Made by a program: the position numbers and the translations under genes. Under the pieces are notes generated by a model. It was not told where the DNA came from. It did not search any database and saw nothing but the letters and a program-made list of their open reading frames with translations. Source: Anaerolineae bacterium (lineage in GTDB: Bacteria > Chloroflexota > Anaerolineae > Fen-1058). Taken from it: a DNA stretch of 64,000 nt. The stretch is taken from assembly GCA_035693785.1 (NCBI GenBank), contig DASSFZ010000212.1, forward strand, positions 4,647-68,646, read 5' to 3'. Positions 1-64,000 of the stretch are shown piece by piece. The first letter of the stretch is position 1. The number at the start of each line of letters is the position of its first letter.

Positions 1-191
1 AAGAATGTGAAGTAATCGATCTGGAACGTGGTTGAGCCCGCCGGATACGCAAAGCGCGGCAGCAGGCGCGTCATAGCCGGGCCGAAGGCCAGCAGCAGCA
101 GGACGATGTCGAGCAGGAGCACCGCGAAAAACACCCAGAACTTGCGTATCAACTTCAAGTCGCGCTGCCACACGTCGAATGCGCCGAGCAT
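1..191 (-). CDS. ABC-2 type transporter permease, N-terminal fragment (gene runs off left edge)
   Basis: Own minus-strand translation from ATG 191..189: MLGAFDVWQRDLKLIRKFWVFFAVLLLDIVLLLLAFGPAMTRLLPRFAYPAGSTTFQIDYFTF. It starts 1 nt after the TGA (195..193) of the upstream ATPase. A basic stretch is followed by a hydrophobic helix, as in ABC-2 permeases. Partial, so absent from the ORF track. Confidence 0.55.
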   Translation of the reverse strand, partial: MLGAFDVWQRDLKLIRKFWVFFAVLLLDIVLLLLAFGPAMTRLLPRFAYPAGSTTFQIDYFTF

Positions 192-192
192 A

Positions 193-1149
193 TCAGGCCT
201 CGATTCGCATACCCGTCAGGTTGATGAACGCATCTTCCAGCGTCGGCCCCTGCACCGTCACGGCGTTGGCCGTCACACCGTGGTCGTGCAGATAGTTCAA
301 CACATAGGGCATCTTGCCCACCGCATCGTCGAGATACAGCCGGGCGATACGCTGATGGTAATTGCCCACAATGACGTACTTCTCGATCTCGCCGGCGCGC
401 ACCAGGGGAATCAGCATGGCGTCGGTCAGGTTGGGCGCGTGAACTTCCAGACTGCTCTTGCCGCTCACCTGCGACCTGATCTCGTGTGGCGCACCTTCGG
501 CCACTTTGCGGCCGCGATGCAGAATCGCCAGCCGATCGCACAGGCGATCGGCCTCTTCCATATAGTGCGTGGTGAGGATCACCGTGCAGCCGCGCGCTTT
601 CATTTCGCCGACCATGTCCCACACACTACGCCGAGAGGCCGGGTCCAGGCCGGCGGTTGGCTCGTCCAGGAAGACGAACTGAGGCGAGAGCATCATCACG
701 CGAGCCAGATCGAGCTTGCGCTTCATGCCGCCGGAGAACGAATCAACCAGGTGCCGTTCCTTGCCGTCCAGGTTGGCCCAGCGGAACGCTTCTCGTAGGC
801 GCTGTGCGCGCTCGGCGCCGCGCAGGCCGTGGATCTTGGCGTAGAAATCGAGGTTGTCATACGCCGTCAACATGCAGTCCAGGCAGGCATTCTGCGCGAC
901 GACGCCGATGCGCTGGCGCACCTGGGCGGGCTGCTTGCGCACGTCGTAACCGCCCACACTGGCCGTGCCGGACGAAGGTCGCAAGATGGTTGTCAAGATG
1001 CGCACTGCCGTCGTCTTGCCCGCGCCGTTGGGACCCAGCAGTCCAAAAATCTCGCCGGCCGCCACGTCCAGATCGAGCTCGGCCAACGCCAGGACGTTGC
1101 CGGCGTAGCGCTTGGTCAACTTGTGCGTACGTATTCCGTCGCTCATCAT
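193..1149 (-). CDS. ABC transporter ATP-binding protein (ABC-2/DrrA type, no peptidase or TM domain)
   Basis: Walker A GPNGAGKTT, signature FSGGMKRKL, Walker B FVFLDEPTAGLD. ATGATGA start/stop overlap with the upstream ligase gene; the second ATG (1146) is an equally possible start. Confidence 0.93.
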   Translation of the reverse strand: MMSDGIRTHKLTKRYAGNVLALAELDLDVAAGEIFGLLGPNGAGKTTAVRILTTILRPSSGTASVGGYDVRKQPAQVRQRIGVVAQNACLDCMLTAYDNLDFYAKIHGLRGAERAQRLREAFRWANLDGKERHLVDSFSGGMKRKLDLARVMMLSPQFVFLDEPTAGLDPASRRSVWDMVGEMKARGCTVILTTHYMEEADRLCDRLAILHRGRKVAEGAPHEIRSQVSGKSSLEVHAPNLTDAMLIPLVRAGEIEKYVIVGNYHQRIARLYLDDAVGKMPYVLNYLHDHGVTANAVTVQGPTLEDAFINLTGMRIEA

Positions 1150-2648
1150 CCCTCCACCGGTTGCTCGACCGGCAAAAACCAGCTGCCCGCGCGAATGATC
1201 GGGGACGGGTCGATCAACCGCTCCACTAGGGCTAACAGCGGTTGGTACTCGTCCGGCGCGCGCCCCGACACGGTATCCAGGTACAGGCGCGACTTGAGGG
1301 ACGCGCCGTCCCGAATGGGGATGGCGCCGGGCGGCACGCGAATCGCGGGGAAGAAGAATCGCTGTTTAGCAAAAGCGTGTGTCTCGCGCACTTCCGCCTC
1401 GCTTTTGCCACAGCACGCAGCCAGGATATGTCCGGCCATGCCAGTGTCCACACGCGGCACGTCCGGCGTATCATCTTCCAGGAACGTCACGACGATGCGT
1501 GGAAAGCCGCCATTCAAAGCGTAGTAGACGGGAAAGACGCGCCTGAAACCTTTCAGTTCCTGGGCAATCCATTGCAGGTTGTAAGTGCTGCCATTGATCC
1601 CGATGTAGGGCACTTGGACTTCGTGATCGCGGTGGTGGAAGCGCATAGAGCGTCCAGAGAAGCCACAGGCGCACTCGGCGGCGGGCGAAATTTCGACCAT
1701 GTCGGCGTTCAAGTGCTTGACGATGGGGAACACCGAGTTGGCGCAGGTAATGGCCAGCTCGCCGAAGCCGGTTTTCTCCATGCGGCCATTCTCCGCCTGG
1801 ATGCGGATGTCGCGCCGGCCGATCATACGCTGAAGGTCAAGCCCCTGGTAACACTCGCACGGAAACAGCCTGGTCAGCATCTGCAGCTTGAGGCCGCCCA
1901 ACCGGCCGAGCTGGCTGCTGATGGCCAACTTGAGCATGGTCGCCGGGTCAGCATCCGACAGGTGATACACCTCGCCGATGCCGGCGTGCGAGTAGCCGAA
2001 CAGCCCGCCCTCGGTGCATCCGAACACGCTGCCGTATTGGATGCCCATAGCCTCGATCTTGTGCGCCAGTTCCTGGTTGGGCAGCATCAACACCATCTGG
2101 ATGCCTGCCGCGCGCGGCTCCAGGCCGTGTTCGATCAGGTAGTTGAACCAGATGCCCGGCGAGTTATCCACGATGACATTGGGGCGTTCGCGTTCGATCA
2201 GATCCAAAACGTACGGCGCGTCGGAGAGCCTGTCGCGCGACACACCGACCAGGACCGAGCCAAAAGCCTTGGCACGTTCTTCTTCGTCAGGATTTACACA
2301 AAAGAGAAATCGGGGGCTGCCTTTGATCTGGCTGATAAAATTGAGGAAGATGCTCTGACACAGGAAAAACCATTCGGCTCTGAGCCAGGGAAAAGTGATG
2401 GGGCGATTAGTTGTGCCAGAAGTGTGTCGATACTCGATCTGCGTGTCGGGATAGGCAACCGGCAAGTAGTAGGGTTGGCCGGTTTCTTCCTCGTAGCGGA
2501 TGATGTCGCTTTTGGTGAGAAACGGAATGTCTTGCACGCCGGCCCGCTCCACGTCCACAGCAGCATTGTCGTACAGCCAGCGGTAGAACGGTTTCTCTTG
2601 GTAAGCCTGGCGCGCCAGCGCCAGAATGAATTCGTCACCGTCGTTCAT
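1146..2648 (-). CDS. PaaK / coenzyme F390 synthetase / CapK-like adenylate-forming enzyme (copy 1)
   Basis: N-terminal KPFYRWLYDNAAVDVERAGVQDIPFLTKSDI resembles the PaaK-type motif. ANL nucleotide loop is HTSGTTNRPITFPW. Start moved from 2696 to ATG 2648 (GGAGAA 7 nt upstream). Paralog of 4481-6010. Confidence 0.8.
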   Translation of the reverse strand: MNDGDEFILALARQAYQEKPFYRWLYDNAAVDVERAGVQDIPFLTKSDIIRYEEETGQPYYLPVAYPDTQIEYRHTSGTTNRPITFPWLRAEWFFLCQSIFLNFISQIKGSPRFLFCVNPDEEERAKAFGSVLVGVSRDRLSDAPYVLDLIERERPNVIVDNSPGIWFNYLIEHGLEPRAAGIQMVLMLPNQELAHKIEAMGIQYGSVFGCTEGGLFGYSHAGIGEVYHLSDADPATMLKLAISSQLGRLGGLKLQMLTRLFPCECYQGLDLQRMIGRRDIRIQAENGRMEKTGFGELAITCANSVFPIVKHLNADMVEISPAAECACGFSGRSMRFHHRDHEVQVPYIGINGSTYNLQWIAQELKGFRRVFPVYYALNGGFPRIVVTFLEDDTPDVPRVDTGMAGHILAACCGKSEAEVRETHAFAKQRFFFPAIRVPPGAIPIRDGASLKSRLYLDTVSGRAPDEYQPLLALVERLIDPSPIIRAGSWFLPVEQPVEG

Positions 2649-2706
2649 CAGACTTTCTCCGATCGTCACACATCGCGGTGCTGCCTCTCGCGCCACTGTC
2701 CGTTGC

Positions 2707-4101
2707 TCACAGGCAGGCGGGCTGCGTCGGCGCGGACACTTCCGTCGTTTGCTGCAACTGCAGGTATACAGGCACCAGTTGGCAGTCGAACGACGAGGTC
2801 GCCCTGAGTTGTCCTTGTTCGTAGTACGCCTGCGCCGGGCAGCGGCTGCAATACTTCTGGTAAGCGGGGCACGTCCGGCATTGGTCGGGATCCGCGAACC
2901 AGCGTTCTTCGCGCATTTGGCATAGCGCGGGCGATTGTCGCCAGATGTCGGCGAAACTCTCCCGCTCCAAGTCGCCCACTTCGATCATCAGTCGTTGACA
3001 CGGCGTCACGCGCCCGTTGGGCGTGATGGCATACTTGGTCCGAGCCGCACCACAGTATAAGTTAGGGAAGGGCCGGTACCAACCTCGCGACATCAGGTTT
3101 CGAATCTGGTCGAGCGACAGTCGATCGTTCAGCGTGTCGGTCGCGCCATTGGTGCGGGCGTATACGGCAATCGACAGGATAGGCTGAGACAGTCCCCAGG
3201 TCGCCGATAATCGCGCGAAATTGTCCACATCGTCGAAATTACGGCGAGTGACCACCATCCCCGGAATGACCTTGACGCCATGCTCCCGAAGCAGTGCGAC
3301 GCCGTGGCAGCTGCGTTCAAATGCGCCGTTCCGCCCTGCCAGACGATCGTGAACGTCCGGGCTGCCGCCGTGAAAGGAGACGGCGACGCTTTCGAGAGCC
3401 AGCCGGCCAAGGCGCTCGGCCAGCTCCGGGGTGATCAGCGTGCCGTTCGTCACAACCGATGTGACAAACCCACGCTGCACGGCGTATTCGAGAATCAACA
3501 TGAAGTCGGGGTGCGCCGTCGGTTCGCCGCCGCTCAGGCGGATGCACAGCGTGCCCGCCTCGGCTATTTGATCCAGGATGTCTCGCCAGTGGCTGAAGTC
3601 CAGCGCGCGCCCGCGCTGTCCGGCGTCGTAGCAGTAATAGCACTTCAGATTGCAGGCATGGGTCAGCGTCAGAGTGGCCACCAGTGGGACGCACTTCTCA
3701 TCAGCAGCACCGTAAAAGCGGGCGACCTGCGCAGGTACGGGCAAATTGGAGCGTCGATTCTGACGTGAGAAAGCGGGCGTCGTGCAACCCTCCAGTGTCA
3801 CGAGTCCGCTCTGGTGGAGTGCATGCACAAACCGAGCCACACTGTCCGTGACGGCGGCCAAGTCGGCATCGTAGTGCCGCGCCACGGCGCGCGCCATCTC
3901 CTCGCCTGTTCGGGTGCCGTCAGCCAACTGCCAGATATATGTTCCGACTCGATCCATACGGTGTTGGATGGTCGCACCTTCACGCAGGCTGATGATGAAC
4001 GTGTCGTCGCCGACGGTTCGCGAGCGCGCGGCCTCGTGGCGACTGATCCGGCGTTTCAATTCGTTCGCTGTGGGCTGTTCTGCACGACCGTTGCTGCCCA
4101 T
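2707..4101 (-). CDS. Radical SAM/SPASM peptide maturase with N-terminal PqqD/RRE-like domain (rSAM-1)
   Basis: THACNLKCYYCY (CxxxCxxC). C-terminal SPASM cysteines are CGAARTKYAITPNGRVTPCQ ... CRTCPAYQKYCSRCP. N-terminal FIISLREGATIQHRMDRVGTYIWQLADGTRTGEEMARAVARHY is PqqD-like. Start moved to ATG 4101 (AAGGAG 7 nt upstream). Confidence 0.9.
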   Translation of the reverse strand: MGSNGRAEQPTANELKRRISRHEAARSRTVGDDTFIISLREGATIQHRMDRVGTYIWQLADGTRTGEEMARAVARHYDADLAAVTDSVARFVHALHQSGLVTLEGCTTPAFSRQNRRSNLPVPAQVARFYGAADEKCVPLVATLTLTHACNLKCYYCYDAGQRGRALDFSHWRDILDQIAEAGTLCIRLSGGEPTAHPDFMLILEYAVQRGFVTSVVTNGTLITPELAERLGRLALESVAVSFHGGSPDVHDRLAGRNGAFERSCHGVALLREHGVKVIPGMVVTRRNFDDVDNFARLSATWGLSQPILSIAVYARTNGATDTLNDRLSLDQIRNLMSRGWYRPFPNLYCGAARTKYAITPNGRVTPCQRLMIEVGDLERESFADIWRQSPALCQMREERWFADPDQCRTCPAYQKYCSRCPAQAYYEQGQLRATSSFDCQLVPVYLQLQQTTEVSAPTQPACL

Positions 4102-4307
4102 CCGTACACTCCTTCGTAATCCCGATGGAGAGTGTCGCACTGTCCGGCAGTCGCTAACGAGTGCCTGCCACTAACCGAGACCGCTCAGTCAATCGTGACG
4201 TCCGTGTTGGCCGCAAGGGCCGTGACGCATGCACAGGCAACACTCTCCTCGACAGTCAGGGGAGACAATCCAGCCCTGGCTATGCTCGCTGGCTCGTCAG
4301 TGACGGA

Positions 4308-4388
4308 CTAGCAAGCGGCGGCGCACTCCTTCAGAGCTTCCGCTTCCTCGCCAACATCGAGTGTGATCAGCTCAGGCTCGGCGTACAT
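4308..4388 (-). CDS. Putative RiPP precursor peptide A, 26 aa: MYAEPELITLDVGEEAEALKECAAAC
   Basis: Hand-translated; too short for the ORF track. ATG 4388..4386 is preceded by GGAGG (GGAGGTAAGCAC-ATG). An in-frame TAG six codons upstream fixes the start. Stop is TAG at 4310..4308. It lies upstream of rSAM-1 (about 200 nt before its start) on the same strand. Confidence 0.65.
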   Translation of the reverse strand: MYAEPELITLDVGEEAEALKECAAAC

Positions 4389-4480
4389 GTGCTTACCTCC
4401 TCTCTAGTAGGATGTGAGATCGACTCCCCGGCCGGAGGAATCGCGAAACCGCTCGATGCGTACACTCGCCGGCATTGCCG

Positions 4481-6010
4481 TCAGGCCGGCGTTGGCTGAG
4501 AAACCTCAACGGGCAAGAACCAGCTTCCCGACCGGATGATGGCGGCGCGGTCGACAAGCTGGTCGATCAACGCCAGCACAGGTCGATACTCGTCGGGCAC
4601 GTATCCGGACACCGCATCCAGGTACAGGCGAGATTTGAGCGAATGTTGGTCTCGCAGGGGTATCGTCCCGACCGGAATGCGAACGGCCGGGAAAAATGGC
4701 AAGAAGTTCCTTCTCGATGAGATGAGGCGCATCGTCTCTGAATTGATGCCGGTTGCCGCCGTCATAATGCGCTCAGCCAGGTCGAGATCCAGGCAGGCTG
4801 CCGTCGCGAGTTCGTCTTCAACGAGCGTGACGACTATCCGAACCGTCGGGTCCGGTGCGATATGAATCGGGAAGACGCGCCGAAAGCCCTTCAGCCCGAG
4901 CGCGATGCCTTCCAGGCTGACGTTCATGCCGCCGCCCAGATAAGGAATCTGGACATTATGGTCGCGGCACTCGAACCGCATCGACTGCCCCACGAAGCCG
5001 CAGTCACACTTAGCCTCAGGATGAATCTCGACCCGATCGCTGTTTAAGTACTTGATGAAGGGGAATGCCGAATTCGCGCAAGTGATGACCAACTCGCCTG
5101 CACCGGCAGTGCTCAGTTCCCCATCCACCCGGCGCACTCGAATATCGCGCCGGCCGAACATGGCCTGCAGATCCATACCCTGATAGCAGTCGCAAGGGAA
5201 CAGCCGGCTGAACACCTGTAGCCGGATACCGCCTAACAGCGTTGGAGAGTCGCTGGCGGAACGGATCGGCTCTGCATCGGACAGGTGGTACACATCGCCC
5301 AGGCCGGCGTGCGCATAGCCGAAGAACCCGGCTTCCATACAGCCAAACGCGCTGACGTACTTCAGGCCCAAGGACTCCACCTTCTGGGCCAGTTCGGCGC
5401 TGGGATATGCACAGACCATTTGGATGCCGGCCCGGCACGGATCTAGGCCGTGGTCGAGGAGATAGTTAAACCACAGGCCCGGCGAATTATCGAGAAAGAT
5501 ATTGGGCCGATGCCTGGCGATGAGGTCTAAGACGTAGGGCGCGTCGGCCATGCGATCGTGCGGCACATTCACCAGCACCGACTGGAAGGCTCGCATCTCT
5601 TCCAGTTGATTGGGATTGACGGCGTTGAGGAAACGCGGGCGACCTTTGATTTGCTCGATGAAGTTCAACAGCAAGCTGTTGTAGAGGAACGACCACTCGG
5701 ACTTCAGCCAGGGTATCACCAGAGGCTGGCAGGTTGTGCCGGAGGTACGCAGATATTCCAAGCTGGAATCTGGATAGCCCAGCGGCAGATAATAGGGCTG
5801 CCCCGTCTCTTCCTCGTAGTGGAAGAAGTCCTTCTTGGTGATGAAGGGCAATCGTCGCACGTCCGCGTGTTCTACGTCCACGCTTGCGTTATCATAAAAC
5901 CAGCGGTAAAAGGGCTTTTCCTGATAAGCCTCGCGAGCGAGTGAGAGGATAAACTCGTCTCGCTGCCTCAGCCGCCCAACCGCGTTTTTCTCCTCGTGTC
6001 GCTTATCCAT
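4481..6010 (-). CDS. PaaK / coenzyme F390 synthetase / CapK-like adenylate-forming enzyme (copy 2)
   Basis: KPFYRWFYDNASVDVEHADVRRLPFITKKDF and RTSGTTCQPLVIPW. Clearly paralogous to 1146-2648 along its whole length. Start moved to ATG 6010 (GGAAGG upstream). Confidence 0.8.
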   Translation of the reverse strand: MDKRHEEKNAVGRLRQRDEFILSLAREAYQEKPFYRWFYDNASVDVEHADVRRLPFITKKDFFHYEEETGQPYYLPLGYPDSSLEYLRTSGTTCQPLVIPWLKSEWSFLYNSLLLNFIEQIKGRPRFLNAVNPNQLEEMRAFQSVLVNVPHDRMADAPYVLDLIARHRPNIFLDNSPGLWFNYLLDHGLDPCRAGIQMVCAYPSAELAQKVESLGLKYVSAFGCMEAGFFGYAHAGLGDVYHLSDAEPIRSASDSPTLLGGIRLQVFSRLFPCDCYQGMDLQAMFGRRDIRVRRVDGELSTAGAGELVITCANSAFPFIKYLNSDRVEIHPEAKCDCGFVGQSMRFECRDHNVQIPYLGGGMNVSLEGIALGLKGFRRVFPIHIAPDPTVRIVVTLVEDELATAACLDLDLAERIMTAATGINSETMRLISSRRNFLPFFPAVRIPVGTIPLRDQHSLKSRLYLDAVSGYVPDEYRPVLALIDQLVDRAAIIRSGSWFLPVEVSQPTPA

Positions 6011-6072
6011 TCCGAACCTTCCATCCCCGCCACGGCCAACCGATAGTCGCACGCGCGAATGTCGCCGGGCCG

Positions 6073-6630
6073 TCACGCCAAGGCGGTGTCAGCCATGACG
6101 AGCAGGTCTTCTCCGACGTCGATAGCGTCGTGTCGCTGGTCGGCGAACTGCGCCAATCGCCCCGTTAGGAGCGCCAGGCCGGACACGATCGATTCGCGTT
6201 CGAGGGCTGATAAGCCTGACAGCAGCCCCTGGAAAAACACGTTTTGCAACGTCCGAATTTGCGTGCTGCGCGCTTCGCCGCTCTCTGACAGCTTCAGACA
6301 AACGACACGCCGATCCCGTTCGTCGCACATCCGCTCTGTCAGGTTGGCTTTGACAAGCTTATCCGCGACCCGCGTCACCGTGCTGGCCGCCAACTTGGTA
6401 TAGTCGCTGATTTCGGTCATCGTCATCGGGCCGTTGACTTGCAGACCCATTAAGATGTAGCTTTGCAAAATGGTGATGTCCAGGGCGCCTAGCATCTCGC
6501 GGCTTAATACATAAAACAGGCGTATCAACTGCGGCAGATCGCGTTGCAGCCTGTTTGCCTCCGATAGATTCACGCTGGCTGGGTCGCAACACAACCGCTC
6601 GACGTACTCTTCCATCTGACGCCTCTTCAC
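6073..6630 (-). CDS. MarR family transcriptional regulator
   Basis: Winged-helix core LQSYILMGLQVNGPMTMTEISDYTKLAASTVTRVADKLVKANLTERMCDERDRRVVCLKLSESG is typical of MarR. An alternative start exists at MEEYV (6615). Confidence 0.85.
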   Translation of the reverse strand: MKRRQMEEYVERLCCDPASVNLSEANRLQRDLPQLIRLFYVLSREMLGALDITILQSYILMGLQVNGPMTMTEISDYTKLAASTVTRVADKLVKANLTERMCDERDRRVVCLKLSESGEARSTQIRTLQNVFFQGLLSGLSALERESIVSGLALLTGRLAQFADQRHDAIDVGEDLLVMADTALA

Positions 6631-6661
6631 ACAGTTCGCGCGGCTCCGTGTCGCAGCGCAA

Positions 6662-8077
6662 TTAGGCCAGAGCGGCTACCATCTGATCACGCTGATCGAT
6701 GTAGGCAATCGCATGCGCCAATTGGCAGGCTTCTTGACAACGGCCGTCAAACGTCGTGCTCTCCAGATACGACAGGCCCACGCAATCGACGCAGTAAGAT
6801 CGCACACGGCATTCGCGACAGCCCGCCCGGTCTTTCGTCTCCAAATAAGAGCGGAAGCGAGCGATCCACTCCTGGCGCTCGGGGGAACGCAAAACCGTCT
6901 CGAAAGAATGGTGAGCCAGGTTGCCCAATTCGATCGTCGATAACATCTCGCATGGGTGCAACGAGCCATCCGGCCCTATGCGAAATCGGCTGACCCCCGC
7001 CGTGCATCGGCTGCGCCGCAGCGTGATGCCCAGTTGTGGCGTCATCGCCCTGAATTGTTCGCGAGTCGCCCGGTATTGCGTTGGAGCGGCGTTGCGCTGA
7101 ATCGTGGGATATACGAGCGGGCTGACCTGAAACCGAATGCCCAGTGAGTCCAGCCGGCGCTTGATCTCCAACAACTGATCGGCATTGTCGCTCATCAGTG
7201 TGCTGGTGACCGTGACCGGAACGCCGTGGGTATGGAGCGCCACAATCCCCTTCCACGTCCTCTTGAAGGAACGTGCGTTCCGCACAAAACGGTTGTGGTA
7301 GGCTTCTAAGCCGTATATGGGCACCCGCACCTCGACCAGCGAAACAGAGGCGAGCAATTCGACTAGTTCTTCGTCAAGCCGCGTACCGTTAGTCAGCAGT
7401 TCCACGGCGAAGTGCAGTTCATGAGCACGCTGCAGTATCTTGGTGAAGGCACGGTGCAGCGTCGGCTCGCCGCCAGTCAGAATCAACTCCAACACGCCGG
7501 CTTGCGCCATCTCGTCCAGGAGTTCTAGCTGGCGCGAAGTGGAGAGCGCCGACGTGCCCGGCACGCCTACGCCGAACCCCAAGTAACAATGCTGGCAGTG
7601 ATGATTGCAGTGATGCGTCAACTCAAAGAAGACCTTGAGCGGCAGCACCTGGGCGCTGGCCTTTTCAAACATAGTATCCAACACATCGGCTTCGGACACT
7701 TCCGGCTCGCCTCCGTTCGACACGGGTGATCTGAGCGAGAGGCTCGTCGCGCCATTCGGGGATTCTTCGGTGAACAAGCCCGCCGCCACAGCCGACACCA
7801 GAAACTCCTCCAGACCGGAGTCGAATTCATCGGGCGATACATCGAAGCGGGCGAGTATCTCGTCTCTGAATGCGTCGAAGGCCGCGCGCCGTTCGACGGA
7901 CGAGAACACTTCGACGCCAAGCCCGCCGACAATGGCGAATCGGTTCTCAACCTTTGCGCCTGTTCGCCAGCAGAACACTTCATCACCGACGAAGCGATAG
8001 GCCAGGTTGTCCGCGATCTTCAGGTGAGACCATGCCTGCCCGACTTTCCCGTCAGCACCAGAATCGTGATCGTTCAC
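6662..8077 (-). CDS. Radical SAM/SPASM peptide maturase with N-terminal PqqD/RRE-like domain (rSAM-2)
   Basis: THHCNHHCQHCY (CxxxCxxC). SPASM cysteines are CTAGVSRFRIGPDGSLHPCE ... CRECRVRSYCVDC. GTG start at 8077 with AGGAGA upstream. Confidence 0.9.
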   Translation of the reverse strand: MNDHDSGADGKVGQAWSHLKIADNLAYRFVGDEVFCWRTGAKVENRFAIVGGLGVEVFSSVERRAAFDAFRDEILARFDVSPDEFDSGLEEFLVSAVAAGLFTEESPNGATSLSLRSPVSNGGEPEVSEADVLDTMFEKASAQVLPLKVFFELTHHCNHHCQHCYLGFGVGVPGTSALSTSRQLELLDEMAQAGVLELILTGGEPTLHRAFTKILQRAHELHFAVELLTNGTRLDEELVELLASVSLVEVRVPIYGLEAYHNRFVRNARSFKRTWKGIVALHTHGVPVTVTSTLMSDNADQLLEIKRRLDSLGIRFQVSPLVYPTIQRNAAPTQYRATREQFRAMTPQLGITLRRSRCTAGVSRFRIGPDGSLHPCEMLSTIELGNLAHHSFETVLRSPERQEWIARFRSYLETKDRAGCRECRVRSYCVDCVGLSYLESTTFDGRCQEACQLAHAIAYIDQRDQMVAALA

Positions 8078-8195
8078 ACCATATTCTCCTGATCGAGTAT
8101 CAACACGTCCGGCTCATAGCCCCTGAAACCGTGGCGGGGCGCCTCTGGGCACGCTGCGCCAAATCCGTCCTTTATGGTCTCACCGTTGAGAACCA

Positions 8196-8225
8196 CGAGC
8201 GCCCGGTTTCGGCGCTCGGTTTTTG
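8196..8225. terminator. GC-rich hairpin with flanking A5/T5 tracts between precursor B and rSAM-2
   Basis: CGAGCGCC-cggtttc-GGCGCTCG (8 bp stem) is followed by gTTTTTg on the plus strand. On the coding (minus) strand the stem is preceded by AAAAA and followed only by a weak U-containing tail (GUGGUUCUC). Confidence 0.35.
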
Positions 8226-8261
8226 CCCCCCCGCCTTACGGTGTATCGAAGAGCGACTCGA

Positions 8262-8330
8262 TTAGCAGCCTGAGCCGCACGCAACGGCGCCACTGGTGCG
8301 GCGCGTCTTTCCAACGACGAGCTTGAACAT
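8262..8330 (-). CDS. Putative RiPP precursor peptide B, 22 aa: MFKLVVGKTRRTSGAVACGSGC (34 aa if started at ATG 8366)
   Basis: Hand-translated. ATG 8330..8328 is preceded by AAGGAGG (AAGGAGGTATAAGC-ATG). Stop is TAA at 8264..8262. An in-frame upstream ATG at 8366 would give MFRILNFQGGISMFKLVV... but has no SD. The ORF lies between rSAM-3 and rSAM-2 on the same strand. Confidence 0.6.
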   Translation of the reverse strand: MFKLVVGKTRRTSGAVACGSGC

Positions 8331-8555
8331 GCTTATACCTCCTTGGAAGTTCAGAATTCGGAACATGGTGCCATCCACATCTCGGCAGATACTCACGACC
8401 GATTCGCGAGATGCCAATCAGCACACAAGCTGACTGTACACGAGACCGTCAAGGGCGTGGTACACCAACGGGCCCAGAGGCAACAAGTTGATACCAACTC
8501 TGTTTTAACCAATGTCAGTTGATGCCCTCATGAGTGCGCGCCACAGGCAGTGGCC

Positions 8556-9884
8556 TCACGCTGGCTGTCGTTCAAGCGCGTACGTTTCCTGCTTCGCCTC
8601 GGCGCACAAGCGCGCGACGCGGCAGGCCTCGCTCGAAGGGCTATTCGGATTGCCGTCTTCCATCTCGGCCAACGCCGGGCAGCGACGGCAGTAATCCGAC
8701 CATGCGCAAGCGTGGCAGGCTTCGGGCGTGCAGAAAAACTCGGACGCCCGGAATGCTTCCAACTCGGCCCCGCGCCAGATATCTTCAAACGCCTGCTCAC
8801 GCAGGTTCCCAAAGGAACGCCGCACCAGCTCGCAGGGATAAACATCACCGAATGGTGAGATGCGCGCTTTAGTGGTGGCGGCTGTGCATACGCTTCGCCG
8901 GCGCACCAGCTTGCCCTGCCGCGCCAGATCCAGCACCCAGTCATCCGAAATACGATAATCCAGTGGCGCGAGTGAGCCGTTGACGTTTGGCAGCAGGTGA
9001 ACATTCAGAGCAAAGCCCACCTGCCATTGCTCGCACAGCCGGCGCAGGGCATCTTCCTCACGGACGTTGTGATACGTGGCATTGAAGATCACGTAAACGT
9101 TTGCGCCGGCTTGAGCCAGATACTCGATACCCCGGCAGGCCCGGCGAAACGATCCATTCACAGCGGTGAATGCATCGTGCGTGGACGGGCGCGCGCCGTG
9201 CAGGCTGACCTGCACCGTACACCAGCGCGCCAGCAGGTCTGCGTACGCCGGTGTGATCAACGTGGCATTCGTCAAAACCAGAATGGCAAACCGGCGCTCG
9301 TGGGCGAGCCGGATGAGCTGCTCCAGGTCGCGACGCGCGAAGGGTTCGCCGCCCGTGAAGCACAAGAACAGCGTCCCCGCTTCAGCCAGTTGATCAAGAA
9401 TCGATTGAACTTCTGATGTATTCAAAACCCGGTGGTTGTCTTTGGCCGTGTAGCAATACACGCAATCCAGATTACAGGCGTAGGTCGTCTCAAAATCAAC
9501 ACGAAATGGAACCCGCTGTCGCTTAACCTCGGTGATGACGAGCTCCGGCTGCCAACGCGTCGCTTCGCGGAATGACCGGCGCACGCCGCCAGTTTCGCCA
9601 TCGGCCGTGACAATCGAGCGGTCGTATAGCGAACGGACGAACTTGCACACATCCTGCGCGACCTGCGCGAGAGGCACGGCAAACTGGTCGCTGAGTGAAG
9701 CGGCGATTTCGCGCAACGGTGTCTGGCGCGTCAAATGCCCCCAAATCAACTCGCCGACGCCGGTCAGTTTGCTCGTTTCGCCAGTGCGCAGCGCGTAGAC
9801 ATAGACGCTGTCCCCCACTTTGCGGTAAGCGACATCATCCCTGAGCGCGATTTGTCTATCCAGCCAATTCAGATCGGCTTCCAT
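8556..9884 (-). CDS. Radical SAM/SPASM peptide maturase with N-terminal PqqD/RRE-like domain (rSAM-3)
   Basis: TYACNLDCVYCY (CxxxCxxC). SPASM cysteines are CTAATTKARISPFGDVYPCE ... CHACAWSDYCRRCP. PqqD-like segment is VYVYALRTGETSKLTGVGELIWGHLTRQTPLREIAASL. Start moved from 10139 to ATG 9884 (MEADLNWL); the exact start is uncertain. Confidence 0.88.
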   Translation of the reverse strand: MEADLNWLDRQIALRDDVAYRKVGDSVYVYALRTGETSKLTGVGELIWGHLTRQTPLREIAASLSDQFAVPLAQVAQDVCKFVRSLYDRSIVTADGETGGVRRSFREATRWQPELVITEVKRQRVPFRVDFETTYACNLDCVYCYTAKDNHRVLNTSEVQSILDQLAEAGTLFLCFTGGEPFARRDLEQLIRLAHERRFAILVLTNATLITPAYADLLARWCTVQVSLHGARPSTHDAFTAVNGSFRRACRGIEYLAQAGANVYVIFNATYHNVREEDALRRLCEQWQVGFALNVHLLPNVNGSLAPLDYRISDDWVLDLARQGKLVRRRSVCTAATTKARISPFGDVYPCELVRRSFGNLREQAFEDIWRGAELEAFRASEFFCTPEACHACAWSDYCRRCPALAEMEDGNPNSPSSEACRVARLCAEAKQETYALERQPA

Positions 9885-9979
9885 GCTCACCCCATCTCTC
9901 AACTGGCGCCAACGACGAGTGCCCTCCGCCCCGCGCGCCTTCACCGGCTGACTCGGCAGGCCTGATCGCGAATGGATGC

Positions 9980-10034
9980 TTGCTACTAGCAACACTTGTA
10001 TCTGTATAGTATTGGGAAACCGCACGGCGCACAA
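9980..10034 (-). promoter_or_regulatory. Candidate sigma70-like promoter plus palindromic operator upstream of rSAM-3
   Basis: Minus strand: TTGTGC (10034..10029), 17 nt spacer, TACTAT (10011..10006). About 13 nt further downstream lies the perfect palindrome TTGCTAgTAGCAA (9992..9980). The stretch is locally AT-rich. The hexamers match the consensus only 3/6 and 4/6. Confidence 0.25.
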
Positions 10035-10125
10035 TGGCGCGCGGTCGAGTTCCGACCTAGACCCCAGTCTAGTTCGCGCCTCAAGCGATGTGCCGGCCAC
10101 TGGGCGTAAGCCGAACCACGACAGG

Positions 10126-10917
10126 TCAGATGCGCTCACGCATGCGGACGTAGTAGCGGCTCAGCACCACATCGGCCAGCCCTGGAAATGCTCGGAGGAA
10201 TGCAATCAGGGGGCGCCAGCTCGTCGGCAGGATGTCATGGCGACGCGGATGCCGGAGCAGTCTGGCAACGCGTTCGGCGACGACGTCGGAACACATCACG
10301 CCGCGCACGCGCTGGCCGTTGGCCAGCTTCTCGGCCGCGCGCCGCAGGCGTGGGCTGAAGTTGGTGGCGACAAAGCCTGGGCTTAGCACCGTCACGCGAA
10401 TGCCGCTGTCCTGCACTTCGCGCCGCAGCGCGTCGGAGAAACCGACGATCGCGGATTTGGTCGCGCAATAGATGCTGGCGCCCGGTATCCCGATCAGACC
10501 GGCGAGGGAAGCGACGTTGATGATGTGCCCCGACGACTGGCGCAGCATGGCCGGCAGCACCGCCTGCACGCAATCGATCACCGCGATCAGATTCACGTCG
10601 ATCTGTTCGCACACCTGGTCGGGATCCAGATCGATCACGCGCCGCGGGTAACTCAACCCGGCATTATTGACGAGCACATCCACGCGCCTCCACCGGTCGA
10701 GGGTGGCCTGGACCATGTGCTGGATGGCCGCGCGATCGCGCACGTCGGTCGGGACGACGAGGGCGCGCGTCTCGTCGCCGATTGCAGCGGCCACCCGTTC
10801 GAGTTCTTCTCGTCGCCGCGCGGCCAGCGTCACACACATTCCGTCACGCGCCAGGCGACGCGCCGTTGCCTCGCCAATTCCACTCGATGCGCCTGTCACG
10901 ATAGCCACTTTGTCCAC
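10126..10917 (-). CDS. Short-chain dehydrogenase/reductase (SDR)
   Basis: VTGASSGIGEATARRLA Rossmann motif and YCATKSAIVGFSDAL (YxxxK). GTG start with AGGAG 6 nt upstream. Confidence 0.88.
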   Translation of the reverse strand: MDKVAIVTGASSGIGEATARRLARDGMCVTLAARRREELERVAAAIGDETRALVVPTDVRDRAAIQHMVQATLDRWRRVDVLVNNAGLSYPRRVIDLDPDQVCEQIDVNLIAVIDCVQAVLPAMLRQSSGHIINVASLAGLIGIPGASIYCATKSAIVGFSDALRREVQDSGIRVTVLSPGFVATNFSPRLRRAAEKLANGQRVRGVMCSDVVAERVARLLRHPRRHDILPTSWRPLIAFLRAFPGLADVVLSRYYVRMRERI

Positions 10918-10975
10918 GATCGACTCCTACGTTGGCCGCTTGCGCGTCGATCCGACGCCTGGGCGGCGCGGCACC

Positions 10976-12406
10976 TCAAGCGCGAGCGACCGACCTTTTA
11001 GTCCGCGCCGCTTTGACGACGGCCACTGCTCGCTTGATCGGCGCGCCGACGGCTGCGTGTCGCCAGGCAGGCCCTGTCGTCCCCAGGCGTGTGCCCAGGC
11101 GCATGATAGCCTTGGCGATGGCCGAATCGCGTTGACGCGGGGCGAGCCAGGTCGGTTCCCGCCGCGCGTGATTCAAGACTCGCTCCATCATCTTCGGCGC
11201 AAGCTCTGGTGACAAATAGAAACGCGGTTCCAGCAGATCGTCGTCCGAGAACGCCCCCCCTTCCTGTTGGAGCACCTCGGCCAGGCCGGTGGCCGGAAAG
11301 ATGCGCAGTCCGAATGAATACGTCACGGCCGTGGCGCGCATCTTGCCAATGGCTGTCAACGTCTCCTCGATCGTTGTCGCCGTCTCGCCTAGCCCGCCGA
11401 AGATCAGATGGAAGAGGAACGGCAACCTGGCCTGGCAGCAGCCCTCACTGCAGGCGGCTACGTCGTCCAGCGTGAACCCCTTGCGCAACCGATGCAGCAT
11501 CCCATCGTTTGCCGCGTCGATGCCCAGCTCGACGCCGCTGCAGCCGGCGCGCCTCATCAGGCAGGCCAGCTCGGGCGACAGCGAGGACGGGTTGGCTCCG
11601 CACACCCAGTGCAGGTCGAGCCTGCGCCGCAGTATCTCCTCGCAGATCGCCGCAGCGTGATCCGGCGGATACGTGAACACCGCATCCACGAAATGGATCT
11701 TCTTCACGCCGGCGCGCGCCAATCGCTCCAACTCTTCGCCTACGTTCTGCGGAGAGCGCAGCCGCACGTCTCGCCCCTCGATCACGGGGTAGTTGCAGTA
11801 CAGGCACCGAAACGGGCAACCCCGCTTGGTCTGGACGTTAACCGCGCTGCCTGCCAGCTCGTACGTCCGGGAGACTGCCCGATCGCGCGTGGGAATGGGC
11901 AAAGCATCGAGATCGCGCACACGAGCCGGTGGCTGCCTGTCGCCTGGCGAGTCGCGGTTCGTCACAACGCCTGGGACACGATGCGGGTCACCGCACGCCA
12001 GCCACAACGGGAACGCCTCTTCGCCTTCGCCGACAATCCCGATTTGCAGGTCCAAGAAGCGCAGTATGGCCTGAGGAAAGATGGAGAAGCCCGACCCGCC
12101 GGCCACGATGGGCGCATGGAACGCCTGACGGCAGGCATCGACGATAGGGCGTATCGCAGGCAGGTAACGCACGGGCGCATCGTAAGTCAGGTTGTCGATG
12201 TTTCGGATGGACAGGCCGATGCAATCCGGCTTGAACGTCTGCACGGCATCGCGCGCGACCTGCGCCGCATCCTTTGCAAAGCACAGGTCCAGCAGGCGCG
12301 TCTCGATGCCCCGCTGTCGCAGGCTGGCATCCACATAGGCGAGTCCCAGCGGCAGGACCGGATAGGGCGACTGCTCCCGATTGGTGTAGATGAGCAAGAC
12401 TCTCAT
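10976..12406 (-). CDS. B12-binding domain radical SAM enzyme (class B type)
   Basis: N-terminal MRVLLIYTNREQSPYPVLPLGLAYVDASLRQRGIETRLLDL is B12-binding-domain-like. It is followed by TKRGCPFRCLYCNYP (CxxxCxxC). The ATG at 12406 overlaps the upstream KS stop (ATGA). Confidence 0.85.
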   Translation of the reverse strand: MRVLLIYTNREQSPYPVLPLGLAYVDASLRQRGIETRLLDLCFAKDAAQVARDAVQTFKPDCIGLSIRNIDNLTYDAPVRYLPAIRPIVDACRQAFHAPIVAGGSGFSIFPQAILRFLDLQIGIVGEGEEAFPLWLACGDPHRVPGVVTNRDSPGDRQPPARVRDLDALPIPTRDRAVSRTYELAGSAVNVQTKRGCPFRCLYCNYPVIEGRDVRLRSPQNVGEELERLARAGVKKIHFVDAVFTYPPDHAAAICEEILRRRLDLHWVCGANPSSLSPELACLMRRAGCSGVELGIDAANDGMLHRLRKGFTLDDVAACSEGCCQARLPFLFHLIFGGLGETATTIEETLTAIGKMRATAVTYSFGLRIFPATGLAEVLQQEGGAFSDDDLLEPRFYLSPELAPKMMERVLNHARREPTWLAPRQRDSAIAKAIMRLGTRLGTTGPAWRHAAVGAPIKRAVAVVKAARTKRSVARA

Positions 12407-13674
12407 GCCACTGGCTTCCTGTACACGACGGCATTGTTGCGCCCGAAAAACGAGATCGTGTTTTGCAGGATCGTCCGAATGGGAATTGCCCGGCCCACGT
12501 TCGGCACGTAATCCAGATCGCATTCGGGATCAGGCTCGCGATAGTTGATCGTCGGGGGCACGAAACCGTGCTCCATCACTAACGCGCACGTCACCGCCTG
12601 CATGATCCCGGCCGCGCCCTGCGTATGCCCGAGCATCGACTTGATCGCGCTGACCGGCACGCGACACGCCGCTTCACCAAACACGTTCTTGATCGTCTTG
12701 GTCTCGTTGACGTCGTTCAACTGTGTACTGGTACCGTGCGCGCATACGTAATCCACCTCGTCAGGCTGTACGCCCGCCTCGTGCAACGCCAGGCGCATGG
12801 CCCGCGCCGACTGTTCGCTCGTCGGGCTGGGAGCCGTCATGTGATAAGCATCCGCCGACGCGCCGTAGCCGGCCACCTCCGCGTAGATATGCGCGCCGCG
12901 CCGCCGGGCATGCTCCCACTCTTCCAGCAGGATCACGCCTGCGCCCTCGCCCATCACGAATCCGTTGCGCGTACGGTCGAAGGGACGCGACGCGCGTTCC
13001 GGCTCATCGTTGTGCTGCGACAGCACGTTGAGCATCGCGTAACTGTAGAAGATGTAGGGCTGGATCGGCGCCTCTGCGCCGCCTGCGATCATCAAGTCGG
13101 CCTCGCCATACTGGATCTGGCGAAAAGCGTAGCCCACTGCATCGGTGGACGACGCGCACGCTGCGGCGGTGACCGTGCTATCACCCTGCAGGCCGAACAT
13201 CCCGTTCACGCTCAGCGCCACCTGTCCCAAGAAAGTGGTCAAGACGTGACGCGCGCAGCGCTGCGCCTCCGCTTCGTCGCCACGGGCGGCTGCGGCGAAC
13301 AAGTCGTCCAAAAGAGGCAGACGCGCTTCCAAATCCCCCGCCGCCGAACCGATGCTCACCCCAGCACGCGTCCGATCTTCGGCGTCGAGCTGCACATCGG
13401 CATCGGCCAGCGCCTGCTGGGTCGCAACCAGCATGAATTGATTCGCGCGATCGGCTTGATCGGTCCAACGCGCAACGGCGGCGGCATCCAGATAGCGGCG
13501 CACATCGAAGACCTTCACTTCGGCAGCCATCGTGGAGCGGTAGCCGCTGGCATCGAACGCCTGGATCGGCCCTGCACCGGAGCGACCCGCCTTGAGGTTC
13601 TCCCAGAAGTCGCGTTTGCCGATCCCAATCGGCGACACGATCCCCACGCCGGTCAGCGCCACACGTCTAGCCAT
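12403..13674 (-). CDS. Beta-ketoacyl-ACP synthase (KS, FabF-like, full Cys-His-His triad)
   Basis: Active-site AAACASSTDAVGY, CAHGTSTQLND and LGHTQGAAG. The start overlaps the upstream CLF-like gene by 8 nt. Confidence 0.92.
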   Translation of the reverse strand: MARRVALTGVGIVSPIGIGKRDFWENLKAGRSGAGPIQAFDASGYRSTMAAEVKVFDVRRYLDAAAVARWTDQADRANQFMLVATQQALADADVQLDAEDRTRAGVSIGSAAGDLEARLPLLDDLFAAAARGDEAEAQRCARHVLTTFLGQVALSVNGMFGLQGDSTVTAAACASSTDAVGYAFRQIQYGEADLMIAGGAEAPIQPYIFYSYAMLNVLSQHNDEPERASRPFDRTRNGFVMGEGAGVILLEEWEHARRRGAHIYAEVAGYGASADAYHMTAPSPTSEQSARAMRLALHEAGVQPDEVDYVCAHGTSTQLNDVNETKTIKNVFGEAACRVPVSAIKSMLGHTQGAAGIMQAVTCALVMEHGFVPPTINYREPDPECDLDYVPNVGRAIPIRTILQNTISFFGRNNAVVYRKPVA

Positions 13675-14968
13675 CGGCAGGATCTCCTTCGCGCCAGCGC
13701 TTGTAGACGAGCGCGCCGCACTTGCCCAGGACAGATAGGCTGTTGTGTAGGATCACGGCGGGCGAGGCTGCCCGCGCCTGGTTGGGCACGTAATCCAGGT
13801 CGCACATCGGATCCGGCTGGCTGTAATTGATTGTCGGCGGCAGCAAGCCGCGCCCCAGCGCCAGACAGCAGCTCGCCGCTTGCAGCGCGCCGTCGGCGCC
13901 CAACGTATACCCGAATATGGGCTTGATGGAACTGACCGGCACGTCGTACGCGTGTTCGCCCAGAGCCTGCTTGATGGCCAGCGTCTCCCGGATGTCGCCC
14001 GCTTGAGTGCCGATGCCGTGCGCGGCGATGAACTCGACGCAGTCAGGAGCCAGGGCCGCATCCGCCAGCGCCATGCGCATGGCGAGGCTGGTATCGCCTG
14101 GCGCGTCGTGCGCCGGCAGGTCGTTGGCGGGCAGGCACGTCGCGGCATAGCCGGCCAGTTCGGCGTAGACGTGCGCGCCGCGCCGCAGCGCATGCTGCAT
14201 CTCTTCCAAGACGAGAATGGCCGCACCCTCGCCGAGCACAAACCCGTCCCGCCCGGCATCGAACGGCCGGCAGGCGCGCTCTGGCTGATCGTTGCGGCGC
14301 GACAGCAAGCCGAGGCCGTCGAACAGGATTAGCGACGAATGCAGGATCGGCGCTTCGCTGCCGCCAGCGATCATGACATCGGCCTCGTCGTACTTGATCT
14401 GCCGATACGCATAGCCCAGCGCATCCATGCCGGCGGTCTCGGCGGCGTAGACCGTCACGCCCGGCCCGCGCAACTGAAAATTGACCGTGATGTTGCCGAA
14501 CGACGCGCCGCTGCTGCCGATGATGCACGACAGGGCGTTCATCTTGTGAATGCCGCCTGTCTGGATGCGCTCTATCTCGCCGCGCGCCATACGGATCGGG
14601 CCGGCAAACGTGCCGATGCTCGTGCCTGCGCGTTCGGAGTCGCTCGGGGTGAGGGTGAGATCGGCATCCTCCATCGCCATCTGGGCGGCCGCATACGCAA
14701 AGCCCGACACGCGCTCCATGAAGCGCGCCTGCTTGCGGTCGGTGTAATCGTTGATGGAGAAGCCATCCACGCTGGCTGCGATGTGCACGCGCTGGCCCGG
14801 CCGAGGCTCAAGCGTGCGGATCGGCCCGGCGCACGAGCGGCCTTGACGGATGGCCTGCCAGAAGGCTTCTTTCCCGATGCCGGCCGGCGACACGACGCCA
14901 ATGCCGGTCACCACCACGCGGCGGCGCGCGTTTTGTCGTGTCGAGGCGTCATGTGTCAGCATAACCAT
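13667..14968 (-). CDS. Ketosynthase-like protein lacking the active-site Cys (chain-length-factor-like)
   Basis: KS fold throughout. The Cys position reads YAAETAGMDALGY and the second His motif reads FGYTLGADG. Start moved to ATG 14968 (MVMLTHDA...). Confidence 0.82.
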   Translation of the reverse strand: MVMLTHDASTRQNARRRVVVTGIGVVSPAGIGKEAFWQAIRQGRSCAGPIRTLEPRPGQRVHIAASVDGFSINDYTDRKQARFMERVSGFAYAAAQMAMEDADLTLTPSDSERAGTSIGTFAGPIRMARGEIERIQTGGIHKMNALSCIIGSSGASFGNITVNFQLRGPGVTVYAAETAGMDALGYAYRQIKYDEADVMIAGGSEAPILHSSLILFDGLGLLSRRNDQPERACRPFDAGRDGFVLGEGAAILVLEEMQHALRRGAHVYAELAGYAATCLPANDLPAHDAPGDTSLAMRMALADAALAPDCVEFIAAHGIGTQAGDIRETLAIKQALGEHAYDVPVSSIKPIFGYTLGADGALQAASCCLALGRGLLPPTINYSQPDPMCDLDYVPNQARAASPAVILHNSLSVLGKCGALVYKRWREGDPADG

Positions 14969-15399
14969 CCGATTTCCCCGTAGTGCAGATTCGCCGTCAT
15001 CAACAGCGCCAGCACCCGCTTCTGAGGATTGGGAGAGCGCCATAGTTCTTTGCGAAACTCGAGTTCGCGCTGGTGAATGCGGGTCTCGCTCATCAGCGGC
15101 CGCGAGCAACACAAGGGAGCCAGCAGGTCGAGATACTCGACGAGCTGGCCGACGGTGGAGATCTCGGCGGCGCGGGCCTCCAGCGTTTCCTCCCACGATG
15201 GATCGACGTACCGAAACACGTCGGCCTCGAACTCGCGCTCGATGGCGATTATGAGTTCCACGATGTCCAGCGAATCGGCGTCGAGGTCTTCGCGAAAACG
15301 GGCCTGGAGCGTCACGTCGTCCGGCGCGACATTGAGCGTATGCACAATGACATTTCGCATTCGCTCAAACGTGTTAAGCGAGTTCTTGCGTTCGCTCAT
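14956..15399 (-). CDS. Acyl carrier protein with ~55-60 aa C-terminal extension
   Basis: LDADSLDIVELIIAIEREF contains the DSL phosphopantetheine-attachment motif. Start ATG 15399 has GGAGAGAGG upstream. The ORF continues to 14956, giving 147 aa. Confidence 0.78.
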   Translation of the reverse strand: MSERKNSLNTFERMRNVIVHTLNVAPDDVTLQARFREDLDADSLDIVELIIAIEREFEADVFRYVDPSWEETLEARAAEISTVGQLVEYLDLLAPLCCSRPLMSETRIHQRELEFRKELWRSPNPQKRVLALLMTANLHYGEIGWLC

Positions 15400-15886
15400 C
15401 GGAACCTCTCTCCGCGCGCAGCCGCTCACCGGTGTGGTCGCCGGGCGACGCAATGACCACCTCGCCCTCGGCGACTGTCCCGCCGCCGGTGGTGATGCGA
15501 CCTTGAATCACCATCACGCCCAGGCAGGCTCGAATCACCGTCGCTTCGATGCGCAGCGAGTCGCCGGGCCGCGCCGGTTGGCGAAAGCGAAAGTTGCGAA
15601 TGCGCGCCAGGAAACCCAGGTAGGCAGTAGCCTCGTCGTCGTTCGACCCTGCCCGCAAGGCAATCCCGCCGACCTGCGCCACCATTTCGACCAGCAGAAC
15701 ACCCGGCACAATGGGATGATCGGGGAAGTGCCCGGCGAAGTACGGCTCGTTGATGCTAACGTTCTTGATCGCCACCGCGCGCCGTCCCGGCTCAACTTCG
15801 AGGACGCGATCGACGAACAGGAAGGGATAGCGGTGGGGAAGCAGCCGAAAGATATCCTGAATGTCCACGGCGTCCACCTCGCTCAC
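15374..15886 (-). CDS. fabZ: 3-hydroxyacyl-ACP dehydratase
   Basis: [14 protein letters not shown] and [28 protein letters not shown] (canonical FabZ His and Glu motifs). The GTG start overlaps the FabG stop (GTGA). Confidence 0.9.
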   Translation of the reverse strand: [170 protein letters not shown]

Positions 15887-16626
15887 ATGGCCAGACCGCC
15901 GTCCACTACCAGCACATGGCCGGTGATGTACTCGGCGGCCGGGCTGCTCAGGAAGACGACGGCTTTGGCCACGTCTTCAGGCCGGCCCAGGCGCTGGAGT
16001 GGAATCGCCTGCACAAACTTCTCCTGAACGTGAGCCGGAATCGCTTTCACCATCCGCGTGTCGATGAACCCCGGCGCGACGACGTTGACGGTGATGCGGT
16101 AGGTCGCCAGCTCGCGGGCGAGCGCTTTGCTCAGACCGATCAGGCCGGCTTTGGCCGCGCTGTAGTTGGCCTGACCGGCCTGCCCCATGATCCCGCTGAT
16201 CGAGGCGACGTTGATGATGCGACCAGCCCGCTTTTTCATCATGGTCTTGGCGACGGCACGCGCGCAGTGAAACGCGCCCTTGAGGTTGATGTCGAGGACG
16301 TGGTCCCAGTGCTCGTCGCTCATCATCAGCAGCAGCCGATCGGCGGTAACCCCGGCGTTGTTCACCAGCACGTCGACACGGCCCCAGCGGTCGAGCACGG
16401 TCTTGACCATCGACCTGACCGCACCAGCGTCCGCCACGTCGGCGCACACGGCGACGCCCTCACCGCCGGCAGCGGCGACGTCGGAGACGAGCCGATCCGC
16501 GCTCGCCGCATCGCACACGTAGTTCACGGCCACGCTGGCGCCTTCTTGGGCGAGCGCCAAACAGATAGCGCGTCCGATCTCGCCGGTTCCGCCGGTGACC
16601 AACGCCACGCAGCCCGATAGCCTCAT
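15883..16626 (-). CDS. fabG: 3-oxoacyl-ACP reductase
   Basis: ALVTGGTGEIGRAICLALA and NYSAAKAGLIGLSKALA. Start moved to ATG 16626, which overlaps the FabI stop by 1 nt. Confidence 0.88.
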   Translation of the reverse strand: MRLSGCVALVTGGTGEIGRAICLALAQEGASVAVNYVCDAASADRLVSDVAAAGGEGVAVCADVADAGAVRSMVKTVLDRWGRVDVLVNNAGVTADRLLLMMSDEHWDHVLDINLKGAFHCARAVAKTMMKKRAGRIINVASISGIMGQAGQANYSAAKAGLIGLSKALARELATYRITVNVVAPGFIDTRMVKAIPAHVQEKFVQAIPLQRLGRPEDVAKAVVFLSSPAAEYITGHVLVVDGGLAM

Positions 16627-17417
16627 CACGCTTCCTTCACCGGCTCCGGCAGGCGAATGCCCAGGATGTTGAAGCCGCCGTCGACATACACCACTTCGCC
16701 GGTCACGGCGCCGGACAGATCGCTGCACAGCCACACGGCCGTCTTGCCCACGTCCTCGATGGTGACGCGCCGCCGCAGCGGGGCGATGTCCTCGAAAGTG
16801 CGAAACAGCGTCTTGAAACCGGTCACGCCGGCCGAAGCCAGCGTGCGAATCGGCCCGGGGCTGATGGCGTTGACGCGTATATGGCGCGGCCCCAAGTCGC
16901 AGGCCAGATAGCGCACGCTCGCTTCGAGCGCGGCCTTGGCCACACCCATCACGTTGTAGTGCGGCATCACTTGCCGGCTGCCGTGGAAGGTGAGGGTGAG
17001 GACGCTGCCGCCCGGGTTCATCAACGGCGCGGCGGCCCGCACCAGAGCCGTGAGCGAATAGGCGCTGATGTCGAGCGCCAAGTGAAAACCCTCGCGCGAG
17101 GTGTCGAGGTACGGCCGGTTGAGATCGTCGCGATTGGCGAAGGCGACGCTATGCACCAGGAAGTCCAGCGTCCCGAACGCCTGACGCGCTTTCTCAAACA
17201 GCGTCGCGATGTCCGCGTCGCGCGTCACGTCGCACGGCTCGACGAACTCGGCCCGCAGGCTGCGCGCCAGCGGCCGCACGCGTCGCTCCAGCGCGGGCAC
17301 GGCGTAACTGAAGCCGAGTGTCGCGCCCTCCGCGTGCAGAGCCTGGGCGATGCCCCAGGCAATGCTGTGATCGTTTGCCACGCCGAAGATCAGGCCTTGC
17401 TTGCCGCTGAGTAACAC
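16626..17417 (-). CDS. fabI: Enoyl-ACP reductase
   Basis: [36 protein letters not shown] and [18 protein letters not shown] are typical FabI motifs. GTG start with GAGGAGG upstream. Confidence 0.88.
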
Positions 17418-17563
17418 AGCGCCTCCTCGCTCTCACAGTGCATCCGACATGTCATTCTGAGGCACGAAGCGCCGAAGAATCTCTGTTTTCGCGGCCCGAC
17501 ATGAGACACTTCGCTCGCTGCGCCCGCCCAGAGTGACGGCTGCACGGAGTCTTAAGACACACT

Positions 17564-18805
17564 CTAAATCGCCGCGCGTTGCAGGATCAGGCACGCGTTT
17601 TGCCCGCCGAAGCCTGCCGAGTTGGAGAGCGCCACATCTACCCGGGCCTGACGCGCTGTGTTCGGTACGTAATCCAGGTCGCACTCCGGATCCGGATACT
17701 CGTAGTTGATCGTGGGCGGCAGCACGCCGTCGCAGATCGCTTTCACGCAGATCATCGCCTCCACCGCGCCGGCAGCGGCAATCAGGTGGCCTGTCATCGA
17801 CTTGGTCGAGCTGACCGGCACTCGCTGGGCATGCTCGCCGAACACCGACTTGATGGCGCGCGTCTCGATCGCGTCGTTGAGCGACGTCGAGGTGCCGTGC
17901 GCGTTAATGTAGTCCACGTCCTGCGGCGAGAGCCGGGCCTTGCGCAGCGCGAGATGCATAGCCCGCGCCAGGCCCTCGCCGTCCTCCGGAGGCGCGGTGA
18001 TGTGGTAAGCGTCGGCCGTCGCCGCATAGCCCACCAGCTCGGCGTATATGCGTGCGCCGCGCGCCTGCGCGTGCTCAAGCTCTTCCAGGATCACCACGCC
18101 CGCTCCCTCGGCCAGCACGAAGCCGTCGCGCCAGGCATCGAACGGGCGGCTGGCGCGCGTCGGCTCGGCGTTGCGCCGTGAGAGCGCGCGCATGGCGCTG
18201 AATCCGGCAACGGTCAGCGGCCCGACCGAGGCTTCCGTCCCGCCCGCGATCATCACGTCGGCGTCGTCGCGCCGGATGATCTCCGCTGCCTCGCCGATGG
18301 CGTGTGCGCCGGTGCTGCACGCCGACATGACGCAGAAATTCGGTCCCTTCACGCCCAGCGCCATGGCGATCTGGCTGGAAGCCATGCTGCTGATCCACAT
18401 CGGCACCAGCAACGGGTGGATGCGCTTGGGACCGTGTTCGAGCATCACGCGGAATTGCTCGAAGAGCGTGGTCGTGCCGCCTTTGCCGCTGCCGATAATC
18501 ACGCCGGTTCGCTCAGCGAGGCCGTTGTCGAAGCACAGACCCGTCTCCTGCACGGCTTGAAACGCGGCGGCCATCGCGTATTGCACAAACGGATCGAGTC
18601 GCCGCGCCTGCTTCGCGCCCAGAATGGACGCCGGGTCGAAGTCCTTGATTTCGGCCCCGATGTGGACGTCCCACTCCGAAGTGTCGAACTTCGTGATGAG
18701 GCCGACACCGGATTGCCCCGCGCACAGGGCTGACCACAGCGACGGAACGTCGGGCCCCAACGACGTCAACGCTCCCATACCGGTGATGACCACACGTCGA
18801 GTCAT
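17564..18805 (-). CDS. Beta-ketoacyl-ACP synthase II-like (full triad)
   Basis: MSACSTGAHAIGEA, NAHGTSTSLND, MTGHLIAAAG. Confidence 0.92.
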   Translation of the reverse strand: MTRRVVITGMGALTSLGPDVPSLWSALCAGQSGVGLITKFDTSEWDVHIGAEIKDFDPASILGAKQARRLDPFVQYAMAAAFQAVQETGLCFDNGLAERTGVIIGSGKGGTTTLFEQFRVMLEHGPKRIHPLLVPMWISSMASSQIAMALGVKGPNFCVMSACSTGAHAIGEAAEIIRRDDADVMIAGGTEASVGPLTVAGFSAMRALSRRNAEPTRASRPFDAWRDGFVLAEGAGVVILEELEHAQARGARIYAELVGYAATADAYHITAPPEDGEGLARAMHLALRKARLSPQDVDYINAHGTSTSLNDAIETRAIKSVFGEHAQRVPVSSTKSMTGHLIAAAGAVEAMICVKAICDGVLPPTINYEYPDPECDLDYVPNTARQARVDVALSNSAGFGGQNACLILQRAAI

Positions 18806-18834
18806 GTCATCTCACCTTCTTTCTCAAACGCAAC

Positions 18835-20097
18835 TCAAGCCGGCGCGGCGCCGTGCCCGTTGCGCCACTTGCCGAAGATTAGGCTCGCGTTGTGCCCACC
18901 GAATCCGGCCGAGTTGGACAGCGCTACGTCGACGCGGCGCACCAGGGGCTGGTTGGGCACGTAGTTCAAGTCGCAAGCCGGGTCCCGATACTCGTAGTTG
19001 ATCGTCGGCGGAATTATGCCGTCGTTGATGGCGCGCAGGCAGAAGATGGCCTCCACCGCGCCGGATGCGCCCAGTAGATGACCGGTCATCGACTTGGTCG
19101 AGCTGACCGGCAGGTCGTAAGCGTACTCACCGAAGACGCCCTTGAGCGCCAGCGTCTCGACGCGATCGTTGAGCGGCGTCGACGTGCCATGCGCGTTGAC
19201 GTAATGGACGTCTTCGGGCGCCAGGCCGGCCTTGTTCAGCGCAATGCGGATGGCGCGCACCAAACCGTCGCCACCCTCCACCGGAGCGGTGATGTGATGC
19301 GCGTCGGCCGTCGCGCCGTAACCCAGCAGCTCGCCGTAGATGCGCGCGCCGCGTCGCTGCGCGTGCTCGGCCGACTCGAGCACGAGCACGCCGGACCCTT
19401 CGCCGATGACGAACCCGTCGCGTTGGGCGTCGAACGGCCGGCTGGCATGCACCGGGTCATCGTTGCGACGCGAGAGCGCGCGCATGGCCGTGAAGCCGGC
19501 CACGCAAATGGGGTGGAGCGAGGCATCGCTGCCGCCTGCAATCATCACATCGGCGTCGCCGCGCCGGATGACCTCGGCGGCCTCGCCGATCGAATGTGCG
19601 CTGGTGCAGCACGCCGAGACAATGGCGAAGTTGGGTCCCTTGGCGCCCACCCGCATGGCAACGTGAGCCGACGCCATATCGCAAATCATCATCGGGATCA
19701 GGAAGGGACTGACCCGTTCCGGCCCGTAACGATCGAGCGTCCGCAGCTCGTCGCACAGGGTGATGGTGCCGCCTTTGCCCGAACCGATCAGCACGCCGAC
19801 CCGCTCGGCGTCGACCTCGTCCATCTTCAGCCCGGCGTCGGCAACGGCGCGGTCGGCTGCGTACAGCGCGTATTGCACAAATCGATCGAGTCGCCGGGCC
19901 TCCTTGCGGCTGCAACAGACGGCTGCATCGAAGTCGCGTACCTCGGCGGCGATCTGGCTGTCGAAAGGCGTGGGATCGAACGATTGAATGCGCCGCACGC
20001 CGGAGCGACCTTCGAGCAGCGCCGTCCACACTTCGTCCACTTCATGCCCCAGCGAGATCAAAATACCCATGCCGGTGACAACCATGCGTCGGCTCAT
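18835..20097 (-). CDS. Beta-ketoacyl-ACP synthase II-like (full triad)
   Basis: VSACCTSAHSIGEA, NAHGTSTPLND, MTGHLLGASG. Start moved to ATG 20097 (GGAGAT upstream). Confidence 0.92.
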   Translation of the reverse strand: MSRRMVVTGMGILISLGHEVDEVWTALLEGRSGVRRIQSFDPTPFDSQIAAEVRDFDAAVCCSRKEARRLDRFVQYALYAADRAVADAGLKMDEVDAERVGVLIGSGKGGTITLCDELRTLDRYGPERVSPFLIPMMICDMASAHVAMRVGAKGPNFAIVSACCTSAHSIGEAAEVIRRGDADVMIAGGSDASLHPICVAGFTAMRALSRRNDDPVHASRPFDAQRDGFVIGEGSGVLVLESAEHAQRRGARIYGELLGYGATADAHHITAPVEGGDGLVRAIRIALNKAGLAPEDVHYVNAHGTSTPLNDRVETLALKGVFGEYAYDLPVSSTKSMTGHLLGASGAVEAIFCLRAINDGIIPPTINYEYRDPACDLNYVPNQPLVRRVDVALSNSAGFGGHNASLIFGKWRNGHGAAPA

Positions 20098-20126
20098 ACG
20101 CCCGATCTCCAATCAGGTCGGCCAGG

Positions 20127-20558
20127 TCAACGTGCGGATTCGTCGCGGGGCATGCTCAAGACGACTTCACCTTCGGCCACCAGGTCGTCGCCGGCCTTCA
20201 CCTGGCCGCGCACGCAGACAAACCCACGTCGCCCAGCAGCGACTTCGACTTCGAGTGTCAAGGCGTCTCCCGGCCCAGCCGGGCGAACGATGTGAAAGTT
20301 CTCGATGCTCGCCAGGTAGCCGGCGCGCCCGGCGGCATCCGTTCCCAGCGACGCAGTCAGCCGACCCGCCTGGGCAATCGCTTCGATCAGCCACACACCG
20401 GACCAGTCAGGCGCGCTCGTCGCCAGCGGCTCGCCGATGCTAATCACATTGCGGGCCACGCCGCGCCGGCCCGGCTCAATCGCGAGCACGCCGTCGACGC
20501 GCAGCATCGGCGGTCGGTGCGGCAGGACGGCCAGCACGTCGGCGCTATACAGGTTCAA
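20127..20558 (-). CDS. FabZ/FabA-like hotdog-fold protein lacking the catalytic His motif
   Basis: VLPHRPPMLRVDGV and WLIEAIAQAG are retained. The GHFP segment is replaced by ATSAPDWSG. Confidence 0.75.
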   Translation of the reverse strand: MNLYSADVLAVLPHRPPMLRVDGVLAIEPGRRGVARNVISIGEPLATSAPDWSGVWLIEAIAQAGRLTASLGTDAAGRAGYLASIENFHIVRPAGPGDALTLEVEVAAGRRGFVCVRGQVKAGDDLVAEGEVVLSMPRDESAR

Positions 20559-22302
20559 CGGTTGCTCCGCATGTGCACCACGACCGCAGATAAGTCTGGA
20601 GCGCCTCCACGTAGCGCTGAAAGTCGCTCAAGGCCTCTGGCGATCCGGCCGTGTGCGCGCCATTGAGCGTTGGGCCAGGATCCGCGCCGAGACCGATGAG
20701 CAGCCGGCGCAGCGCCGCGTTGTCCAGCCGGAGGGCCACGTCGGCCCCATCCGCCTGCGCCGAAAACGCCTGGACCTCGCCCTGCACAATGGCCAGGCTT
20801 CCAGAACCGATGTCTGTGTCCATCCGAACCGTCGTCGAGTACGCAGGGAACTGCTGCGCCAGGTGTGCATTGACCAGCGGCTTGAGCACGGCGATGAGCT
20901 CCGACCATTCAGCCAAGGTGGCAGGGACGCAGTAGTGGTGCAGCAGCGTCGGCCAGGCGCTCTTGAGCAGGCCTTCGCGCACCACGTCGCGCGCAGTCTT
21001 GATACCCGCCGGATTGAACACCTGGATGAGTTTAGCCAGATGAGGGTTCTCGGCGCGCAGACGGGTCCACATGCGAGGCAGCGCGAACTCCTGGCGCAAG
21101 TAGTACGCCTTGTACAATTCGCGGAGCGTCGCGTAGGCCGATTCGGGCGACACGTCTTCACCACACACCCGGTGATGCGGGTTGTAATCTTCCCAATCGT
21201 GCGCGAGCAGCAGCCCTTTGCGCCGGCACTCGTCGTATAACGGCGTGCCTGGGTACGGTGTGGCGAACCCGATCTGTGCGAATTCGAGATCGAGCTCGCG
21301 CGCGAATTCGATCATCGACCAGCGTTGGGCGCGATCCGGCTGAAGCCCGTCGATCAGCAGCGTCGCCCACAGTGCAACATCGCACTCGTGCAACGCCTGG
21401 ACGGCCTGGCGTAGGTTGTCGCGGCGAGATGCGTCGGCCACGTCGCACGGCTGCACCGTCAGCAACTGTACGACGAAGCCCGCTTCGCGCATCTTGGCGA
21501 CGATCTCTGGCTGTTGTCGGATCGCCAGGACATCGGCATGACACCACATCCAGGGGCGCACTTGGCGCTGGATGAGCTCCTCGCAGATATGGCGCACACG
21601 GCCGATGTCGGCCATGAAGTGATCGTCGAGCACCATGATCAGCTCGGCACCCCGGCTCACCAGGTCGGCGATCTCGCCGACGACGCTAGCGGCCGAGCGC
21701 GCCCGCCAGCCGCTCGTCGGGCTGCCCCGGCTGCTCTCGATAGCGTCCAGCCGCTTGCCGAAGGCCGTGTACCGGGCGCGGTCGCAGATTCGGGCCGGCA
21801 GGTGCGCGTCGAGATCGGGCAGCGGGGACGCAGCAGGCGTACTGACAACCGCTCCGTCGTCCCGATAGCACAATCCGGCCACCTGGCGGGGATCCGCGCC
21901 CGATACCAGCTGGCGGAATGCGATTTCGCCCTCACCCTGGACGACGAAGTCCACGCATCCGGACGCGATGATCTCCGGCGCGACGGCGGTTGTCGCAGCG
22001 CCACCCATGGCGATCGGCGCCGACAGCCCGGCCTGCTTGAGCTGGCGTGATAGGGCCACCGCGGTTGCCACCCAGGGGAGCGCCAGCGCGGTCAGGCCCA
22101 CCCAGTCCGGCTGAAAGGCTTCCGCCTCTCCAACCACGTCGCTCGCATCCAAGCCATCCGCTTCAGCATCCAGAATTCTGACCTCGGCCTCCGGTGGCGG
22201 GCTGGCAGCCAGGTACTCCAGCGCCAGCGGTGGAAGGCGGGCGGCATCCGGATTCCACAGACTATGTGCCGGTCGCGGCGGATTGATCAGAAGGACTCTC
22301 AT
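20545..22302 (-). CDS. B12-binding-domain radical-SAM-like protein without the CxxxCxxC cluster motif
   Basis: N-terminal MRVLLINPPRPAHSLWNPDAARLPPLALEYLAAS is B12-domain-like. Where class B rSAMs have SRGCPxxCxFC, this protein reads ESSRGSPTSGWRARSAASVVGEI. Confidence 0.75.
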   Translation of the reverse strand: MRVLLINPPRPAHSLWNPDAARLPPLALEYLAASPPPEAEVRILDAEADGLDASDVVGEAEAFQPDWVGLTALALPWVATAVALSRQLKQAGLSAPIAMGGAATTAVAPEIIASGCVDFVVQGEGEIAFRQLVSGADPRQVAGLCYRDDGAVVSTPAASPLPDLDAHLPARICDRARYTAFGKRLDAIESSRGSPTSGWRARSAASVVGEIADLVSRGAELIMVLDDHFMADIGRVRHICEELIQRQVRPWMWCHADVLAIRQQPEIVAKMREAGFVVQLLTVQPCDVADASRRDNLRQAVQALHECDVALWATLLIDGLQPDRAQRWSMIEFARELDLEFAQIGFATPYPGTPLYDECRRKGLLLAHDWEDYNPHHRVCGEDVSPESAYATLRELYKAYYLRQEFALPRMWTRLRAENPHLAKLIQVFNPAGIKTARDVVREGLLKSAWPTLLHHYCVPATLAEWSELIAVLKPLVNAHLAQQFPAYSTTVRMDTDIGSGSLAIVQGEVQAFSAQADGADVALRLDNAALRRLLIGLGADPGPTLNGAHTAGSPEALSDFQRYVEALQTYLRSWCTCGATVEPV

Positions 22303-22349
22303 CGCTGGGCCTACCCGTCCGAAGTATCAGGGCGTCGCACGGCGAGTCA

Positions 22350-23846
22350 TTAGGCGCGGGCCAGCGCATTCCGGCGCTGCATGTCCTTTTCACGATGAAA
22401 GATGTTGTAGTTGCAGAACGGCATCATGCGCCCGTCGGTCGTGAGGACGTGATAGCAGCATTTCATCGCCCGGCTCTGGTCGTAGGTGCTGGGATCCATG
22501 AAGCCGTGGACGCCGATCATCTTGCCCATGCCGACCAGCGTCTTGTCTTTGGCGTAAGCCGCCGCGCAGCAGCTGAGCGCCCGTCCCACTTTCTCGGACT
22601 CCATCACCGCCGAGGCTGACCATAGCGTCTCCAGGTTCGATTGCAGATCGCGCATCCACTGCTCGCTGTTGAACAGCAGCCGGTTTTGCAGGTAGTTCAG
22701 CATCTTGTCGGCCTGGGTGATGCGGGCCAGCGAGACCCAATCGTTCGGCCCGGCCTTCAGGAAGTAGCCCACCGCCGAGCAGGAGGGGTGCGAGCACGGG
22801 ATGGATACAAAATCCTCCTTGGTCATCAAGCCGTCCATCTGAGCCTCGAGCAGGTTCAGGATCGTCGTCAGTGTGATGTGACGCTGCATGTCGTGCGGCA
22901 GATGGTTGGAGAGCGCGTCGCCACAATAGATCAGCGGCTGCAGCGTCAGCGAGTGGATGAAGTCGTTCTCCAACACCAGCCGAATCGTCTCGCCGACGGC
23001 ATCCTCGTTGAGGTCTTGCGCGATGGTGGTGATCAGCAGCGTCTTGACGTTGTACTTAGCCAGATGGTCGAAGGCCAAGCGCTTCATCTTGCTGAGATCG
23101 GCGCCGCGCAGCCGCCTGTAAGTCTCCGCTTTGAACCCATCGAACTGCAACTGGATGTAGGCCCCGGTCTCGGCGATGCGGCGGACGAACTCTTCGTCGC
23201 GGGCGAGGCGCAGGCCGTGCGTGTTGACGGCCACCTTGGTGGCGACGGGATGGTTGATCGCAATGTCCAGCAGCTCGAAGAATTGCGGATGCACGGTCGG
23301 CTCGCCGCCGGTCAGGCACACGATCTCCGCGCGGCCCTCGGCCTGCGCCAGACGATCGAGCATGAAGGTCATTTGCTCCGGCGACAGATACCAGGCATGC
23401 TGATTCCGGGCGAAGCAGATCGGGCAATGCAGATCGCAGTGATCGGTAATCTCGATCAGAGGATAGCAGGTGTGCTGCTGGTGATCGTCGCACAGGCCGC
23501 AGTCCTCGGGACACTGCGTTTTGCGCTGTGTGGCGTGCCACAGCGGAATGGTGCCAGGCTTGGTCCGGCTGAGCGCGTGCAGCCACCAGTCTGCGTCGGC
23601 AGCCATGAGCGCCTCGAAGTGACCGTGCTCCGGGCAAAACTTGCGCATGAACACCTGGCCGTCGCGGAAGAGGATCTGCGCGTTGATCAGCGCCAGGCAC
23701 TCCGGACACGTGCTACGCGTGATGCCGAAGAAGATGTGGTCCTGATCCTGTCTGGTATTCGCTCGCTCGATTGCCGCTTGAACCGGGTCATGGACTTGAG
23801 CGCCTAGCGGGACAACCGGCGCGTCGACGGGGACGGTCGTACTCAT
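22350..23846 (-). CDS. Radical SAM enzyme with N-terminal zinc-ribbon/rubredoxin-like motif (COG1964, MJ0619/Tes-like architecture)
   Basis: TRSTCPECLALINAQILFRDGQVFMRKFCPEHGHF, followed by ITDHCDLHCPICFA (CxxxCxxC). Start moved to ATG 23846 (AGGAGG upstream). Confidence 0.8.
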   Translation of the reverse strand: MSTTVPVDAPVVPLGAQVHDPVQAAIERANTRQDQDHIFFGITRSTCPECLALINAQILFRDGQVFMRKFCPEHGHFEALMAADADWWLHALSRTKPGTIPLWHATQRKTQCPEDCGLCDDHQQHTCYPLIEITDHCDLHCPICFARNQHAWYLSPEQMTFMLDRLAQAEGRAEIVCLTGGEPTVHPQFFELLDIAINHPVATKVAVNTHGLRLARDEEFVRRIAETGAYIQLQFDGFKAETYRRLRGADLSKMKRLAFDHLAKYNVKTLLITTIAQDLNEDAVGETIRLVLENDFIHSLTLQPLIYCGDALSNHLPHDMQRHITLTTILNLLEAQMDGLMTKEDFVSIPCSHPSCSAVGYFLKAGPNDWVSLARITQADKMLNYLQNRLLFNSEQWMRDLQSNLETLWSASAVMESEKVGRALSCCAAAYAKDKTLVGMGKMIGVHGFMDPSTYDQSRAMKCCYHVLTTDGRMMPFCNYNIFHREKDMQRRNALARA

Positions 23847-24068
23847 GGTTCCTCCTGTTTGGCACAGCGAGTTCCTGGCAACTGCAGGTGAACTGCGCGA
23901 TTCCGCCGGAACGGGAATAGCTATCGAACTCGGATCGAAACGGCGGGTCACACCCTTGCCGGCGAGTAGAGTTCAGCCATCTTCGTGTTATTAGCGGAAT
24001 GGCAACGACGACTCGGAGCTGTCTTTGAAGAGAGTATGCGATGCGGCGCAGGCAAGCAACAGCGGAAA

Positions 24069-24135
24069 GTCGAGTTTGAACCTCGACCGGAGTTTAGATC
24101 GCTACAGCCTAGTTTTAGATTGCAGTCGAGGTCGA
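24069..24135. promoter_or_regulatory. Cluster of short direct and inverted repeats in the divergent intergenic region (rSAM operon <-> hlyD-like gene)
   Basis: GTCGAG-tttgaac-CTCGAC (24069-24087). AGTTTAGAT (24091-24099) and AGTTTTAGAT (24111-24120). GTCGAGGTCGA (24125-24135). CCTCGAC...GTCGAGG brackets the two AGTTT(T)AGAT copies. Confidence 0.3.
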
Positions 24136-24241
24136 AACTCACCTGGGCGCGGTTGTGTCCGCCTGTGCGGTTTGGGTACGATGAGCACGAGAGGTTTTCG
24201 GGAGTGCCGAAGCGGACAGGCTGTACCCTGGAGAAAAACTG

Positions 24242-25420
24242 ATGAAAGCCGTCAACCTTATGAGGATTGTCGTGATATCCATGCTCATCGCGGCCTGCGA
24301 GGAAAGCACGGCCGCCCAGCGCGAGATTCAACCCGCCCCAGCAGCGTCACCGGGAATCGCGCCGGATACTGTGTCCGCTTCCGGCAAGGTGATGCCGGAG
24401 CGGTGGGCTGTGCTCAGCTTTCAAGTGAGTGGCGCGGTAAAGGCCGTGCTGGCGCAGCCTGGCGACGTCGTCCACACGGGCGACGTGTTGGTGCGGCTGG
24501 ACGATGTGGATGCGCAGATGGCCCTGGCGCAAGCCGAGGCCGGGCTGGCACTGGCCCAGGCACAATTAGCGCAGCAGACAGCCAGCCCGCGCTCCGAGCA
24601 GATCGCAATCGCCGAGCAGGCGGTTCAATCGGCTGAAGCGGAGCTGCGGGCAGCTTCGGCGCAATTAGCGCAGGCGCAGGCCGGCCCGCCGGCCGCCGAG
24701 ATCGCGGCTGCCCAGGCGGCGCTGGCCGCAGCCGCGCGCGACCTGAAAGTCGCGCAGGACACCTACGACCGGGTCAAAGACATCGGGGGCACGCCGGAGG
24801 AGCAGGCTCGCGCGGCGCTCGAGGCGGCCAGGCAGGCGCATCGTGCCGCTCAGGAACGTGTGAACCAACTGATATCCGGTGCGGCAGAGAACGAGCTGAA
24901 TGCCTTGCGGGCGCAAGTCACCGCTGCGCAGGCCAAGCGCGACGCGGCCAGAGCGCAGGTCGAGCTTCTGCAGGCAGGCTCTTCTGAGGAGGAGTTGTCC
25001 GTTGCGCAGGCCACTGTCGCGCAGGCTCAGGTGGCTGTCGATGCGGCACAGGCGCGTTTGTCCAGGTTGCAGATCGTAGCACCGTTCGACGGCAGCGTCG
25101 GCGCTGTGTCCGTCCGCGCCGGTGAACTTGCAGCGCCGGGTCAGCCGGTAGTGACGTTGGGCGACCTGAACCGTCTACACGTGGAAACTACCGACCTGAA
25201 CGAGATCGACATTGCGCGCGTGCGCGAAGGGCAAACGGCTCTCGTTACCTTCGATGCGCTGCCGGGGATGGCGCTCACGGGCACTGTCACGCGCATCAGC
25301 CCGATGTCCACGCCCGGGCAGGGCACTGCCAACTTCACCGTATGGATCGAGCTGGCCGCAACCGATCCGGCGCTGCGCTGGGGTATGACGGCATTTGTCG
25401 AAATCAGCACCGAGCCATAG
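24242..25420 (+). CDS. HlyD/MacA-family periplasmic adaptor lipoprotein
   Basis: Lipobox MLIAAC. Long Ala/Gln-rich coiled coil. C-terminal beta-barrel segment is RLQIVAPFDGSVGAVSVRAGE ... VTFDALPG. GGAGAA lies 6 nt before the ATG. Confidence 0.85.
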   Translation: MKAVNLMRIVVISMLIAACEESTAAQREIQPAPAASPGIAPDTVSASGKVMPERWAVLSFQVSGAVKAVLAQPGDVVHTGDVLVRLDDVDAQMALAQAEAGLALAQAQLAQQTASPRSEQIAIAEQAVQSAEAELRAASAQLAQAQAGPPAAEIAAAQAALAAAARDLKVAQDTYDRVKDIGGTPEEQARAALEAARQAHRAAQERVNQLISGAAENELNALRAQVTAAQAKRDAARAQVELLQAGSSEEELSVAQATVAQAQVAVDAAQARLSRLQIVAPFDGSVGAVSVRAGELAAPGQPVVTLGDLNRLHVETTDLNEIDIARVREGQTALVTFDALPGMALTGTVTRISPMSTPGQGTANFTVWIELAATDPALRWGMTAFVEISTEP

Positions 25421-25437
25421 GTTGGTTATTACAGCGC

Positions 25438-25965
25438 TTATCTTCCCTTGAAGTCGGGCTTGCGCTTCTCTTTGAACGCTTCGTAAAAAGCGCGATGGTC
25501 TTCGCCCATCATCATCAGCGCCTGCGCCTGGGCTTCCGCCTCCAGTGCGGCGTTGAGGTCCATCGTCCACTCGTTGTTCACCATCAGCTTGGTCATGCCA
25601 GTAGCGTACGTCGGGCCGGCACTCAGCCGCTCAGCAAGGTCGTGCGCCGTGGCCAGCACCTGATCGGCGAGGACCACTCGATTGGCGAGGCCATGGCGTT
25701 CAGCCGTCGGCGCGTCTACGTCGCCGCCCAGCATCAATAGATCCATCGCGCGGCCCTGCCCGACCACGCGCGGAAGCAAGAAGGCTGCACCCCTATCGGC
25801 GCCGGTCAGACCTACCCGCGTGAAGAGGAAAGCGAATCTAGCCGTATCGGCCACGACCCTCAGATCGGCTGCGCGGGCGATGACAGCGCCCGCCCCGGCG
25901 GCCAGCCCATTGACGGCGGCGATGATCGGCTTGGGCAGGAGGCGCATGTTGCGCAGATCGGGCAC
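25438..25965 (-). pseudogene. Enoyl-CoA hydratase/isomerase (crotonase) family, N-terminally truncated fragment
   Basis: Only the C-terminal ~175 aa is present, starting just before KPIIAAVNGLAAGAGAVIA. The first oxyanion-hole region (~90 aa) is absent, and the upstream space is occupied by the IMPase gene. Confidence 0.55.
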
Positions 25966-25989
25966 GCCGGATGTTCCGCCGCTTCCCCG

Positions 25990-26772
25990 CTAAGCATGTT
26001 TATATGTGATCCGCTGTCGCAGGATCTCAACCACTTTGGCCCCTCCAGTGAAAATCGGCTCCGGTACTTTACTGCGTCCCATGAGTTCAGAAAGAACCAC
26101 CGGCCGGCCAGATGCATAAACCAACACCGCCCCTGTGCGCTCCAGAAGCAGGCTGGGCAGCGCCAGGTCCCACAGGTTGATCGCCGGATCGAAAAACAAC
26201 GCGGCGACCGCGCCCTTCGCCACCAGACACAACTGATAAATCGGCGCGCCCAGGCAATAGATTCGACCCGGAAAATCGATCGTGAACGTTCGATGATGAT
26301 TCGTCGGGCCAAAAATGAACGTGTTAGGCTCCAGCGCCGAGGAGAACGTCGGGTGCAGCGGTTCGTCATTGCAGAAAGCCGGGCCGTCTTCGCCGGCCCA
26401 GAACAACTCGTTGGTGACCGGGTTGAAGGCGGCGCCGGCCACTGGCTGATTGCCTTGCATCAAACATACTGCTGGCATCCAGAGCGGCATTTGCGCCACG
26501 AACGCCCGGCTGCCGTCCAGCGCATCCACGACCCAGGCGTGCTCTTCCCCCGGCGCAGGCGGCCGCGACTCTTCGGTTTCTTCGCCTATATAGCCGTACT
26601 GCGGCGCAAGCGCGGTGAGCGACAACCGAAGGAAGTTTTCGACGGCTGCATCGGCCTCGCTGACAACACTCAAATCGGCCTTCACCGACTTGGACACTTT
26701 TCCATAGTAGAGCAAGGCCAGTCGTCCCGCCTCGACGACGATCTGCTTGACGTCGGCTATCTGGATAGACAT
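25990..26772 (-). CDS. Inositol monophosphatase family protein
   Basis: GEETEE and WVVDALDGSRAF metal-binding motifs. Confidence 0.82.
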   Translation of the reverse strand: MSIQIADVKQIVVEAGRLALLYYGKVSKSVKADLSVVSEADAAVENFLRLSLTALAPQYGYIGEETEESRPPAPGEEHAWVVDALDGSRAFVAQMPLWMPAVCLMQGNQPVAGAAFNPVTNELFWAGEDGPAFCNDEPLHPTFSSALEPNTFIFGPTNHHRTFTIDFPGRIYCLGAPIYQLCLVAKGAVAALFFDPAINLWDLALPSLLLERTGAVLVYASGRPVVLSELMGRSKVPEPIFTGGAKVVEILRQRITYKHA

Positions 26773-26820
26773 ATCGCCTCCCCGGTCAAGATCGAATCAC
26801 TTGTCCACGTCCACGCCCGT

Positions 26821-27921
26821 TCAGGATGGCGGTTCGCCGAGCGCGGGATCCCTCGAAGCAGGCTTCCCTTCCACCATTGCGAGTTGCCCCTGGGCCATCG
26901 CGGCGGGCAACCGTCGCCGAATCGTGAAAAGCTCAAGCCCGAAGCGGCGGTGCAGGACGCCCCATAAGCCGTCCGGCGCGACAAGCACGATGATGACGGC
27001 GGTGCCTCCAAGAAGAATGATTGACCACGGCCCCAAACTGGACAGGTAATGCCGGAGGACGAAAAAGACGACCGCGCCGACGATCGGGCCTTCGACCGTT
27101 CCCAGCCCGCCGATGACGACCATGAACGCCATGAAGGCCGACCATTGGATGCTGAAAGATGCCTGAGGCGTAATCCGGAGCGCGTTCAAGTAAATCAGCC
27201 CGCCGACAACACCGGTGCCAAAGGCGCCGATCACGAAGACCAGCAACTTGATGCGCGTGATCTTCACGCCGACACTCATGGCCGCGCTCTCGGAATCTCG
27301 AATGGCGGTGAGGCCCAACCCCACACGGGAACGCATGAGATAATAGACGAGTGCGATTGCCCCGGCCCCAATGACGATGGCCAGCCAATACGTGTACTGC
27401 TCGCGCAGGGGGCGCGCCATCAACCCCGCCGCCGCAAGAGAGCGGCCAAGTCCCCCTTTCAGCCATTCGGTGGAACTGGCGACTAGCAGCCGAAAGACCT
27501 CGGCGATCACCCAGGTTCCGACCGCGAAATACCCACCCCGCAGGCGAAAGGCGAGCGCGGCAGTCGGCAGCGCGACGAGCGCCGCCACCACGCCCCCCAC
27601 GATCACCGCCAGAAACATATTCACGTGCAGGTCGTCCGCCAGGACGATCAGCGTATACCCGCCCAGCCCGATCCAGGCTTGCTGGCCAAACGACACCATC
27701 CCGCCGTAACCCGCCAGCAGATTCCACATCTGCGCCAGCGCCAGGAAGGTGATGAACTCGACGAGGGTGCGCATCTGGTCCGGCGTGCCCCACCACGGCA
27801 AGGAGAACAGGGCCGTCAGCAGAAGGACGCTGCCGAGGGCAAGCCCACGCGGGGATATGGGGCGCGCTTTGGGGTGGTCGGTCGCTGGGGATGACTCCGG
27901 GGTTGGCGTCGGCGCTCCCAT
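26821..27921 (-). CDS. livM: Branched-chain amino acid (HAAT family) ABC transporter permease
   Basis: LALAQMWNLLAGYGGMVSFGQQAWIGLGGY is a LivM-type motif. Multiple TM segments. Confidence 0.85.
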   Translation of the reverse strand: MGAPTPTPESSPATDHPKARPISPRGLALGSVLLLTALFSLPWWGTPDQMRTLVEFITFLALAQMWNLLAGYGGMVSFGQQAWIGLGGYTLIVLADDLHVNMFLAVIVGGVVAALVALPTAALAFRLRGGYFAVGTWVIAEVFRLLVASSTEWLKGGLGRSLAAAGLMARPLREQYTYWLAIVIGAGAIALVYYLMRSRVGLGLTAIRDSESAAMSVGVKITRIKLLVFVIGAFGTGVVGGLIYLNALRITPQASFSIQWSAFMAFMVVIGGLGTVEGPIVGAVVFFVLRHYLSSLGPWSIILLGGTAVIIVLVAPDGLWGVLHRRFGLELFTIRRRLPAAMAQGQLAMVEGKPASRDPALGEPPS

Positions 27922-27924
27922 GGC

Positions 27925-28797
27925 TCACTCGGTATCCCGTGTACGCGCGAACAGGCCGGTGGGTCTGAACGCCAACAACGCCAGTGTGATCAAATGCCCG
28001 GCCAGTTGAAACCAGGCCGGACTTAGCTGCGCGCCAATGTTCTGGGCCACCCCCAGGATAATGCCTCCGGCGAGTGTTCCCCACAGGCTGCCCAGCCCGC
28101 CGATGATGACCGTCTCAAAAGCGAAGATCAACCGGGCCGGCCCATCCGTCGGTGCAAACGTCGTGCGGATTCCCAAGAGCACGCCGCCCACCGCCCCGAT
28201 GGCGAGCGACAGGCCCATCGCCCAGCCATAAACCTGGCGGCTGTTGATTCCGACCAACTCTGCCGTGGTGGGATCATCTGACGTGGCCCGGAACGCTCTG
28301 CCCAGCTTCGTGCGTGTAAGGAACAGGTGCAACCCTGCAAGAACGACGAGTGCCGTGGCGAACACAATCAACGGCAGAACACCCAGCGTCACACCCTTCA
28401 CCACCTCGATACTCGCGGCCTCAACGGGGCCGGCGTCCAGCCCCTGCGTATCTGCCGAGAAGCCTAGCTGAAGCACATTCTGGGTAATCACCGAAAGTCC
28501 GAACGTGATGATGAGCGGCGGCAGTACGCCTTTTCCGAGAGTCGCGTTGAGCAAGCCGCGCTGCAACAAGACGCCGATGATAAAGAGTGCCGGCGCGGCC
28601 AGCAGCAAACTCAGCCAGGGAGACAAGCCCAGGAATTGCCCGGCGAGCAGCGCCAGATATGCCGCTGCCACGATCATGTCGCCGTGCGCCAGGTTCACCA
28701 GCCGCATCACCCCGAAGATGAGAGACAACCCCGTCCCGTAGAGCGCATACAGTCCTCCCAGCAAGACTCCTTGTGCAACGATGTTCACCCACTGCAT
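27925..28797 (-). CDS. livH: Branched-chain amino acid (HAAT family) ABC transporter permease
   Basis: GVLLGGLYALYGTGLSLIFGVMRLVNLAHGD is a LivH-type N-terminus. Confidence 0.87.
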   Translation of the reverse strand: MQWVNIVAQGVLLGGLYALYGTGLSLIFGVMRLVNLAHGDMIVAAAYLALLAGQFLGLSPWLSLLLAAPALFIIGVLLQRGLLNATLGKGVLPPLIITFGLSVITQNVLQLGFSADTQGLDAGPVEAASIEVVKGVTLGVLPLIVFATALVVLAGLHLFLTRTKLGRAFRATSDDPTTAELVGINSRQVYGWAMGLSLAIGAVGGVLLGIRTTFAPTDGPARLIFAFETVIIGGLGSLWGTLAGGIILGVAQNIGAQLSPAWFQLAGHLITLALLAFRPTGLFARTRDTE

Positions 28798-28799
28798 CG

Positions 28800-29504
28800 T
28801 CAGACTCCGAAGTAAGCCTGAGAGACCTGAGCCAGGCTCAACTCTGCTGGGCGGCCTGCCAGGCTGACCTTACCCTCCAGCAGGCAATAAACTCGGTCGG
28901 CGGCTTTGAGGCCGCGGCTCACGTCCTGCTCGACCAGAATGACGGTCGCGCCCGCTTCGGCCACCGCGCGTACGACTTTATACAACTCTCGAACGATCAC
29001 GGGTGCCAGCCCGAGCGAAATCTCGTCCATCAAGATCAGGTCGGGGTTGCTCATCAGGGCCCGACCGATCGCCAGCATTTGTTGCTCGCCGCCCGAAAGT
29101 TCCGTCCCGGGGGCACGCGCCCGGTCGCGCAGGATGGGAAACAAGTCATAGATGGCATCTCGTTGCCAGGGGCCGCGCCGGCCGGAATACGCGCCGGCTT
29201 CCAGATTCTCTTCCACTGTCAGGCTGGGAAATATTCTCCGGCCCTCCGGCACCAGCGAAATGCCGCGCCGGCAAAGCCGATATGACGGAGAGCCGGAAAC
29301 CACCTCGCCTCGATAGATCACCCGCCCCCGGCGCGGGGTCAGCACGCCGGCGATCGTGTTGAGCAGAGTCGTCTTCCCGGCCCCATTCGCGCCGATGATG
29401 GCGATGGTTTCTCCGGCGGTTACCTCCAGACTCACCCCGAACAGCGCCTGAAACTCGCCGTAAAAGACTTCGAGGTTCTCGACACGCAAGCCACGCTCAG
29501 TCAT
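28800..29504 (-). CDS. livF: HAAT family ABC transporter ATP-binding protein
   Basis: IIGANGAGKTTLLNTIAG, LSGGEQQMLAIGRAL, LILMDEISLGLAP. Start moved from 29609 to ATG 29504; the upstream extension is Arg-rich and covers a repeat region. Confidence 0.88.
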   Translation of the reverse strand: MTERGLRVENLEVFYGEFQALFGVSLEVTAGETIAIIGANGAGKTTLLNTIAGVLTPRRGRVIYRGEVVSGSPSYRLCRRGISLVPEGRRIFPSLTVEENLEAGAYSGRRGPWQRDAIYDLFPILRDRARAPGTELSGGEQQMLAIGRALMSNPDLILMDEISLGLAPVIVRELYKVVRAVAEAGATVILVEQDVSRGLKAADRVYCLLEGKVSLAGRPAELSLAQVSQAYFGV

Positions 29505-29510
29505 CCACAG

Positions 29511-29678
29511 CTCCGTGCAATCCGCCTGCCCTCGCCTGCTGCCTGCCCTCGCCCGCTGTCTGCGGGGGTGTGCGGGGGTGCGAATCCGTGTCGTGCGACG
29601 ACCATCCATCGCCGCCGGGGTAGATCGTGCTGATCACGCGCCTCCTCTCCGTGCAATCCGTGCGAATCCGTGTTGTGC
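29511..29678. repeat. Composite short-repeat region in the livG-livF spacer
   Basis: CTCCGTGCAATCCG at 29511-29524 and 29647-29660. GCCTGCCCTCGCC at 29524-29536 and 29541-29553. Tandem TGCGGGGGTG x2 at 29561-29580. TGCGAATCCGTGT(C/T)GTGC at 29579-29596 and 29661-29678. Confidence 0.7.
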
Positions 29679-30415
29679 TAATCCACCCCGAGGTAAATTT
29701 CCTGAAACTCGCGGCTGGCGATCACGTCTTGCGGCAGGCCCTCCACGAGCTTAACGCCGAAATTGATGGCGAGAATGCGATCGACTGCCGAGACGAGGGC
29801 GTGCACGATGTGCTCGATCCAGATGATCGTGATGCGCCGGGAGCGGATTTCGGCAATCACCCCCAGCAGCGCACGTACCTCAGGCTCCGTCAAACCACCC
29901 GCAATCTCGTCCAGCAACAGCAGCGAGGGCCGCGTGGCGAGCGCCCGGGCCAGTTCGAGGCGTTTGCGCTCCAGCAACCTCAGGTTCCCGGCCAAAACGT
30001 CGGCGCGCTCCAACAGGCCCGTCAGTTGGAGGGCATCCCGACACAACTCGTGCGTGTCATCGTCGCGCCGCTCCGGGCCGCGGCCATACGTCGCCCCGAC
30101 CAGCACGTTCTCGAAAACCGTCATGCCCACAAAGGGGCGCGGAACCTGGTAGGTGCGGCCAATGCCCCGGTGACAGCGAACCGGCGCAGGCTCGTGGGTA
30201 ATGTTCACGCCCTGGAACAAAACCTGGCCTGACTCAACCCGCAGATCGCCTGAGATCAGATTGAGCAGCGTCGTCTTCCCAGCCCCGTTGGGACCGAGGA
30301 TGCCCAGCGCCTCGCCCTCGCCCAGGCCGAAAGAGAGCCGGGCCAAAACCTGCAGACGGCCAAAAGACTTCGACAGCTCGCGGACTTCGAGGAGTGGTGG
30401 GGCTGCCGCCGTCAC
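29678..30415 (-). CDS. livG: HAAT family ABC transporter ATP-binding protein
   Basis: ILGPNGAGKTTLLNLISG, LLLLDEIAGGLT, and a LivG-type C-terminus. Confidence 0.88.
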   Translation of the reverse strand: MTAAAPPLLEVRELSKSFGRLQVLARLSFGLGEGEALGILGPNGAGKTTLLNLISGDLRVESGQVLFQGVNITHEPAPVRCHRGIGRTYQVPRPFVGMTVFENVLVGATYGRGPERRDDDTHELCRDALQLTGLLERADVLAGNLRLLERKRLELARALATRPSLLLLDEIAGGLTEPEVRALLGVIAEIRSRRITIIWIEHIVHALVSAVDRILAINFGVKLVEGLPQDVIASREFQEIYLGVD

Positions 30416-30512
30416 TCTAACTCTATCTCCTCACTCTAACTCATCACTACAAAGGCAGACCTTCGGAGCCGACCGAACCCCGAAGGTCTTGTCCGCACGT
30501 TGGCCCTGGACT

Positions 30513-31874
30513 TCACGAACCCGGCATGGGCCGCGCCTGACCGCCCACCGGGATATCCGGATAGTCGCTGTGGACGATCGTCAACTCAAATGGGAAGTCA
30601 CTACCCGTGCCCCACTGGCCTCCCACCAGCGGCGTCTTCGCGACGTTGGGCACCGGCCCGCTTGCCCACGAGAGATGCCCCACGATCGTGTCCAGGTTGG
30701 TCGCCTTGAGCGCATCGCGGATAGCCGCCTTGTCGTCTACGTTCTGCGTGCGCTTCAGCGTGTCCGCCGCCACTTCGAACAGGGCATGCACAAAGCCAAT
30801 CGGCTGGGTCCATTGCCTGTTCGTATCGTTCTGGTAGGCGTCGGCCAGTTCCCTGGCGCTCGCCCCGGTGAGCGACGACTTGAAGGGGTGACTCGGGCTC
30901 CACCAGATCTCTGTCGTCAGTCCATCGCCCAAACCGCCGCCGATGGCTTCCACCGCCGAAGGGAAGAGCGCCGCCTTGCCGACCGTCATGGCCTTGGGGA
31001 TGAACCCCTGCTGGCTGGCCTGGACCAGGAACGTTCCCAGGTCTGGCGGGAGCATCACCCCGGTCACGATTTGGGCCTGCTGATCCTTGAAGAGGGAGAG
31101 CTCGGCCGAGAAATCGTCTTTCAGGTTTTCGTAGCGGCCCGGATCGACGACCGTGTAGCCCTGGGGTTCCAGCGCTGGCGGGAAGCCCACCTCCGGGCTG
31201 CTCCACGCCAGACCGTCGCCGTCGTTGGGCCACATCCCGCCGACCACCTTGTTCGTGTCCAGCGAGTTCCAGATGCTGAGGAAGACTCCGATGATGTCTT
31301 CCAGGCCCCAGAAGTAGTGGTAAGTCCACTTGAACTCGGTCTCGCCAGGCGTTCCACCCCGGCCAATGAACCACGGCTGCCACGGCGCGACCGTGGAGAT
31401 GCAGGGCACACCGTTGACCTCGCATTGATCGCTCACCGGGTTCGTGGTCTCCGGGGTCGAAGACACGACCATGAGGTCAATGCCATCCGTCAAGATGAGG
31501 TCGGCGGCGACCTCTGCCGCGCGGTTGGGATCGGATTGGCTGTCCTTGACGAGGATTTCCACCGGATGCTTCGTCCCGCCTACGGAAATGCCATCGGCGA
31601 AGACCTGCCGTACCCCCGTGAGGATAAAGCTGTCGGCTTCGCCGAAGCCGGCGATGGGGCCGGTCTGCGGGCTGACGTAACCGATCTTGATCGTCCGCCC
31701 CGCCTGGACGGCGGCGGTGGGGCTTGCGGCCGGAGCGGCGCTGGTCGGCGCGGCTCCCGTCGTCGGCGCGGCAGTGGGCGTGGTTGCCGGGCCGCATGCG
31801 CCCAGGGTCAGGCCAGCCGCCGTCATCGCGGACGCCTTCAGAAAATCACGACGTGAGACGTATTTCCTGCCCAT
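30513..31874 (-). CDS. ABC transporter substrate-binding lipoprotein (Liv/periplasmic binding protein type), Tat-type signal
   Basis: MGRKYVSRRDFLKASAMTAAGLTLGAC (twin-arginine plus lipobox). TIKIGYVSPQTGPIAGFGE is typical of Peripla_BP_6-type proteins. Confidence 0.85.
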   Translation of the reverse strand: MGRKYVSRRDFLKASAMTAAGLTLGACGPATTPTAAPTTGAAPTSAAPAASPTAAVQAGRTIKIGYVSPQTGPIAGFGEADSFILTGVRQVFADGISVGGTKHPVEILVKDSQSDPNRAAEVAADLILTDGIDLMVVSSTPETTNPVSDQCEVNGVPCISTVAPWQPWFIGRGGTPGETEFKWTYHYFWGLEDIIGVFLSIWNSLDTNKVVGGMWPNDGDGLAWSSPEVGFPPALEPQGYTVVDPGRYENLKDDFSAELSLFKDQQAQIVTGVMLPPDLGTFLVQASQQGFIPKAMTVGKAALFPSAVEAIGGGLGDGLTTEIWWSPSHPFKSSLTGASARELADAYQNDTNRQWTQPIGFVHALFEVAADTLKRTQNVDDKAAIRDALKATNLDTIVGHLSWASGPVPNVAKTPLVGGQWGTGSDFPFELTIVHSDYPDIPVGGQARPMPGS

Positions 31875-31934
31875 GGTTCTTCTCCTCCTATGGGTAGAGT
31901 AGCAGAACACGAATCCGTTCAGTCGAGCTTCTAT

Positions 31935-33635
31935 TCAGCGCGTTCGATCTGCTCTTTTCACCACCTCCACGACGCCCGAGTTGCCATCCACCTTGACGAC
32001 GTCGCCATTGCGAATGGAATTGGTGGCGTTCCACGTGCCCACGACCGCCGGGATGCCATACTCCCGGGCCGCGATCGCGGCATGGGTCAACATGCCACCG
32101 GTGTCCGTCACCACTCCGCCAATCTTTAGGAAGAGCGGCGTCCAGGCAGTGCTGGTGTAAGGGCAGATCAGAATTTCGCCGGATTGCAGGGTCGGGAATT
32201 CTTCGAAACTCAGAATCACGCGGGCCGGCCCCTCGACGACGCCCGGCGATCCCGGGAAGCCCTCCAATCGTTCCACCACCTCCTTTTCTGCCTTGGGATG
32301 AAGCACCTCGTCAATGATCCCAAAGACTTTGATCGCGATCGGATCGGTCATCGTCGGCGGCACGTTACCCACGGTCAAGGGCGCATCCGCCCGCCGGGCC
32401 ATTTCCCAGCTCTCTTTCCTTTCCTTGATCAGAGGCGGCACGAGCGCCTGATGATGGTAGGTGCCGATTTTTTCATCCCGCGACAGATCGTCCAGGATTT
32501 CAACCAGCTCGCTGAAGGTGAGGAAGAACACGTCGTCCGCGCGTTCGAGCAATCCGAAACGCCGCAGCCGATGCCCGCAGGCCATGAGGGTATTGTGGAG
32601 CGCCGCCGTGGAGCCTTGATCGATATAGAAGCCGTGATCTTCCTGGTAGGCGTAGACCTCCTGGGCCACAGGGAGCAGCCGCTTAAAAACCGGCATGTCC
32701 TCGGCGGACACTCGCTGCTCGAAATCCGCAATCGCTTGCGCACGCTGCTGGTTGACCGCGTTGCGCGTCTGGAACAGATCCCAGCCGGTGTCCATCTGCG
32801 GGAAGTAGCTCCGGATCGTCTCCAGAACCGGTCGCGGATCCTCCTTCCAGGTGGGAAACATCACGTCCAGGTGCGCGGCGCTGATCCGGTTGCCGTGAAC
32901 CTGTAGAAAGTCGTCGAAGCGCTGGCACCACTCGCGTGCTTCGGGCTTGTCCCTCAAGATTTCCAGGAGAGACTCGGCAGGTGTGTTCACGAACGTATCG
33001 CGCAGCCCGGTCGCCTGGGCCATCCTGGCCAGGTTCCACAGTTCTTCGTCGGTTTGCGCGGGCATCGAGTTAAACCCCTTCAGCAGTCCAATGAAATCCC
33101 TCTCCGCCAGGCCGTACTTTCCGCAGAAGGCTTCGAATTCCAGGTAGATGGTGTCGGCGGGGTACATCAGAATGAAGTGGATTTCCCAGTGCCGGCGGTT
33201 GAACTCCTCGCTCTTCTTCAGGTAATCCAGCAGATGCGAGGTTGTCAAGCGGTTGCCGTCCACGGCGGCCAGCGAATTCAGGTTGGCGATCACTTCGCTG
33301 ATGTATTTCTGGTAATACTCCCGCCAGTGGTCCTTGCAGTATTCGATCAACTGGCCGAACTCTTGCGCACGCCGGGCGATCTCTGCTTGATCGTCAAGCA
33401 GCGCAAAGCCCAAATAAACCCGGCCCTGATACACCTTGACGTGAGCGCCTTTGGACGGCGGCAACTGTGTCTGCTCTGAAGCGACGTGGTAACCCCAGGC
33501 GTGATGTTTCTGGATGGTCGTCATGCCCATCGGCGAGATGGGATAGGGCTGGTGCAGATCGTCCCGGAACCAGAAGATACTCCGGTCGTAATCCGGTCTG
33601 AGTGTTCTCAGCGCCGTCATGCTTCGATCGATCAT
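31935..33635 (-). CDS. PEP-utilising-enzyme family protein: unknown substrate domain plus C-terminal swivel phosphohistidine domain
   Basis: C-terminal GSPGVVEGPARVI...ILICPYTSTAWTPLFLKIGGVVTDTGGMLTHAAIAAREYGIPAVVG. Start moved to ATG 33635 (GAGGAGG 6 nt upstream). Confidence 0.82.
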   Translation of the reverse strand: MIDRSMTALRTLRPDYDRSIFWFRDDLHQPYPISPMGMTTIQKHHAWGYHVASEQTQLPPSKGAHVKVYQGRVYLGFALLDDQAEIARRAQEFGQLIEYCKDHWREYYQKYISEVIANLNSLAAVDGNRLTTSHLLDYLKKSEEFNRRHWEIHFILMYPADTIYLEFEAFCGKYGLAERDFIGLLKGFNSMPAQTDEELWNLARMAQATGLRDTFVNTPAESLLEILRDKPEAREWCQRFDDFLQVHGNRISAAHLDVMFPTWKEDPRPVLETIRSYFPQMDTGWDLFQTRNAVNQQRAQAIADFEQRVSAEDMPVFKRLLPVAQEVYAYQEDHGFYIDQGSTAALHNTLMACGHRLRRFGLLERADDVFFLTFSELVEILDDLSRDEKIGTYHHQALVPPLIKERKESWEMARRADAPLTVGNVPPTMTDPIAIKVFGIIDEVLHPKAEKEVVERLEGFPGSPGVVEGPARVILSFEEFPTLQSGEILICPYTSTAWTPLFLKIGGVVTDTGGMLTHAAIAAREYGIPAVVGTWNATNSIRNGDVVKVDGNSGVVEVVKRADRTR

Positions 33636-33656
33636 ATGAAGCCTCCTCAAGTTCGC

Positions 33657-33695
33657 CCCAGACCTCACAGGTCTCAGAGACCTGTGAGGTCTGGG
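33657..33695. repeat. 39-nt near-perfect palindrome (19-bp arms) in an intergenic spacer
   Basis: CCCAGACCTCACAGGTCTC-a-GAGACCTGTGAGGTCTGGG. It lies between the amidohydrolase stop (33739) and the PEP-utilising gene start (33635). Confidence 0.8.
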
Positions 33696-33738
33696 ACGCG
33701 CGCGGGGCGATCCCTCGGCGTGCCCGGCGGCGCCAGCG

Positions 33739-34773
33739 TCAATTCTTGGGCATGGGCGGCAGCTTGTAGAGCGCTTCGGCGTTCTTGCCCAGGATCGCGT
33801 CCACCTGATCTGCCGGCAGATTGATCGACTCGCCCAAGTCCTTGATCGCCTTGATCGCCCCCTCGGGGTCGCCTACCCGGTGGGCGTAGTCAGTCCCGAC
33901 CATGAGATGCCGCGGCCCCACCCATTCCAAAGCGCACTTCATCGCCGGTAGATAGAAGGATGTGGTGTCGGGATAGACGCGCTTCTGGTAGGTGATATCG
34001 GGAGTCTCGCTCAGTTCGAGACCCCACTCCTTGCTGTAGCCTTTCCAGGCGTGTCGCAGGCGCTGGACCAGATAGGGCACCATGCCGCCCAGGTGGGCGT
34101 GCACCATGGTGAGTTTCTGATGTTTCTGGAACACACCGTTGAAGATCAGGCTGATCACGGATAGGGTTGTGTCAAAGGTGTACCCGTACAATTGGTAGGG
34201 GATCCGGAGCTGATTCATAATCGGCGCTGTCCAGGGAACGGTCGGATGCATCAGAATGGGCAACCCCCACTCGCTGGCCATAGCGAAGATCGCGTCGTAC
34301 TTGTCCAGGAAGAGCGCCTCCCCGTTCACATTGGAGAACATCTGAATGCCCTTGACGCCCAGTTCTTTGTAACAGCGCTCCAATTCCTTGGCTGCCGCAT
34401 CGGGGTCCTGATACGGCAGATTGGCCATCGCATAGAAACGGCCGGGGTGATCCTGCACGGCCTTGGCGTAGGCATCGTTGATCTTTTGCGCCCAGTAGAC
34501 GCCGTCCGATGCGGGTAAGCTCTCCGGCCCGGGTATGGTGATGCTGAGGACCTGGGTGTCCAGCCCGGCGGCATCCATATCCCGGAGGCGGGCCGCGAGG
34601 TCGTAGTGGCCAGGCCGGTCAATGTGGGCCACCCGCACATCGCCCGGCGCCAGGGCCACGTAGGAGTTCGGGCCGGTCTGCTCTACACGCGGCGCCTCGG
34701 TCCGGCTCTTAAGGTAATCGAGATAGTCAGGCGGATACCAATGATTGTGAACGTCAACGGTTCGCTGTGGCAT
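33739..34773 (-). CDS. Amidohydrolase-2 family protein (ACMSD/non-oxidative aromatic-acid decarboxylase-like)
   Basis: VDVHNHWYPPDYLDY (HxH metal site) and TIM-barrel length. Resembles ACMSD/gamma-resorcylate decarboxylase type proteins. Confidence 0.78.
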   Translation of the reverse strand: MPQRTVDVHNHWYPPDYLDYLKSRTEAPRVEQTGPNSYVALAPGDVRVAHIDRPGHYDLAARLRDMDAAGLDTQVLSITIPGPESLPASDGVYWAQKINDAYAKAVQDHPGRFYAMANLPYQDPDAAAKELERCYKELGVKGIQMFSNVNGEALFLDKYDAIFAMASEWGLPILMHPTVPWTAPIMNQLRIPYQLYGYTFDTTLSVISLIFNGVFQKHQKLTMVHAHLGGMVPYLVQRLRHAWKGYSKEWGLELSETPDITYQKRVYPDTTSFYLPAMKCALEWVGPRHLMVGTDYAHRVGDPEGAIKAIKDLGESINLPADQVDAILGKNAEALYKLPPMPKN

Positions 34774-34806
34774 GGGACACTCTCCTTCGTCTGGGTCTGT
34801 TCGTGA

Positions 34807-35775
34807 TTATTCACCGTGGTAGCGGATCCGGCGTGTCTGCAAGATGTAGAGGGCGCCGTTCTGATAGGCCCATTCGATGTCGGCGTTGAAATCGAAGTGG
34901 CGCTCGATATTCCGGCCGATCTGTCCTAACTCAACCAACTGCGCAGCAGACAAGGCGGGCGCTGTGGCCCGTTCCGGCGGCACGGGCTGCTCCCTGCGGC
35001 CAGAGCCCCGATCGTAGTCCATGGTCACCATCATGGTCTTTCGGGCAATCTTCTCCTGTTTGACGGCCAGGTTGTCCTTGTCGAGGACGTAGAAGTCGTT
35101 CATGGACCGGCCGGAAACGACCGACTCGCCCAGCCCCCAGTTGGCCTCGATCACCAGTTCATTGGTGGCCCGCGAGATCGGGTTGGCCGTAAATAGCACT
35201 CCGGCGACGTCGGCGTTCACCATGAGCTGAATGACGGCAGCGATCAAGCCTCGCTCGTGCGCGATGTTCTTCTGATGGCGGGCGAACGCCGCGCGCGCCG
35301 TCCACAGCGACGCCCAGCACTCACGGATCTTCTCCAGTACCTGACCTTCACCCAGAACATAGTGGTAGGTATCCATCATCCCTGGAAAGGAAGAGATCGG
35401 GCTGTCCTTCACCGCGACCGACGAGCGCACGGCGACGAACTTGTTGCTGCCGCTGGTCAGCGTCCGATAGTGCTGGAGGATGTCCTGCTCGAGGTCGGCG
35501 GGGATGGTGGCCGACGTGATGAGTGCACGGATCTCGGCCGTACGCTTTTCGACATCGGCGTAGTCCTCGAAGTTGAGCCTGGCCGCCATATCGGCGATGC
35601 GCTCGCCGATTGAGTTGGAGGTCGCCAAATACGACAACGCCGCGGCGGCGATGCAAAAGCCGGGCGGCACGGAGATGCCGGCCCGCGTCAACTCGCCCAG
35701 GCTGGTCGCTTTGCCCCCGCAGCGTTGAACATCATCTTTGGTGATTTGCTCCAGTGGCAAGATGTGCCTGGTCAT
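34807..35775 (-). CDS. PEP synthase/PPDK N-terminal ATP-grasp (nucleotide-binding) domain protein
   Basis: CGGKATSLGELTRAGISVPPGFCI and VAVRSSVAVKDSP are typical of the PPDK_N domain. There is no swivel domain in this ORF. Confidence 0.85.
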   Translation of the reverse strand: MTRHILPLEQITKDDVQRCGGKATSLGELTRAGISVPPGFCIAAAALSYLATSNSIGERIADMAARLNFEDYADVEKRTAEIRALITSATIPADLEQDILQHYRTLTSGSNKFVAVRSSVAVKDSPISSFPGMMDTYHYVLGEGQVLEKIRECWASLWTARAAFARHQKNIAHERGLIAAVIQLMVNADVAGVLFTANPISRATNELVIEANWGLGESVVSGRSMNDFYVLDKDNLAVKQEKIARKTMMVTMDYDRGSGRREQPVPPERATAPALSAAQLVELGQIGRNIERHFDFNADIEWAYQNGALYILQTRRIRYHGE

Positions 35776-35806
35776 CTCGCTCCAGCGGTTGTGAGCAGAT
35801 GGGCTT

Positions 35807-36205
35807 CTACCCGCCCAGGCTGAAGGGCCAGGGCTGTGGAATGGCCAGGAACATCAGCGCCGAGCCGAACAGCCCGACATTCTTGATGAACTGATGAATC
35901 TGGTTCCACTTCGCGAGCGGGTCTGTCTCGACCCAGAAGTTATGCATGATAGGGGTTACCGGCACAAAGAATATGCCCAGCGCAATGACCCCGATAACCG
36001 GCATGAAACCCGTCAGAAAGGTCAGCCCGGCGATGGCTAGAAGCAAACCCGCAAACAGCACCAGCGCCCTAGAGGCGGGCACGCCCTTGAAAGTGGCCCA
36101 GCCGCTCAGGGCCGCCGTCTGGCCAAAGAGGTTGAAGTGGTTGAGGGCGTTGAACAGGTAGTACCCGCCCACGATGATGCGCCCGATCAGTAATACGGTG
36201 TCCAT
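35807..36205 (-). CDS. DoxX family membrane protein
   Basis: Small protein with about four TM helices. MDTVLLIGRIIVGGYYLFNALNHF is DoxX-like. Start moved to ATG 36205 (AAGGAGG upstream). Confidence 0.6.
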   Translation of the reverse strand: MDTVLLIGRIIVGGYYLFNALNHFNLFGQTAALSGWATFKGVPASRALVLFAGLLLAIAGLTFLTGFMPVIGVIALGIFFVPVTPIMHNFWVETDPLAKWNQIHQFIKNVGLFGSALMFLAIPQPWPFSLGG

Positions 36206-36225
36206 TGTGGACCTCCTTAGATTTA

Positions 36226-37803
36226 TCACAGGATGAAGTAGTCAAAGTGCTGGCTGCGCAACTTGGCACGCTGGATCTTGCCGGTAGCCGTCTTGGGCAG
36301 CTCATCCACGAACTCAATCCAGCGCGGGCGCTTGTAGGCTGACATCACCTCCTTGCAATGTTCGATCAGCTCTTGGGCCAATTCCTGCGAAGGCTGGTAG
36401 CCCTTGTTCAAGGCGACGAACGCTTTCGGTTTGATCAAGTCGGCCTGATCGGGGTGCCCAACCACCGCGACTTCTAACACCGCCGGGTGACTGATCAAGA
36501 CGCTTTCGACCTCCGTCGGTGAGACCCATATGCCCCCCACCTTCAGCATGTCGTCCGTGCGCCCGACGTGATGGTAATAGCCATCCTCGTCCACGTAGAA
36601 TTTGTCGCCGGTAAAGAGCCACTCACCCCGGAACGTCCGGCGGCTCTTCTCGTATTGGTGCAGATAGGATAGGGAGGCCGTCTCGCCCTTGACGAGCAGG
36701 TTGCCCACCTCACCGGGCGGCACCGGATTGTCGTCGTCGTCCACGATTTTGATTTCAAAACCCTCCACTGGCTTACCGGTGCTGCCAGGCCGGCTAGCGC
36801 CGGGGCGGTTCGTCAGGAAGAGAGCGAAGTTCTCCACCAATCCGATCCCTTCAATGATTTCCACGCCAGTCTGCTTCTTCCAGGCATGCCAGATAGGCGC
36901 CGGCAACGCTTCCCCGGCAGAGATGCCCATGCGCAGCGAGGACAAATCGTATTTCTCGGTGAAACCCTCGACGGCCAACATGGCTGCGTAGTTGGTCGGC
37001 ACACTGTTCAGGACGGTCGGCTTGAAGCGGTCGATCGCCTCCAGCACGTTGGCGGCGATGCGCGACGGCGCAGGGGACAGCACGACGCTTGCGCCGGTGT
37101 ACCAGGGGTAGATCAGATTGTTGCCCAGGCCATATGTGAAGAATAGTTTGGCAACGGCGAAGGTGCGGTCATCCTCGCATAGGCCCAGCGCATCGACACC
37201 GTACAACTGGGCACTGAGCGGCAGATCTTTGTGTGCGTGCGGGATTCCCTTAGGCTCGCCCGTCGTCCCGCTGGAATAATTCAGCGTGCACAGATCATCG
37301 CGATGGGTCGGGCCAGCATCGAATTCGGTCGGTTCGGAGGAGATCCAGTCGCGATAGGCCAGGTCGCCTGTCCGAGCCGGGTAGCCGATCACAACAACGC
37401 GTTCCAGAAATCGCTGCTCGTCACGGATGTCCTCAACGATTGGCAGCAGAGATTCGTGGACGATCAATACCCGGGCGCGGCAGTCGCGCAGTATGTAGGC
37501 GTACTCCTGCCGCGTCAACAGGGTATTCATGCCTACCGCAATCGCGCCGATTTTCAGCGTGCCGAAAAACGAGGTGACCCACTCCGGGCCATCGGGCGAC
37601 AGGATGCCGACGAAGTCCCCCAGGCGAACTCCCAGCTTCTTGAGCGCATTCCCGACCTGGTTCGCCTCGTTCGACACCTGCCGGAAGGTCATTGCCCGAT
37701 CCGGGCTGTACAAGGCAACTTTGTCCGCGCGTTTGGTCAGGTTGCGCTCCAGGATGTCGACGGCGTTGTAGTAAAGGGGAACCTCTGCGGCTTTTCTCAT
37801 CAT
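36226..37803 (-). CDS. Benzoate/4-hydroxybenzoate-CoA ligase-like AMP-dependent synthetase
   Basis: YNAVDILERNLTKRADKVALY N-terminus, YSSGTTGEPKGIPHAH, YKRPRWIEFVDELPKTATGKIQR. Start moved to ATG 37803. Confidence 0.82.
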   Translation of the reverse strand: MMRKAAEVPLYYNAVDILERNLTKRADKVALYSPDRAMTFRQVSNEANQVGNALKKLGVRLGDFVGILSPDGPEWVTSFFGTLKIGAIAVGMNTLLTRQEYAYILRDCRARVLIVHESLLPIVEDIRDEQRFLERVVVIGYPARTGDLAYRDWISSEPTEFDAGPTHRDDLCTLNYSSGTTGEPKGIPHAHKDLPLSAQLYGVDALGLCEDDRTFAVAKLFFTYGLGNNLIYPWYTGASVVLSPAPSRIAANVLEAIDRFKPTVLNSVPTNYAAMLAVEGFTEKYDLSSLRMGISAGEALPAPIWHAWKKQTGVEIIEGIGLVENFALFLTNRPGASRPGSTGKPVEGFEIKIVDDDDNPVPPGEVGNLLVKGETASLSYLHQYEKSRRTFRGEWLFTGDKFYVDEDGYYHHVGRTDDMLKVGGIWVSPTEVESVLISHPAVLEVAVVGHPDQADLIKPKAFVALNKGYQPSQELAQELIEHCKEVMSAYKRPRWIEFVDELPKTATGKIQRAKLRSQHFDYFIL

Positions 37804-37811
37804 CCTGTCGA

Positions 37812-38273
37812 TCAAGGATTCAGCCAGGGGTAACGCGCAGTGTCCTTGCCGGCGTAGTCGGGATCCAGATAGATAAAGCAGCGCTGGATTTTGAAATCGC
37901 GAATCTCGAAAACGTCGCACCAGCGCCCAGCCCCCCAGTCCGGTACACCAGCACGCCAGGGTCCATCACGATGCTCACCGTGACTTGTGCCCTCGCAGAC
38001 CACCAGGTCGCTGCCCGAGAAGATCCAATTGAAGTGTGAGTAATGATGAACGATTGACTTGAGCGTACCTCCGACATCGCTGAAGAGTTTGCTAATCTGA
38101 TCCCGGCCGGCTGCCAGGCCCCACTTCGGGAAATAGACCTGGGCATCGGTAGCAAACAGATCGAGGATTGAGCCGCCCGACGATGTGACGCCAGCATTGT
38201 CAAATGCCTTGAGATATTCCAGTGCGACCGATTTGCGCTGCTCGTCGGTCATGGTCTGCGTGGTGATTGCCAT
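37812..38273 (-). CDS. NTF2/SnoaL-like small protein
   Basis: ~150 aa. QRKSVALEYLKAFDNAG resembles a SnoaL/ketosteroid-isomerase fold. GAGGAGG lies 5 nt before ATG 38273. The family call is tentative. Confidence 0.5.
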   Translation of the reverse strand: MAITTQTMTDEQRKSVALEYLKAFDNAGVTSSGGSILDLFATDAQVYFPKWGLAAGRDQISKLFSDVGGTLKSIVHHYSHFNWIFSGSDLVVCEGTSHGEHRDGPWRAGVPDWGAGRWCDVFEIRDFKIQRCFIYLDPDYAGKDTARYPWLNP

Positions 38274-38376
38274 GGTTGCCTCCTCATGCATCGAGAATAA
38301 GGTTGACGAGAGTGGTGCCTGTGACTCAACCTATTCGCTTCTGGCAGTTCTTCTGACAATCACCTCCCTTCCGGTC

Positions 38377-39159
38377 TCAATACACGAGCGCCCCCCCGTC
38401 CACGTTGATCGCCTGCGCAGTGATGCCGCGCGCCCCCTCACCGGCCAGCATCACGGCCACGGCGGCGACCTCTTCCGGCGAAATCAGGCGACTCTGCGGG
38501 TTGGTGGCTTCCAGGAATTTGCGCACCTCGGCTTCGGATTTGCTCGTCCGCGCCATCATGTTGGCGACGTTCGCGTCGGTCATGGGCGTATCCACGTAAC
38601 CGGGACAGATGGCGTTGACCGTGATGTGGTAGGGGTTGAGTTCAACGGCGAGGGCGCGCATCAATCCCAGCACACCATGCTTGGAAGCGGTGTACGCGGC
38701 CACGTAGCGCGCCCCGACCTTGCTAGAAATGGAAGCGATGGTGATGATGCGCCCCCATTTGCGTTCGATCATGCCTGGCACGATCGCCTTGCAGACCCGG
38801 TATACGCTCGTCAGATTGATCTCCAGCATGCGCGCCCAGAGATTGTCAGGATGGCCCACGAACTTGTGACTCTCGGAAGCGCCGGCGTTGTTCACCAGAA
38901 TATCAATCGACCCCAATGCTTCGCCCACCGTGGCGGGCAGTTGGTTGACCTGTCCGGCGTCTGTCACATCACACACTGTGGCGAAGGCGCGGCGCCCAGT
39001 CGCCCGGACCGCGTCCGCAACCGGCTCCAGGTCTGCCATCTTTCGCGCACAGATTGCTACGTCCGCGCCCGCTTCCGCCATCGCCAGCGCCACGGCGCGA
39101 CCGATGCCCTTGCTGCCGCCCGTGATGAGCGCTACTCGGCCTGTCAAAGAGTTCGTCAT
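38377..39159 (-). CDS. SDR family oxidoreductase
   Basis: ITGGSKGIGRAVALAMA, NNAG, YTASKHGVLGLMRAL. Confidence 0.88.
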   Translation of the reverse strand: MTNSLTGRVALITGGSKGIGRAVALAMAEAGADVAICARKMADLEPVADAVRATGRRAFATVCDVTDAGQVNQLPATVGEALGSIDILVNNAGASESHKFVGHPDNLWARMLEINLTSVYRVCKAIVPGMIERKWGRIITIASISSKVGARYVAAYTASKHGVLGLMRALAVELNPYHITVNAICPGYVDTPMTDANVANMMARTSKSEAEVRKFLEATNPQSRLISPEEVAAVAVMLAGEGARGITAQAINVDGGALVY

Positions 39160-39213
39160 GCCAGGACGACTACCTCTTTCTCACCCTGCTGTGTTGGTCG
39201 GCGCCGTGACGTG

Positions 39214-40146
39214 CTAAGCCTGAAGTGCAGGCATAACCTCCTTGGCAAACCGCTCGATCTTCACTTTCCGCTCAGGCCAACGGCCTACCATGAATTGAAG
39301 CGCCATGTGTTCTACGCCGATCTCTTTGAACCGCTTCAGCGCTTCAATGAGCTGTTCAGGCGTACCTTTCAGAGTATCTTCCTCCTGAGGCACTGGTGCC
39401 GAGGTGATATCAATGGGGCGGCAACAACAGAAATGAACCTCAGCCGGGTCCCGGCCTGCCTCGGCGGCTAATTTTCGGACATTGGCAAAACGCGCAGCTA
39501 AATCCTGGGGCGTAATCGTCACAAAGTAGGAGAACCAGGCGTCGCCATACGTGGCCGCCCGCCGCTGGGCGGCTTCGCTTTCTCCACCTGTCCAGATTGG
39601 GAAGCGAGGTTTCTGAACCGGCTTGGGGCTGACCGCCACCTCGTCGAAACGATAATAGCGCCCCTCGAAGCGTGGGCGCTCTTCCTTCCAGAGCAGGTTG
39701 AAAATCTGGAGCTGCTCATTGGCCATCCCTGCCCGCTTCTTGAAGGGCACGCCCAACGCCTCGAACTCTTCGACCATCCAGCCGATCCCCACCCCCAGGA
39801 TCAGTCGTCCTTTCGAGAGGGTATCGATAGAGGTGGCTACTCTGGCGATGTAAAGTGGGTGGCGATAGGGCAACACGGCGACACTGATACCGAGCGCGAC
39901 TCTCTCGGTGCAGCCGGCCAGGAAGGCCAGGCAGGTGAGAGGCTCCAAGAAAGGACTATCGGGGGGGACGAACCATTGTTGGCTGTCTTTGTACGGGTAA
40001 GGGGTTTTCATGACCCAGGGATTGACGAGACGTTCCGCCGCCCAGACCGAATCGTAACCCAGAGTCTCGGCCTGGCGGGCAGCATCCATCAGGACCTCTG
40101 GGACTGCCGCCCGGCCGGAGACAGGGAGAAAGACACCCAGTTTCAT
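39214..40146 (-). CDS. Luciferase-like monooxygenase (LLM) class, probably F420-dependent oxidoreductase
   Basis: MKLGVFLPVSG...AETLGYDSVWAAERL and GRLILGVGIGW are LLM motifs. Confidence 0.8.
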   Translation of the reverse strand: MKLGVFLPVSGRAAVPEVLMDAARQAETLGYDSVWAAERLVNPWVMKTPYPYKDSQQWFVPPDSPFLEPLTCLAFLAGCTERVALGISVAVLPYRHPLYIARVATSIDTLSKGRLILGVGIGWMVEEFEALGVPFKKRAGMANEQLQIFNLLWKEERPRFEGRYYRFDEVAVSPKPVQKPRFPIWTGGESEAAQRRAATYGDAWFSYFVTITPQDLAARFANVRKLAAEAGRDPAEVHFCCCRPIDITSAPVPQEEDTLKGTPEQLIEALKRFKEIGVEHMALQFMVGRWPERKVKIERFAKEVMPALQA

Positions 40147-40429
40147 GTTGACATTCCTCCTTGAGCTTAGTAGGTGCCGCCGTATCAGCCGCTTGAAAGA
40201 CCTCGGCCGAAATATTCATCTTGGTCCGGCAACCCAGTCATCGTTGCCGGTGTCACAATGCCATCGAGCAGGACAATACCCTTGACGCCGGAGGAGGGAA
40301 CAGAAGGTGAAGGCTAATTGTAATAAACTTACGTCGAGGACCTTTAGTCTATCTTTAGCCGTGCGCGGCAGACGAGCGGACGGGATTGGGATGGATGTCG
40401 AGTGGAAGGCCGAACTGGAGAGCAGCAGT

Positions 40430-41974
40430 TCATACTGTGGCAATGAGTGATTGATAGAGCGCCTGCGTAACCGGCGATGGTGCGCGTCCATCGTATCGCT
40501 CTAGTGCCTGAATACACAAACGGTACTGCCGATCCAAGGCATCGCGCCGACCGCTGGCGTGAAAGTTACGCATCATCTCCTGATGAGCGCGTTCGGAACA
40601 GGCATCAATCGTCAATACTTTCTCGCAGTAGACCAGGGCGCGCGGAATGTCATTGCGACGACGATAAGTGCCCGCAATGTAAGTCAGCATCTTCAAGTAC
40701 ATCTCTTGCAGCCAGTAGCGGCGGCTCCAGCACCAATCCTTGTCCACGTTCTCAGCGTACTGCGCCGGAATATCTGCCAACAAAGCACCCCGGTAAAGGT
40801 TTTCCGCCGCCCGATGGCAGATGAGCGACTCTTCGTCCTTGTTCTCGCGCAGCAATCTCTCCGCCTTGTAACAGAGCTGCTCGAACACCGGAATATCAAT
40901 CCACGTACCCTCTGGCAAAGACAGGTAATACCGCTGGTCGTCATTGAGGACGAACGGTGAGTCGCGGCTGGAGGTCAGCGCCGGGCTGAGTGCCATGCGT
41001 AAACAGTAGACGGTGTGATAGAGCCGATTGAGACCCTGTTCCGTCGAGTTCGCCTCCGGCCAGAGGAAGTCGGCAAGTTCCTCCGCCGTGGCGCCTTTCT
41101 GTCCGCAATGTAGAAGATAGGCGAACAGCGTTTTGGTCTTGAGCGTCGCGCCATGCATCATATTCCACCGCACGGGTGTGCCATCCTGACGATAAACCTT
41201 CAACTCCCCCAAACAGTGAATTTTCCAGCGATGCTGATCGGTATTGGACGCCACAAGTGGGGCTGGCGATTCGAGGCTGTAGATGGGCACTTTGGAGATC
41301 GTGCTCGCAGGATGAGATATTGGCGGCGACGCATGACTCGGTTCGGATGCCTCGTTCTGTTGATCCCAGGCATCGGCTAAAGTCGGACTGATCGCCCTCA
41401 GCCAGTGCTGCAACTGTATGCGGACATCCCCGCTCAACAAGGCTGTCGGCGGCACGAAATGCGGGTTACGGTGCAGCCCATCGGCGGCGTAGACGCCTGG
41501 ATGCGTCCGCAGCGCCTCAAGGATCATGGTCTCTGGGAAAACGCGACGGTTGTACAAACACCCAGCACGCATAGAGGTGCTGCTCAACAACTCGTGCAAC
41601 CGGCCTTCAAATTCGCTCAGGTAAGCTACACCAAACGACGTGCGCAAGGACCATGTCATCTCCGTGAGGAGGAACAAACCGTGGAAACCTTCTTCTAGGG
41701 CTAATTGGGCGTGCGCTCTCAGTTTGCTGATGATGGTGTTGAACGAGATGGAGGTCTCGAGCAGGCTCAGCGAGTCGGCGTTGACCGCCTCGCCGCGGGG
41801 CAGAGGTTGAAGGTGGCTCTTAATGGCCGATAGGACATCGCGGACGTCATGTTCGTCGGCGATGTACAACCATTTGAAACCCGTATGCGCACTTTCGTGA
41901 ATCAGGGGAACGCATAGGTTCCACAGATCATCCGTGCATTCGTAGAAAATACATCGGTGCTGGTTGAGCGGCAT
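40430..41974 (-). CDS. Transcriptional regulator: N-terminal MEDS-like domain + OmpR-type winged helix + BTAD (SARP family)
   Basis: N-terminus is HRCIFYECTDDLWNLCVPLIHESAHTGFKWLYIADEHD (MEDS-like). Middle segment is WKIHCLGELKVYRQDGTPVRW...LKTKTLFAYLL (wHTH). C-terminal TPR-like BTAD is YLKMLTYIAGTYRRRNDIPRALVYCEKVLTIDACSERAHQEMMRNF. Confidence 0.72.
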   Translation of the reverse strand: MPLNQHRCIFYECTDDLWNLCVPLIHESAHTGFKWLYIADEHDVRDVLSAIKSHLQPLPRGEAVNADSLSLLETSISFNTIISKLRAHAQLALEEGFHGLFLLTEMTWSLRTSFGVAYLSEFEGRLHELLSSTSMRAGCLYNRRVFPETMILEALRTHPGVYAADGLHRNPHFVPPTALLSGDVRIQLQHWLRAISPTLADAWDQQNEASEPSHASPPISHPASTISKVPIYSLESPAPLVASNTDQHRWKIHCLGELKVYRQDGTPVRWNMMHGATLKTKTLFAYLLHCGQKGATAEELADFLWPEANSTEQGLNRLYHTVYCLRMALSPALTSSRDSPFVLNDDQRYYLSLPEGTWIDIPVFEQLCYKAERLLRENKDEESLICHRAAENLYRGALLADIPAQYAENVDKDWCWSRRYWLQEMYLKMLTYIAGTYRRRNDIPRALVYCEKVLTIDACSERAHQEMMRNFHASGRRDALDRQYRLCIQALERYDGRAPSPVTQALYQSLIATV

Positions 41975-42285
41975 CGCTGAGAACTAATCCCAAGCTTCGA
42001 CGGCGCGAACAGCAGCCATCTGCATTCAATAGACGAAGCGTCATCAGCAAACCTGCACGGATTATAACCCCAAATGCGCCTGTGAGCTTCTCCTGCCCCA
42101 AAGGTCAGATGTTCACCGCTTAGACACTCCAGAATGATGTCTTCAAAGGCAGGGTGTAGATTCGAACGAATGCCGTATCGTGCTTGACCATAAGCGCTGA
42201 TGCGAGTATCCTTGGACAGCACGGTGCACGAAAGCCTCATCGGGATCTGTCGGGTTATATCGCTCAGATACGGAGGGAATGAATT

Positions 42286-43371
42286 TTGAAGGCAGCCGTC
42301 TGCTATGAATTCGGCAAGCCGCTGGTCATAGAGGAGATCGACATCGATCCGCCTCAGCCCGGCGAGGTGAAAGTCAAGGTGGCCGCCACGGCTATCTGTC
42401 ACTCGGACGTGCATCTCGTGCGGGGGGAATGGGGTGGCAAATTACCCGTGGTTGCCGGTCACGAGTCCGCGGGGATCATTGCCGAAGTGGGCCAGGGCGT
42501 CACCGCTCTCCGGCCAGGCGATTACGTGGTCGTGTCGTTGCTGCGCTCTTGTGGTCGCTGTTCGGATTGCACGAGCGGCGCGCCGCACCTGTGCAGCGGC
42601 TCTTTTGCGCTCGATTCACAGAGTCGTCTGCACAGCAAACACGGCCAGACGATTCATCACGGTATCAAAACGGCGTCTTTTGCAGAGTACACGATTGTCG
42701 ATCAGAGCCAATGCGTCAAAATCCCCGACGATGTCCGCCCGGAGAGTGCTGCCCTGCTAGCGTGTGGCGTCATCACGGGCATGGGAGCGGTCACCAACAC
42801 GGCCAACGTCACGCCAGGTAGTCGTGTCGCGGTCATCGGCGTGGGTGGCGTGGGCGTGAATTCGATCCAGGGCGCAGTTCTCAGGGAAGCGCGCATGATT
42901 ATCGCTATCGATCAGGTGGAAGATAAGCTGGCAGTAGCGCGCACATTTGGGGCAACGCATACGGTAAACGCCAGCACTGAAGACCCGGTGAAAGCCGTCC
43001 GCGCACTGACCGATGGAGCGGGAGTGGACTACGCATTTGTCACCGTAGGTAACGCGCTCGCCATTAACCAGGCGTTCAAAATGGTCCGGCGCGGCGGCAG
43101 CGTCGTCGCGATCGGCTTGCCGGAGGCTTCGGCGACCGTCGATCTCAGGGTGCACTCTCTCGTCAGCGGCGAGCGCCGCATCCTAGGCAGCTTCATGGGC
43201 TCTACCCGATTGAGCGTAGACGTGCCCAAGCTGGTCGAACTTTATCAACAGGGCAGGCTCAAGCTCGACGAGTTGATCTCAAATTGCTATTCCCTGGAAC
43301 AGATTAACGAGGCCATCGCAGCGATGGAACACGGAGCGGCTTTGCGCAACGTCATCGTGTTTCCGCAATGA
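42286..43371 (+). CDS. Zinc-dependent alcohol dehydrogenase
   Basis: MKAAVCYEFGKPLVIEEIDIDPP..., ICHSDVH, GHESAG, VIGVGGVGVN. TTG start with GGAGGG 8 nt upstream. Confidence 0.9.
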   Translation: MKAAVCYEFGKPLVIEEIDIDPPQPGEVKVKVAATAICHSDVHLVRGEWGGKLPVVAGHESAGIIAEVGQGVTALRPGDYVVVSLLRSCGRCSDCTSGAPHLCSGSFALDSQSRLHSKHGQTIHHGIKTASFAEYTIVDQSQCVKIPDDVRPESAALLACGVITGMGAVTNTANVTPGSRVAVIGVGGVGVNSIQGAVLREARMIIAIDQVEDKLAVARTFGATHTVNASTEDPVKAVRALTDGAGVDYAFVTVGNALAINQAFKMVRRGGSVVAIGLPEASATVDLRVHSLVSGERRILGSFMGSTRLSVDVPKLVELYQQGRLKLDELISNCYSLEQINEAIAAMEHGAALRNVIVFPQ

Positions 43372-43412
43372 TCCGCCAGAGCGGCACATCATCATCGATT
43401 GGGAGAAACGAT

Positions 43413-44504
43413 ATGTTTTCGTTCGAGCCATCTGAAGAACAGAAAATGTTAGTCGATGCGGTGCTCAAGTTCGCGTTGAAAGACATCCGCGAAGCCGCGC
43501 CCGAGGCGGACGAGAAGTGCCAGTTGCCCCAAACGTTGATCGGCAAGGGTTGGGATCTCGGCCTGCTGCAATCGTCGATCCCCGAGGAATACGGCGGGTT
43601 CGGCGCGCGCTCGGCAGTGACGCTGGCGCTGGCCGCCGAAGAGCTGGCCTACGGCGATCTCGCCACGGCGATGGCGATCCTCGCGCCGAACCTGTTCGCG
43701 CTGCCGATCCTGATCGCCGGCAGTCAAGAGCAAAAGCAGACCCACCTGCCGAAGTTCTGCGAAGGTGGCTACCTGCCGGCCACCGCCGCACTGATGGAAC
43801 CGCGCTACGACTTCCAGCCGGGCGCGCTGAAGACGACGGCGCGCGACGACGGCGACGGCTGGGTGCTCGACGGCGAGAAGTGTTACGTGCCGCTGGCCGC
43901 CGAGGCCGAACACCTGCTGGTATACGCCGCGCTTGACGGGCAAACGCAAGGTTTCATCGTCCGCAAGGATACGCCTGGCCTGTCGATCGGCGAACGCGAG
44001 CAGAACATGGGCATCCGCGCGCTGCCGACCTACACGCTCCATCTGTCGAACTGCAAGGTGGCCTGCGCGGATCGGCTGGGCGGCGAAGCCGGGCACGACT
44101 TCGCACCGATCATCAACGCCTCGCGAGCGGCACTGGCGGCGATGGCCGTGGGCGTGAGTCGTGGCGCGTATGAATACGCGCTCAAGTACGCCAAGGAGCG
44201 CGAAGCCTTCGGCGAGCCGATCGCACAACGTCAATCGATTGCGTTCATGTTGGCGGAGATGGCAACCGAGATCGAAGCGACGCGGCTGATGGCCTGGGAA
44301 GCGGCCTGGCTGATCGACCAGGGACGCGACGCGACGCGCGAAGTCTATCTGGCCAAGATCACGGCCGATGACATATCCCTGATGTGCACGGATCGCGCCG
44401 TGCAGATCCTCGGCGGGCACGGCTACATCCGCGATCATCCGGTGGAGATGTGGCTGCGCAATGCGCGAGGTGTTGCGACCTTTGAAGGCATGGCGATGGT
44501 GTAG
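43413..44504 (+). CDS. Acyl-CoA dehydrogenase family protein (short C-terminus)
   Basis: MFSFEPSEEQKMLVDAV is a typical ACAD N-terminus. The protein ends ...ATFEGMAMV directly after the catalytic-base motif. Start moved to ATG 43413 (GGGAGA upstream). Confidence 0.85.
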   Translation: MFSFEPSEEQKMLVDAVLKFALKDIREAAPEADEKCQLPQTLIGKGWDLGLLQSSIPEEYGGFGARSAVTLALAAEELAYGDLATAMAILAPNLFALPILIAGSQEQKQTHLPKFCEGGYLPATAALMEPRYDFQPGALKTTARDDGDGWVLDGEKCYVPLAAEAEHLLVYAALDGQTQGFIVRKDTPGLSIGEREQNMGIRALPTYTLHLSNCKVACADRLGGEAGHDFAPIINASRAALAAMAVGVSRGAYEYALKYAKEREAFGEPIAQRQSIAFMLAEMATEIEATRLMAWEAAWLIDQGRDATREVYLAKITADDISLMCTDRAVQILGGHGYIRDHPVEMWLRNARGVATFEGMAMV

Positions 44505-44557
44505 AGAATTGGAAGTGATGAATCGGGTCTTCCCGTTGACTCAAAGGAGGCTCAAAG

Positions 44558-45778
44558 ATGATCTCATTTGAAATACCGGAGTCGATCGCGCAGGAGCGCG
44601 AGCAGTTGCAGGCGACCGCAGCCGGGATGATGCGCGAGCAGGCGCGATACTACGACGAGCACGAGCACGAGATTCCGTGGGACTACATCAACATGATGTG
44701 GCAGGCAGCCCGGGCGAGCGGACGAAGCTACCGTGGCCGAGGTCAGGACACAGGCGAGGGGCCGCGCATCGGACAGCAACGCATGAGCCATATGGTCGAA
44801 ATGATGTCGTGGGGGGACGCCGGGCTTTACCTGTGCACGCCGGGCAGCGGGCTGGGCGGCGCGGCGGTCGAAGCCACCGGCACGCCCGAGCAAAAGGAAA
44901 AGTTCCTGGCGCGCTTTGCGGACGAGAAACCGGCCTGGTCGTGTATGGCGATGACCGAAGCGCACGCCGGCTCCGACACCGCCGCCATCCGCACGCGTGC
45001 GGTGAAGGACGGGGACGAATGGGTGATCAATGGCCGGAAAATCTTCGTGACGTGTGGGCACAAGGCGCTGGTTGACTCGCAGGGATTCGTCGTGGTGTGG
45101 GCCACGATCGATCCGGCGGCGGGACGCGCCGGGATGCGCCCGTTCGTCGTCGAGGCAGGCACGCCGGGCATGACGGTGACCAAACTTGAGTACAAAATGG
45201 GCATTCGCGCCAGCGACACAGCCGAACTCGTCCTGGACAACTGCCGCGTCCCGGCTGAGAACATGCTCGGCAGCGAAGAGATCGCCACCCAGCAGAAGGG
45301 CTTCAAGGGCGCGATGGCGACCTTCGACGCAACACGGCCGCTGGTTGCCGCCAGCGCCCTGGGCATCGCCCGCGCCACGCTTGATTTGGTGAAAGAGCTA
45401 CTGGCCGCCGAAGGCGTCACAATTCCCTACGGCGTCCCGCGCACACAGCTCAGCGCCGTCCAGCGCGATGTGCTGGAGATGGAAGCGATGATCCACGCGG
45501 CGTGGCTGCTCACGCTCAAGGCGACCTGGCTGATGGACGAGCGCAAGCCGAACACGATCGAAGCGTCGATGTGCAAGGTCAAGGCCGGCGACGTGGTGAC
45601 GCGCGTGACGCAGAAGGGCGTGGAGCTGCTCGGCCCGCTCGGCTATTCGCGCCGGCTGCTGCTGGAGAAGTGGATGCGCGACGCGAAGATCAACGATCTG
45701 TTCGAGGGAACCGGGCAGATCAATCGGCTGGTCGTGGCCAGGAGGATTCTGGGCTATCGGAGTCGAGAGTTGAAATGA
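44558..45778 (+). CDS. Acyl-CoA dehydrogenase family protein
   Basis: MTEAHAGSDTAAI, and LFEGTGQINRLVVARRIL at the C-terminus. Confidence 0.88.
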   Translation: MISFEIPESIAQEREQLQATAAGMMREQARYYDEHEHEIPWDYINMMWQAARASGRSYRGRGQDTGEGPRIGQQRMSHMVEMMSWGDAGLYLCTPGSGLGGAAVEATGTPEQKEKFLARFADEKPAWSCMAMTEAHAGSDTAAIRTRAVKDGDEWVINGRKIFVTCGHKALVDSQGFVVVWATIDPAAGRAGMRPFVVEAGTPGMTVTKLEYKMGIRASDTAELVLDNCRVPAENMLGSEEIATQQKGFKGAMATFDATRPLVAASALGIARATLDLVKELLAAEGVTIPYGVPRTQLSAVQRDVLEMEAMIHAAWLLTLKATWLMDERKPNTIEASMCKVKAGDVVTRVTQKGVELLGPLGYSRRLLLEKWMRDAKINDLFEGTGQINRLVVARRILGYRSRELK

Positions 45779-45785
45779 ATTGCGG

Positions 45786-45815
45786 GCGCTGCTTGCGCCC
45801 CGCCCAGCGGGGTTG
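45786..45815. repeat. 30-nt intergenic repeat, copy 1 (contains CCCCGC-cca-GCGGGG hairpin); likely bidirectional terminator position
   Basis: GCGCTGCTTGCGCCCCGCCCAGCGGGGTTG. It lies between convergent genes (ACAD stop 45778, ligase stop 45830). Confidence 0.7.
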
Positions 45816-45829
45816 AGCGTCTCTTGCTG

Positions 45830-47353
45830 TCAGCCGCGACCATGCGCGGCCTTGACCGCAGTGCGATCGATTTCGCCGTCGGGCTGCCTCGGCATCTTTT
45901 CGACGAAGTTGACGCTCTGCGGTTTCTTATAGGCGGCGATTCGGTCGGCAACGGCGGCGCTGACCTGCTCGGCGGTGAGCGCCTGACCTGGCTTCAATTC
46001 GACGACGGCCTTCACCGCTTCGCCCCACTTGGGATGTGGCACACCGATGACGCAGACGGCTGCCACTTCCGGCAGTTCCTGGATCACGCGCTCGACTTCG
46101 GCCGGATAGACATTCTCGCCGCCGGATTTGATCAGATCCTTCTCCGGCTTGCGGCCCACGTAATACAGGTAGTTTTCGGCGTCGAACCTGCCGATGTCGC
46201 CGGTGTGATGCCAGCCGCGCCGAAAAGTGTAATCAGTGGCATCGGGATCGCGCCAATACCCGGCAAAGACCAGCGGCCCCTGCGCGGCGATCTCGCCCGG
46301 CTCGCCCACAGGCACGTCGTCGCCGGCTTCGTTCACCAGGCGAACGCGCGCCAGGGGCAGCGGCTTACCGGCCGAACCGGGCTTTTCGTCCACGCGGGTC
46401 AACGTCAACAGCCCGGCGGTTTCAGATTGCCCGAAGCCCGTCCAAAACTTGGCACCGGTTTCGGCCAGCAGGCGCTGAATGACGTCGGGCGCGTCCAGGC
46501 CGACGACATGCTTGAGCGTCTGCCACCTGGCCCCGACCTTGTCGCGCGCCTCCAGCAGCATCGACAGCACGGGTGGAAAGACGGCTATCAACGTCGCTTC
46601 GTGCTCGTCGATCCACTGCGCCGCCAGCGCCGGATCGAAGCTCTCCATGACCACATTCGCGCCACCAACCTGTGCCATGCACAACGACAGGCCCAGCCCG
46701 GTGACATGAAAGAACGGAAGCGCGGCCAAGTGTCGATCGCGCGCGGTCAATCCTAAAGCCGTGATCAACTGATAGCCGCCCAGGATCATATTCGCGTGGG
46801 TGAGGACCGCACCGCGCGGCACACCCGCCACGGCAGCCGTCGAGAGGATCACGAACGGATCGTTGCTGTTCACCTCGGCCGGCGAGCCGGCGGGCGACTG
46901 ATAAAACTCGGCCAGGGGGACGTAGCCGGCGGCACCCGTCATCGATCCGCCTTCCTCGCCGATGATCGCCCCCGCGCGCAGGCCCGTCAGATCGATGCCT
47001 TCCACCTGCGCCATATGATTGGCGCCCACCACTATCATTTGTGGATCGGCCAGCGCGACCACCGCCTGAACTTCCGAAGCCGATAGGCGCCAGTTGATCG
47101 GGTACGCGACTGCGCCCGTCTTGGCGCAGGCTCCGTACAGTTCCAGGTATTCGATCGAGTTTTGGGCCAGGATGCAGACCCGATCGCCTTTCGCAACGCC
47201 GCGAGCGGTGAGGCCCGCCGCCAGCCGATCGACGCGGTTGAGAAACTCCCGGTGGGATACCGTCCGGCCAGCACTGATCGCGGCCGGGGCGTCGCCCGAG
47301 GCGAGTGCGTTGTGTTGAAGGAGATCGTAGACGGTGAAGCCTCGCAGACTCAT
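45830..47353 (-). CDS. AMP-dependent acyl-CoA synthetase/ligase
   Basis: ANL fold. GWHHTGDIGRFD, GGENVYPAEVE, YKKPQSVNFVEKMPRQPDGEIDR. The P-loop is degenerate (LSTAAVAGVPRG). Confidence 0.82.
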   Translation of the reverse strand: MSLRGFTVYDLLQHNALASGDAPAAISAGRTVSHREFLNRVDRLAAGLTARGVAKGDRVCILAQNSIEYLELYGACAKTGAVAYPINWRLSASEVQAVVALADPQMIVVGANHMAQVEGIDLTGLRAGAIIGEEGGSMTGAAGYVPLAEFYQSPAGSPAEVNSNDPFVILSTAAVAGVPRGAVLTHANMILGGYQLITALGLTARDRHLAALPFFHVTGLGLSLCMAQVGGANVVMESFDPALAAQWIDEHEATLIAVFPPVLSMLLEARDKVGARWQTLKHVVGLDAPDVIQRLLAETGAKFWTGFGQSETAGLLTLTRVDEKPGSAGKPLPLARVRLVNEAGDDVPVGEPGEIAAQGPLVFAGYWRDPDATDYTFRRGWHHTGDIGRFDAENYLYYVGRKPEKDLIKSGGENVYPAEVERVIQELPEVAAVCVIGVPHPKWGEAVKAVVELKPGQALTAEQVSAAVADRIAAYKKPQSVNFVEKMPRQPDGEIDRTAVKAAHGRG

Positions 47354-47368
47354 GAGCACACCCCTTTC

Positions 47369-48163
47369 TTACCCCAGCCAGCGTTTACGCCGCTTGTAGT
47401 GCTTCACGTCGCGGTAGCTCTTCCGCTCGCCGACACTGGTCAACCCCAGATAGAATTCCTTGATGTCCTCGTTCTCCCGCAGCGTCTCGGCCGGGCCGTC
47501 GAGTACCACGCGTCCGTTCTCCATCACGTAGCCGTAGTTCGCCACCTCCAGCGCCATGCGAGCGTTCTGCTCTACCAGCAGGATCGAGGTGCCCTCCTCG
47601 CTGTTGATGCGCTGGACGACTTCGAAGATCTCCGTGACCAGCAGGGGAGCCAGCCCGAGCGAAGGCTCGTCCAGCAGCATCAGGCTGGGACGTCCCATCA
47701 GCCCCCGGCCGATGACGAGCATCTGCTGTTCGCCGCCGGAGAGGTATCCGCTGACCTTGTGCCGCAGATCCTTGAGGAGGGGGAAGTAGTGGTAGACCTG
47801 TTCGATGTCCTGCCGAATTTCAGGACCGTTGGAGCGCACCAGTGCACCGGCCAACAAGTTTTCTTCGACGGTCAGGTGCTGGAAGAGCTTGTGTCCCTCA
47901 AGCACCTGGACGACGCCCATCCGGACAATCTCATCGGGCCGCATTCTATCAATGCGTTGGCCTTTGAACTCGATACTGCCACGGGTGACCTCACCTCGCT
48001 GGGAGCGCAGCAGGCCGGAAATCGCTTTCAGCGTCGTCGATTTGCCCGCTCCATTAGCGCCCAAGAGCGCCACAATCTGTCCCTTCTTGACTTCGATGGA
48101 GACGCCGTGCAAGATGAGGATCACGTCGCTGTAGACGACTTCGACGTTGTTGATTTTCAGCAT
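47369..48163 (-). CDS. HAAT family ABC transporter ATP-binding protein (LivF-type)
   Basis: LLGANGAGKSTTLKAISG, LSGGEQQMLVIGRGL, LMLLDEPSLGLAP. Basic C-terminal tail. Confidence 0.88.
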   Translation of the reverse strand: MLKINNVEVVYSDVILILHGVSIEVKKGQIVALLGANGAGKSTTLKAISGLLRSQRGEVTRGSIEFKGQRIDRMRPDEIVRMGVVQVLEGHKLFQHLTVEENLLAGALVRSNGPEIRQDIEQVYHYFPLLKDLRHKVSGYLSGGEQQMLVIGRGLMGRPSLMLLDEPSLGLAPLLVTEIFEVVQRINSEEGTSILLVEQNARMALEVANYGYVMENGRVVLDGPAETLRENEDIKEFYLGLTSVGERKSYRDVKHYKRRKRWLG

Positions 48164-48222
48164 CGAGAACCTGCCGCTGGTACGGGGTTAGGATTCGGGA
48201 AAAGGGGGAGCGCCCCCTGAAC

Positions 48223-48252
48223 GCGCTGCTTGCGCCCCGCCTAGCGGGGTTG
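48223..48252. repeat. 30-nt intergenic repeat, copy 2 (29/30 identical to copy 1)
   Basis: GCGCTGCTTGCGCCCCGCCTAGCGGGGTTG. It lies in the 138-nt spacer between the binding-protein gene stop (48302) and the livF-type gene start (48163). Confidence 0.7.
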
Positions 48253-48301
48253 GAGGAGCTCCCACCTTCTTGCTCACAACACCTCGTCGAAACGTGCCAC
48301 G

Positions 48302-49684
48302 CTACTCAGCCGGCGACGGGCGCAAGTCGGGCAGTTCGAAGAAGTCCTTGACGACGACGAACTGCGGCTGGCCGTCCACCAACTGAACCTGGCGGATCTG
48401 CGCCACATGCGGCGCGCGACTTCCATCGCGGACGTCGAACGACCAGACGCCGAGATTGTCGACGGTGCCCAGCTCTTTGAAGGCGTCGAAGAAGGCGTCG
48501 CCGTCAAGATTTTCGTAGCCGACTGTGTCGATGGCGTGCTCGACGATGGTCTTGAACCCCCACAGTCCCGCATAGGAAGTCAGGTAGCTGACGCCCTTAT
48601 CGCTCTCCGGATAACCGCCGGCTTCAAAAGCGGCCAGCGCCATCTGGACGCCCGGCACATCGGTGTCATTCCACCACCGATAGGGGAAGGGCGCATACAT
48701 GCCCACTGCCGCCGGGGCGCTCTCGCCGAGGAACGTCAGGACATCCGTGTTCATGGCCCAGTTCACGCCGCCGACGACCACCGAATCCCACATGCCGAGG
48801 GCGCGAAGCGTGCCGATCACCTGCGCCGGGCCGAAGCCAAGCGACTGAATGTAGATCACGTTTGCGCCCTGCACGGCCAAGCTTTGCAGCGGTGTGACCA
48901 CGTCCGCCTCGGCCGATACGGCCTGCGTCTCCAGAGGGAGAACGGTGATGCCCAGTGATTCGGCAAAGGCCAGCGCCTCCGGTGTGGTTGCCCCGGCCCC
49001 GAAGGGGCCTTCCCAACCAATCACGCCGACGATGATCTCGTCGCCGGCGCCGTCAGGCTTGATGTCGTCCCAGTTGTCCTGGACGAACTGCAGGAAACCG
49101 CCGAACTGATCGGGGTAGATCGGATAGTCGCCCACCGTCCAGCCGTCCGGCGGATTGTAGAAAGCCTCCGCGTTGAGGCCGGCGGCAAAGTTGACGACGT
49201 GGTCCTCGACGAGCAAATCCTTGAGCGCGATGGTCGCGCCACTGCCGTAGGTGTTGATAGACGTCAGATTGGGAAAGTCGGCTTTGGTTTGCTGATAGAC
49301 CGCGATTTCCTGCTCGGCCTCGTACTGCGTATCGGTCAGATGCAATTCGAGCGTCGCGCCACAGATGCCGCCGCTGGCGTTGATCTCGGCAATCCCGTCA
49401 TTGAGGCCGTTGACAAAGGCGGTGCCGAGAATGGTGGCCAACGGCCCGGTCAGACCGGCTTGCGAGTGGTAGTAGATGGTTTCGCCTTCCAAACCGTCGG
49501 CGCAACGTCGAACGGCTGGCGGCGCTTCGGTGGGCGGTGGCTCTGCGGTCGGCGGTACTGCAGTCGGCGGCGCTGTGGTGGGTGGCGCTTGGGTAGGCGT
49601 GGCCGTTGCGGCGGGTGCGCAGGCAGCGAGGGCAATCCCGACCAGGACCACCACGGACAACATTGCGAAAACTTGCTTGTGCAT
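48302..49684 (-). CDS. ABC transporter substrate-binding lipoprotein with Pro/Thr/Ala-rich linker
   Basis: Signal and lipobox VVLVGIALAAC, then APAATATPTQAPPTTAPPTAVPPTAEPPPTEAPP, then a Liv-type binding fold. Confidence 0.8.
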   Translation of the reverse strand: MHKQVFAMLSVVVLVGIALAACAPAATATPTQAPPTTAPPTAVPPTAEPPPTEAPPAVRRCADGLEGETIYYHSQAGLTGPLATILGTAFVNGLNDGIAEINASGGICGATLELHLTDTQYEAEQEIAVYQQTKADFPNLTSINTYGSGATIALKDLLVEDHVVNFAAGLNAEAFYNPPDGWTVGDYPIYPDQFGGFLQFVQDNWDDIKPDGAGDEIIVGVIGWEGPFGAGATTPEALAFAESLGITVLPLETQAVSAEADVVTPLQSLAVQGANVIYIQSLGFGPAQVIGTLRALGMWDSVVVGGVNWAMNTDVLTFLGESAPAAVGMYAPFPYRWWNDTDVPGVQMALAAFEAGGYPESDKGVSYLTSYAGLWGFKTIVEHAIDTVGYENLDGDAFFDAFKELGTVDNLGVWSFDVRDGSRAPHVAQIRQVQLVDGQPQFVVVKDFFELPDLRPSPAE

Positions 49685-49799
49685 GGTTTCTCTCCTCCTT
49701 AGGATGGAATAACGGGGTAATCAGACTCCCCTCATTGGCAAGACCTAGCGGCGAATACAGGATTGAGTCGAAATGCATCACCTCCTTGTGATGATGTGT

Positions 49800-50870
49800 C
49801 TAACGCGAGAAAGGCCTCAGACGCCAGGCAGCTTTGAAGAGTTGCCAGCGACGGGCCAGGCCATGCGGCTCAAAGATGAGAAACAACATCAGGACCACGC
49901 CGAAGAAGATCGGCCTGAACGAAGTCTGCAGACGGGCCGTCATCTCTATGGGCATGGCCTCCGCCACCGTTCTCCCCAACCAGTTAGAGACTTCTTGCAT
50001 GCCGATGATGAAAGTCGCCCCCATAAACGGACCGGCGTTCGTGCCCAATCCTCCGACGACCAGCATGCCCAACATCACGATCGACTCGATGAGACCATAT
50101 CCGAATTCGGTGCCCACCGCGCGCTGGGAGTGGGCTTTCAACGCGCCGGCCACGCCGGCGTACATGGCGGCGATGAAGAATGCGCGGAGCTTGTAGCCGA
50201 ACAGGTTCACGCCGAGCAGCTCAGCCGCCAGGTCGCTATCGCGGATGGAGACAAACGCCCGGCCCAGACGCGATCGCGAGATGTTGGCGGCCAGGACGGT
50301 GGTGACGATCAGGACGCCCAGCGTGATATAGATATAGCGGGCCGGTTCGTCAAAGGCAAAGTCGCCGATCTTTGGGACGGGAGTGGAGATGCGCCCCTCG
50401 GTGCCGCCCAGATATTCCGGAAAAGTGTATCTGGTCAACCACGGAATGATGAACTGGGCGGCCAACGTGGCCATTGCCAGGTAGAAGCCCTTGACACGCA
50501 GCGAGGGCAATCCAAAAATCAACCCGGCCAGCCCTGCCCCCAGCGCCGCAATCGGCAGGGCCACGAAGAACGAAAAGCCCAGGTACGTGACGCATAAGGT
50601 GGAGACGTATCCGCCCACCAGCATGAAGGCCGCCTGCCCCAGCGAGATTTGCCCGGTATACCCGACCAGAATGTTCAGTCCCTGCACGGCGATGATCCAA
50701 TAGCCGATACGGTTGGCCTGAATGACGAAAGCAGGCGGCGCCCAATAAGGCGAGGTCGCGACAGCGCCAATGGATGCAAACAACAAGACCCAGTGCCAGG
50801 GCTTTCGCAGGAAGGACATGTCCTGTTGATAGCTGCGATCAAAATCGCCAGAAGGACGCATAACGCCCAT
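49800..50870 (-). CDS. HAAT family ABC transporter permease (LivM-type)
   Basis: IAVQGLNILVGYTGQISLGQAAFMLVGGY. Confidence 0.85.
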   Translation of the reverse strand: MGVMRPSGDFDRSYQQDMSFLRKPWHWVLLFASIGAVATSPYWAPPAFVIQANRIGYWIIAVQGLNILVGYTGQISLGQAAFMLVGGYVSTLCVTYLGFSFFVALPIAALGAGLAGLIFGLPSLRVKGFYLAMATLAAQFIIPWLTRYTFPEYLGGTEGRISTPVPKIGDFAFDEPARYIYITLGVLIVTTVLAANISRSRLGRAFVSIRDSDLAAELLGVNLFGYKLRAFFIAAMYAGVAGALKAHSQRAVGTEFGYGLIESIVMLGMLVVGGLGTNAGPFMGATFIIGMQEVSNWLGRTVAEAMPIEMTARLQTSFRPIFFGVVLMLFLIFEPHGLARRWQLFKAAWRLRPFSR

Positions 50871-50882
50871 GCCCTATTCTCC

Positions 50883-51818
50883 TTAAATCCTTTCGATACG
50901 CTTCTGTCCGAACAGCCCTTCAGGCCGGATGAGTAGGACGATGAGCAGCAGCACGTAGGGCGCGATATCCGACGAGTTGCGTATCTCGATCAGTCTGGAT
51001 GCACTGACAAATTCCTGCGCCAGCCCCACGGCGATACCGCCCACGATTGCGCCGCCGAGTGAGTCTACGCCGCCCAAAAGAAGCGCTGGAAAAGCCACCA
51101 ACACAACGGTCGACAGGCTGAGACTGACACCGGTCAGCATCGCCAAGAGCACCCCGCCTGCCGTGGCAATCATTCCGGCAATCGCCCACGAAAGTCCGAA
51201 GACACGCGGGACGTTGATGCCGACGCTGCGCGCCAGTTCATGGTCTTCCGCCGTGGCGCGCATCGCCAGGCCAGTGCGGCTGAGCTTGAAGAACAACGCA
51301 AACAAGATCGCGCCGACGATCGCCACGCCAAAGGCCACCACGCGCGTCTTTTGAATGTGAATCGCCCCGCCGAAGGCCAGATCAAACGGGATATTGAAAG
51401 ACTCGGTGGGCGGGAAGGGCTTGGGAAAGTTACCTTGAGGCTCGATGCCAAAGAGAATGCTGACGACACCCTCGATGAATTGCGCCAGGCCAAGCGTCAT
51501 CAAGATAATCGACAGAAGGGGTTGCCCCGCCATGGGGCGCAGGGTAAGCCGCTCGACGAGAAAGCCAACCCATACGGCCACCACCAGGGCGGCAAGGACG
51601 GCAAACCCCAACGGCAGATTGAATAACTCACCGCCCTTTTCCTGGGCACCGGCGAACCACCACACCACGAATGCGCCGAGCATCACCAGAGAGCCTTGCG
51701 CGAAGTTGAAGACTTCGGATGATTTATAGATCAGCACCAGGCCCAGCGCGATGAGGCCCAGCACCCCGCCGTTGAGAAGACCGGTTACGATTGCCTGCGG
51801 TACAAGCGGCCAGTTCAT
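50883..51818 (-). CDS. HAAT family ABC transporter permease (LivH-type)
   Basis: GLLNGGVLGLIALGLVLIYKSSEVFNFAQGS. Confidence 0.85.
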   Translation of the reverse strand: MNWPLVPQAIVTGLLNGGVLGLIALGLVLIYKSSEVFNFAQGSLVMLGAFVVWWFAGAQEKGGELFNLPLGFAVLAALVVAVWVGFLVERLTLRPMAGQPLLSIILMTLGLAQFIEGVVSILFGIEPQGNFPKPFPPTESFNIPFDLAFGGAIHIQKTRVVAFGVAIVGAILFALFFKLSRTGLAMRATAEDHELARSVGINVPRVFGLSWAIAGMIATAGGVLLAMLTGVSLSLSTVVLVAFPALLLGGVDSLGGAIVGGIAVGLAQEFVSASRLIEIRNSSDIAPYVLLLIVLLIRPEGLFGQKRIERI

Positions 51819-53746
51819 GGTGTGACTGACTCCTCCAGTGTCATGATGTGGACGGTCGTCTCGACAACCCCCTCACGCCCGTCGCGGTAACGCACCTCAG
51901 CCTGCACGCGCACTTCCTGGCCGCCGTCGTACATCGCCACCAGCATGTCCCGGTAGCGTTCGCTACACCGGTCTCGCCGCAGTTTGCGGGTCCGAGTCAG
52001 CTCACCTTCATCGGCATCGAACTCCTTGTGCAGCAGCACGAACTTGCGCACGCGCGCCGCTGGCGGCAAGGTGCGATTGACCTGCTCGACCTCTTTCCGG
52101 ATCAATTCGTAGACCTCCGGTTTCTGAGAGAGGTCTACGAAAGTCGTGTAGGCCAGGCCGCGCTTCTCGGCCCAGTGACCGACGTTTTCAAAGTCGATGT
52201 TGATCAAGGCCGTCACGAAGGCTTTGTCGGCCCCGCCCACCGTCATGACGTCGCGGATATAAGGGTTGAACTTGAGTCGCCCTTCGATATACTGTGGCGA
52301 ATATTTCTGGCCGCCGGCCAGCTCGATCAATTCTTTCACACGATCGAGATAGATCAGATGACCGTCTGGCCCGAAGTGACCGGCGTCGCCGGTGCGAAAC
52401 CAGCGGCGGCCTTCCTCGTCAGTGAACAAGGCTCTGGCGGTGGCTTCGGGATTCTTGTAATAGCCTTGAAAGACTGTCACACTACTCACGTGAATTTCGC
52501 CGGCATCGGAGATGCGAAGCTCCACGCCGGGAGGCGGCACGCCTACCGTCTCGAACTTCACGTCGTCTCCGATGTGCAGGGTGTGCGTCTGCGCCTCGGT
52601 CGAGCCGTACAGTTGCTTGATGCTGACGCCGATGGCGCGGAAAAAGCGTATGACATCCGGGCTGAGCGCCGCGCCGGACGAATAGGCCGACGTAACACGG
52701 GTCAGTCCCAACTTGTCGCGCAGGGGGTGGAAGACGGCGAACTCTCCCAACGCGTGAAGGAGCCGCCAGAGCAGCCCCACCGGTTGGCGCTGCTCGAATC
52801 GCAGGCCGGCCACCTTGTATCCGACGGGCATAAACATCCTGTACAACCAGCGGTTCAGCCATGAACACTCGGCCATTCTGACTTGCACCAACGCCACCAG
52901 GTTTTCCCACAGGCGGGCGCTGAAGAGCAGCGAATGGGGGGCGATTTCGCGAATATTCTCCTGCACCGTTTCCGGCGCTTCGGGAAAGTTGACCACCACG
53001 CCGAATCGCAAGTGATACGTCAGACCCAGAGCGTTTTCAGTGATCCAGGCCGGTGGCAGGAACGACACATATTCATCTGTCGGCCCGCGCGGGTCGATCT
53101 GCACACCCTGGTCGGCGCCGAGGATAAGATTCGAGTGGCTGATCATGGCCCCCTTCGGCTGGCCGGTGGTTCCCGAGGTGTAGCAGAATACCGCCAGGTC
53201 GTCGCCCTGCCCTTCGCCGACGGAACGGTCGAACAGATCGGGCTGTTCCGCGTCGAGCGACTGCCCTAGGGCCTGCACGGCTTCGAAGCTCATCAGCCAC
53301 GGATCGCTGTAACTCCACAGGCCCTTGTCGTCCCAGTAGATCACGCGGCGTACGGCCGGAATCTGATCCCGGATGTCGAGGAATTTGTCGCACTGCTCCT
53401 GGTCTTTCGCGAAGACCAACACGGTATCCGAGTGCTGGACGATGTGCTGGATCTCGGCAGGGATGCTGTCGGTGAAAATGCCAACCGCGACCCCGCCCGC
53501 CGCCTGGATGGCCAACTGCGTCCAGAAGTATTGCGGGTCATTGTCGCCGATGATGCACACTTTTTCACCGCGTTGCAGGCCCAGGCGGATCAAGCCCAGT
53601 GTCAAGCGCCTTACCTGTTCGTACGATTGCTGCCAGGTATACTCGCGCCAGATGCCCTTGTCTTTCTGGCGCATGGCGACCCTATGAGCGCCGAATTTGG
53701 GGCGGGCAGCCACCAGGCACTTGGGCAGGGTATCTACGGCGTCCAT
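51815..53746 (-). CDS. Long-chain acyl-CoA synthetase (AMP-forming) embedded in the transporter operon
   Basis: FCYTSGTTGQPKGAMISH, WFRTGDAGHF. 4-nt overlap with the downstream permease gene. Confidence 0.85.
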   Translation of the reverse strand: MDAVDTLPKCLVAARPKFGAHRVAMRQKDKGIWREYTWQQSYEQVRRLTLGLIRLGLQRGEKVCIIGDNDPQYFWTQLAIQAAGGVAVGIFTDSIPAEIQHIVQHSDTVLVFAKDQEQCDKFLDIRDQIPAVRRVIYWDDKGLWSYSDPWLMSFEAVQALGQSLDAEQPDLFDRSVGEGQGDDLAVFCYTSGTTGQPKGAMISHSNLILGADQGVQIDPRGPTDEYVSFLPPAWITENALGLTYHLRFGVVVNFPEAPETVQENIREIAPHSLLFSARLWENLVALVQVRMAECSWLNRWLYRMFMPVGYKVAGLRFEQRQPVGLLWRLLHALGEFAVFHPLRDKLGLTRVTSAYSSGAALSPDVIRFFRAIGVSIKQLYGSTEAQTHTLHIGDDVKFETVGVPPPGVELRISDAGEIHVSSVTVFQGYYKNPEATARALFTDEEGRRWFRTGDAGHFGPDGHLIYLDRVKELIELAGGQKYSPQYIEGRLKFNPYIRDVMTVGGADKAFVTALINIDFENVGHWAEKRGLAYTTFVDLSQKPEVYELIRKEVEQVNRTLPPAARVRKFVLLHKEFDADEGELTRTRKLRRDRCSERYRDMLVAMYDGGQEVRVQAEVRYRDGREGVVETTVHIMTLEESVTP

Positions 53747-53747
53747 A

Positions 53748-54524
53748 TCACTCCACCTCCCCCAGGTAAGCCTTGATCACAGCCGGGTTGTGCCGGATTT
53801 CGTCCGGTTTCCCCTCGGCGATCTTCACGCCGAAGTCCAGCACGACCACCCGGTCGGCGATGTCCATGACCAACCCCATGTCATGCTCGATGAGCAAGAT
53901 CGTCATCTTCTGGCGCTCGTGGATGTCCAGGATGAAGCGGGCCATGTCTTCCTTCTCCTCGACGTTCATCCCGGTCATCGGCTCGTCGAGAAGGAGCAAG
54001 CGAGGCTCCAGCGCCAGCGCCCGACCCAGTTCCACGCGCTTGCGCAGGCCGTAGGGCAGCGCGCCGACGATCGCCTTGCGGATGTGCTCGATTTCAAGGA
54101 AGTCGATGATGTCTTCCACGACCTGGCGATGGGCGATGTCTTCGCGGCGGGCCGCCCCCCAGTAGAGGAGACATTGAAGCAGGCCGGCGCGCATATGAAC
54201 ATGGCGCGCCGCCAACAGGTTGTCCAGTGTGCTGAGACCGGTGTACAGGGCGAGATTCTGAAAGGTGCGCGCGATGCCCCACTGGGCGATGCGATGTCGC
54301 GGCACGCGTCTGAGGTCGCGTCCTTCGAAAATAATCCGGCCTTTATCGGGTTCGTAGAAGCGGTTGAGGCAGTTCAGCGTCGAGGTCTTGCCCGCGCCGT
54401 TGGGGCCGATGAGGGCAAGGATTTCGCCACGGCAAACGTCGAAGCTGACGTCGTTGAGCGCCGTGGTGCCACCGAAACTGAGTGAAACATCCTGCACGGA
54501 CAGGTGAACGGAGTCTTCGGCCAT
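53748..54524 (-). CDS. HAAT family ABC transporter ATP-binding protein (LivG-type)
   Basis: LIGPNGAGKTSTLNCLNRFY, LLLLDEPMTGMN. Confidence 0.88.
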   Translation of the reverse strand: MAEDSVHLSVQDVSLSFGGTTALNDVSFDVCRGEILALIGPNGAGKTSTLNCLNRFYEPDKGRIIFEGRDLRRVPRHRIAQWGIARTFQNLALYTGLSTLDNLLAARHVHMRAGLLQCLLYWGAARREDIAHRQVVEDIIDFLEIEHIRKAIVGALPYGLRKRVELGRALALEPRLLLLDEPMTGMNVEEKEDMARFILDIHERQKMTILLIEHDMGLVMDIADRVVVLDFGVKIAEGKPDEIRHNPAVIKAYLGEVE

Positions 54525-54727
54525 GTGTGTCCTACATTAGAGACACTTCGTTCTGTCGCTTCGGATGGCGGAGAGGGCCAGGATATACTTCGTCAGCACC
54601 TCTTGCAAGACTAAGTGATCTGTTTTCGTGCGATATGAAAGGCTGAGGCCAACCCTTACTTCAAGCGCACCTCGCGCTCGAGGTAGCCATTCAGGTAAGC
54701 GACGGCCCGATTGACATAGGCCCTCAT

Positions 54728-54745
54728 TTCAGACCGAGCGGTCTG
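54728..54745. promoter_or_regulatory. Perfect inverted repeat (operator-like) in a divergent intergenic region
   Basis: TCAGACC-gagc-GGTCTGA. It lies in the 367-nt AT-richer spacer between livG-type (minus) and LLM oxidoreductase (plus). Confidence 0.35.
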
Positions 54746-54789
54746 ATAGTGACAGGATACTCGCGCAGAGGCGAGTTGTCAAGGTTCCG

Positions 54790-54806
54790 ATTCTGTACGT
54801 TCTGTA
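54790..54806. promoter_or_regulatory. Tandem direct repeat TTCTGTAC-g-TTCTGTAC upstream of the LLM oxidoreductase gene
   Basis: Seen directly, about 85 nt upstream of ATG 54892. Confidence 0.3.
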
Positions 54807-54891
54807 CACCGCCGCCACAACTGCCGGGTCAGGCAAGCGCGATTTTGCACATCGACCCGACTGTGTCACAATTGCCAGGGCGAGGTGGACA

Positions 54892-55917
54892 ATGAGACTC
54901 GGGATCAATCTTGGCTATTCTGGCGCAACCCTCAACCTGCCGATGGACTGGATCCAGGAAGCCGATCGCCTGGGCGTGTATGCGGTGTGGACGGCCGAAG
55001 CGTACGGCTCGGATTGCATCGCGCCCCTGGCGTGGATCGGCGCGCTCACGAAACGGATCCGTCTCGGCACGGCCATCATGCAAATGCCGGCGCGCACGCC
55101 GGCGAACGCGGCGATGACGGCGATGACGCTGGATCAGCTGTCGGGCGGACGTTTTCTGATGGGATTGGGCATGTCCGGCCCGCAAGTCGTCGAGGGCTGG
55201 CACGGTCAGGCGTACGGCAAGCCCCTGGCCAGAACCCGCGAATACGTCGGTATTATACGCGCGATCTTCAAACGCGAGAAGCCGCTCGTCCACGACGGCG
55301 AACATTATCAGATCCCCTATCGCGGCGCTGATGCGACCGGGTTGGGCAAGCCGCTGAAGAGTACGCTGCACGGAAGACCCGACATTCCGATCTACCTGGC
55401 CGCGATCGGGCCGAAGAACGTCGAGCTCGCCGCCGAGATCGGCGACGGCTGGCTGCCGATCTTTTTCGCGCCACGCCACTACGACTCGGCCTACAAGGAG
55501 CACGTCGAGGCCGGGCTGGCGAAGGCTGGTAAGCGTCCTGAACAACTTGATATCGCGCCGTCCGTCATCGTCGCGCTGGGCGAAGATGTCGATGCCTGCC
55601 GGAGTCTCGTCAAGCCTATCTTGGCGCTGTACATCGGTGGCATGGGCGCGCGCGGCAAGAACTTCTACAACGACCTGGCCTGCCGTTACGGCTACGAGGC
55701 GGCTGCGAAAGAGATTCAAGACCTTTATCTCGTTGGCCGGAAAGACGAAGCCATCGCCGCCGTGCCCGATGCGCTCGTCGACGACGTCGCGCTGTGCGGC
55801 CCGCAGGCGCGCATCGCCGAACGGCTAGAGCTGTGGCGCCAGTGCCCGGTCACCACACTCAACATCACGACGTTCACGATCGACGGACTGCGCGCGATGG
55901 TCGAGCTGGTGATGTGA
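54892..55917 (+). CDS. LLM class (probably F420-dependent) oxidoreductase
   Basis: [11 protein letters not shown]...[39 protein letters not shown]. Confidence 0.82.
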
Positions 55918-55947
55918 ACATCACCGGTGAACGTTCGTATCGCCAAC

Positions 55948-57612
55948 TCAGGTCTTCTTCGCTTTCTCGCGCTCCTGCAGCGCCCGCCACATGATCTTGC
56001 CGGTAGCCGACTTGGGCAGAGTGTCCACGAACTCTACGATACGCGGATATTTGTAGGCCGCCATGTTCTGGGCCGCCCAGTCGATGATGTCCTGCTCGGT
56101 GACCGTGCCGTGGGCGTCTGGCTTGAGCACGACCAGCGCTTTGACGGTCTCGCCGCGACGGGCATCCTCGACGCCGATGATGCAAGCCTCCTGGATCGCC
56201 GGATGCTGGTACATCATAACCTCCACTTCCGCCGGCCAGACCTTGTAACCGGCGGCGTTGATCATGCGCTTCAGGCGATCCACAATGAAGAAGTAACCGT
56301 CCTCGTCGATGCAGCCCAGGTCGCCGGTACGGAAAAAGCGCTTGCCGTCCATGTCGAGGAAGGCCTCCTCAGTCGCGCGCGGGTTGTTCCAGTAACCGAG
56401 GAATACTTGGGGGCCTGAAACCACGATCTCGCCTACCTCGCCCGGCGGCAGCTCGCGGAAGGTCTCGATATCCACCACGCGCGCCTCGGTGTCGAAGATA
56501 GGAATGCCGAGGCATTGTTTTTTGGGTCGATCGGGCGGATTGATGTGGGTCGGCGCCATGGTCTCCGTAAGCCCGTAGCCCTCGACGTAGGTGAGGCCGC
56601 ACAGGTCCTGCAGGCGCTGGGCGATGGCTTCGGGCATCGCAGCGCCGCCGCCGGCCACGTGCATGATGCTGGATAGATCGAATTCCGTGACTTTGGGGTT
56701 GCTCAGAAAATCCACGATCATCGTCGGAATGTTGGTCCAGCCGGTTACTTTGTAACGCTGGATCAGCTGGCCCGCCACCTCGCGGTCCCAGCGCGGCAGC
56801 AAGACCACGGTGCTGCCGCTATACAGGGGACTATTCATACTGCCCTGCATGCCGGTGACATGAAAGAATGGTAACACCGCCAGTGCCACCGCGTCCTGGT
56901 TGGTCTGGAACCACTCGACATTCGCCACCAGCGTGTGCATCACCGTGCGGTGAGTATGCATGCAGCCTTTGGGACGACCCGTAGTGCCGGAAGTATAGGG
57001 CATGACGCACAAATCATCCGGCCCGGCGATCAGCGGCCCGGGGCGGTGATTGCGTGCCAGAGCCTCGCTCCACAAAGTCACGCCCGCATCCCGGATGTTC
57101 TGTCGTGGCGCGCTGATGAATTCGGGCACGCGCAGGTCGGTCGCTTGCCTGAGGTAGTCCGAATAGGCAGCCAGCACCACTTGCTTGAGACCCTCGCTAA
57201 TGAGCGGCTTCACCTGCGGATACAGTTCCTGGGAAGTCACCATCGTGGTGGCCCCGCTGTCGGTCACGTAAGAGCGCAGCTCGTGGGTGAGGTTCATGGG
57301 ATTGATAGGCACCACCACCGCATTGGCGCGCAGGATGGCGTAAAAGGCCAGCACGAATTGGGGGCTGTTTTGCATGAACAGCAGCACCCGGTCGCCCTTT
57401 TTGATGCCGCACTCGTGCTCCAGAAATCCCGCCAGACGTTCGGCCCCATCCTTGAATTCGGCGAAGCTGATCGCCGTGTCGTAGTAAATGAGGTAGGGCT
57501 TGTTCGGGTAGCGCGTGGCCGAGACTTCCACGTTGTAAAACAGGTTGGTCTCGGGCGCCGTCAGGTGACGCGGTACGGTTCTGGGCCAATGGGCGAAATG
57601 TCGTTGCGACAC
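55948..57612 (-). CDS. Long/medium-chain fatty-acid-CoA ligase (FadD-like)
   Basis: [53 protein letters not shown]. The ORF-track N-terminus (to 58026) overlaps the upstream ACAD. Start moved to GTG 57612 ([10 protein letters not shown]), with GGAGGA upstream. Confidence 0.85.
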
Positions 57613-57650
57613 GGCTCTTCCTCCCCTTATCCTCCCTGATTGGAAAGCCC

Positions 57651-58871
<1,221 letters not shown>

Positions 58872-58928
58872 TGGCCTTCCTCCTGTCGGTCGGCGGATGT
58901 GGGTCGACGGCGAAAGCGCCTGCCGCGC

Positions 58929-59999
58929 TCAATTCCTCTCGGCCATGATTCTCTCCACTTGACGCCAGGCTGCCTCGCTGAGAGCGCGCGCGCGGCGACC
59001 GGTCTCCAGGGCATTCTGGTTCGAGGCGTTTCCCTGCAACGCCCGCGCCAGCACCCCCTGCAAAATGGCGGCGAGCCGAAACATGTTGAACGCCATATAG
59101 TATTCCCATTCGTGCTCCGGCACAGGCTCGCGCCCCACACGGCGACAATAGGCTGCCACGTATTCCGCCTCGCTTGGGATACCCAGAGCCTTGACGTCCG
59201 CGCCCGCCAGACCACGGAACTCACCCGGCGACATGCGCCAAACGATGCAGTGGTAGGCGAAGTCGGACATGGGGTGCCCCAGGGTGGACAATTCCCAATC
59301 GAGCACCGCCAGGGCGCGCGGCTCCCTGGGATGGAAAACGACGTTGTCGATGCGGAAATCGCCGTGCACGATGCGGGTCTCGTCATCGGCGGGAATATGC
59401 TGCGGCAACCAGTCGATGAGATTGTCCATGGCCTCGATGGTCTCGGTCTCCGAGGCGCGATACTGTTTGGCCCAACGGTTGATCTGGCGCGCAAAGTAGC
59501 TGCCCGGTTTGCCGTAGTCTCCCAGACCGACAGCCTGGTAGTCAACGCGATGCAGTGCGGCGATGACCCGGTTCATCTCGTCGAAGATGGACGCGCGCTC
59601 AGCCGGCGTCGCCCCCGGTAGAGCGGGATCCCAAAAGATGCGGCCCTCGACATACTCCATAATGTAGAACGCCGTGCCGATCACCGATTCATCTGTGCAC
59701 AGCGCGTACGTCTTCGCCACAGGCACGTCGGTCGCGGCCAGCGCGGTGATGACGCGGTATTCGCGATCGACCGCGTGGGCAGAAGGCAGTAGCCTGCCGG
59801 GGGGCTTCCTGCGCATCACATAGGATTTGCCGCCGGCGCGGACGAGATACGTCGGGTTGGACTGCCCGCCCTTGAACTGCTCCACTTCGATCGGACCGGC
59901 AAAATCCTCCACGTTCTGACGCATGTACTCGGCCAACCGCTCTGTGTCGAAGCGGTGCGCTTCCCGAACTGACGTCGTGCCTACGAGACTTCTGCTCAC
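58929..59999 (-). CDS. Phosphotransferase (APH/choline-kinase fold) family protein
   Basis: GGQSNPTYLV, catalytic loop HGDFRIDNVVFHP, LDWELSTLGHP. Confidence 0.85.
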   Translation of the reverse strand: MSRSLVGTTSVREAHRFDTERLAEYMRQNVEDFAGPIEVEQFKGGQSNPTYLVRAGGKSYVMRRKPPGRLLPSAHAVDREYRVITALAATDVPVAKTYALCTDESVIGTAFYIMEYVEGRIFWDPALPGATPAERASIFDEMNRVIAALHRVDYQAVGLGDYGKPGSYFARQINRWAKQYRASETETIEAMDNLIDWLPQHIPADDETRIVHGDFRIDNVVFHPREPRALAVLDWELSTLGHPMSDFAYHCIVWRMSPGEFRGLAGADVKALGIPSEAEYVAAYCRRVGREPVPEHEWEYYMAFNMFRLAAILQGVLARALQGNASNQNALETGRRARALSEAAWRQVERIMAERN

Positions 60000-60053
60000 G
60001 CCGTTTCTCCCTTCTTGCGCGCCCGCGCCTGCAATTCCGCAATTATCGAGACC

Positions 60054-61055
60054 TCAGATCAGCTTGACGAGTTGCTTGCCGAGGTTTTTGCCAGCCAACA
60101 TTCCGATGAAAGCTTCCGGCGCGCTTCGCAGTCCTTCGGCCACCGTCTCGCGATACTTGATCTTTCCTTCGGACACCCATTGAGCCAGCTCCTTGATCAC
60201 GACCGGCCAGCGCGCCGAATGATCAAAGATGAGGAAGCCTTGCAGCTTGATGCGATTGATCAGCAGGCTGCGAGTGTTTTTCACGCCGTACGGCTGGGTG
60301 GCGTTGTACTGCGAGATCACTCCGCACAGCGGGATGCGCCCGAACGGGTTCATGCGGCGCAGGATGGTATCCAGTATTTCGCCACCCACGTTGTCGAAGT
60401 AGACGTCGATACCCTGGGGCGTGGCTTCCTTCACATCTTCCCACAACCGGCCCGTTTTGTAGTCCACGCAGGCATCGAAGCCCAATTCTTCGACTACGTA
60501 GCGGCATTTTTCCGGCCCGCCGGCAATACCCACGGTGCGACAACCGTGAATCCTGGCGATCTGTCCGACTACACCGCCGACCGCGCCGCCGGCGGCCGAC
60601 ACGACCACCGTCTCGCCGCTCTTCGGCTGCCCAATATCGAGCAACCCGACATACGCCGTCACGCCGGGCATACCCACGACGCCCAGGTAAGCCGAAAGCG
60701 GGAGGTTGCGGTCCGTGATCTTACGTACGCCCGCGCCGTCGCTCACAGCATAGAGCTGCCAGCCGAAGTTACCCACGACCATGTCGCCCGCTTTGAACTT
60801 CGGATGGCGCGAGGTCACCACTTGGCCCACGGCGCCGCCGATCATCACCTCGCCCAACTCAACCGGCTTGGCGTACGACTTCGCCTCGCTCATGCGACCG
60901 CGCATGTAGGGATCGAGTGAGAGATAGTGACTGCGCACCAGGAACTGCCCGTCGCCGATTTCCGGCACGGCCGTCTCAACCCACCGGAAGTCACTTGTCT
61001 GCGGCGCGCCGGTCGGGCGATGAGCCAGAAGGATCTGTTGATTCAGCTCGCTCAT
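60054..61055 (-). CDS. NADP-dependent oxidoreductase (medium-chain reductase, YncB/CurA/PTGR1-like)
   Basis: FLVRSHYLSLDPYMRGRM, VVSAAGGAVGGVVGQIA. Confidence 0.82.
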   Translation of the reverse strand: MSELNQQILLAHRPTGAPQTSDFRWVETAVPEIGDGQFLVRSHYLSLDPYMRGRMSEAKSYAKPVELGEVMIGGAVGQVVTSRHPKFKAGDMVVGNFGWQLYAVSDGAGVRKITDRNLPLSAYLGVVGMPGVTAYVGLLDIGQPKSGETVVVSAAGGAVGGVVGQIARIHGCRTVGIAGGPEKCRYVVEELGFDACVDYKTGRLWEDVKEATPQGIDVYFDNVGGEILDTILRRMNPFGRIPLCGVISQYNATQPYGVKNTRSLLINRIKLQGFLIFDHSARWPVVIKELAQWVSEGKIKYRETVAEGLRSAPEAFIGMLAGKNLGKQLVKLI

Positions 61056-61480
61056 GCATTTTTCCTCTTGGATCGGGACGATGTCCTATGCCGGCGGCGA
61101 CGCAGCTTGAAGGTGCCGATGGCCTTGGCCACGAGCCGGCCGCTGTCGTCGCGTACCTCGCCTTCGCAAAACACCAGTGCGCGGCCGTTACGCAGCACCC
61201 GGCCCTCGGCTGTCAGCCGGCCCGCGCCAGACTTCATGAAGTTAACCGACATCTCCACCGTCACTACTCCCTCGGCATGATCGTTGACGCTGCGTGCCGC
61301 CGCGGCCATCGACACGTCGAGCAGCGCCACGACCACGGCGCCGTGGGCCACTTCCCAACTGTTCGTAAGCTCGTGCCGAACATCGAGCGACACCACGGCC
61401 CGCCCCTTTTCCCGATGCTCGGCTTGCACGCCCAACAGCTCGAGGAAGGGGATAGACAGGCCAAAGAACGATTTTTCCAC
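61052..61480 (-). CDS. PaaI/4HBT-type hotdog thioesterase
   Basis: ~140 aa. VAHGAVVVALLDVSMAAAA, GRALVFCEGEVRDDSGRLVAKAIGTF. Confidence 0.75.
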   Translation of the reverse strand: MEKSFFGLSIPFLELLGVQAEHREKGRAVVSLDVRHELTNSWEVAHGAVVVALLDVSMAAAARSVNDHAEGVVTVEMSVNFMKSGAGRLTAEGRVLRNGRALVFCEGEVRDDSGRLVAKAIGTFKLRRRRHRTSSRSKRKNA

Positions 61481-61489
61481 AAGGCACCA

Positions 61490-62263
61490 TCACGCGATCG
61501 ATGCGCCGCCGTCCACGACGATGGTCTGGCCGGTGATGTGGCGCGAGGCTTCGGAAGCCAGGAACGCGATCACACCTTTCAAATCCTCGTCACCTCCGAT
61601 CCGCTGGAGCGGTGTCGCGGCGATGACGGCCGGCGTTATCTGCTCCAGTACTCCCCGCGACATCTTGGTGGGGAAAAACCCAGGACAGATGGCGTTCACG
61701 TTGATATTGTACTTCCCCCACTCCGCCGCCAACGCGCGCGTGAAATTGACCACGGCACCCTTACTGGTGTTGTAGGCGATGGTCCTCACACCTAGCGAAT
61801 TGCCGCTCAACCCGGAGACCGAAGCGATGTTCACGATCTTACCCGCGCGCTTCGGAATCATGCAGCGCTTTCCCACCTCCTGTGTCAAGAAGAACAGGCC
61901 ATTGACGTTGAGGTTGATCACCTTGTGCCAGCCCTCGGCCGGATAATCCTCGGCCGGCGCGCCCCATGTCGCCCCGGCGTTGTTGACCAGAATATCGATG
62001 TCGCCGAGTCCGCTCACAACCTGATCGACCAGACCGGGAATAGTATCGAACTTGGACAGGTCGTTGACGATAGTCAGGGCATCGATGCCCAGCTTCTCCA
62101 GATGGGCGGCCGCCTGCTCCAGCTCGGCCGATTTGCGCGCGGTGATCGCCACCCTGGCGCCCATTTCGCCCAGGGCTTCGGCCATCTGCAGTCCCAGCCC
62201 ACGCGAACCGCCGGTAATGAGAGCCGCTTTGCCGCCGATATCAAATAGCTCCTTCACGCCCAT
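61490..62263 (-). CDS. SDR family oxidoreductase
   Basis: ITGGSRGLGLQMAEAL, NNAG, YNTSKGAVVNFTRALA. Confidence 0.88.
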   Translation of the reverse strand: MGVKELFDIGGKAALITGGSRGLGLQMAEALGEMGARVAITARKSAELEQAAAHLEKLGIDALTIVNDLSKFDTIPGLVDQVVSGLGDIDILVNNAGATWGAPAEDYPAEGWHKVINLNVNGLFFLTQEVGKRCMIPKRAGKIVNIASVSGLSGNSLGVRTIAYNTSKGAVVNFTRALAAEWGKYNINVNAICPGFFPTKMSRGVLEQITPAVIAATPLQRIGGDEDLKGVIAFLASEASRHITGQTIVVDGGASIA

Positions 62264-62287
62264 TCTGGATTCCTTTCTGCGTTCCCC

Positions 62288-63466
62288 TTACGCCACTTCG
62301 AACAGGCCGGCGGCTCCCATGCCGCCGCCGACGCACATGGTGGTTACGACGTACTTCGCGCCACGGCGCTTGCCCTCGATCAGTGCGTGGCCCACCAGAC
62401 GCGCGCCGGATACACCGTAGGGATGCCCCACGGCGATCGCGCCGCCGTCGACGTTGAGCATGTCGTTTGGAATGCCGAGGCGGTCGCGGCAATAGATCAC
62501 CTGCACGGCAAAGGCTTCGTTCATCTCCCACAAATCGATATCCTCTATCCTCTTGCCCGCCCGCTCGAGCAGCTTCGGAACCGCGAAGACGGGACCAATG
62601 CCCATCTCATCAGGCTCACAACCGGCCACGGCGAAGCCACGGAAGATGCCCAGCGGCTGCAACCCTTTCTTCTCGGCAACTTTGGCATTCATCACCACCG
62701 CAGCCGAAGCGCCATCGGAGAACTGGCTGGCGTTGCCGGCGGCGATCACGCCGCCCGGCAGCGCCGGCCTGATCTTGGACACACCTTCGTAGGTGGTGTC
62801 GGGACGGATACCCTCGTCTGCCGCGAGTGTCACCTCTTTTGTATACAGGCGACCGGACGCCTTATCCGCCACACCCATCGTCACCGTGATCGGCACGATT
62901 TCATCATCGAACTTGCCCGCGGCCGCGGCTGCCGCCGCGCGTTGCTGGCTCTGCACGCCGTACTCGTCCTGTTTTTCGCGCGGAATGTTGTAGCGCTGGG
63001 ACACGTTCTCCGCCGTCTGCAACATCGACCAGAAGATCTCTGGCTTTTTCTCCAGCAGCCAGGGTTCGCGCGCCATATGTCTGTTCGCCTCGTTCTGCAC
63101 GCAGGAGATGGACTCCACACCGCCGGCCACGAAGATGTCCCCTTCGCCGGCTATGATGCGCTGGGCGGCCATGACGATCGTCTGCAGGCCGGACGAGCAG
63201 AAGCGGTTGACCGTCGCACCCGGCACCGTGACCGGGCACCCGGCGCGCAGCGCGATCTGACGGGCGATGTTGCCGCCAGTGGTGCCTTCAGGGAGGGCAC
63301 AGCCCATCAACACATCCTCGACCTCCCCCGGGTCGAGTTCGGCGCGTTCGATGGCATGCTTGACGACATGTCCGCCGATCGTCGCGCCGTGGGTCATGTT
63401 GAGCGATCCGCGCCAGGATTTGGCCAGGCCGGTGCGTGCGGTAGAAACGACTACTGCTTCGTTCAT
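62288..63466 (-). CDS. Acetyl-CoA C-acyltransferase (thiolase)
   Basis: [11 protein letters not shown] (active Cys), [31 protein letters not shown]. Confidence 0.92.
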
Positions 63467-63500
63467 GATGTCACTCCTGGAGAATGAGAGGACCCATCAA

Positions 63501-63544
63501 CCCTCGGAGCGCAGACAAGGTGCTCGTCTTGTGCGCTCCGAGGG
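63501..63544. other. Long imperfect hairpin between the 3-hydroxyacyl-CoA dehydrogenase and thiolase genes
   Basis: CCCTCGGAGCGCA(ga)CAAG-gtgctcgt-CTTGTGCGCTCCGAGGG: 13+4 bp stem with a 2-nt bulge. It abuts the stop codon at 63545-63547. No U-tract follows on the coding strand. Confidence 0.6.
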
Positions 63545-64000
63545 TCAACCGTTGAACGTTTTGCCTTCCTCGGCCAGCTTGGCCAGCAGAGGCGCAGGCT
63601 CCCAGGACTTCGGGTCGGCGTGCGAGTTTTGAGCAAAGCGGCCCATGGCGCGCACGACGCTGTACAGGCCGACCGTATCGGCATAGAACATAGGCCCCCC
63701 CCGGTGCAGCGGGAAACCATAACCGGTCAGGTAAACCATGTCGATGTCGGAGGCACGCTGCGCAATGCCCTCTTCGAGGAGGCGCGCGCCTTCGTTCACC
63801 AGGGCGAAGACGCAGCGCGCGACGATTTCCTCGTCGCTGATCGGGCGCGAGGTGATGCCGATCTCTTTGCGGTAATTATCGATCAATTCTTCCACCGCCG
63901 GATCGGGAATGGCGTCGCGCCGGCCGGCCTCGTAGCGGTACCAGCCCATGCCGGTTTTCTGCCCAAAGCGGCCCTGCTCGCACAGACGATCCGCGATCTT
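63545..64000 (-). CDS. 3-hydroxyacyl-CoA dehydrogenase, C-terminal part (gene runs off right edge)
   Basis: ARCVFALVNEGARLLEEGIAQRASDIDMVYLTGYGFPLHRGGPMFYAD is the 3HCDH C-terminal domain. The reading frame is open to the window edge. Confidence 0.8.
   Translation of the reverse strand, partial: KIADRLCEQGRFGQKTGMGWYRYEAGRRDAIPDPAVEELIDNYRKEIGITSRPISDEEIVARCVFALVNEGARLLEEGIAQRASDIDMVYLTGYGFPLHRGGPMFYADTVGLYSVVRAMGRFAQNSHADPKSWEPAPLLAKLAEEGKTFNG

Follow-up and report, generated by a model that had tools for sequence, protein, structure and literature searches.

Region 1-9884 of the window (the whole 64,000-nt stretch of DNA analyzed here, from an uncultured Anaerolineae bacterium) encodes, with a probability of roughly 0.85, a new radical SAM (rSAM) RiPP pathway in which a PaaK-type ligase is an integral tailoring enzyme. 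The cluster apparently makes two small cysteine-containing peptides. Its gene set is described by no NCBIfam model and by no paper in the literature searched, which agrees with the suggestion, made from the sequence-only reading, that it falls outside any named RiPP family. We also found no description of a PaaK-type ligase in a peptide natural-product pathway in the literature searched, and the product chemistry is therefore probably new. The best explanation overall, to which we give slightly less than even odds, is an undescribed rSAM RiPP class that includes action of the ligase on the peptide C-terminus and ABC-2 export.

Gene content of the locus

An ORF listing of region 1-9884 recovered all of the ORFs on the minus strand where the sequence-only reading had placed them, and public gene calls agree on starts (P0001, 500 aa; P0002, 509 aa; P0004, 464 aa). 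The features are:

1..191, minus strand: N-terminus of a membrane protein, presumed ABC-2 permease; 63 codons, MLGAFDVWQRDLKLIRKFWVFFAVLLLDIVLLLLAFGP..., beginning 2 nt past the ATPase stop and continuing beyond the window
193..1149, minus strand: DrrA-type ABC transporter ATPase, 318 aa (Pfam ABC_tran, 1.3e-30)
1146..2648, minus strand: ligase-1, divergent PaaK-family (ANL superfamily) adenylate-forming enzyme, 500 aa, predicted from profile and structure model
2707..4101, minus strand: rSAM-1, PqqD (RRE) + radical SAM + SPASM maturase, 464 aa (Pfam)
4308..4388, minus strand: precursor peptide A, 26 aa, MYAEPELITLDVGEEAEALKECAAAC (ORF, Shine-Dalgarno sequence, and L003 orthologue)
4481..6010, minus strand: ligase-2, paralogue of ligase-1, 509 aa (58% identity to ligase-1, same motifs)
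6073..6630, minus strand: MarR-family transcriptional regulator, 185 aa (Pfam MarR, 8.6e-12)
6662..8077, minus strand: rSAM-2, radical SAM + SPASM maturase, 471 aa (Pfam)
8196..8218, no strand assigned: GC-rich hairpin, 8 bp, 44 nt 3' of the peptide B stop
8262..8330, minus strand: precursor peptide B, 22 aa, MFKLVVGKTRRTSGAVACGSGC (ORF and Shine-Dalgarno sequence)
8556..9884, minus strand: rSAM-3, PqqD (RRE) + radical SAM + SPASM maturase, 442 aa (Pfam)

Peptide B, rSAM-2, the MarR gene (read as such at first and confirmed by Pfam), and ligase-2 seem to form a further unit, which is more divergent and nested within the conserved gene order. The ATPase gene shares its first 4 nt with the stop end of ligase-1, and its score against TIGR01188 (drrA) was 299 bits (cut-off 312). 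As for the ABC-2 exporter proposed earlier, the ATPase was confirmed by the ABC_tran match, while the permease is presumed from its first 63 codons, which alone lie inside the window; sister loci L004, L009, and L015 encode ABC_tran and ABC2_membrane pairs. No peptidase, YcaO, or LanB/C was found among the large ORFs scanned in the window, as had been claimed. That no leader peptidase is evident speaks against the best explanation.

Two short cysteine peptides

Both of the short Cys-x3-Cys ORFs picked out earlier were found, each preceded by a GGAGG Shine-Dalgarno sequence 7-9 nt 5' of the ATG (GAGGAGG, 8 nt upstream, for peptide A; AAGGAGG, 7 nt upstream, for peptide B). Peptide A (26 aa) terminates in CAAAC and peptide B (22 aa) in CGSGC, and the C-x3-C pair at the extreme C-terminus comprises the only cysteines of both. 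Stop codons directly after C-x3-4-C are infrequent (8 of 2823 in six frames across the whole window), and two of the eight fall in the two intergenic gaps that immediately precede an rSAM gene. Peptide B lacks Asp and Glu; hence, the C-terminus is its only carboxylate. Peptide A and its orthologue in locus L003 (MYTKPEVITVEFAAAEDSPKATGCGSSGC; MYTKPEVITVEF...GCGSSGC, a C-x4-C arrangement) have in common MYxxPE[LV]IT[LV][DE] and a C-terminal Cys pair, and the C-terminus of peptide B resembles the end of the L003 peptide. The notion of a five-residue core stands insofar as both C-x3-C termini are present, but the core itself is presumptive, and the L003 orthologue has C-x4-C instead.

A fatty-acid-type cluster with the appearance of a membrane-lipid pathway (it includes matches to the ladderane-type B12-rSAM and to Tes) lies directly upstream of the peptide locus on the same strand, separated by a 241-nt gap without a predicted terminator. 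Its GC content differs from that of the peptide locus, and it is absent from the sister loci examined. This co-directional arrangement, together with the lack of a clear RRE in rSAM-2, would fit a locus that is not a RiPP cluster at all, in which the short ORFs occur by chance and the substrate of the rSAMs and ligases is something other than a peptide (e.g., in the adjacent lipid pathway). We consider this highly improbable given the strong Shine-Dalgarno sequences before both short ORFs, the retention of leader and Cys pair in the L003 orthologue, the PqqD domains of rSAM-1 and rSAM-3, the recurrence of Cys-rich short ORFs beside rSAMs in sister loci, and the low chance of two CxxxC-stop ORFs in exactly those gaps.

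Radical SAM maturases

Pfam identified PqqD, Radical_SAM, and SPASM domains in rSAM-1 and rSAM-3, and Radical_SAM and SPASM in rSAM-2 (Radical_SAM E-values from 1e-21 to 8e-28 across the three). Each carries a CX3CX2C motif (CNLKCYYC in rSAM-1, CNHHCQHC in rSAM-2, and CNLDCVYC in rSAM-3), a SPASM domain above the Pfam cut-off, and the full SPASM cysteine set (C-x12-G-x4-C and C-x2-C-x5/6-C-x2-C). PqqD scored 42 bits in rSAM-1 and 37 bits in rSAM-3 (Pfam cut-off 23.4), but was sub-threshold in rSAM-2 (13.4 bits, E 0.1; cut-off 23.4), where an N-terminal extension of ~140 aa resembles PqqD weakly. The architecture first ascribed to all three enzymes (PqqD/RRE, CxxxCxxC, and SPASM) therefore applies in full to rSAM-1 and rSAM-3, and without a significant PqqD match to rSAM-2. 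This missing RRE match also sits uneasily with the best explanation.

No NCBIfam equivalog reached its cut-off among the matches listed for the three rSAMs (ScmE 143 bits versus 400, PqqE 132 versus 381, MftC 123 versus 265, AhbD 123 versus 500, NirJ 109 versus 515, SkfB 85 versus 300, and AlbA 87 versus 850), and anSME was not among the best 25 NCBIfam matches listed per rSAM. Assignment to a curated rSAM family with a non-peptide substrate was rejected because all NCBIfam matches listed were far under cut-off and rSAM-1 and rSAM-3 carry PqqD/RRE, in keeping with the original expectation that the rSAMs lie outside such families.

The nearest solved structure to rSAM-1 is PqqE (6c8v, E 1.4e-25), and PqqE and MftC rank high among the NCBIfam matches. 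The PQQ and mycofactocin systems (PqqA/PqqD/PqqE; MftA/MftB/MftC) resemble the locus in their short precursors, leader recognition by a PqqD-type RRE, and change in the C-terminal region by a SPASM rSAM. They differ in that the window RRE is fused, the target is Cys-x3-Cys rather than Glu/Tyr or Val-Tyr, and the window adds an ABC exporter, MarR, and a PaaK-type ligase, with no other pqq or mft gene. In the manner of PqqA and MftA, the peptides could serve as expendable scaffolds from which a small metabolite or redox cofactor is made, with the rSAM-cross-linked C-terminal residues excised and the ligase acting on the fragment. The kinship with PqqE and MftC as closest characterized relatives, a modified site at the extreme C-terminus as in MftA, and the lack of a dedicated leader peptidase are compatible with such a role. 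It is nonetheless improbable, as a dedicated ABC-2 exporter and MarR suit a secreted product, no gene of a partner dehydrogenase or oxidoreductase family lies next to the locus, the PqqE and MftC model scores are far under cut-offs, and peptide cores vary widely among sister families, which is unusual for a cofactor.

Maturases of sacti- and ranthipeptides (AlbA, SkfB, StsB, PapB, CteB, and CefB) likewise combine RRE, rSAM, and SPASM, convert Cys cores to thioethers, and are often accompanied by ABC exporters; SkfB, StsB, and AlbA were among the matches of the window rSAMs. No such model was matched at cut-off, however, and the presumed window core is very short and strictly C-terminal. We know of no sacti- or ranthipeptide cluster with an adenylate-forming ligase.

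Conservation in close relatives

Locus L003, from another organism with enzymes 50-64% identical to those of the window, has the order rSAM-3-like gene (64% identity), peptide, rSAM-1-like gene (50%), and ligase. The rSAM-3 orthologue there is a fragment directly upstream of the peptide, and the rSAM stop and ligase start overlap in one base. On two metagenome contigs (L002 and L006), an rSAM-1-like gene is followed by the ligase; orthologues of rSAM-1 include P0005 (55%) and P0006 (50%). Thus, rSAM-3, peptide, rSAM-1, and ligase are a conserved unit that recurs in another organism, and the proposed conservation of a short ORF and a ligase beside homologous rSAMs was upheld by the full order in L003 and the rSAM-ligase pairs in L002 and L006. 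The third maturase gene noted earlier is part of this unit rather than a spare. The gene cluster is very rare. The close family comprises only four lineages, three of which are contigs of ~2 kb, and this small base weighs against the best explanation.

PaaK-type ligases

Neither ligase matched any Pfam family, including AMP-binding (PF00501), even at E<=10, and no NCBIfam match exceeded its threshold (PaaK NF041878, 22 bits versus 700; FlxY, 24 versus 520). With Pfam silent, assignment to PaaK needed a profile and a structure model. Single ligase sequences gave only marginal matches, whereas a 26-sequence ligase profile searched against the PDB matched 4r1l over its full length (E 4.6e-21, positions 8-411 of 443), 9s3l (2.9e-20), and NatL2/AjiA1 (1e-15). 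A Foldseek search of the PDB with the AF2 model of ligase-1 (pLDDT 81, pTM 0.75) returned PaaK-family members as all of the best 33 matches (PaaK, NatL2, AjiA1, ClxA, and HCL; E from 7e-17 for 2y27 to 2e-12, probability 1.00). Ligase-1 motifs comprise TSGTT (76), FGCTE (210), NADMVE (314), CACGF (326), R340, and SLK452; both paralogues have the TSGTT P-loop, FGCTE/FGCME, N-x-D316, R340, and K452, aligned to PaaK motifs by inspection. Ligase-1 also has an insert of about 55 aa (at ~232-285) and a C-terminal extension.

On this profile and model evidence, the ligases can be assigned with confidence to the adenylate-forming PaaK family, with adenylation motifs that appear intact. Judged from their sequences, they are a divergent PaaK subfamily and not orthologues of phenylacetate-CoA ligase. 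The earlier PaaK-type call was thereby confirmed by fold and profile, without the expected Pfam or NCBIfam domain match.

NatL2, AjiA1, and ClxA, PaaK-family enzymes that do not make CoA thioesters, share the fold and adenylation motifs of the window ligases and provide a precedent for this family passing an acyl-adenylate straight to a hydroxyl or amine nucleophile. Identity to them is only ~13-16%, their substrates are free aminohydroxybenzoates in benzoxazole pathways outside RiPP clusters, and the window ligases add the ~55-aa insert and C-terminal extension. To our knowledge, all characterized PaaK-family enzymes activate small free acids, and we know of none that acts on a peptide C-terminus.

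In nosiheptide biosynthesis, the activated acid, which the rSAM enzyme NosL makes from tryptophan, becomes thioester-linked to a Cys of the core peptide, and NosI depends on both a carrier protein and a transferase. This pathway (NosI/NosJ/NosK; PMC5585349) likewise combines an adenylating enzyme with radical SAM chemistry in the making of a RiPP. The peptide locus, by contrast, has no carrier protein, transferase, or NosL-type acid supply, and the thiopeptide class is unrelated.

Wider ligase family and proposed pathway

Distant ligase relatives occur in bacteria and Asgard archaea. A wider set of 10 further distinct loci was assembled around relatives of ~20-25% identity (covering L004/5, L009, L013, L012, L007, L008, L014, L015, and L016). 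An rSAM gene lies within 6.5 kb of the ligase in 8 of the 10, five of these eight having a Cys-rich short ORF close to the rSAM gene and four having ABC-2 exporter genes; CefB/PapB-like enzymes accompany the ligase in sister loci. The gene set common to the window family, the YCCxCH family, and the L015 type consists only of peptide, rSAM(s), ligase, and ABC-2, with no acyl-donor biosynthesis or carrier gene common to the three. Candidate peptides end in Cys in 6 of 10 cases, and peptide cores vary widely among sister families.

In the pathway we propose, the N-terminal part of the peptide (MYxxPE[LV]IT[LV][DE] in type A) would be a leader docking on the RRE, and the C-terminal Cys motif would be the target of radical chemistry by the SPASM enzymes, most likely the formation of sulfur-to-carbon (thioether) cross-links. 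Peptide A may be modified successively by rSAM-3 and rSAM-1, and peptide B by rSAM-2, possibly together with rSAM-3. The ligase would then catalyze ATP-dependent adenylation of a carboxylate, either that of a free acid or, weakly favored, the alpha-carboxylate at the C-terminus of the peptide itself, which is part of the modified motif. A nucleophile such as an amine or the thiol of the Cys five residues upstream could capture the resulting acyl-adenylate (the thiol would yield a five-residue thiolactone), and the ABC-2 pump would export the product. Activation at the C-terminus is favored because three divergent families share no acyl-donor or carrier gene, because 6/10 candidate peptides end in Cys, and because the C-terminus is the only carboxylate of peptide B. 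We hold adenylation of a carboxylate, preferably the peptide C-terminus, with capture by a nucleophile only tentatively, at somewhat below an even chance, and the more specific outcome, in which the alpha-carboxylate of the rSAM-cross-linked peptide yields a small thiolactone or lactam ring or a C-terminal conjugate, is doubtful. If true, the ligase would become the first member of the ANL superfamily with demonstrated activity on the backbone of a RiPP, and a new RiPP class with a ligase-plus-rSAM core would extend across Chloroflexota, other uncultured bacteria, and Asgard archaea.

By analogy, lasso-peptide cyclase, MccB, and ATP-grasp ligases may be compared in their ATP-dependent activation of a peptide carboxylate followed by intra- or intermolecular capture. 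The AgrB/AgrD AIP thiolactone is a five-residue ring from a Cys thiol to the C-terminal carboxylate, a spacing that would equal the C-x3-C-COOH spacing of the window peptides. These enzymes belong, however, to other superfamilies (Asn-synthetase-like, E1-like, ATP-grasp, and membrane protease) without sequence relationship to the ligases.

The C-terminal residue is not kept across sister families (Cys, Ala, Glu, or Thr), and in the distant locus L008 the neighbor of the ligase is an AurF-like oxygenase, a hint that a free aryl acid is involved at that locus; both observations count against C-terminal activation. Within the same RiPP pathway, the ligase might instead adenylate a carboxylic acid, small or fatty, that general metabolism supplies in free form and transfer it, directly or via CoA, to a Cys thiol or to the N-terminus after leader removal, in the manner of NosI or of ester/amide formation by NatL2/AjiA1/ClxA. 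The acids activated by the solved ligase relatives are all small and free, a PP-binding protein and a canonical AMP-binding enzyme are encoded nearby in L015, as the oxygenase is in L008, and the fatty-acid-type cluster lies directly upstream on the same strand. We still regard this as rather unlikely, since the window, YCCxCH, and L015 types have no common acyl-donor gene or carrier protein, the upstream cluster looks membrane-lipid, with other GC content and no counterpart in sister loci, and thioether formation, if it uses up the Cys thiols, leaves few nucleophiles.

Coenzyme F390 synthetase, a relative in the same family as PaaK, nucleotidylates a hydroxyl. The window ligase could similarly AMPylate a hydroxyl or thiol of the peptide, as F390 synthetase does to F420, and the peptides contain Tyr, Ser, and Thr; in the YCCxCH family, a Tyr is conserved ahead of the CC motif. 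Such chemistry is rare within the family and nothing in the sequence singles it out, making it a very remote prospect beside the favored C-terminal activation.

The hairpin at 8196..8218 is possibly an attenuator or RNA-stabilizing element between precursor gene and maturase gene; evidence for it is weak because the terminator scan overall was not above shuffled background. In L002, a similar inverted repeat lies ahead of the rSAM gene.

Gene content of the probable RiPP module

Positions 1-9884 of the window hold a single co-directional gene string on the minus strand.

Genes of the RiPP module, in transcription order
9884-8556, minus: rSAM-3, radical SAM/SPASM enzyme (442 aa)
8330-8262, minus: peptide B, putative precursor, MFKLVVGKTRRTSGAVACGSGC
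8077-6662, minus: rSAM-2, radical SAM/SPASM enzyme (471 aa)
6630-6073, minus: MarR
6010-4481, minus: ligase-2, PaaK-type adenylating enzyme (509 aa)
4388-4308, minus: peptide A, putative precursor, MYAEPELITLDVGEEAEALKECAAAC
4101-2707, minus: rSAM-1, radical SAM/SPASM enzyme (464 aa)
2648-1146, minus: ligase-1, paralogue of ligase-2 (500 aa)
1149-193, minus: ABC ATPase, overlapping the ligase-1 stop
191-1, minus: membrane protein, first 63 codons, continuing beyond the window edge

The sequence-only reading had proposed a duplicated RiPP-like module here. The finding is real, and its interpretation is supported. The analysis establishes which genes are present and which domains they encode, that catalytic motifs are intact, and that synteny is conserved. 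The peptide A and peptide B ORFs each lie in an intergenic gap, immediately ahead of an rSAM gene, with GGAGG 7-9 nt before both. Across all six frames of the window, C-x3-4-C precedes 8 of 2,823 stop codons, and two of these eight belong to the peptide ORFs. A GC-rich hairpin (8196-8218) separates the peptide B stop from rSAM-2, and in a related metagenome contig (L002, about 5-70) the rSAM-1 orthologue is preceded by a similar inverted repeat; these elements may set the precursor-to-enzyme expression ratio. Promoter and terminator scans did not rise above shuffled background, and Rfam gave no match within 1-11 kb of the window.

The window derives from an Anaerolineae metagenome-assembled genome (MAG). 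In its public record, rSAM-1 and rSAM-3 carry the name "PqqD family peptide modification chaperone", rSAM-2 is entered as "radical SAM protein", and the two ligases are listed as "hypothetical protein". Protein accessions of the module genes run consecutively (HET7088743-HET7088748) with no gap for two peptides, and hence peptides A (4308-4388) and B (8262-8330) are apparently unannotated in the deposited MAG.

Unclassified SPASM maturases

Pfam detected Radical_SAM and SPASM domains in all three rSAMs and PqqD in rSAM-1 and rSAM-3; rSAM-2 resembles PqqD weakly (E 0.1) over its first 140 residues. The CX3CX2C motif and the full SPASM cysteine pattern are present in 3/3. No NCBIfam model came near its cut-off, the best being ScmE, PqqE, MftC, NirJ and AhbD at 100-143 bits (cut-offs 265-515), and the nearest solved structures are PqqE and SkfB. 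The mutual identity of the three enzymes is 26-34%. They probably belong, as unclassified members, among the RRE-dependent SPASM maturases, and fall into no named family. Assignment as heme or sulfatase-type enzymes (NirJ, AhbD, anSME) was rejected, since scores were far below cut-offs and an RRE is present. An ACGX-repeat system, suggested by the ACGSGC ending of peptide B, was also rejected, as the rSAM_ACGX model scored 62-71 bits against a cut-off of 400.

A divergent, rare PaaK subfamily

Ligase-1 and ligase-2 are 58% identical. Neither matched a Pfam model, even at E≤10, and the subfamily is invisible to both Pfam and NCBIfam. It is also very rare. A word-indexed search of a 5.8-billion-protein collection returned the two ligases themselves and one protein 23% identical, and a word-index homologue search with a 26-sequence alignment recovered 10 proteins, adding little. 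Exhaustive HMMER comparison with 1.84 billion representatives yielded 430 proteins at E≤1e-3; of these, 35 reached E≤1e-10 and 18 reached E≤1e-30. Pattern scans of 185,579 GTDB species genomes with close-family and wider-family profiles, their sensitivity bounded by the patterns used, found no ligase relative; in JGI metagenomes, the close-family scan gave no match and the wider-family scan gave four loci.

The earlier label "PaaK/F390-synthetase-like" is correct. Three lines of evidence carry the PaaK assignment. The 26-member family profile matches PaaK-type structures over the full length (4r1l, E 4.6e-21; ClxA 9s3l, 2.9e-20; NatL2 and AjiA1, 1e-15). An AlphaFold2 model of ligase-1 built from the 26-sequence alignment reached pLDDT 81 and pTM 0.75, superseding a discarded model from a 3-sequence alignment (pLDDT 39.8), and each of the 33 best Foldseek matches in the PDB belongs to the PaaK family (E 7e-17 to 2e-12). 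The ligases form a divergent, unnamed subfamily of the PaaK family. They retain the adenylation motifs (TSGTT, FGCTE, Asp316, Arg340, Lys452) and the C-x-C-G-F element of the family, and relative to shorter relatives they carry an insert of ~55 residues (about 232-285, of low model confidence) and a C-terminal extension.

Conserved gene order in close relatives

Three metagenome contigs (L003, L002 and L006) carry close relatives of the gene set. The order in L003 is the C-terminal end of an rSAM-3 orthologue (64% identity), a short ORF, (MN)MYTKPEVITVEFAAAEDSPKATGCGSSGC, an rSAM-1 orthologue (50%) and the start of a ligase, where the last base of the rSAM gene is the first base of the ligase. 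An rSAM-1 orthologue (55%) followed by 158 residues of ligase (56%) is found in L002, and the C-terminus of an rSAM-1-like gene followed by a ligase (59%) in L006. From these orders it follows that rSAM-3, peptide, rSAM-1 and ligase make up the ancestral unit; the window has, between rSAM-3 and peptide A, an additional unit of greater divergence (peptide B, rSAM-2, MarR, ligase-2). The L003 peptide and peptide A have MYxxPE[LV]IT[LV][DE] in common, plausibly a leader. A Cys pair closes the L003 peptide, and the small-residue spacer within this pair, GSSG, resembles the GSG of peptide B.

Peptide clusters around distant ligase relatives

We inspected the genes around more distant relatives of the ligase (identity roughly 20-25%) and found a radical SAM gene no more than 6.5 kb away at nine loci (counting L004/L005 as one).

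Gene arrangements at the distant loci
L009, L013: divergent ABC-2 exporter, short ORF (MEEWLATGVAENKVEEYVETYCCACHNVKAASIEC or a close variant), CefB/PapB-like rSAM, PqqE/MftC-like rSAM/SPASM, ligase
L004/L005: parts as in L009 and L013, peptide ...EAYCCLCHAEE
L015: rSAM, peptide ...SNCGTFCSPVWGGGGGC, ABC and ABC-2 genes, ligase
L016 (archaeal): ligase, B12-rSAM, peptide ...NCSTLCGPVGAVPTACPLPCT, rSAM/SPASM
L007 (Thorarchaeota): rSAM end overlapping ligase start
L012: rSAM, then ligase
L008: rSAM about 6.5 kb from ligase
L014: B12-rSAM about 2 kb from ligase

Taken as a whole, the ligase subfamily thus goes together with radical-SAM peptide clusters whose short ORFs are rich in Cys and often end in it; several of the loci also have ABC-2 exporters. 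The available sequence of two short contigs, L001 (2.6 kb) and L017 (7.4 kb), contains no rSAM gene. In L017 (12-2472) the ligase relative, P0042, adjoins a BtrH_N/YobF_C protein, and the lack of an rSAM on this contig means that the association is not universal.

The short ORFs of L009 (3955-4062 and 1328-1435), L013 (4934-5053) and L004 (11211-11312) have E-x-YCCxCH in common. Together with the adjoining CefB/PapB-like rSAM, PqqE/MftC-like rSAM/SPASM, distant ligase relative and ABC-2 exporter they form a sister RiPP-like family, for which no curated family matches were found. Further Cys-rich short ORFs occur near ligase relatives in L015 (1531-1764), L016 (7897-8142) and L001 (2367-2468; ...NFCGFACCLNGAFS, after an amidohydrolase gene), and the C-x3-C spacing recurs among them. 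The L015 and archaeal L016 ORFs also have NC[GS]T[FL]C[SG]PV in common, and the former ends ...GGGGGC.

Proposed pathway and substrate of the ligase

In the pathway we propose, the leader would bind the RRE, the SPASM enzymes would act on the Cys motif, the ligase would adenylate a carboxylate and the ABC-2 pump would export the product. Thioether formation is the commonest outcome when SPASM enzymes act on Cys-rich cores, as in sacti- and ranthipeptides.

We favour the peptide's own C-terminus as the carboxylate that is activated, with modest confidence (a probability of roughly 0.4). The genes common to three divergent peptide families (the window family, the YCCxCH family and the L015 type) comprise only the peptide, rSAM(s), ligase and exporter, and C-terminal activation is favoured because no common gene could supply an acyl donor. 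It is favoured also because the presumed modified motif lies at the free C-terminus in most peptides. Moreover, peptide B lacks both Asp and Glu, which leaves the C-terminus as its sole carboxylate. With the C-x3-C-COOH spacing, a five-residue thiolactone would be feasible, by analogy only with staphylococcal autoinducing peptides.

The main rival, which we consider somewhat less probable, is that the ligase activates a free acid with which the peptide is then acylated. Free-acid activation is the usual behaviour of the PaaK family, and two loci lean this way. The ligase relative of L008 (5950-8353) directly follows an AurF-like di-iron oxygenase, with a Frankia_peptide-family precursor and an rSAM nearby, which hints that some members of the ligase family activate a free aryl acid; a carrier protein points towards a free acid for L015. 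Less likely than either C-terminal activation or acylation are a PQQ- or mycofactocin-like role of the peptide as a cofactor scaffold, AMPylation of the peptide by the ligase, and a non-RiPP function of the genes.

Relation to known systems

RRE-dependent radical-SAM RiPPs are an already known kind of system. In the openly accessible literature, we found no rSAM/SPASM RiPP described with a PaaK, F390-synthetase, AMP-ligase or ANL enzyme, nor any account of radical-SAM peptide clusters in which a PaaK-family adenylating enzyme is conserved and translationally coupled. Judged by curated models and the searchable literature, three elements are new: the family of precursors, the maturases that fit no class and, above all, the conserved PaaK-family ligase partner. 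RiPP discovery relies on spotting new enzyme combinations, and since these ligases escape Pfam and NCBIfam and are deposited as hypothetical proteins, with precursors apparently unannotated, standard genome mining would under-call or miss the class. It is the chemistry of the ligase that merits testing. Should the peptide be the substrate of the ligase, the enzyme would provide a new type of ATP-driven reaction for RiPP chemistry and peptide engineering, and its profile would help to find related clusters among uncultured archaea and bacteria; if it merely attaches a free acid, the clusters would still represent a new family of acylated rSAM-RiPPs.

Surroundings of the module

Among the large ORFs scanned in the window there is no peptidase, YcaO or LanB/C, in agreement with the sequence-only reading. 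One further cluster, unusual and of lipid type, adjoins the module:

10126-23951, minus: fatty-acid-synthase-like cluster, directly upstream of the RiPP module and co-directional with it

It contains four FabF-like ketosynthases, an ACP-like ORF, two FabZ-like genes, FabG, a FabI-like gene, an SDR, a B12-radical SAM scoring just under the cut-off of TIGR04072 (ladderane-type lipid family; 345 versus 360 bits), a second B12-binding protein, and an rSAM related to the tetraether lipid synthase Tes (260 versus 450 bits) and to TrsS (293 versus 490). GC content steps at about 10000, from 0.59-0.62 in the RiPP module (1-10 kb) to 0.64-0.66 in the lipid cluster (10-22 kb), which suggests different histories. 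No sister locus carries this cluster. A lipopeptide made jointly by module and cluster is unlikely in view of the ladderane-type and Tes-like matches, the GC difference and this absence; we treat 10126-23951 as a separate membrane-lipid cluster, through which this Anaerolineae bacterium may produce lipids that span the membrane or are modified in some other way.

The remainder of the window (24-64 kb) encodes transporters and fatty-acid or organic-acid degradation genes. Within it, 36226-63466 looks like a stretch of catabolic genes with no connection to the RiPP module, with four canonical AMP-binding acyl-CoA ligases, three acyl-CoA dehydrogenases, a thiolase, two luciferase-like monooxygenases, LIV-type ABC importer components and an MEDS-BTAD regulator (40430-41974).

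Follow-up and report, generated by a model that had tools for sequence, protein, structure and literature searches.

The window, a stretch of 64,000 nucleotides from an Anaerolineae bacterium, begins with a block of 23 genes that includes two small ORFs (8262-8330 and 4308-4388). ORF listing, translation and the analysis of start codons, ribosome-binding sites and GC3 place all of them on the minus strand, from 23846 down to 1 (Table 1). Eight junctions are overlaps of 1-26 nt and others are short gaps of 1-62 nt, in addition to six larger spacers: 17418-17563 (146 nt), 9885-10125 (241 nt), 8331-8555 (225 nt), 8078-8261 (184 nt), 4389-4480 (92 nt) and 4102-4307 (206 nt). This layout bears out the 23 minus-strand genes of a first-pass annotation, whose list of six spacers is reproduced exactly by the recomputed junctions. 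The same annotation had the block bounded by an exporter and a divergent HlyD gene; the HlyD-type adaptor stands, whereas the exporter runs past base 1, which leaves the lower limit out of sight. Its division into a lipid and a peptide half is likewise upheld by the domain calls. The lipid half (module 1, 10126-23846) contains two FabF, FabI, FabG, two FabZ, ACP, a KS/CLF pair, a B12-binding radical SAM enzyme (B12-rSAM), an SDR and a Tes-like radical SAM (rSAM) enzyme. The peptide half (module 2, 1 to ~10075) contains three rSAM/SPASM enzymes, a MarR protein, an ABC ATPase and a permease. GC content is 65.2% in module 1 vs 60.1% in module 2, and GC3 is 0.75-0.86 vs mostly 0.69-0.75, with the ABC ATPase reaching up to 0.81.

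Table 1. Genes and other features of the block and its divergent flank, in window coordinates.
Feature	Position	Strand	Basis or remark
Presumed transporter permease, hydrophobic, N-terminal part, cut by window edge	1..191	-	translation only
ABC transporter ATPase, DrrA-like	193..1149	-	domain search
PaaK-fold adenylate-forming enzyme 2 (PaaK2, P0001)	1146..2648	-	AF2 model and Foldseek
SPASM3, PqqD-radical SAM-SPASM maturase	2707..4101	-	47-48% identical homologues in L086 and L087
Precursor peptide B, MYAEPELITLDVGEEAEALKECAAAC	4308..4388	-	GGAGG Shine-Dalgarno site upstream
PaaK-fold adenylate-forming enzyme 1 (PaaK1, P0002)	4481..6010	-	profile/alignment comparison; paralogue of PaaK2, 59% identity
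MarR-family regulator	6073..6615	-	domain search; 51% identical homologue after SPASM1 in L089
SPASM2, radical SAM/SPASM maturase	6662..8077	-	domain searches; 61% identical homologue in L088
GC-rich hairpin, 44 nt beyond the stop of precursor A; may act as an attenuator or stabilise the mRNA	8196..8218	-	sequence
Precursor peptide A, MFKLVVGKTRRTSGAVACGSGC	8262..8330	-	AGGAGG Shine-Dalgarno site upstream
SPASM1, PqqD(RRE)-radical SAM-SPASM peptide maturase	8556..9884	-	domain searches
Conserved non-coding promoter/operator-like element upstream of SPASM1	9975..10075	-	five-genome alignment
Short-chain dehydrogenase (SDR) at module junction	10126..10917	-	domain search
B12-binding radical SAM enzyme, 'lipid biosynthesis/ladderane' family TIGR04072	10976..12406	-	345 bits, just under cut-off 360
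Ketosynthase with active-site Cys, CLF partner	12403..13674	-	domain searches; 68% identical homologue in L003
CLF-like ketosynthase partner	13667..14968	-	domain searches
Acyl carrier protein, 147 aa	14956..15399	-	68 bits vs cut-off 70
Canonical FabZ dehydratase	15374..15886	-	domain searches
FabG-type ketoreductase	15883..16626	-	domain search; homologues adjoin B12-rSAM in 55 loci
FabI-type enoyl-ACP reductase	16626..17417	-	Pfam adh_short_C2, 303 bits
FabF, second copy	17564..18805	-	TIGR03150, 614 bits, above cut-off
FabF (beta-ketoacyl-ACP synthase II)	18835..20097	-	TIGR03150, 608 bits, above cut-off
FabZ-like hotdog protein without catalytic His	20127..20558	-	TSAP in place of GHFP
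B12-binding-domain protein, kin of B12-rSAM enzymes; pseudo-radical-SAM	20545..22302	-	SRGSPTSGW in place of CxxxCxxC
Radical SAM enzyme with N-terminal HMPTM zinc ribbon; homologue of Tes/GDGT-MAS and TrsS	22350..23846	-	CxxxCxxC present
Intergenic region between first lipid gene and HlyD, divergent	23847..24241	.	three CT[AC]GAC hexamers
HlyD/RND-type membrane-fusion adaptor, divergent, upper block boundary	24242..25420	+	Pfam HlyD_D23 and HlyD_3; TIGR01730, 128 bits, above cut-off

Judging by its gene content, module 1 appears to belong to the 'ladderane-type' clusters, which are widespread but uncharacterised, and to be specialised for lipid synthesis by a type II FAS/PKS-like system. The ketosynthase pair, ACP, FabZ and FabG genes are adjacent and in one orientation. 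The ACP is enlarged by an internal insertion and by ~55 aa at its C-terminus, and inspection by eye indicates that the CLF-like protein lacks the active-site Cys (AAETAG vs AACASS in the partner KS). The B12-rSAM at 10976-12406, with 975 homologues at E<=1e-30, carries B12-binding and Radical_SAM domains as well as CxxxCxxC; TIGR04072 is by far its best family, with full-length coverage and 344.9 bits against a cut-off of 360. Two earlier calls are corrected, since the 'B12' protein at 20545-22302 lacks the CxxxCxxC radical SAM motif and the supposed FabZ at 20127-20558 lacks the catalytic His. The protein at 22350-23846 matches PF23545 (65 bits), PF04055 and PDB 7tol (Tes/GDGT-MAS, E 2e-56), with which it shares the HMPTM zinc ribbon and the radical SAM core. 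It differs in its genomic surroundings, which are those of fatty-acid and not isoprenoid synthesis, and in scoring below the equivalog cut-offs of both TrsS (NF045646, 293 vs 490 bits) and Tes (NF045702, 260 vs 450 bits). Solved tetraether synthase homologues join unactivated lipid carbons.

Ladderane-type clusters (amxACP/amxFabZ/FabF/B12-rSAM; TIGR04072; the antiSMASH 'ladderane' class) contain the same B12-rSAM family as that matched best in the window, and in both the gene is flanked by KS/FabF, ACP, FabZ and FabG genes. Such clusters occur in many non-anammox phyla, where their products are unknown and no carrier is known to produce ladderanes (PMC9902471). Domain searches of the block proteins yielded no thioesterase or acyltransferase domain, as the first-pass annotation had said of the lipid half. 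Ladderane-type clusters also have no dedicated enzyme of either kind, and the described gene content of the anammox cluster includes neither, so that the absence is normal for this type of cluster (PMC10139942). The window differs in adding a Tes/GDGT-MAS homologue, a Cys-less pseudo-rSAM protein, a His-less FabZ and an extended ACP, whereas the phytoene-dehydrogenase-like gene of the anammox cluster (PMC10139942) has no counterpart among the 13 lipid-half proteins in a Pfam-type search. The relatives of the lipid cluster were followed in 80 GTDB loci, whose identity to the window is only 36-45%; their usual context is FabG-(FabZ)-KS-KS-B12rSAM or FabF genes-rSAM/SPASM-B12rSAM-FabG-FabZ. The KS pair, FabZ and FabG are the neighbours in most of these loci and in L004, which also has an ACP gene. 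None of the 80 was found to hold a Tes-like homologue, a PaaK-like gene or close homologues of module 2.

Module 2 seems, on the same kind of evidence, to be a rare, undescribed RiPP cluster. Its three maturases all combine a CxxxCxxC radical SAM domain with a SPASM domain. A PqqD domain (PF05402) is present in SPASM3 and in SPASM1, which is listed at NCBI as HET7088748.1, a 'PqqD family peptide modification chaperone', and the N-terminal domain of SPASM2 has an RRE-like look while falling below the Pfam threshold. Both precursors end in C-x3/4-C, and each has a homologue in an unchanged position, MFKLIVGKTRRTSQQVCGSGC for precursor A in L088 and MYTKPEVITVEFAAEDDSPKATGCGSSGC for precursor B in L087. 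ORFs with a Shine-Dalgarno site, Met and a terminal C-x3/4-C-stop number only two in the 64 kb and none in 30 shuffles. Precursor A is devoid of Asp and Glu, and its only carboxylate is that of the C-terminal Cys. The PqqD-rSAM-SPASM architecture is common to rSAM/SPASM RiPP systems with a fused PqqD/RRE (sactipeptides, ranthipeptides such as PapB/SCIFF, and mycofactocin with MftC), as are short Cys-containing precursors beside the enzymes, an exporter and a regulator. Module 2 departs from these systems in its precursors, which end C-x3/4-C-COOH, in the partnership of its maturases with PaaK-fold adenylating enzymes, of which the literature gave no report, and in reaching no named family. Matches to the NCBIfam models of named rSAM RiPP subclasses (sacti-, ranthi-, mycofactocin, PQQ, SCM, GeoRSP, ACGX and others) all fall far below their cut-offs, the best for the maturases being ScmE (143 bits vs 400), and neither precursor matches any NCBIfam model.

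The 'PaaK-like' label given earlier to the two adenylating enzymes stands on the strength of a predicted structure, despite the silence of Pfam, where AMP-binding and AMP-binding_C_2 remain below the gathering score for both paralogues. The AF2 model of PaaK2 (pLDDT 83.4) was compared with the PDB using Foldseek, and the top 33 matches all belong to the PaaK family (E 1e-17 to 1e-12, TM 0.45-0.63), among them PaaK1/2, BT_0428, HCL, ClxA, AjiA1 and NatL2. The family profile matches PaaK structures in both regions. T76-T80 (the TSGTT P-loop), D316 (hinge), R340 (GR motif) and K452 (the C-terminal Lys) are invariant in the three closest family members, and an AMP-binding Pfam match is found in 21 of 60 aligned members, the window paralogues counted in. 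NatL2, AjiA1 and ClxA, PaaK-family ligases whose products are esters or amides and not CoA thioesters, have the same fold as the window enzymes but share only ~15% identity with them and differ from them in Pfam AMP-binding detection. The family is small (18 representatives at E<=1e-30 among 1.84 billion), and the window subfamily is distinguished by a Cys-containing insertion of ~40 aa and a C-terminal extension. A distant member, P0003, adjoins an Amidohydro_2 gene; benzoxazole ligases are also paired with amidohydrolases. Module 2 has one PaaK paralogue per precursor, and the SPASM3-PaaK pair is kept in L086, where a PaaK2 homologue (59% identical) directly follows SPASM3. The balance tips slightly towards these enzymes belonging to the peptide pathway instead of linking it to the lipid pathway.

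The proposal that internal promoters or attenuators lie at the larger spacers is borne out for 9885-10125, where a promoter-like element was found. It comprises a palindrome, CTAGAC-N4-GTCTAG (10057-10072), a promoter-like pair, TTGTGC-17 nt-TACTAT (10034-10006), and a second palindrome, TTGCTA-N-TAGCAA (9980-9992). The 100-nt element, with both palindromes, is kept in an alignment of five genomes, in which the changes are non-compensatory and thus point to DNA sites and not RNA structure; an Rfam search of the element gave no match. In a motif search TTGCTA-N-TAGCAA occurs solely upstream of SPASM1. The module 1 promoter region holds a degenerate copy of CTAGAC-N4-GTCTAG with two mismatches (24082-24097), which together with a cluster of half-sites spans 24069-24130. 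The hexamers in 23847-24241 are a weak hint of a regulator shared by both modules: three or more CT[AC]GAC hexamers occur in only 2.2% of 395-nt windows, although DNA as GC-rich as this often has CTCGAC as a codon pair. A sequence scan between SDR and SPASM1 found no terminator-like site, so read-through co-transcription is possible.

The co-localisation of the two halves claimed by the first-pass annotation is real. Beyond the window, three taxa (L003, L088 and L089, 65-70% protein identity) have the C-terminus of a B12-rSAM immediately upstream of their SPASM1 homologue. This adjacency has outlasted both rearrangement within module 2 and the loss of the junction SDR, which only the window has intact: L088 has an internal deletion in it, and L003 and L089 lack it altogether. 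Such persistence exceeds that usual for unrelated neighbours. Elsewhere the halves occur apart. L087 has the order LacI-SPASM1-precursor B-SPASM3 and shares the upstream element, but shows no lipid genes; since every relative is on a contig of 1.4-4.3 kb, lipid genes could lie elsewhere in its genome. In L085, KS-B12rSAM is followed by a permease. The distant PaaK-like gene of L091-93 has two rSAM genes, a Cys-rich ORF of 33 aa and an ABC-2 exporter as neighbours but no FAS genes beside it. Across genomes, on what are short contigs, the modules are adjacent in four related taxa and apart in L087 and L085, and the RiPP genes are missing from the 80 distant loci. Inheritance of the neighbourhood within one Anaerolineae clade is, by a small margin of confidence, the favoured account.

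The first-pass annotation had suggested that the FAS-like genes make an acyl group and that the PaaK-like enzymes attach it to the peptide. PaaK-mediated lipidation is unsupported: PaaK-like genes accompany rSAM/SPASM and peptide genes without lipid genes (L087/L086, behind LacI, and L091-93), no PaaK-like gene accompanies the 80 lipid-cluster relatives, and the peptide half comes with a conserved promoter/operator-like region of its own. The lack of a thioesterase and an acyltransferase is the norm for this cluster type (PMC10139942), and adenylation would need a free fatty acid that no gene of the block releases. Lipolanthines, goadvionins, selidamides and lipoavitides resemble the window in having RiPP genes co-located with FAS/PKS-type genes; all known lipidated RiPPs use a GNAT acyltransferase for joining peptide and lipid (bioRxiv 10.1101/2023.10.25.564083), whereas domain searches of the block found neither a GNAT nor any other acyltransferase domain. 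The same observations weigh, together with the unlike base composition of the halves, against any single pathway to a peptide-lipid conjugate in which a PaaK-fold enzyme replaces the GNAT, and make such functional coupling unlikely. It could proceed by adenylation of a fatty acid and its placement on a peptide amine, or with reverse polarity, in that the C-terminal Cys carboxylate of the peptide would, after adenylation, be loaded on the extended ACP for elongation by KS/CLF; the latter suits the gene content better. The co-directional genes, the junction in which no terminator-like site was found, the adjacency in four taxa, the conserved C-terminal Cys of both precursors with one PaaK paralogue each, the unusual ACP and the possible shared operator half-sites upstream of module 1 speak for coupling of this kind.

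Separate products might also serve one purpose, such as a membrane-active exported peptide and protective modified lipids, or answer a common MarR-sensed signal. The synteny across four taxa would fit this, as would the resemblance of the 24069-24130 sites to the module 2 operator and the fact that MarR is the only regulator of the block. The motif signal is weak, however, as ~2% of windows equal its count and CTCGAC is so common, and TTGCTA-N-TAGCAA is confined to the SPASM1 upstream region, which leaves a common purpose distinctly improbable. Finally, the block might make no RiPP, in which case the rSAM/SPASM and PaaK-like enzymes would tailor an ACP-bound lipid and the small ORFs would be due to chance, given that rSAM/SPASM genes regularly adjoin TIGR04072 genes (~20 loci, including Brocadia, Nitrospirota and NC10 clusters). 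These neighbours have no PqqD domains and are only 22-28% identical to the window enzymes, which do have PqqD/RRE. Moreover, both small ORFs have strong Shine-Dalgarno sites, keep their sequence as well as their position in other genomes and have no equal in shuffled DNA, and the L087 module stands without lipid genes, so that this explanation is very improbable indeed.

The block is therefore read, with a probability of roughly 55%, as a composite of two separable biosynthetic modules arranged head-to-tail, and the independence of the halves, which the first-pass annotation had entered as a caveat, is the better bet, if unproven. Within this composite, the FabF pair, FabG, FabZ, FabI and KS/CLF would build an ACP-bound chain in module 1, which the TIGR04072-like B12-rSAM and, more unusually, the tetraether synthase homologue would then alter by radical chemistry. 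The product would most likely enter membrane lipids through housekeeping acyltransferases, a route that would account for the module having no thioesterase or acyltransferase of its own. In module 2, under its own promoter and operators and probably controlled by MarR, the PqqD/RRE domains of the rSAM/SPASM enzymes would bind precursors A and B via their leaders, and the maturases would act on the conserved C-x3-C region at the C-terminus, most likely forming a thioether-type cross-link. The PaaK-fold enzymes would adenylate a peptide carboxylate, the adenylate then permitting cyclisation or ligation, and the ABC-2 transporter would export the peptide product.

The block is best read, with a probability of roughly 0.55, as two separable modules: a ladderane-type lipid cluster and a RiPP cluster of radical SAM (rSAM)/SPASM and PaaK-fold enzymes. 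The lipid cluster, with its added Tes homologue, would feed membrane lipids, the RiPP cluster would be under its own MarR-type control and have its own exporter, and the PaaK-fold enzymes would be part of the peptide pathway. ORF listing, translation and the analysis of start codons, Shine-Dalgarno sites and GC3 show that the minus strand between 23846 and 1 carries 23 genes. Eight of their junctions are overlaps (1-26 nt), others are short gaps (1-62 nt), and six are wider spacers. The gene count and the spacers agree with the first-pass annotation, down to the exact spacer coordinates. The block had also been described as bounded by an exporter and a divergent HlyD gene; the latter is indeed an HlyD/RND-type adaptor, and the exporter is present, but it passes the window edge and that boundary is therefore out of view. 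The halves differ in base composition (GC 65.2% in the lipid half vs 60.1% in the peptide half; GC3 0.75-0.86 vs mostly 0.69-0.75), which is too weak as evidence of horizontal transfer because the rest of the window (61.6%) falls between them. The block is followed downstream by an ABC uptake system of the branched-chain amino acid type, with two permeases, two ATPases and a TAT-signal binding protein, and then by split PEP-utilising/PPDK_N genes on both sides of an Amidohydro_2 gene; this locus may be of a phenol or aromatic carboxylation type.

Features of the block, its flanks and homologous loci
Feature	Coordinates	Module	Remarks
Lipid half	10126-23846 (-)		
B12-domain protein	20545-22302 (-)	lipid	585 aa
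FabZ paralogue, first	20127-20558 (-)	lipid	
FabZ paralogue, second	15374-15886 (-)	lipid	
ACP	14956-15399 (-)	lipid	147 aa; insertion after Ser-bearing helix; C-terminal extension of ~55 aa
FabF (two)		lipid	NCBIfam, 608 and 614 bits, above cut-off
FabI, FabG, canonical FabZ, SDR		lipid	Pfam/NCBIfam
Ketosynthase (KS) pair		lipid	one partner CLF-like, active-site Cys apparently missing (judged by eye, unaligned)
B12-binding rSAM		lipid	best family by far TIGR04072 ('lipid biosynthesis B12-binding/radical SAM protein'), 345 bits, under the cut-off of 360
Peptide half	1 to ~10075 (-)		
Upstream element	9975-10075 (-)	peptide	non-coding, ~100 nt, 5' of SPASM1
SPASM1	8556-9884 (-)	peptide	
Precursor A	8262-8330 (-)	peptide	MFKLVVGKTRRTSGAVACGSGC
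SPASM2	6662-8077 (-)	peptide	
MarR regulator	6073-6615 (-)	peptide	
PaaK1	4481-6010 (-)	peptide	
Precursor B	4308-4388 (-)	peptide	MYAEPELITLDVGEEAEALKECAAAC
SPASM3	2707-4101 (-)	peptide	
PaaK2	1146-2648 (-)	peptide	
ABC ATPase, permease		peptide	
Half-sites and palindrome copy	24069-24130		in the divergent intergenic region between Tes-like and HlyD genes
HlyD/RND-type adaptor	24242-25420		divergent
ABC uptake locus	26821-35775 (-)		
Element in L088 (ERZ27256988)	~480-600		
SDR remnant in L088	294-506		
Element in L003 (GCA_037933065.1)	~3050-3160		
Element in L089 (GCA_036704645.1)	~100-215		
Element in L087 (ERR10900016)	~1880-1990		

The kind of cluster to which the lipid half belongs is known but uncharacterised, and the lipid half is a new representative of it with unusual additions. 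Its first gene encodes an rSAM enzyme with an HMPTM zinc ribbon; among proteins of solved structure the tetraether synthase GDGT-MAS is a homologue (7tol, E 2e-56), but the scores stay below the NCBIfam equivalog cut-offs of Tes and TrsS. The B12-domain protein is related to B12-rSAM enzymes, although its CxxxCxxC motif is gone, with all three cluster cysteines lost (…ESSRGSPTSGWRARS…), and this pseudo-rSAM protein could be a B12-carrying partner of the active enzyme. The two FabZ paralogues share 42% identity, the first having lost the catalytic His and kept the Glu, and it is conceivable, by analogy with HadAB or ApeI/ApeP, that they form a heterodimeric dehydratase. The ACP extension runs 13 nt into the next gene and matches no family. 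Pfam and NCBIfam detect neither a thioesterase nor an acyltransferase in the lipid half, as had been noted before; their absence is no sign of incompleteness, since the described gene content of the anammox 'ladderane' cluster, which has the same rSAM family, lists none either (PMC10139942).

Ladderane-type clusters are found in many non-anammox phyla, with products unknown (PMC9902471). The TIGR04072-type rSAM family comprises 975 homologues at E<=1e-30, and the neighbourhoods in 80 GTDB loci at 36-45% identity contain either FabG, FabZ and a KS pair or else FabF genes together with a PqqD-less rSAM/SPASM; an ACP gene is present in locus L004. A Tes-like or PaaK-like homologue was detected in 0 of these 80 loci. 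The GTDB species representatives do not include the window's own genome, and the scan of them gave no relative above 45% identity. Loci of Brocadia, Jettenia, Nitrospira and NC10 (L016, L018, L023, L029, L049 and others, ~8.9-10.0 kb) carry a PqqD-less rSAM/SPASM of ~360 aa immediately 5' of the TIGR04072 gene, and some Desulfobacterota loci have an rSAM/SPASM of ~460 aa close by, so that rSAM/SPASM enzymes seem to be regular members of ladderane-type clusters. A role of the window's SPASM enzymes in lipid tailoring was rejected, given the PqqD domains of the window enzymes and the PqqD-less nature of the counterparts in ladderane loci.

The peptide half encodes three rSAM/SPASM enzymes, two of them with clear PqqD domains, for which NCBIfam yielded no named family; the SPASM1 protein is identical to HET7088748.1 at NCBI ('PqqD family peptide modification chaperone [Anaerolineae bacterium]'), which is encoded on a MAG contig of 70.7 kb. 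PaaK1 and PaaK2 are paralogous 500-aa proteins without Pfam matches. A word-indexed search of 5.8 billion proteins returned three, two of which are the window's own pair, and among 1.84 billion cluster representatives the family has 18 at E<=1e-30. A profile of the pair makes weak contact with PaaK-family structures, and a Pfam AMP-binding match is found in 21 of 60 aligned family members (window paralogues counted). AlphaFold modelling on this 60-sequence alignment (pLDDT 83) gave a structure whose best 33 PDB matches all belong to the PaaK family of ligases, among them the ester- or amide-forming NatL2, AjiA1 and ClxA, and the TSGTT motif, hinge Asp, GR Arg and C-terminal Lys are invariant in the three closest family members; the earlier label of PaaK-like adenylating enzyme is therefore right. 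Metagenome scanning with the PaaK-like alignment found no relative, plasmid tblastn with the protein found nothing, and a metagenome scan with the SPASM1 alignment found relatives of at most 31% identity, none with a PaaK-like gene. No involvement of an ANL/PaaK enzyme or of a phenylacetate-CoA ligase in RiPP maturation emerged from the literature searched. In the window-type PaaK-like proteins, residues ~245-285 form a Cys-containing insertion of ~40 aa (…LFPCECYQGLDLQ…), where the model has low confidence, and the C-terminus bears a tail of ~25 aa; more distant members have neither. One of the distant members, P0003 (Logan SRR29307520, locus L001, 192-2370), is followed directly by an Amidohydro_2 gene, a pairing that recalls the NatL2/NatAM benzoxazole enzymes.

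Precursors A and B are the only two ORFs on both strands of the 64 kb that combine a Shine-Dalgarno sequence, a Met start and a C-x3/4-C-stop ending, a type found 0 times in 30 shuffles. Homologues lie at corresponding places in other loci: that of A (MFKLIVGKTRRTSQQVCGSGC) is in L088, flanked by SPASM1 and SPASM2 homologues, and that of B (MYTKPEVITVEFAAEDDSPKATGCGSSGC) is in L087, flanked by SPASM1 and SPASM3 homologues. Their leader-like N-terminal parts are conserved and their cores variable, with two Cys kept, the last being the C-terminal residue; neither matches an NCBIfam precursor model. A GC-rich hairpin lies 3' of precursor A. This peptide has no acidic residue, so that its C-terminal carboxylate would be the only site for the PaaK-fold enzymes, if these act on peptides. 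The peptide half is new as an rSAM/SPASM RiPP variant with C-terminal C-x3-C precursors and a partner enzyme unreported in RiPP maturation.

All five genomes have kept the element 5' of SPASM1, which consists, in order, of CTAGAC-N4-GTCTAG, TTGTGC-17 nt-TACTAT and TTGCTA-N-TAGCAA, the palindromes flanking a promoter-like middle. A reading as RNA structure was rejected: changes in both palindromes are not compensatory, which argues for protein-binding DNA sites, predicted from sequence, around a promoter. The sites are probably operators to which the cluster's MarR, or some other regulator, would bind. Rfam gave no match on 1-25000, and a sigma-70 consensus scan of 4000-10300 found no promoter, the promoter call resting on conservation. 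The divergent intergenic region holds three CT[AC]GAC half-sites and a two-mismatch copy of CTAGAC-N4-GTCTAG; about 2% of windows of the same size equal that half-site count, and the sites could reflect a shared operator or chance.

Whether the halves are linked was judged on relatives lying on contigs of 1.4-4.3 kb, with co-occurrence scored by local adjacency. In L003, L088 and L089 a SPASM1 homologue is immediately preceded by the C-terminal end of a B12-rSAM homologue; counting the window, four distinct taxa share this arrangement, with protein identities of 65-70%. This adjacency outlasts loss of the SDR, absent from L003 and L089 and cut in L088 to a 70-aa in-frame remnant joining the N-terminal 30 aa to the C-terminal 20 aa, so that the SDR is dispensable for both modules. 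It also outlasts rearrangement of the peptide half (SPASM1-MarR in L089, SPASM1-A-SPASM2 in L088), and no terminator-like site separates the halves. Such persistence keeps a functional link alive, yet a true hybrid of both modules is doubtful. At 58% identity, L087 has the order LacI-SPASM1-precursor B-SPASM3 with no upstream lipid gene, and L086, from the same sample, carries on as SPASM3-PaaK; in L085 a KS-B12rSAM pair (58-59%) is followed by a permease. The base composition of the halves differs, and the SPASM1 element is kept irrespective of the upstream gene. Shared regulation or physiology, at which the palindrome copy and half-sites in the lipid-half divergent promoter region weakly hint, is quite improbable. 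A distant PaaK-like gene likewise stands without FAS genes in L091-93 (JGI 3300032397 etc.; e.g. L091 8001-14223), where its neighbours are an ABC-2 exporter, the Cys-rich ORF MGKKSVVFIAKPISEWNVDEATEAYCCLCHAEE of 33 aa (ending …AYCCLCHAEE) and two rSAM genes, one of them of the rSAM/SPASM type. This looks like a second, unrelated-looking RiPP-type locus, with a canonical PaaK, DinB and NMT1/ABC genes nearby.

It is unlikely that both modules form a single pathway, whose product would be a hybrid of ribosomal peptide and lipid, made without a GNAT and further cross-linked through B12-rSAM and Tes-like chemistry. The C-terminal Cys carboxylate of the rSAM-modified peptide would be adenylated by a PaaK-fold enzyme and passed to the extended ACP, where KS/CLF and FAS enzymes would elongate the bound peptide; or, in reverse, an acyl chain would be ligated to the peptide. 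Every known lipidated RiPP relies on a GNAT acyltransferase (bioRxiv 10.1101/2023.10.25.564083), and the block has none. The mechanism of the first-pass annotation, in which PaaK-like enzymes attach a FAS-made acyl chain to the peptide, finds no support and meets some evidence against it.

In the lipid half a 'ladderane-type' cluster is joined by a tetraether-synthase homologue, which bears on two open questions, the product of these widespread clusters outside anammox bacteria and the bacterial synthesis of fatty-acid lipids that span the membrane or are C-C coupled in other ways. If the halves were coupled, a ribosomal lipopeptide would for the first time be made by a route independent of GNAT enzymes. 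The peptide half, if the reading is true, would be a new RiPP class, in which rSAM/SPASM and PaaK-fold enzymes act on very short precursors ending in C-x3-C; the near-absence of the PaaK-like family from public data makes it a clean target for new enzymology and possibly for a new bioactive peptide from Anaerolineae.

Follow-up and report, generated by a model that had tools for sequence, protein, structure and literature searches.

The question raised by this locus is whether a short open reading frame that precedes a radical-SAM/SPASM gene is a translated gene and, if it is, what its peptide is for. The frame (P1) lies on the minus strand of the window, which is the whole stretch of 64,000 nucleotides of DNA analysed in this study. 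The frame, its ribosome-binding site and the nearest enzyme gene are as follows.

4308..4388, minus strand: P1, candidate precursor-peptide gene of 26 codons, MYAEPELITLDVGEEAEALKECAAAC followed by a TAG stop
4396..4400, minus strand: Shine-Dalgarno sequence GGAGG, 7 nt 5' of the P1 ATG
2707..4101, minus strand: rSAM-1, 464 aa, with a PqqD-type RRE, a radical-SAM core and a SPASM domain (Pfam)

P1 had been described in an earlier, sequence-only reading of the window, and the boundaries given there were confirmed. The ATG is at 4388-4386, with GGAGG at 4400-4396, the distance of 7 nt that had been reported, and the TAG at 4310-4308 immediately follows the last Cys, as claimed. An in-frame TAG at 4406-4404, six codons 5' of the ATG, and the lack of any alternative start codon between the two mean that, as had been argued, no longer version of the ORF is possible. 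The leader had rightly been called acidic, the peptide having 7 acidic residues and 1 basic residue, with Cys at positions 22 and 26. P1 lies 206 nt 5' of rSAM-1, on the same strand.

Sixteen GGAGG-N5-9-ATG sites were counted in the window, two of which opened ORFs of 15-60 codons, namely P1 and an ORF at 8330 (P2, described below). Since block-shuffled versions of the window gave 6.2 ± 2.7 ORFs of this length behind a Shine-Dalgarno sequence, this combination by itself is not above chance. The roughly six short ORFs expected per shuffled window, and the absence of the peptide from gene calls and databases, are what would be seen if P1 were an intergenic reading frame that is open by chance. 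No gene was called at the P1 site in the annotations of the related loci L002, L003 and L086, P1 had no match among the Pfam and NCBIfam models, and neither P1 nor P2 was present in a collection of 15 billion proteins. The shortness of the P1 ORFs (81-90 nt) may explain why they were not called. The statistical significance of P1 comes from its conservation in related loci and not from the Shine-Dalgarno sequence and ORF.

The sequence-only reading had proposed looking for a conserved small ORF at the equivalent position of related loci, and homologs with a Shine-Dalgarno sequence were present in two other metagenomic loci, L002 (477-566) and L086 (3335-3424). Both are 29 codons long, read MYTKPEVITVEFAA(A/E)(E/D)DSPKATGCGSSGC, have GGAGG 8 nt before the ATG and lie directly upstream of an rSAM-1 ortholog (49-50% identity to rSAM-1). 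In L002, MYTKPEVITVEFAAAEDSPKATGCGSSGC follows AAAGGAGG, and the two are flanked by the 3' end of an ortholog of rSAM-3 (another radical-SAM gene of the window) and by the rSAM-1 ortholog. The order in L086 is the rSAM-3 ortholog (58% identity), then MYTKPEVITVEFAAEDDSPKATGCGSSGC, then the rSAM-1 ortholog (49% identity). L086 was located by searching with rSAM-3. In no other locus with an rSAM-1 ortholog was there upstream sequence of sufficient length; that of L001, which carries a further rSAM-1 relative, amounts to 97 nt.

Between L002 and L086, the P1 ORF differs at 14 bases, 13 of which are third codon positions (binomial P = 6e-6 for at least 13 of 14), and 11 of the codon changes are synonymous and 2 non-synonymous. 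DNA identity between these loci was 84% in the P1 ORF, compared with 69% in the spacer and 70-72% in the flanking enzyme genes. The P1 ORF is under purifying selection. The presence of orthologous ORFs with conserved ends in independent metagenomes, together with the third-position pattern, effectively excludes a chance ORF, and the frame, its ribosome-binding site, its conservation and the selection acting on it are all directly established. There are three distinct P1 sequences, two of them nearly identical, so that the conservation rests on few independent lineages. The strain variants L003 and L005 (99.8-99.9% identical) are uninformative on selection because they carry no substitutions inside P1 or P2.

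The three versions of P1 are 26-29 residues long and share M1, Y2, P5, E6, I8, T9, K20 and the terminal Cys pair. The conserved N-terminal segment is Y-x-x-P-E-[L/V]-I-T-[L/V] (Y2, P5, E6, L/V7), and the conserved C-terminal feature is Cys-X3-4-Cys at the free C-terminus, with Ala, Gly or Ser between the two Cys. The core CAAAC proposed earlier is right for P1 of the window and does not extend to the orthologs, which have CGSSGC; what is conserved is the C-terminal Cys pair with three to four residues between. The Glu near the core, also put forward as a feature, is not kept in the orthologs. Further members of the family were sought by several routes. A degenerate DNA pattern for the P1 leader gave two chance matches only among genome contigs, profile HMMs of P1 and P2 found no further members in six-frame translations of all 96 loci, and no comparable peptide was seen in the more distant PqqD-rSAM loci L090-L092.

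The deposited protein whose start agrees with the rSAM-1 ATG is a 464-aa 'PqqD family peptide modification chaperone' of an Anaerolineae MAG. Pfam placed a PqqD domain (residues 46-101, E 1e-10) ahead of the radical-SAM (98 bits) and SPASM (43.7 bits) domains. The CxxxCxxC motif (C150, C154 and C157) and seven C-terminal SPASM Cys are invariant columns. No NCBIfam model was matched above its cutoff by rSAM-1, rSAM-2 (the third such enzyme of the module) or rSAM-3. The best scores of rSAM-1 were for ScmE (143 bits, cutoff 400), PqqE (132.5, cutoff 381.35) and MftC (123.5, cutoff 265), and those for StsB (104.4, cutoff 625), AlbA (87.3, cutoff 850), SkfB (85, cutoff 300) and PapB (66.1, cutoff 340) were also below their cutoffs. 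In the AlphaFold2 model (60-sequence alignment; pLDDT 88.7), the N-terminal domain is a three-stranded sheet followed by three helices, and the closest PDB structures by Foldseek were SuiB, CteB, SkfB, PqqE and TigE, all of which are peptide maturases. rSAM-1 is itself rare: only two relatives (55% and 50% identity), those of L001 and L002, were found in 5.8 billion proteins, an alignment search of 185,579 species-representative genomes gave no match, and the same search of JGI metagenomes gave only generic SPASM proteins (21-41% identical).

In lasso and LPP pathways, PqqD-type RREs bind leaders that carry the motif [Y/W]xxPx[L/V/I/F/A] (PMC13381572), which also stands at the start of FzmZ, the scaffold peptides of 21-22 residues in the fosfazinomycin pathway (PMC13622209). 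Y2-x-x-P5-E-[L/V]7 fits this motif in all three versions of P1. The resemblance to PqqA/MftA leaders that had been suggested gives way to this assignment, as the segment is of the [Y/W]xxPx[L/V/I/F/A] type and no PqqA or MftA model matches. From the motif and the domain, we infer that the P1 leader would bind the PqqD-type domain of rSAM-1. When P1 was fused to rSAM-1 in an AlphaFold2 docking run, the enzyme was well modelled and the peptide had low confidence (pLDDT 38-57).

P1 and rSAM-1 belong to a longer run of genes, and the minus strand carries every gene between about 24000 and 193. Around P1, the order of transcription is a non-coding block, rSAM-3, P2, rSAM-2, MarR, ligase-2, P1, rSAM-1, ligase-1 and an ABC ATPase. 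The further genes are listed here in that order.

8556..9884, minus strand: rSAM-3, with a PqqD-type RRE, radical-SAM and SPASM domains (Pfam), first gene of the module
8262..8330, minus strand: P2, second small peptide gene, MFKLVVGKTRRTSGAVACGSGC, with GGAGG 7 nt upstream
6662..8077, minus strand: rSAM-2, radical-SAM/SPASM (Pfam) with a divergent RRE-like N-terminal domain
6073..6615, minus strand: MarR-family regulator (Pfam MarR), inside the module
4481..6010, minus strand: ligase-2, 58% identical to its paralog ligase-1, immediately 5' of P1
1146..2648, minus strand: ligase-1, adenylate-forming enzyme of a divergent PaaK-like type, immediately 3' of rSAM-1
193..1149, minus strand: ABC-transporter ATPase (Pfam ABC_tran), opening a series of exporter genes that extends past the window start

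rSAM-3 is 34% identical to rSAM-1 and has orthologs at 58-70% identity; in L002 and L086 its ortholog is directly upstream of P1. rSAM-2 aligns with rSAM-1 over its full length at 26% identity, its match to PqqD is marginal (E 0.11), and its ortholog in L087 is 61% identical. Directly before that ortholog lies an ortholog of P2 (L087, 2206-2271), MFKLIVGKTRRTSQQVCGSGC, which differs from P2 of the window by 9 synonymous and 3 non-synonymous codon changes. P2 has a C-terminal Cys-X3-Cys like that of P1, and its leader is basic and lacks YxxP. The YxxP leader thus goes with clear PqqD domains and the leader lacking YxxP with a divergent one, a pairing that agrees with leader-specific recognition. 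In the window, P1 and P2 both lie in intergenic gaps of one operon, and both end in Cys-X3-Cys-stop.

No Pfam family was matched by ligase-1 or ligase-2 at E<=0.1, and the family is small, with only 36 relatives in 1.84 billion representative proteins. Pfam AMP-binding was matched at E<=0.01 by only 4 of 21 family members. A profile of these 21 members was aligned with structures of phenylacetate-CoA ligase (PaaK) in the PDB (9s3l, E 3.8e-19; 4r1l, E 3.9e-17, profile positions 12-402) and, at E 1e-14, with AjiA1 and the PaaK-like ligase 6siw, and a TSGTT P-loop-like motif and a hinge motif are present. This alignment to PaaK-type structures identifies ligase-1 and ligase-2 as divergent PaaK-type adenylate-forming enzymes. 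The AlphaFold2 model of the ligase (3-sequence alignment; pLDDT 39.8) was unusable. The adjacency of rSAM-1 and the ligase is kept in L001, and in L093, a contig from the same sample as L086, the C-terminal part of a gene that is presumably an rSAM-1 ortholog is followed by the ligase. As a single anecdote, a distant member of the ligase family on an archaeal contig adjoins a B12 radical-SAM gene, and a Cys-rich small ORF lies near it, directly upstream of a radical-SAM/SPASM gene.

In L085, too, a MarR gene comes after the rSAM-3 ortholog. The exporter genes are seen more fully in L003, in which the ABC ATPase precedes a pair of ABC-2 permeases, a permease of the MacB/FtsX type and another ATPase. 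For the enzymes of the module, only 2-3 relatives exist in billions of proteins. Their domain architecture and synteny are direct observations. The conserved core module is rSAM-3, P1, rSAM-1 and the PaaK-like ligase, and no other candidate substrate ORF was found in the minimal loci.

The composition of the module might also indicate that P1 serves as a scaffold or carrier peptide and is not itself turned into a peptide product. In that case, the PaaK-like ligase would load an acyl group on the C-terminal Cys thiol(s), or activate the C-terminal carboxylate, the RRE-bearing radical-SAM enzymes would act on the tethered moiety, and a small molecule or lipid conjugate would finally be released. 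PaaK enzymes move acyl-adenylates to a thiol, that of CoA, and in the pearlin, fosfazinomycin, PQQ and mycofactocin pathways the product is finally released from a peptide scaffold. Several features of the locus would agree with such a role: the brevity of P1, which carries YxxP at its N-terminus and its reactive residues at the far C-terminal end, as the 21-22-residue FzmZ peptides do; the two PaaK-like ligases of the module and the lack of a visible gene for a leader-removing protease; and the fatty-acid-type cluster that adjoins the module in the window and encodes both a B12 radical-SAM of the ladderane type and a Tes-like radical-SAM. This cluster is not an obligatory neighbour, however, since in L086 a LacI-type regulator gene, and not lipid genes, precedes the module. 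The exporters and MarR suit a secreted peptide equally well, and the enzymes typical of scaffold-peptide pathways, an RRE-bearing asparagine-synthetase-like or PEARL (LanB-like) enzyme, were not found among the module neighbours. Taken together, a carrier role for P1 is considered unlikely.

A fuller form of this idea, in which P1 and P2 would both be carriers loaded by a new PaaK-like clade on their C-terminal Cys-X3-4-Cys thiols or their terminal carboxylate, and the three RRE-guided radical-SAM/SPASM enzymes would build a non-peptide or lipid-linked product on this tether, is judged quite improbable. If it were true, these carriers may connect to the neighbouring ladderane-type B12 radical-SAM/Tes-like lipid cluster, and a peptide would take the place of CoA or ACP in the radical chemistry of lipids or small molecules.

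Two non-coding elements of the module bear on how it may be expressed.

4102..4307, minus strand: spacer between P1 and rSAM-1, structured, lacking a U-tract terminator
9960..10090, minus strand: conserved non-coding block upstream of rSAM-3, with palindromes CTAGAC-N4-GTCTAG and TTGCTACTAGCAA

The fold z-score of the spacer was -2.2 in the window, and those of the equivalent spacers were -5.45 (L086), -4.62 (L001) and -2.57 (L002); strong stem-loops were present in these three loci and weaker ones in the window. A scan for consensus promoters and terminators around P1 found none, and the hairpins lack U-tracts. A stem-loop after the precursor gene is a common arrangement that raises the precursor-to-enzyme transcript ratio, and the stem-loops after P1 would fit this arrangement.

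These stem-loops could also be expected of a regulatory upstream ORF, the translation of which would stall at the Cys codons and, in combination with the spacer structure, tune the expression of rSAM-1 and the ligase, the peptide itself being functionless. P1 ends with two Cys codons and lies 122-206 nt upstream of rSAM-1, as such an ORF might. The Cys codons are not tandem, however, the hairpins have no U-tracts, and P2 carries the same C-terminal motif in front of another enzyme. Attenuator peptides need no conserved N-terminal amino-acid sequence, whereas the amino acids of the N-terminal half of P1 are under purifying selection, and they include an RRE-binding motif beside RRE enzymes that otherwise have no substrate in the locus. 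A purely regulatory role is for these reasons regarded as very unlikely.

The block upstream of rSAM-3 was defined by a four-locus alignment and contains an exact palindrome at 9980-9992. It may be a promoter/operator; a consensus promoter scan upstream of rSAM-3 was negative. A third peptide upstream of rSAM-3 (9986-10084, ending PILYRYKCC), which resembles a frame in L085, was rejected because the conservation of the DNA is block-wise, with palindromes, and the frame is broken in L086 and L087. A search of positions 1-24000 with Rfam gave nothing relevant.

In our judgement, P1 is probably a translated small gene for the precursor peptide of a very rare, undescribed RiPP-type system, the core of which would be rSAM-3, P1, rSAM-1 and the PaaK-like ligase. 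For this precursor, we infer the pairing of enzymes with residues, the bond type, the substrate of the ligase, export and regulation as follows. The Y-x-x-P-E-[L/V]-I-T-[L/V] leader would dock as an added beta-strand on the PqqD-type domain of rSAM-1, and probably also on the RRE of rSAM-3, which would put the flexible Cys-(Ala/Gly/Ser)3-4-Cys-COOH tail into the radical-SAM/SPASM active site. One or both enzymes would carry out Cys-directed radical chemistry on this tail, the likeliest outcome being a sacti- or ranthi-type thioether within it. Possible acceptor residues in the tail are Ala, Gly or Ser only, and a Cys-to-Glu ranthionine is unlikely because the neighbouring Glu is not conserved. 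The PaaK-like ligase may adenylate a carboxylate, either that of the free C-terminus of P1 or that of an acyl partner, for condensation. The product would be exported by the ABC-2 and MacB-type transporters, and the operon would probably be regulated by MarR through the conserved palindromic block that precedes rSAM-3.

The maturation of peptides by RRE-dependent radical-SAM/SPASM enzymes is already well known, and genome mining regularly yields new radical-SAM RiPP families. The family of P1 and its enzymes, with its PaaK-like ligase, is in neither the curated libraries nor the literature searched, and that search found no paper pairing ligases of the PaaK or F390-synthetase type with radical-SAM RiPPs. 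With this locus, uncultured Chloroflexota would gain a new candidate RiPP family, made up of a precursor of 26-29 residues (YxxP leader, Cys-X3-4-Cys tail), a PaaK-like ligase and two to three radical-SAM/SPASM enzymes with an RRE. For specialists it is a solid new lead and no surprise in kind. Peptide genes of up to about 90 nt show how such loci become an orphan 'PqqD family peptide modification chaperone' without a substrate. The four-gene system is small enough for direct reconstitution, which would reveal how two SPASM enzymes and an adenylating enzyme act on a C-terminal di-cysteine tail.

The closest known systems include the sactipeptides and ranthipeptides (CteB/thermocellin, SkfB/SKF, AlbA/subtilosin and PapB/freyrasin). 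Shared features are a short precursor gene beside an enzyme with RRE, radical-SAM and SPASM domains, Cys in the core, and a SPASM domain with twin auxiliary clusters in its layout; CteB and SkfB are also among the best structural and sequence matches of rSAM-1. The locus differs in the NCBIfam scores of rSAM-1 (66-104 bits against cutoffs of 300-850), in the P1 core, where Cys-X3-4-Cys encloses Ala, Gly or Ser and no Asp, Glu or Asn acceptor is conserved, and in its core module, which comprises a PaaK-like ligase and a pair of radical-SAM enzymes with RREs. The best Foldseek match of rSAM-1 was SuiB of streptide (E 2e-18, TM 0.58-0.65), which with SuiA shares the RRE-rSAM-SPASM layout and a small precursor. 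Sequence identity to SuiB is only 16-18%, and whereas streptide chemistry is a Lys-Trp C-C cross-link, P1 has no Lys-Trp and no aromatic residue in its core.

PqqE was the best sequence match of rSAM-1 among solved structures (E 1e-25), and the PQQ and mycofactocin systems also have a PqqD-type domain and peptides of 20-30 residues, theirs being modified at or near the C-terminus. Unlike PqqA and MftA, P1 has neither Glu-X3-Tyr nor a C-terminal Gly-Val-Tyr and matches no model of either, and the RRE of rSAM-1 is fused to the enzyme and is not a separate protein. The presence of exporters is, in addition, ill suited to an intracellular cofactor.

The YxxPx[L/V] leader motif is shared with lasso, LPP and FzmZ peptides, whose partners are also PqqD-type (lasso B1, LppB and the FzmA RRE), and P1 is like the 21-22-residue FzmZ in its length and in joining an N-terminal YxxP (positions 2-5) to reactive residues, in P1 the conserved Cys, at the C-terminal end. 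No lasso cyclase, leader peptidase (B2), LPP kinase or asparagine-synthetase-like enzyme was found among the minus-strand genes examined from 193 to 23951 or in the related loci. The tail of P1 has 5-6 residues and no acidic residue, in contrast to the lasso core with its Asp/Glu at position 7-9, and the modifying enzymes here are radical-SAM/SPASM proteins. The ligases, finally, resemble PaaK and the natural-product ligases NatL2 and AjiA1 in that their profile aligns nearly full length to PaaK, and they differ from all of these in their genomic partner, which is a radical-SAM peptide system.

A second unannotated small gene, P2, was found in the peptide module, encoding a product that ends, like that of the predicted precursor-peptide gene P1, in a C-terminal Cys-X3-Cys. 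The start of the radical-SAM/SPASM gene rSAM-2 lies ~185 nt downstream of P2. The leader of P2 is basic and lacks YxxP, unlike that of P1.

8262-8330, minus strand: P2, product MFKLVVGKTRRTSGAVACGSGC, with GGAGG 7 nt upstream

A P2 counterpart was conserved in the related locus L087 (2206-2271), where the changes were mostly synonymous. The same locus as in the window was also present, at 99.8-100% identity, in the independently assembled L003, L004 and L005 (public sequencing runs SRR34438316, SRR25158203 and SRR19317549). As this locus was assembled from three separate runs, the organism recurs in several samples. In the comparison with L003-L005, none of the variant sites (0 of 22 + 3) fell inside P1 or P2.

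The region upstream of rSAM-3, another radical-SAM/SPASM gene of the module, contained a conserved block.

about 9960-10090, minus strand: conserved non-coding block, ~110 nt, found 5' of every rSAM-3 ortholog
Copies in relatives: L085, 1-230; L086, 1796-2003; L087, 400-616; L094, 580-690

Palindromes were present within the block (CTAGAC-N4-GTCTAG and TTGCTAnTAGCAA), together with a possible promoter, TTGTGn-N17-TAnTAT; in the window one palindrome is at 9980-9992. A third peptide gene was considered here and rejected; because the reading frame was not conserved, the block was read as a promoter/operator instead. It looks like the operon promoter combined with an operator for MarR, the regulator encoded inside the module. 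Signs of decay or rearrangement were observed in L087 (1-620 and 1690-2020) and L094 (690-800). The L087 ortholog of rSAM-3 is broken at about 1705-1860, and upstream an SDR gene survives as a remnant with an internal deletion. L094 retains a short leftover of a ligase C-terminus 3' of the conserved operator block.

A fatty-acid-type cluster lies directly upstream of the module in the window; in L086, unlike the window, no lipid genes precede the peptide module.

10976-23951, minus strand: fatty-acid-type cluster
20545-22302, minus strand: its second B12-domain protein
22350-23951, minus strand: its Tes/TrsS-like radical-SAM (260-293 bits, below cutoffs)

The cluster comprises four FabF-like ketosynthases, an ACP, and FabZ-, FabG- and FabI-like genes, with a B12 radical-SAM scoring 344.9 bits, just under the 360-bit cutoff of TIGR04072, the model for 'ladderane-type' lipid biosynthesis B12 radical-SAM proteins.

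The module also encodes two adenylate-forming enzymes.

1146-2648 and 4481-6010, minus strand: two PaaK-like ligases

Neither ligase protein had a Pfam match on its own, and the PaaK relationship was detected only with a family profile. This clade is extremely rare, with 36 matches at E<=1e-3 among 1.84 billion representative proteins. On an AT-rich archaeal contig (L096, 4767-9287), a distant clade member adjoins a B12 radical-SAM gene, and near it a Cys-rich ORF of 58-81 residues (...KNCSTLCGPVGAVPTACPLPCT) lies directly 5' of a radical-SAM/SPASM gene. It is possible that this arrangement is distantly analogous to the association of ligase, SPASM enzyme and Cys-peptide.
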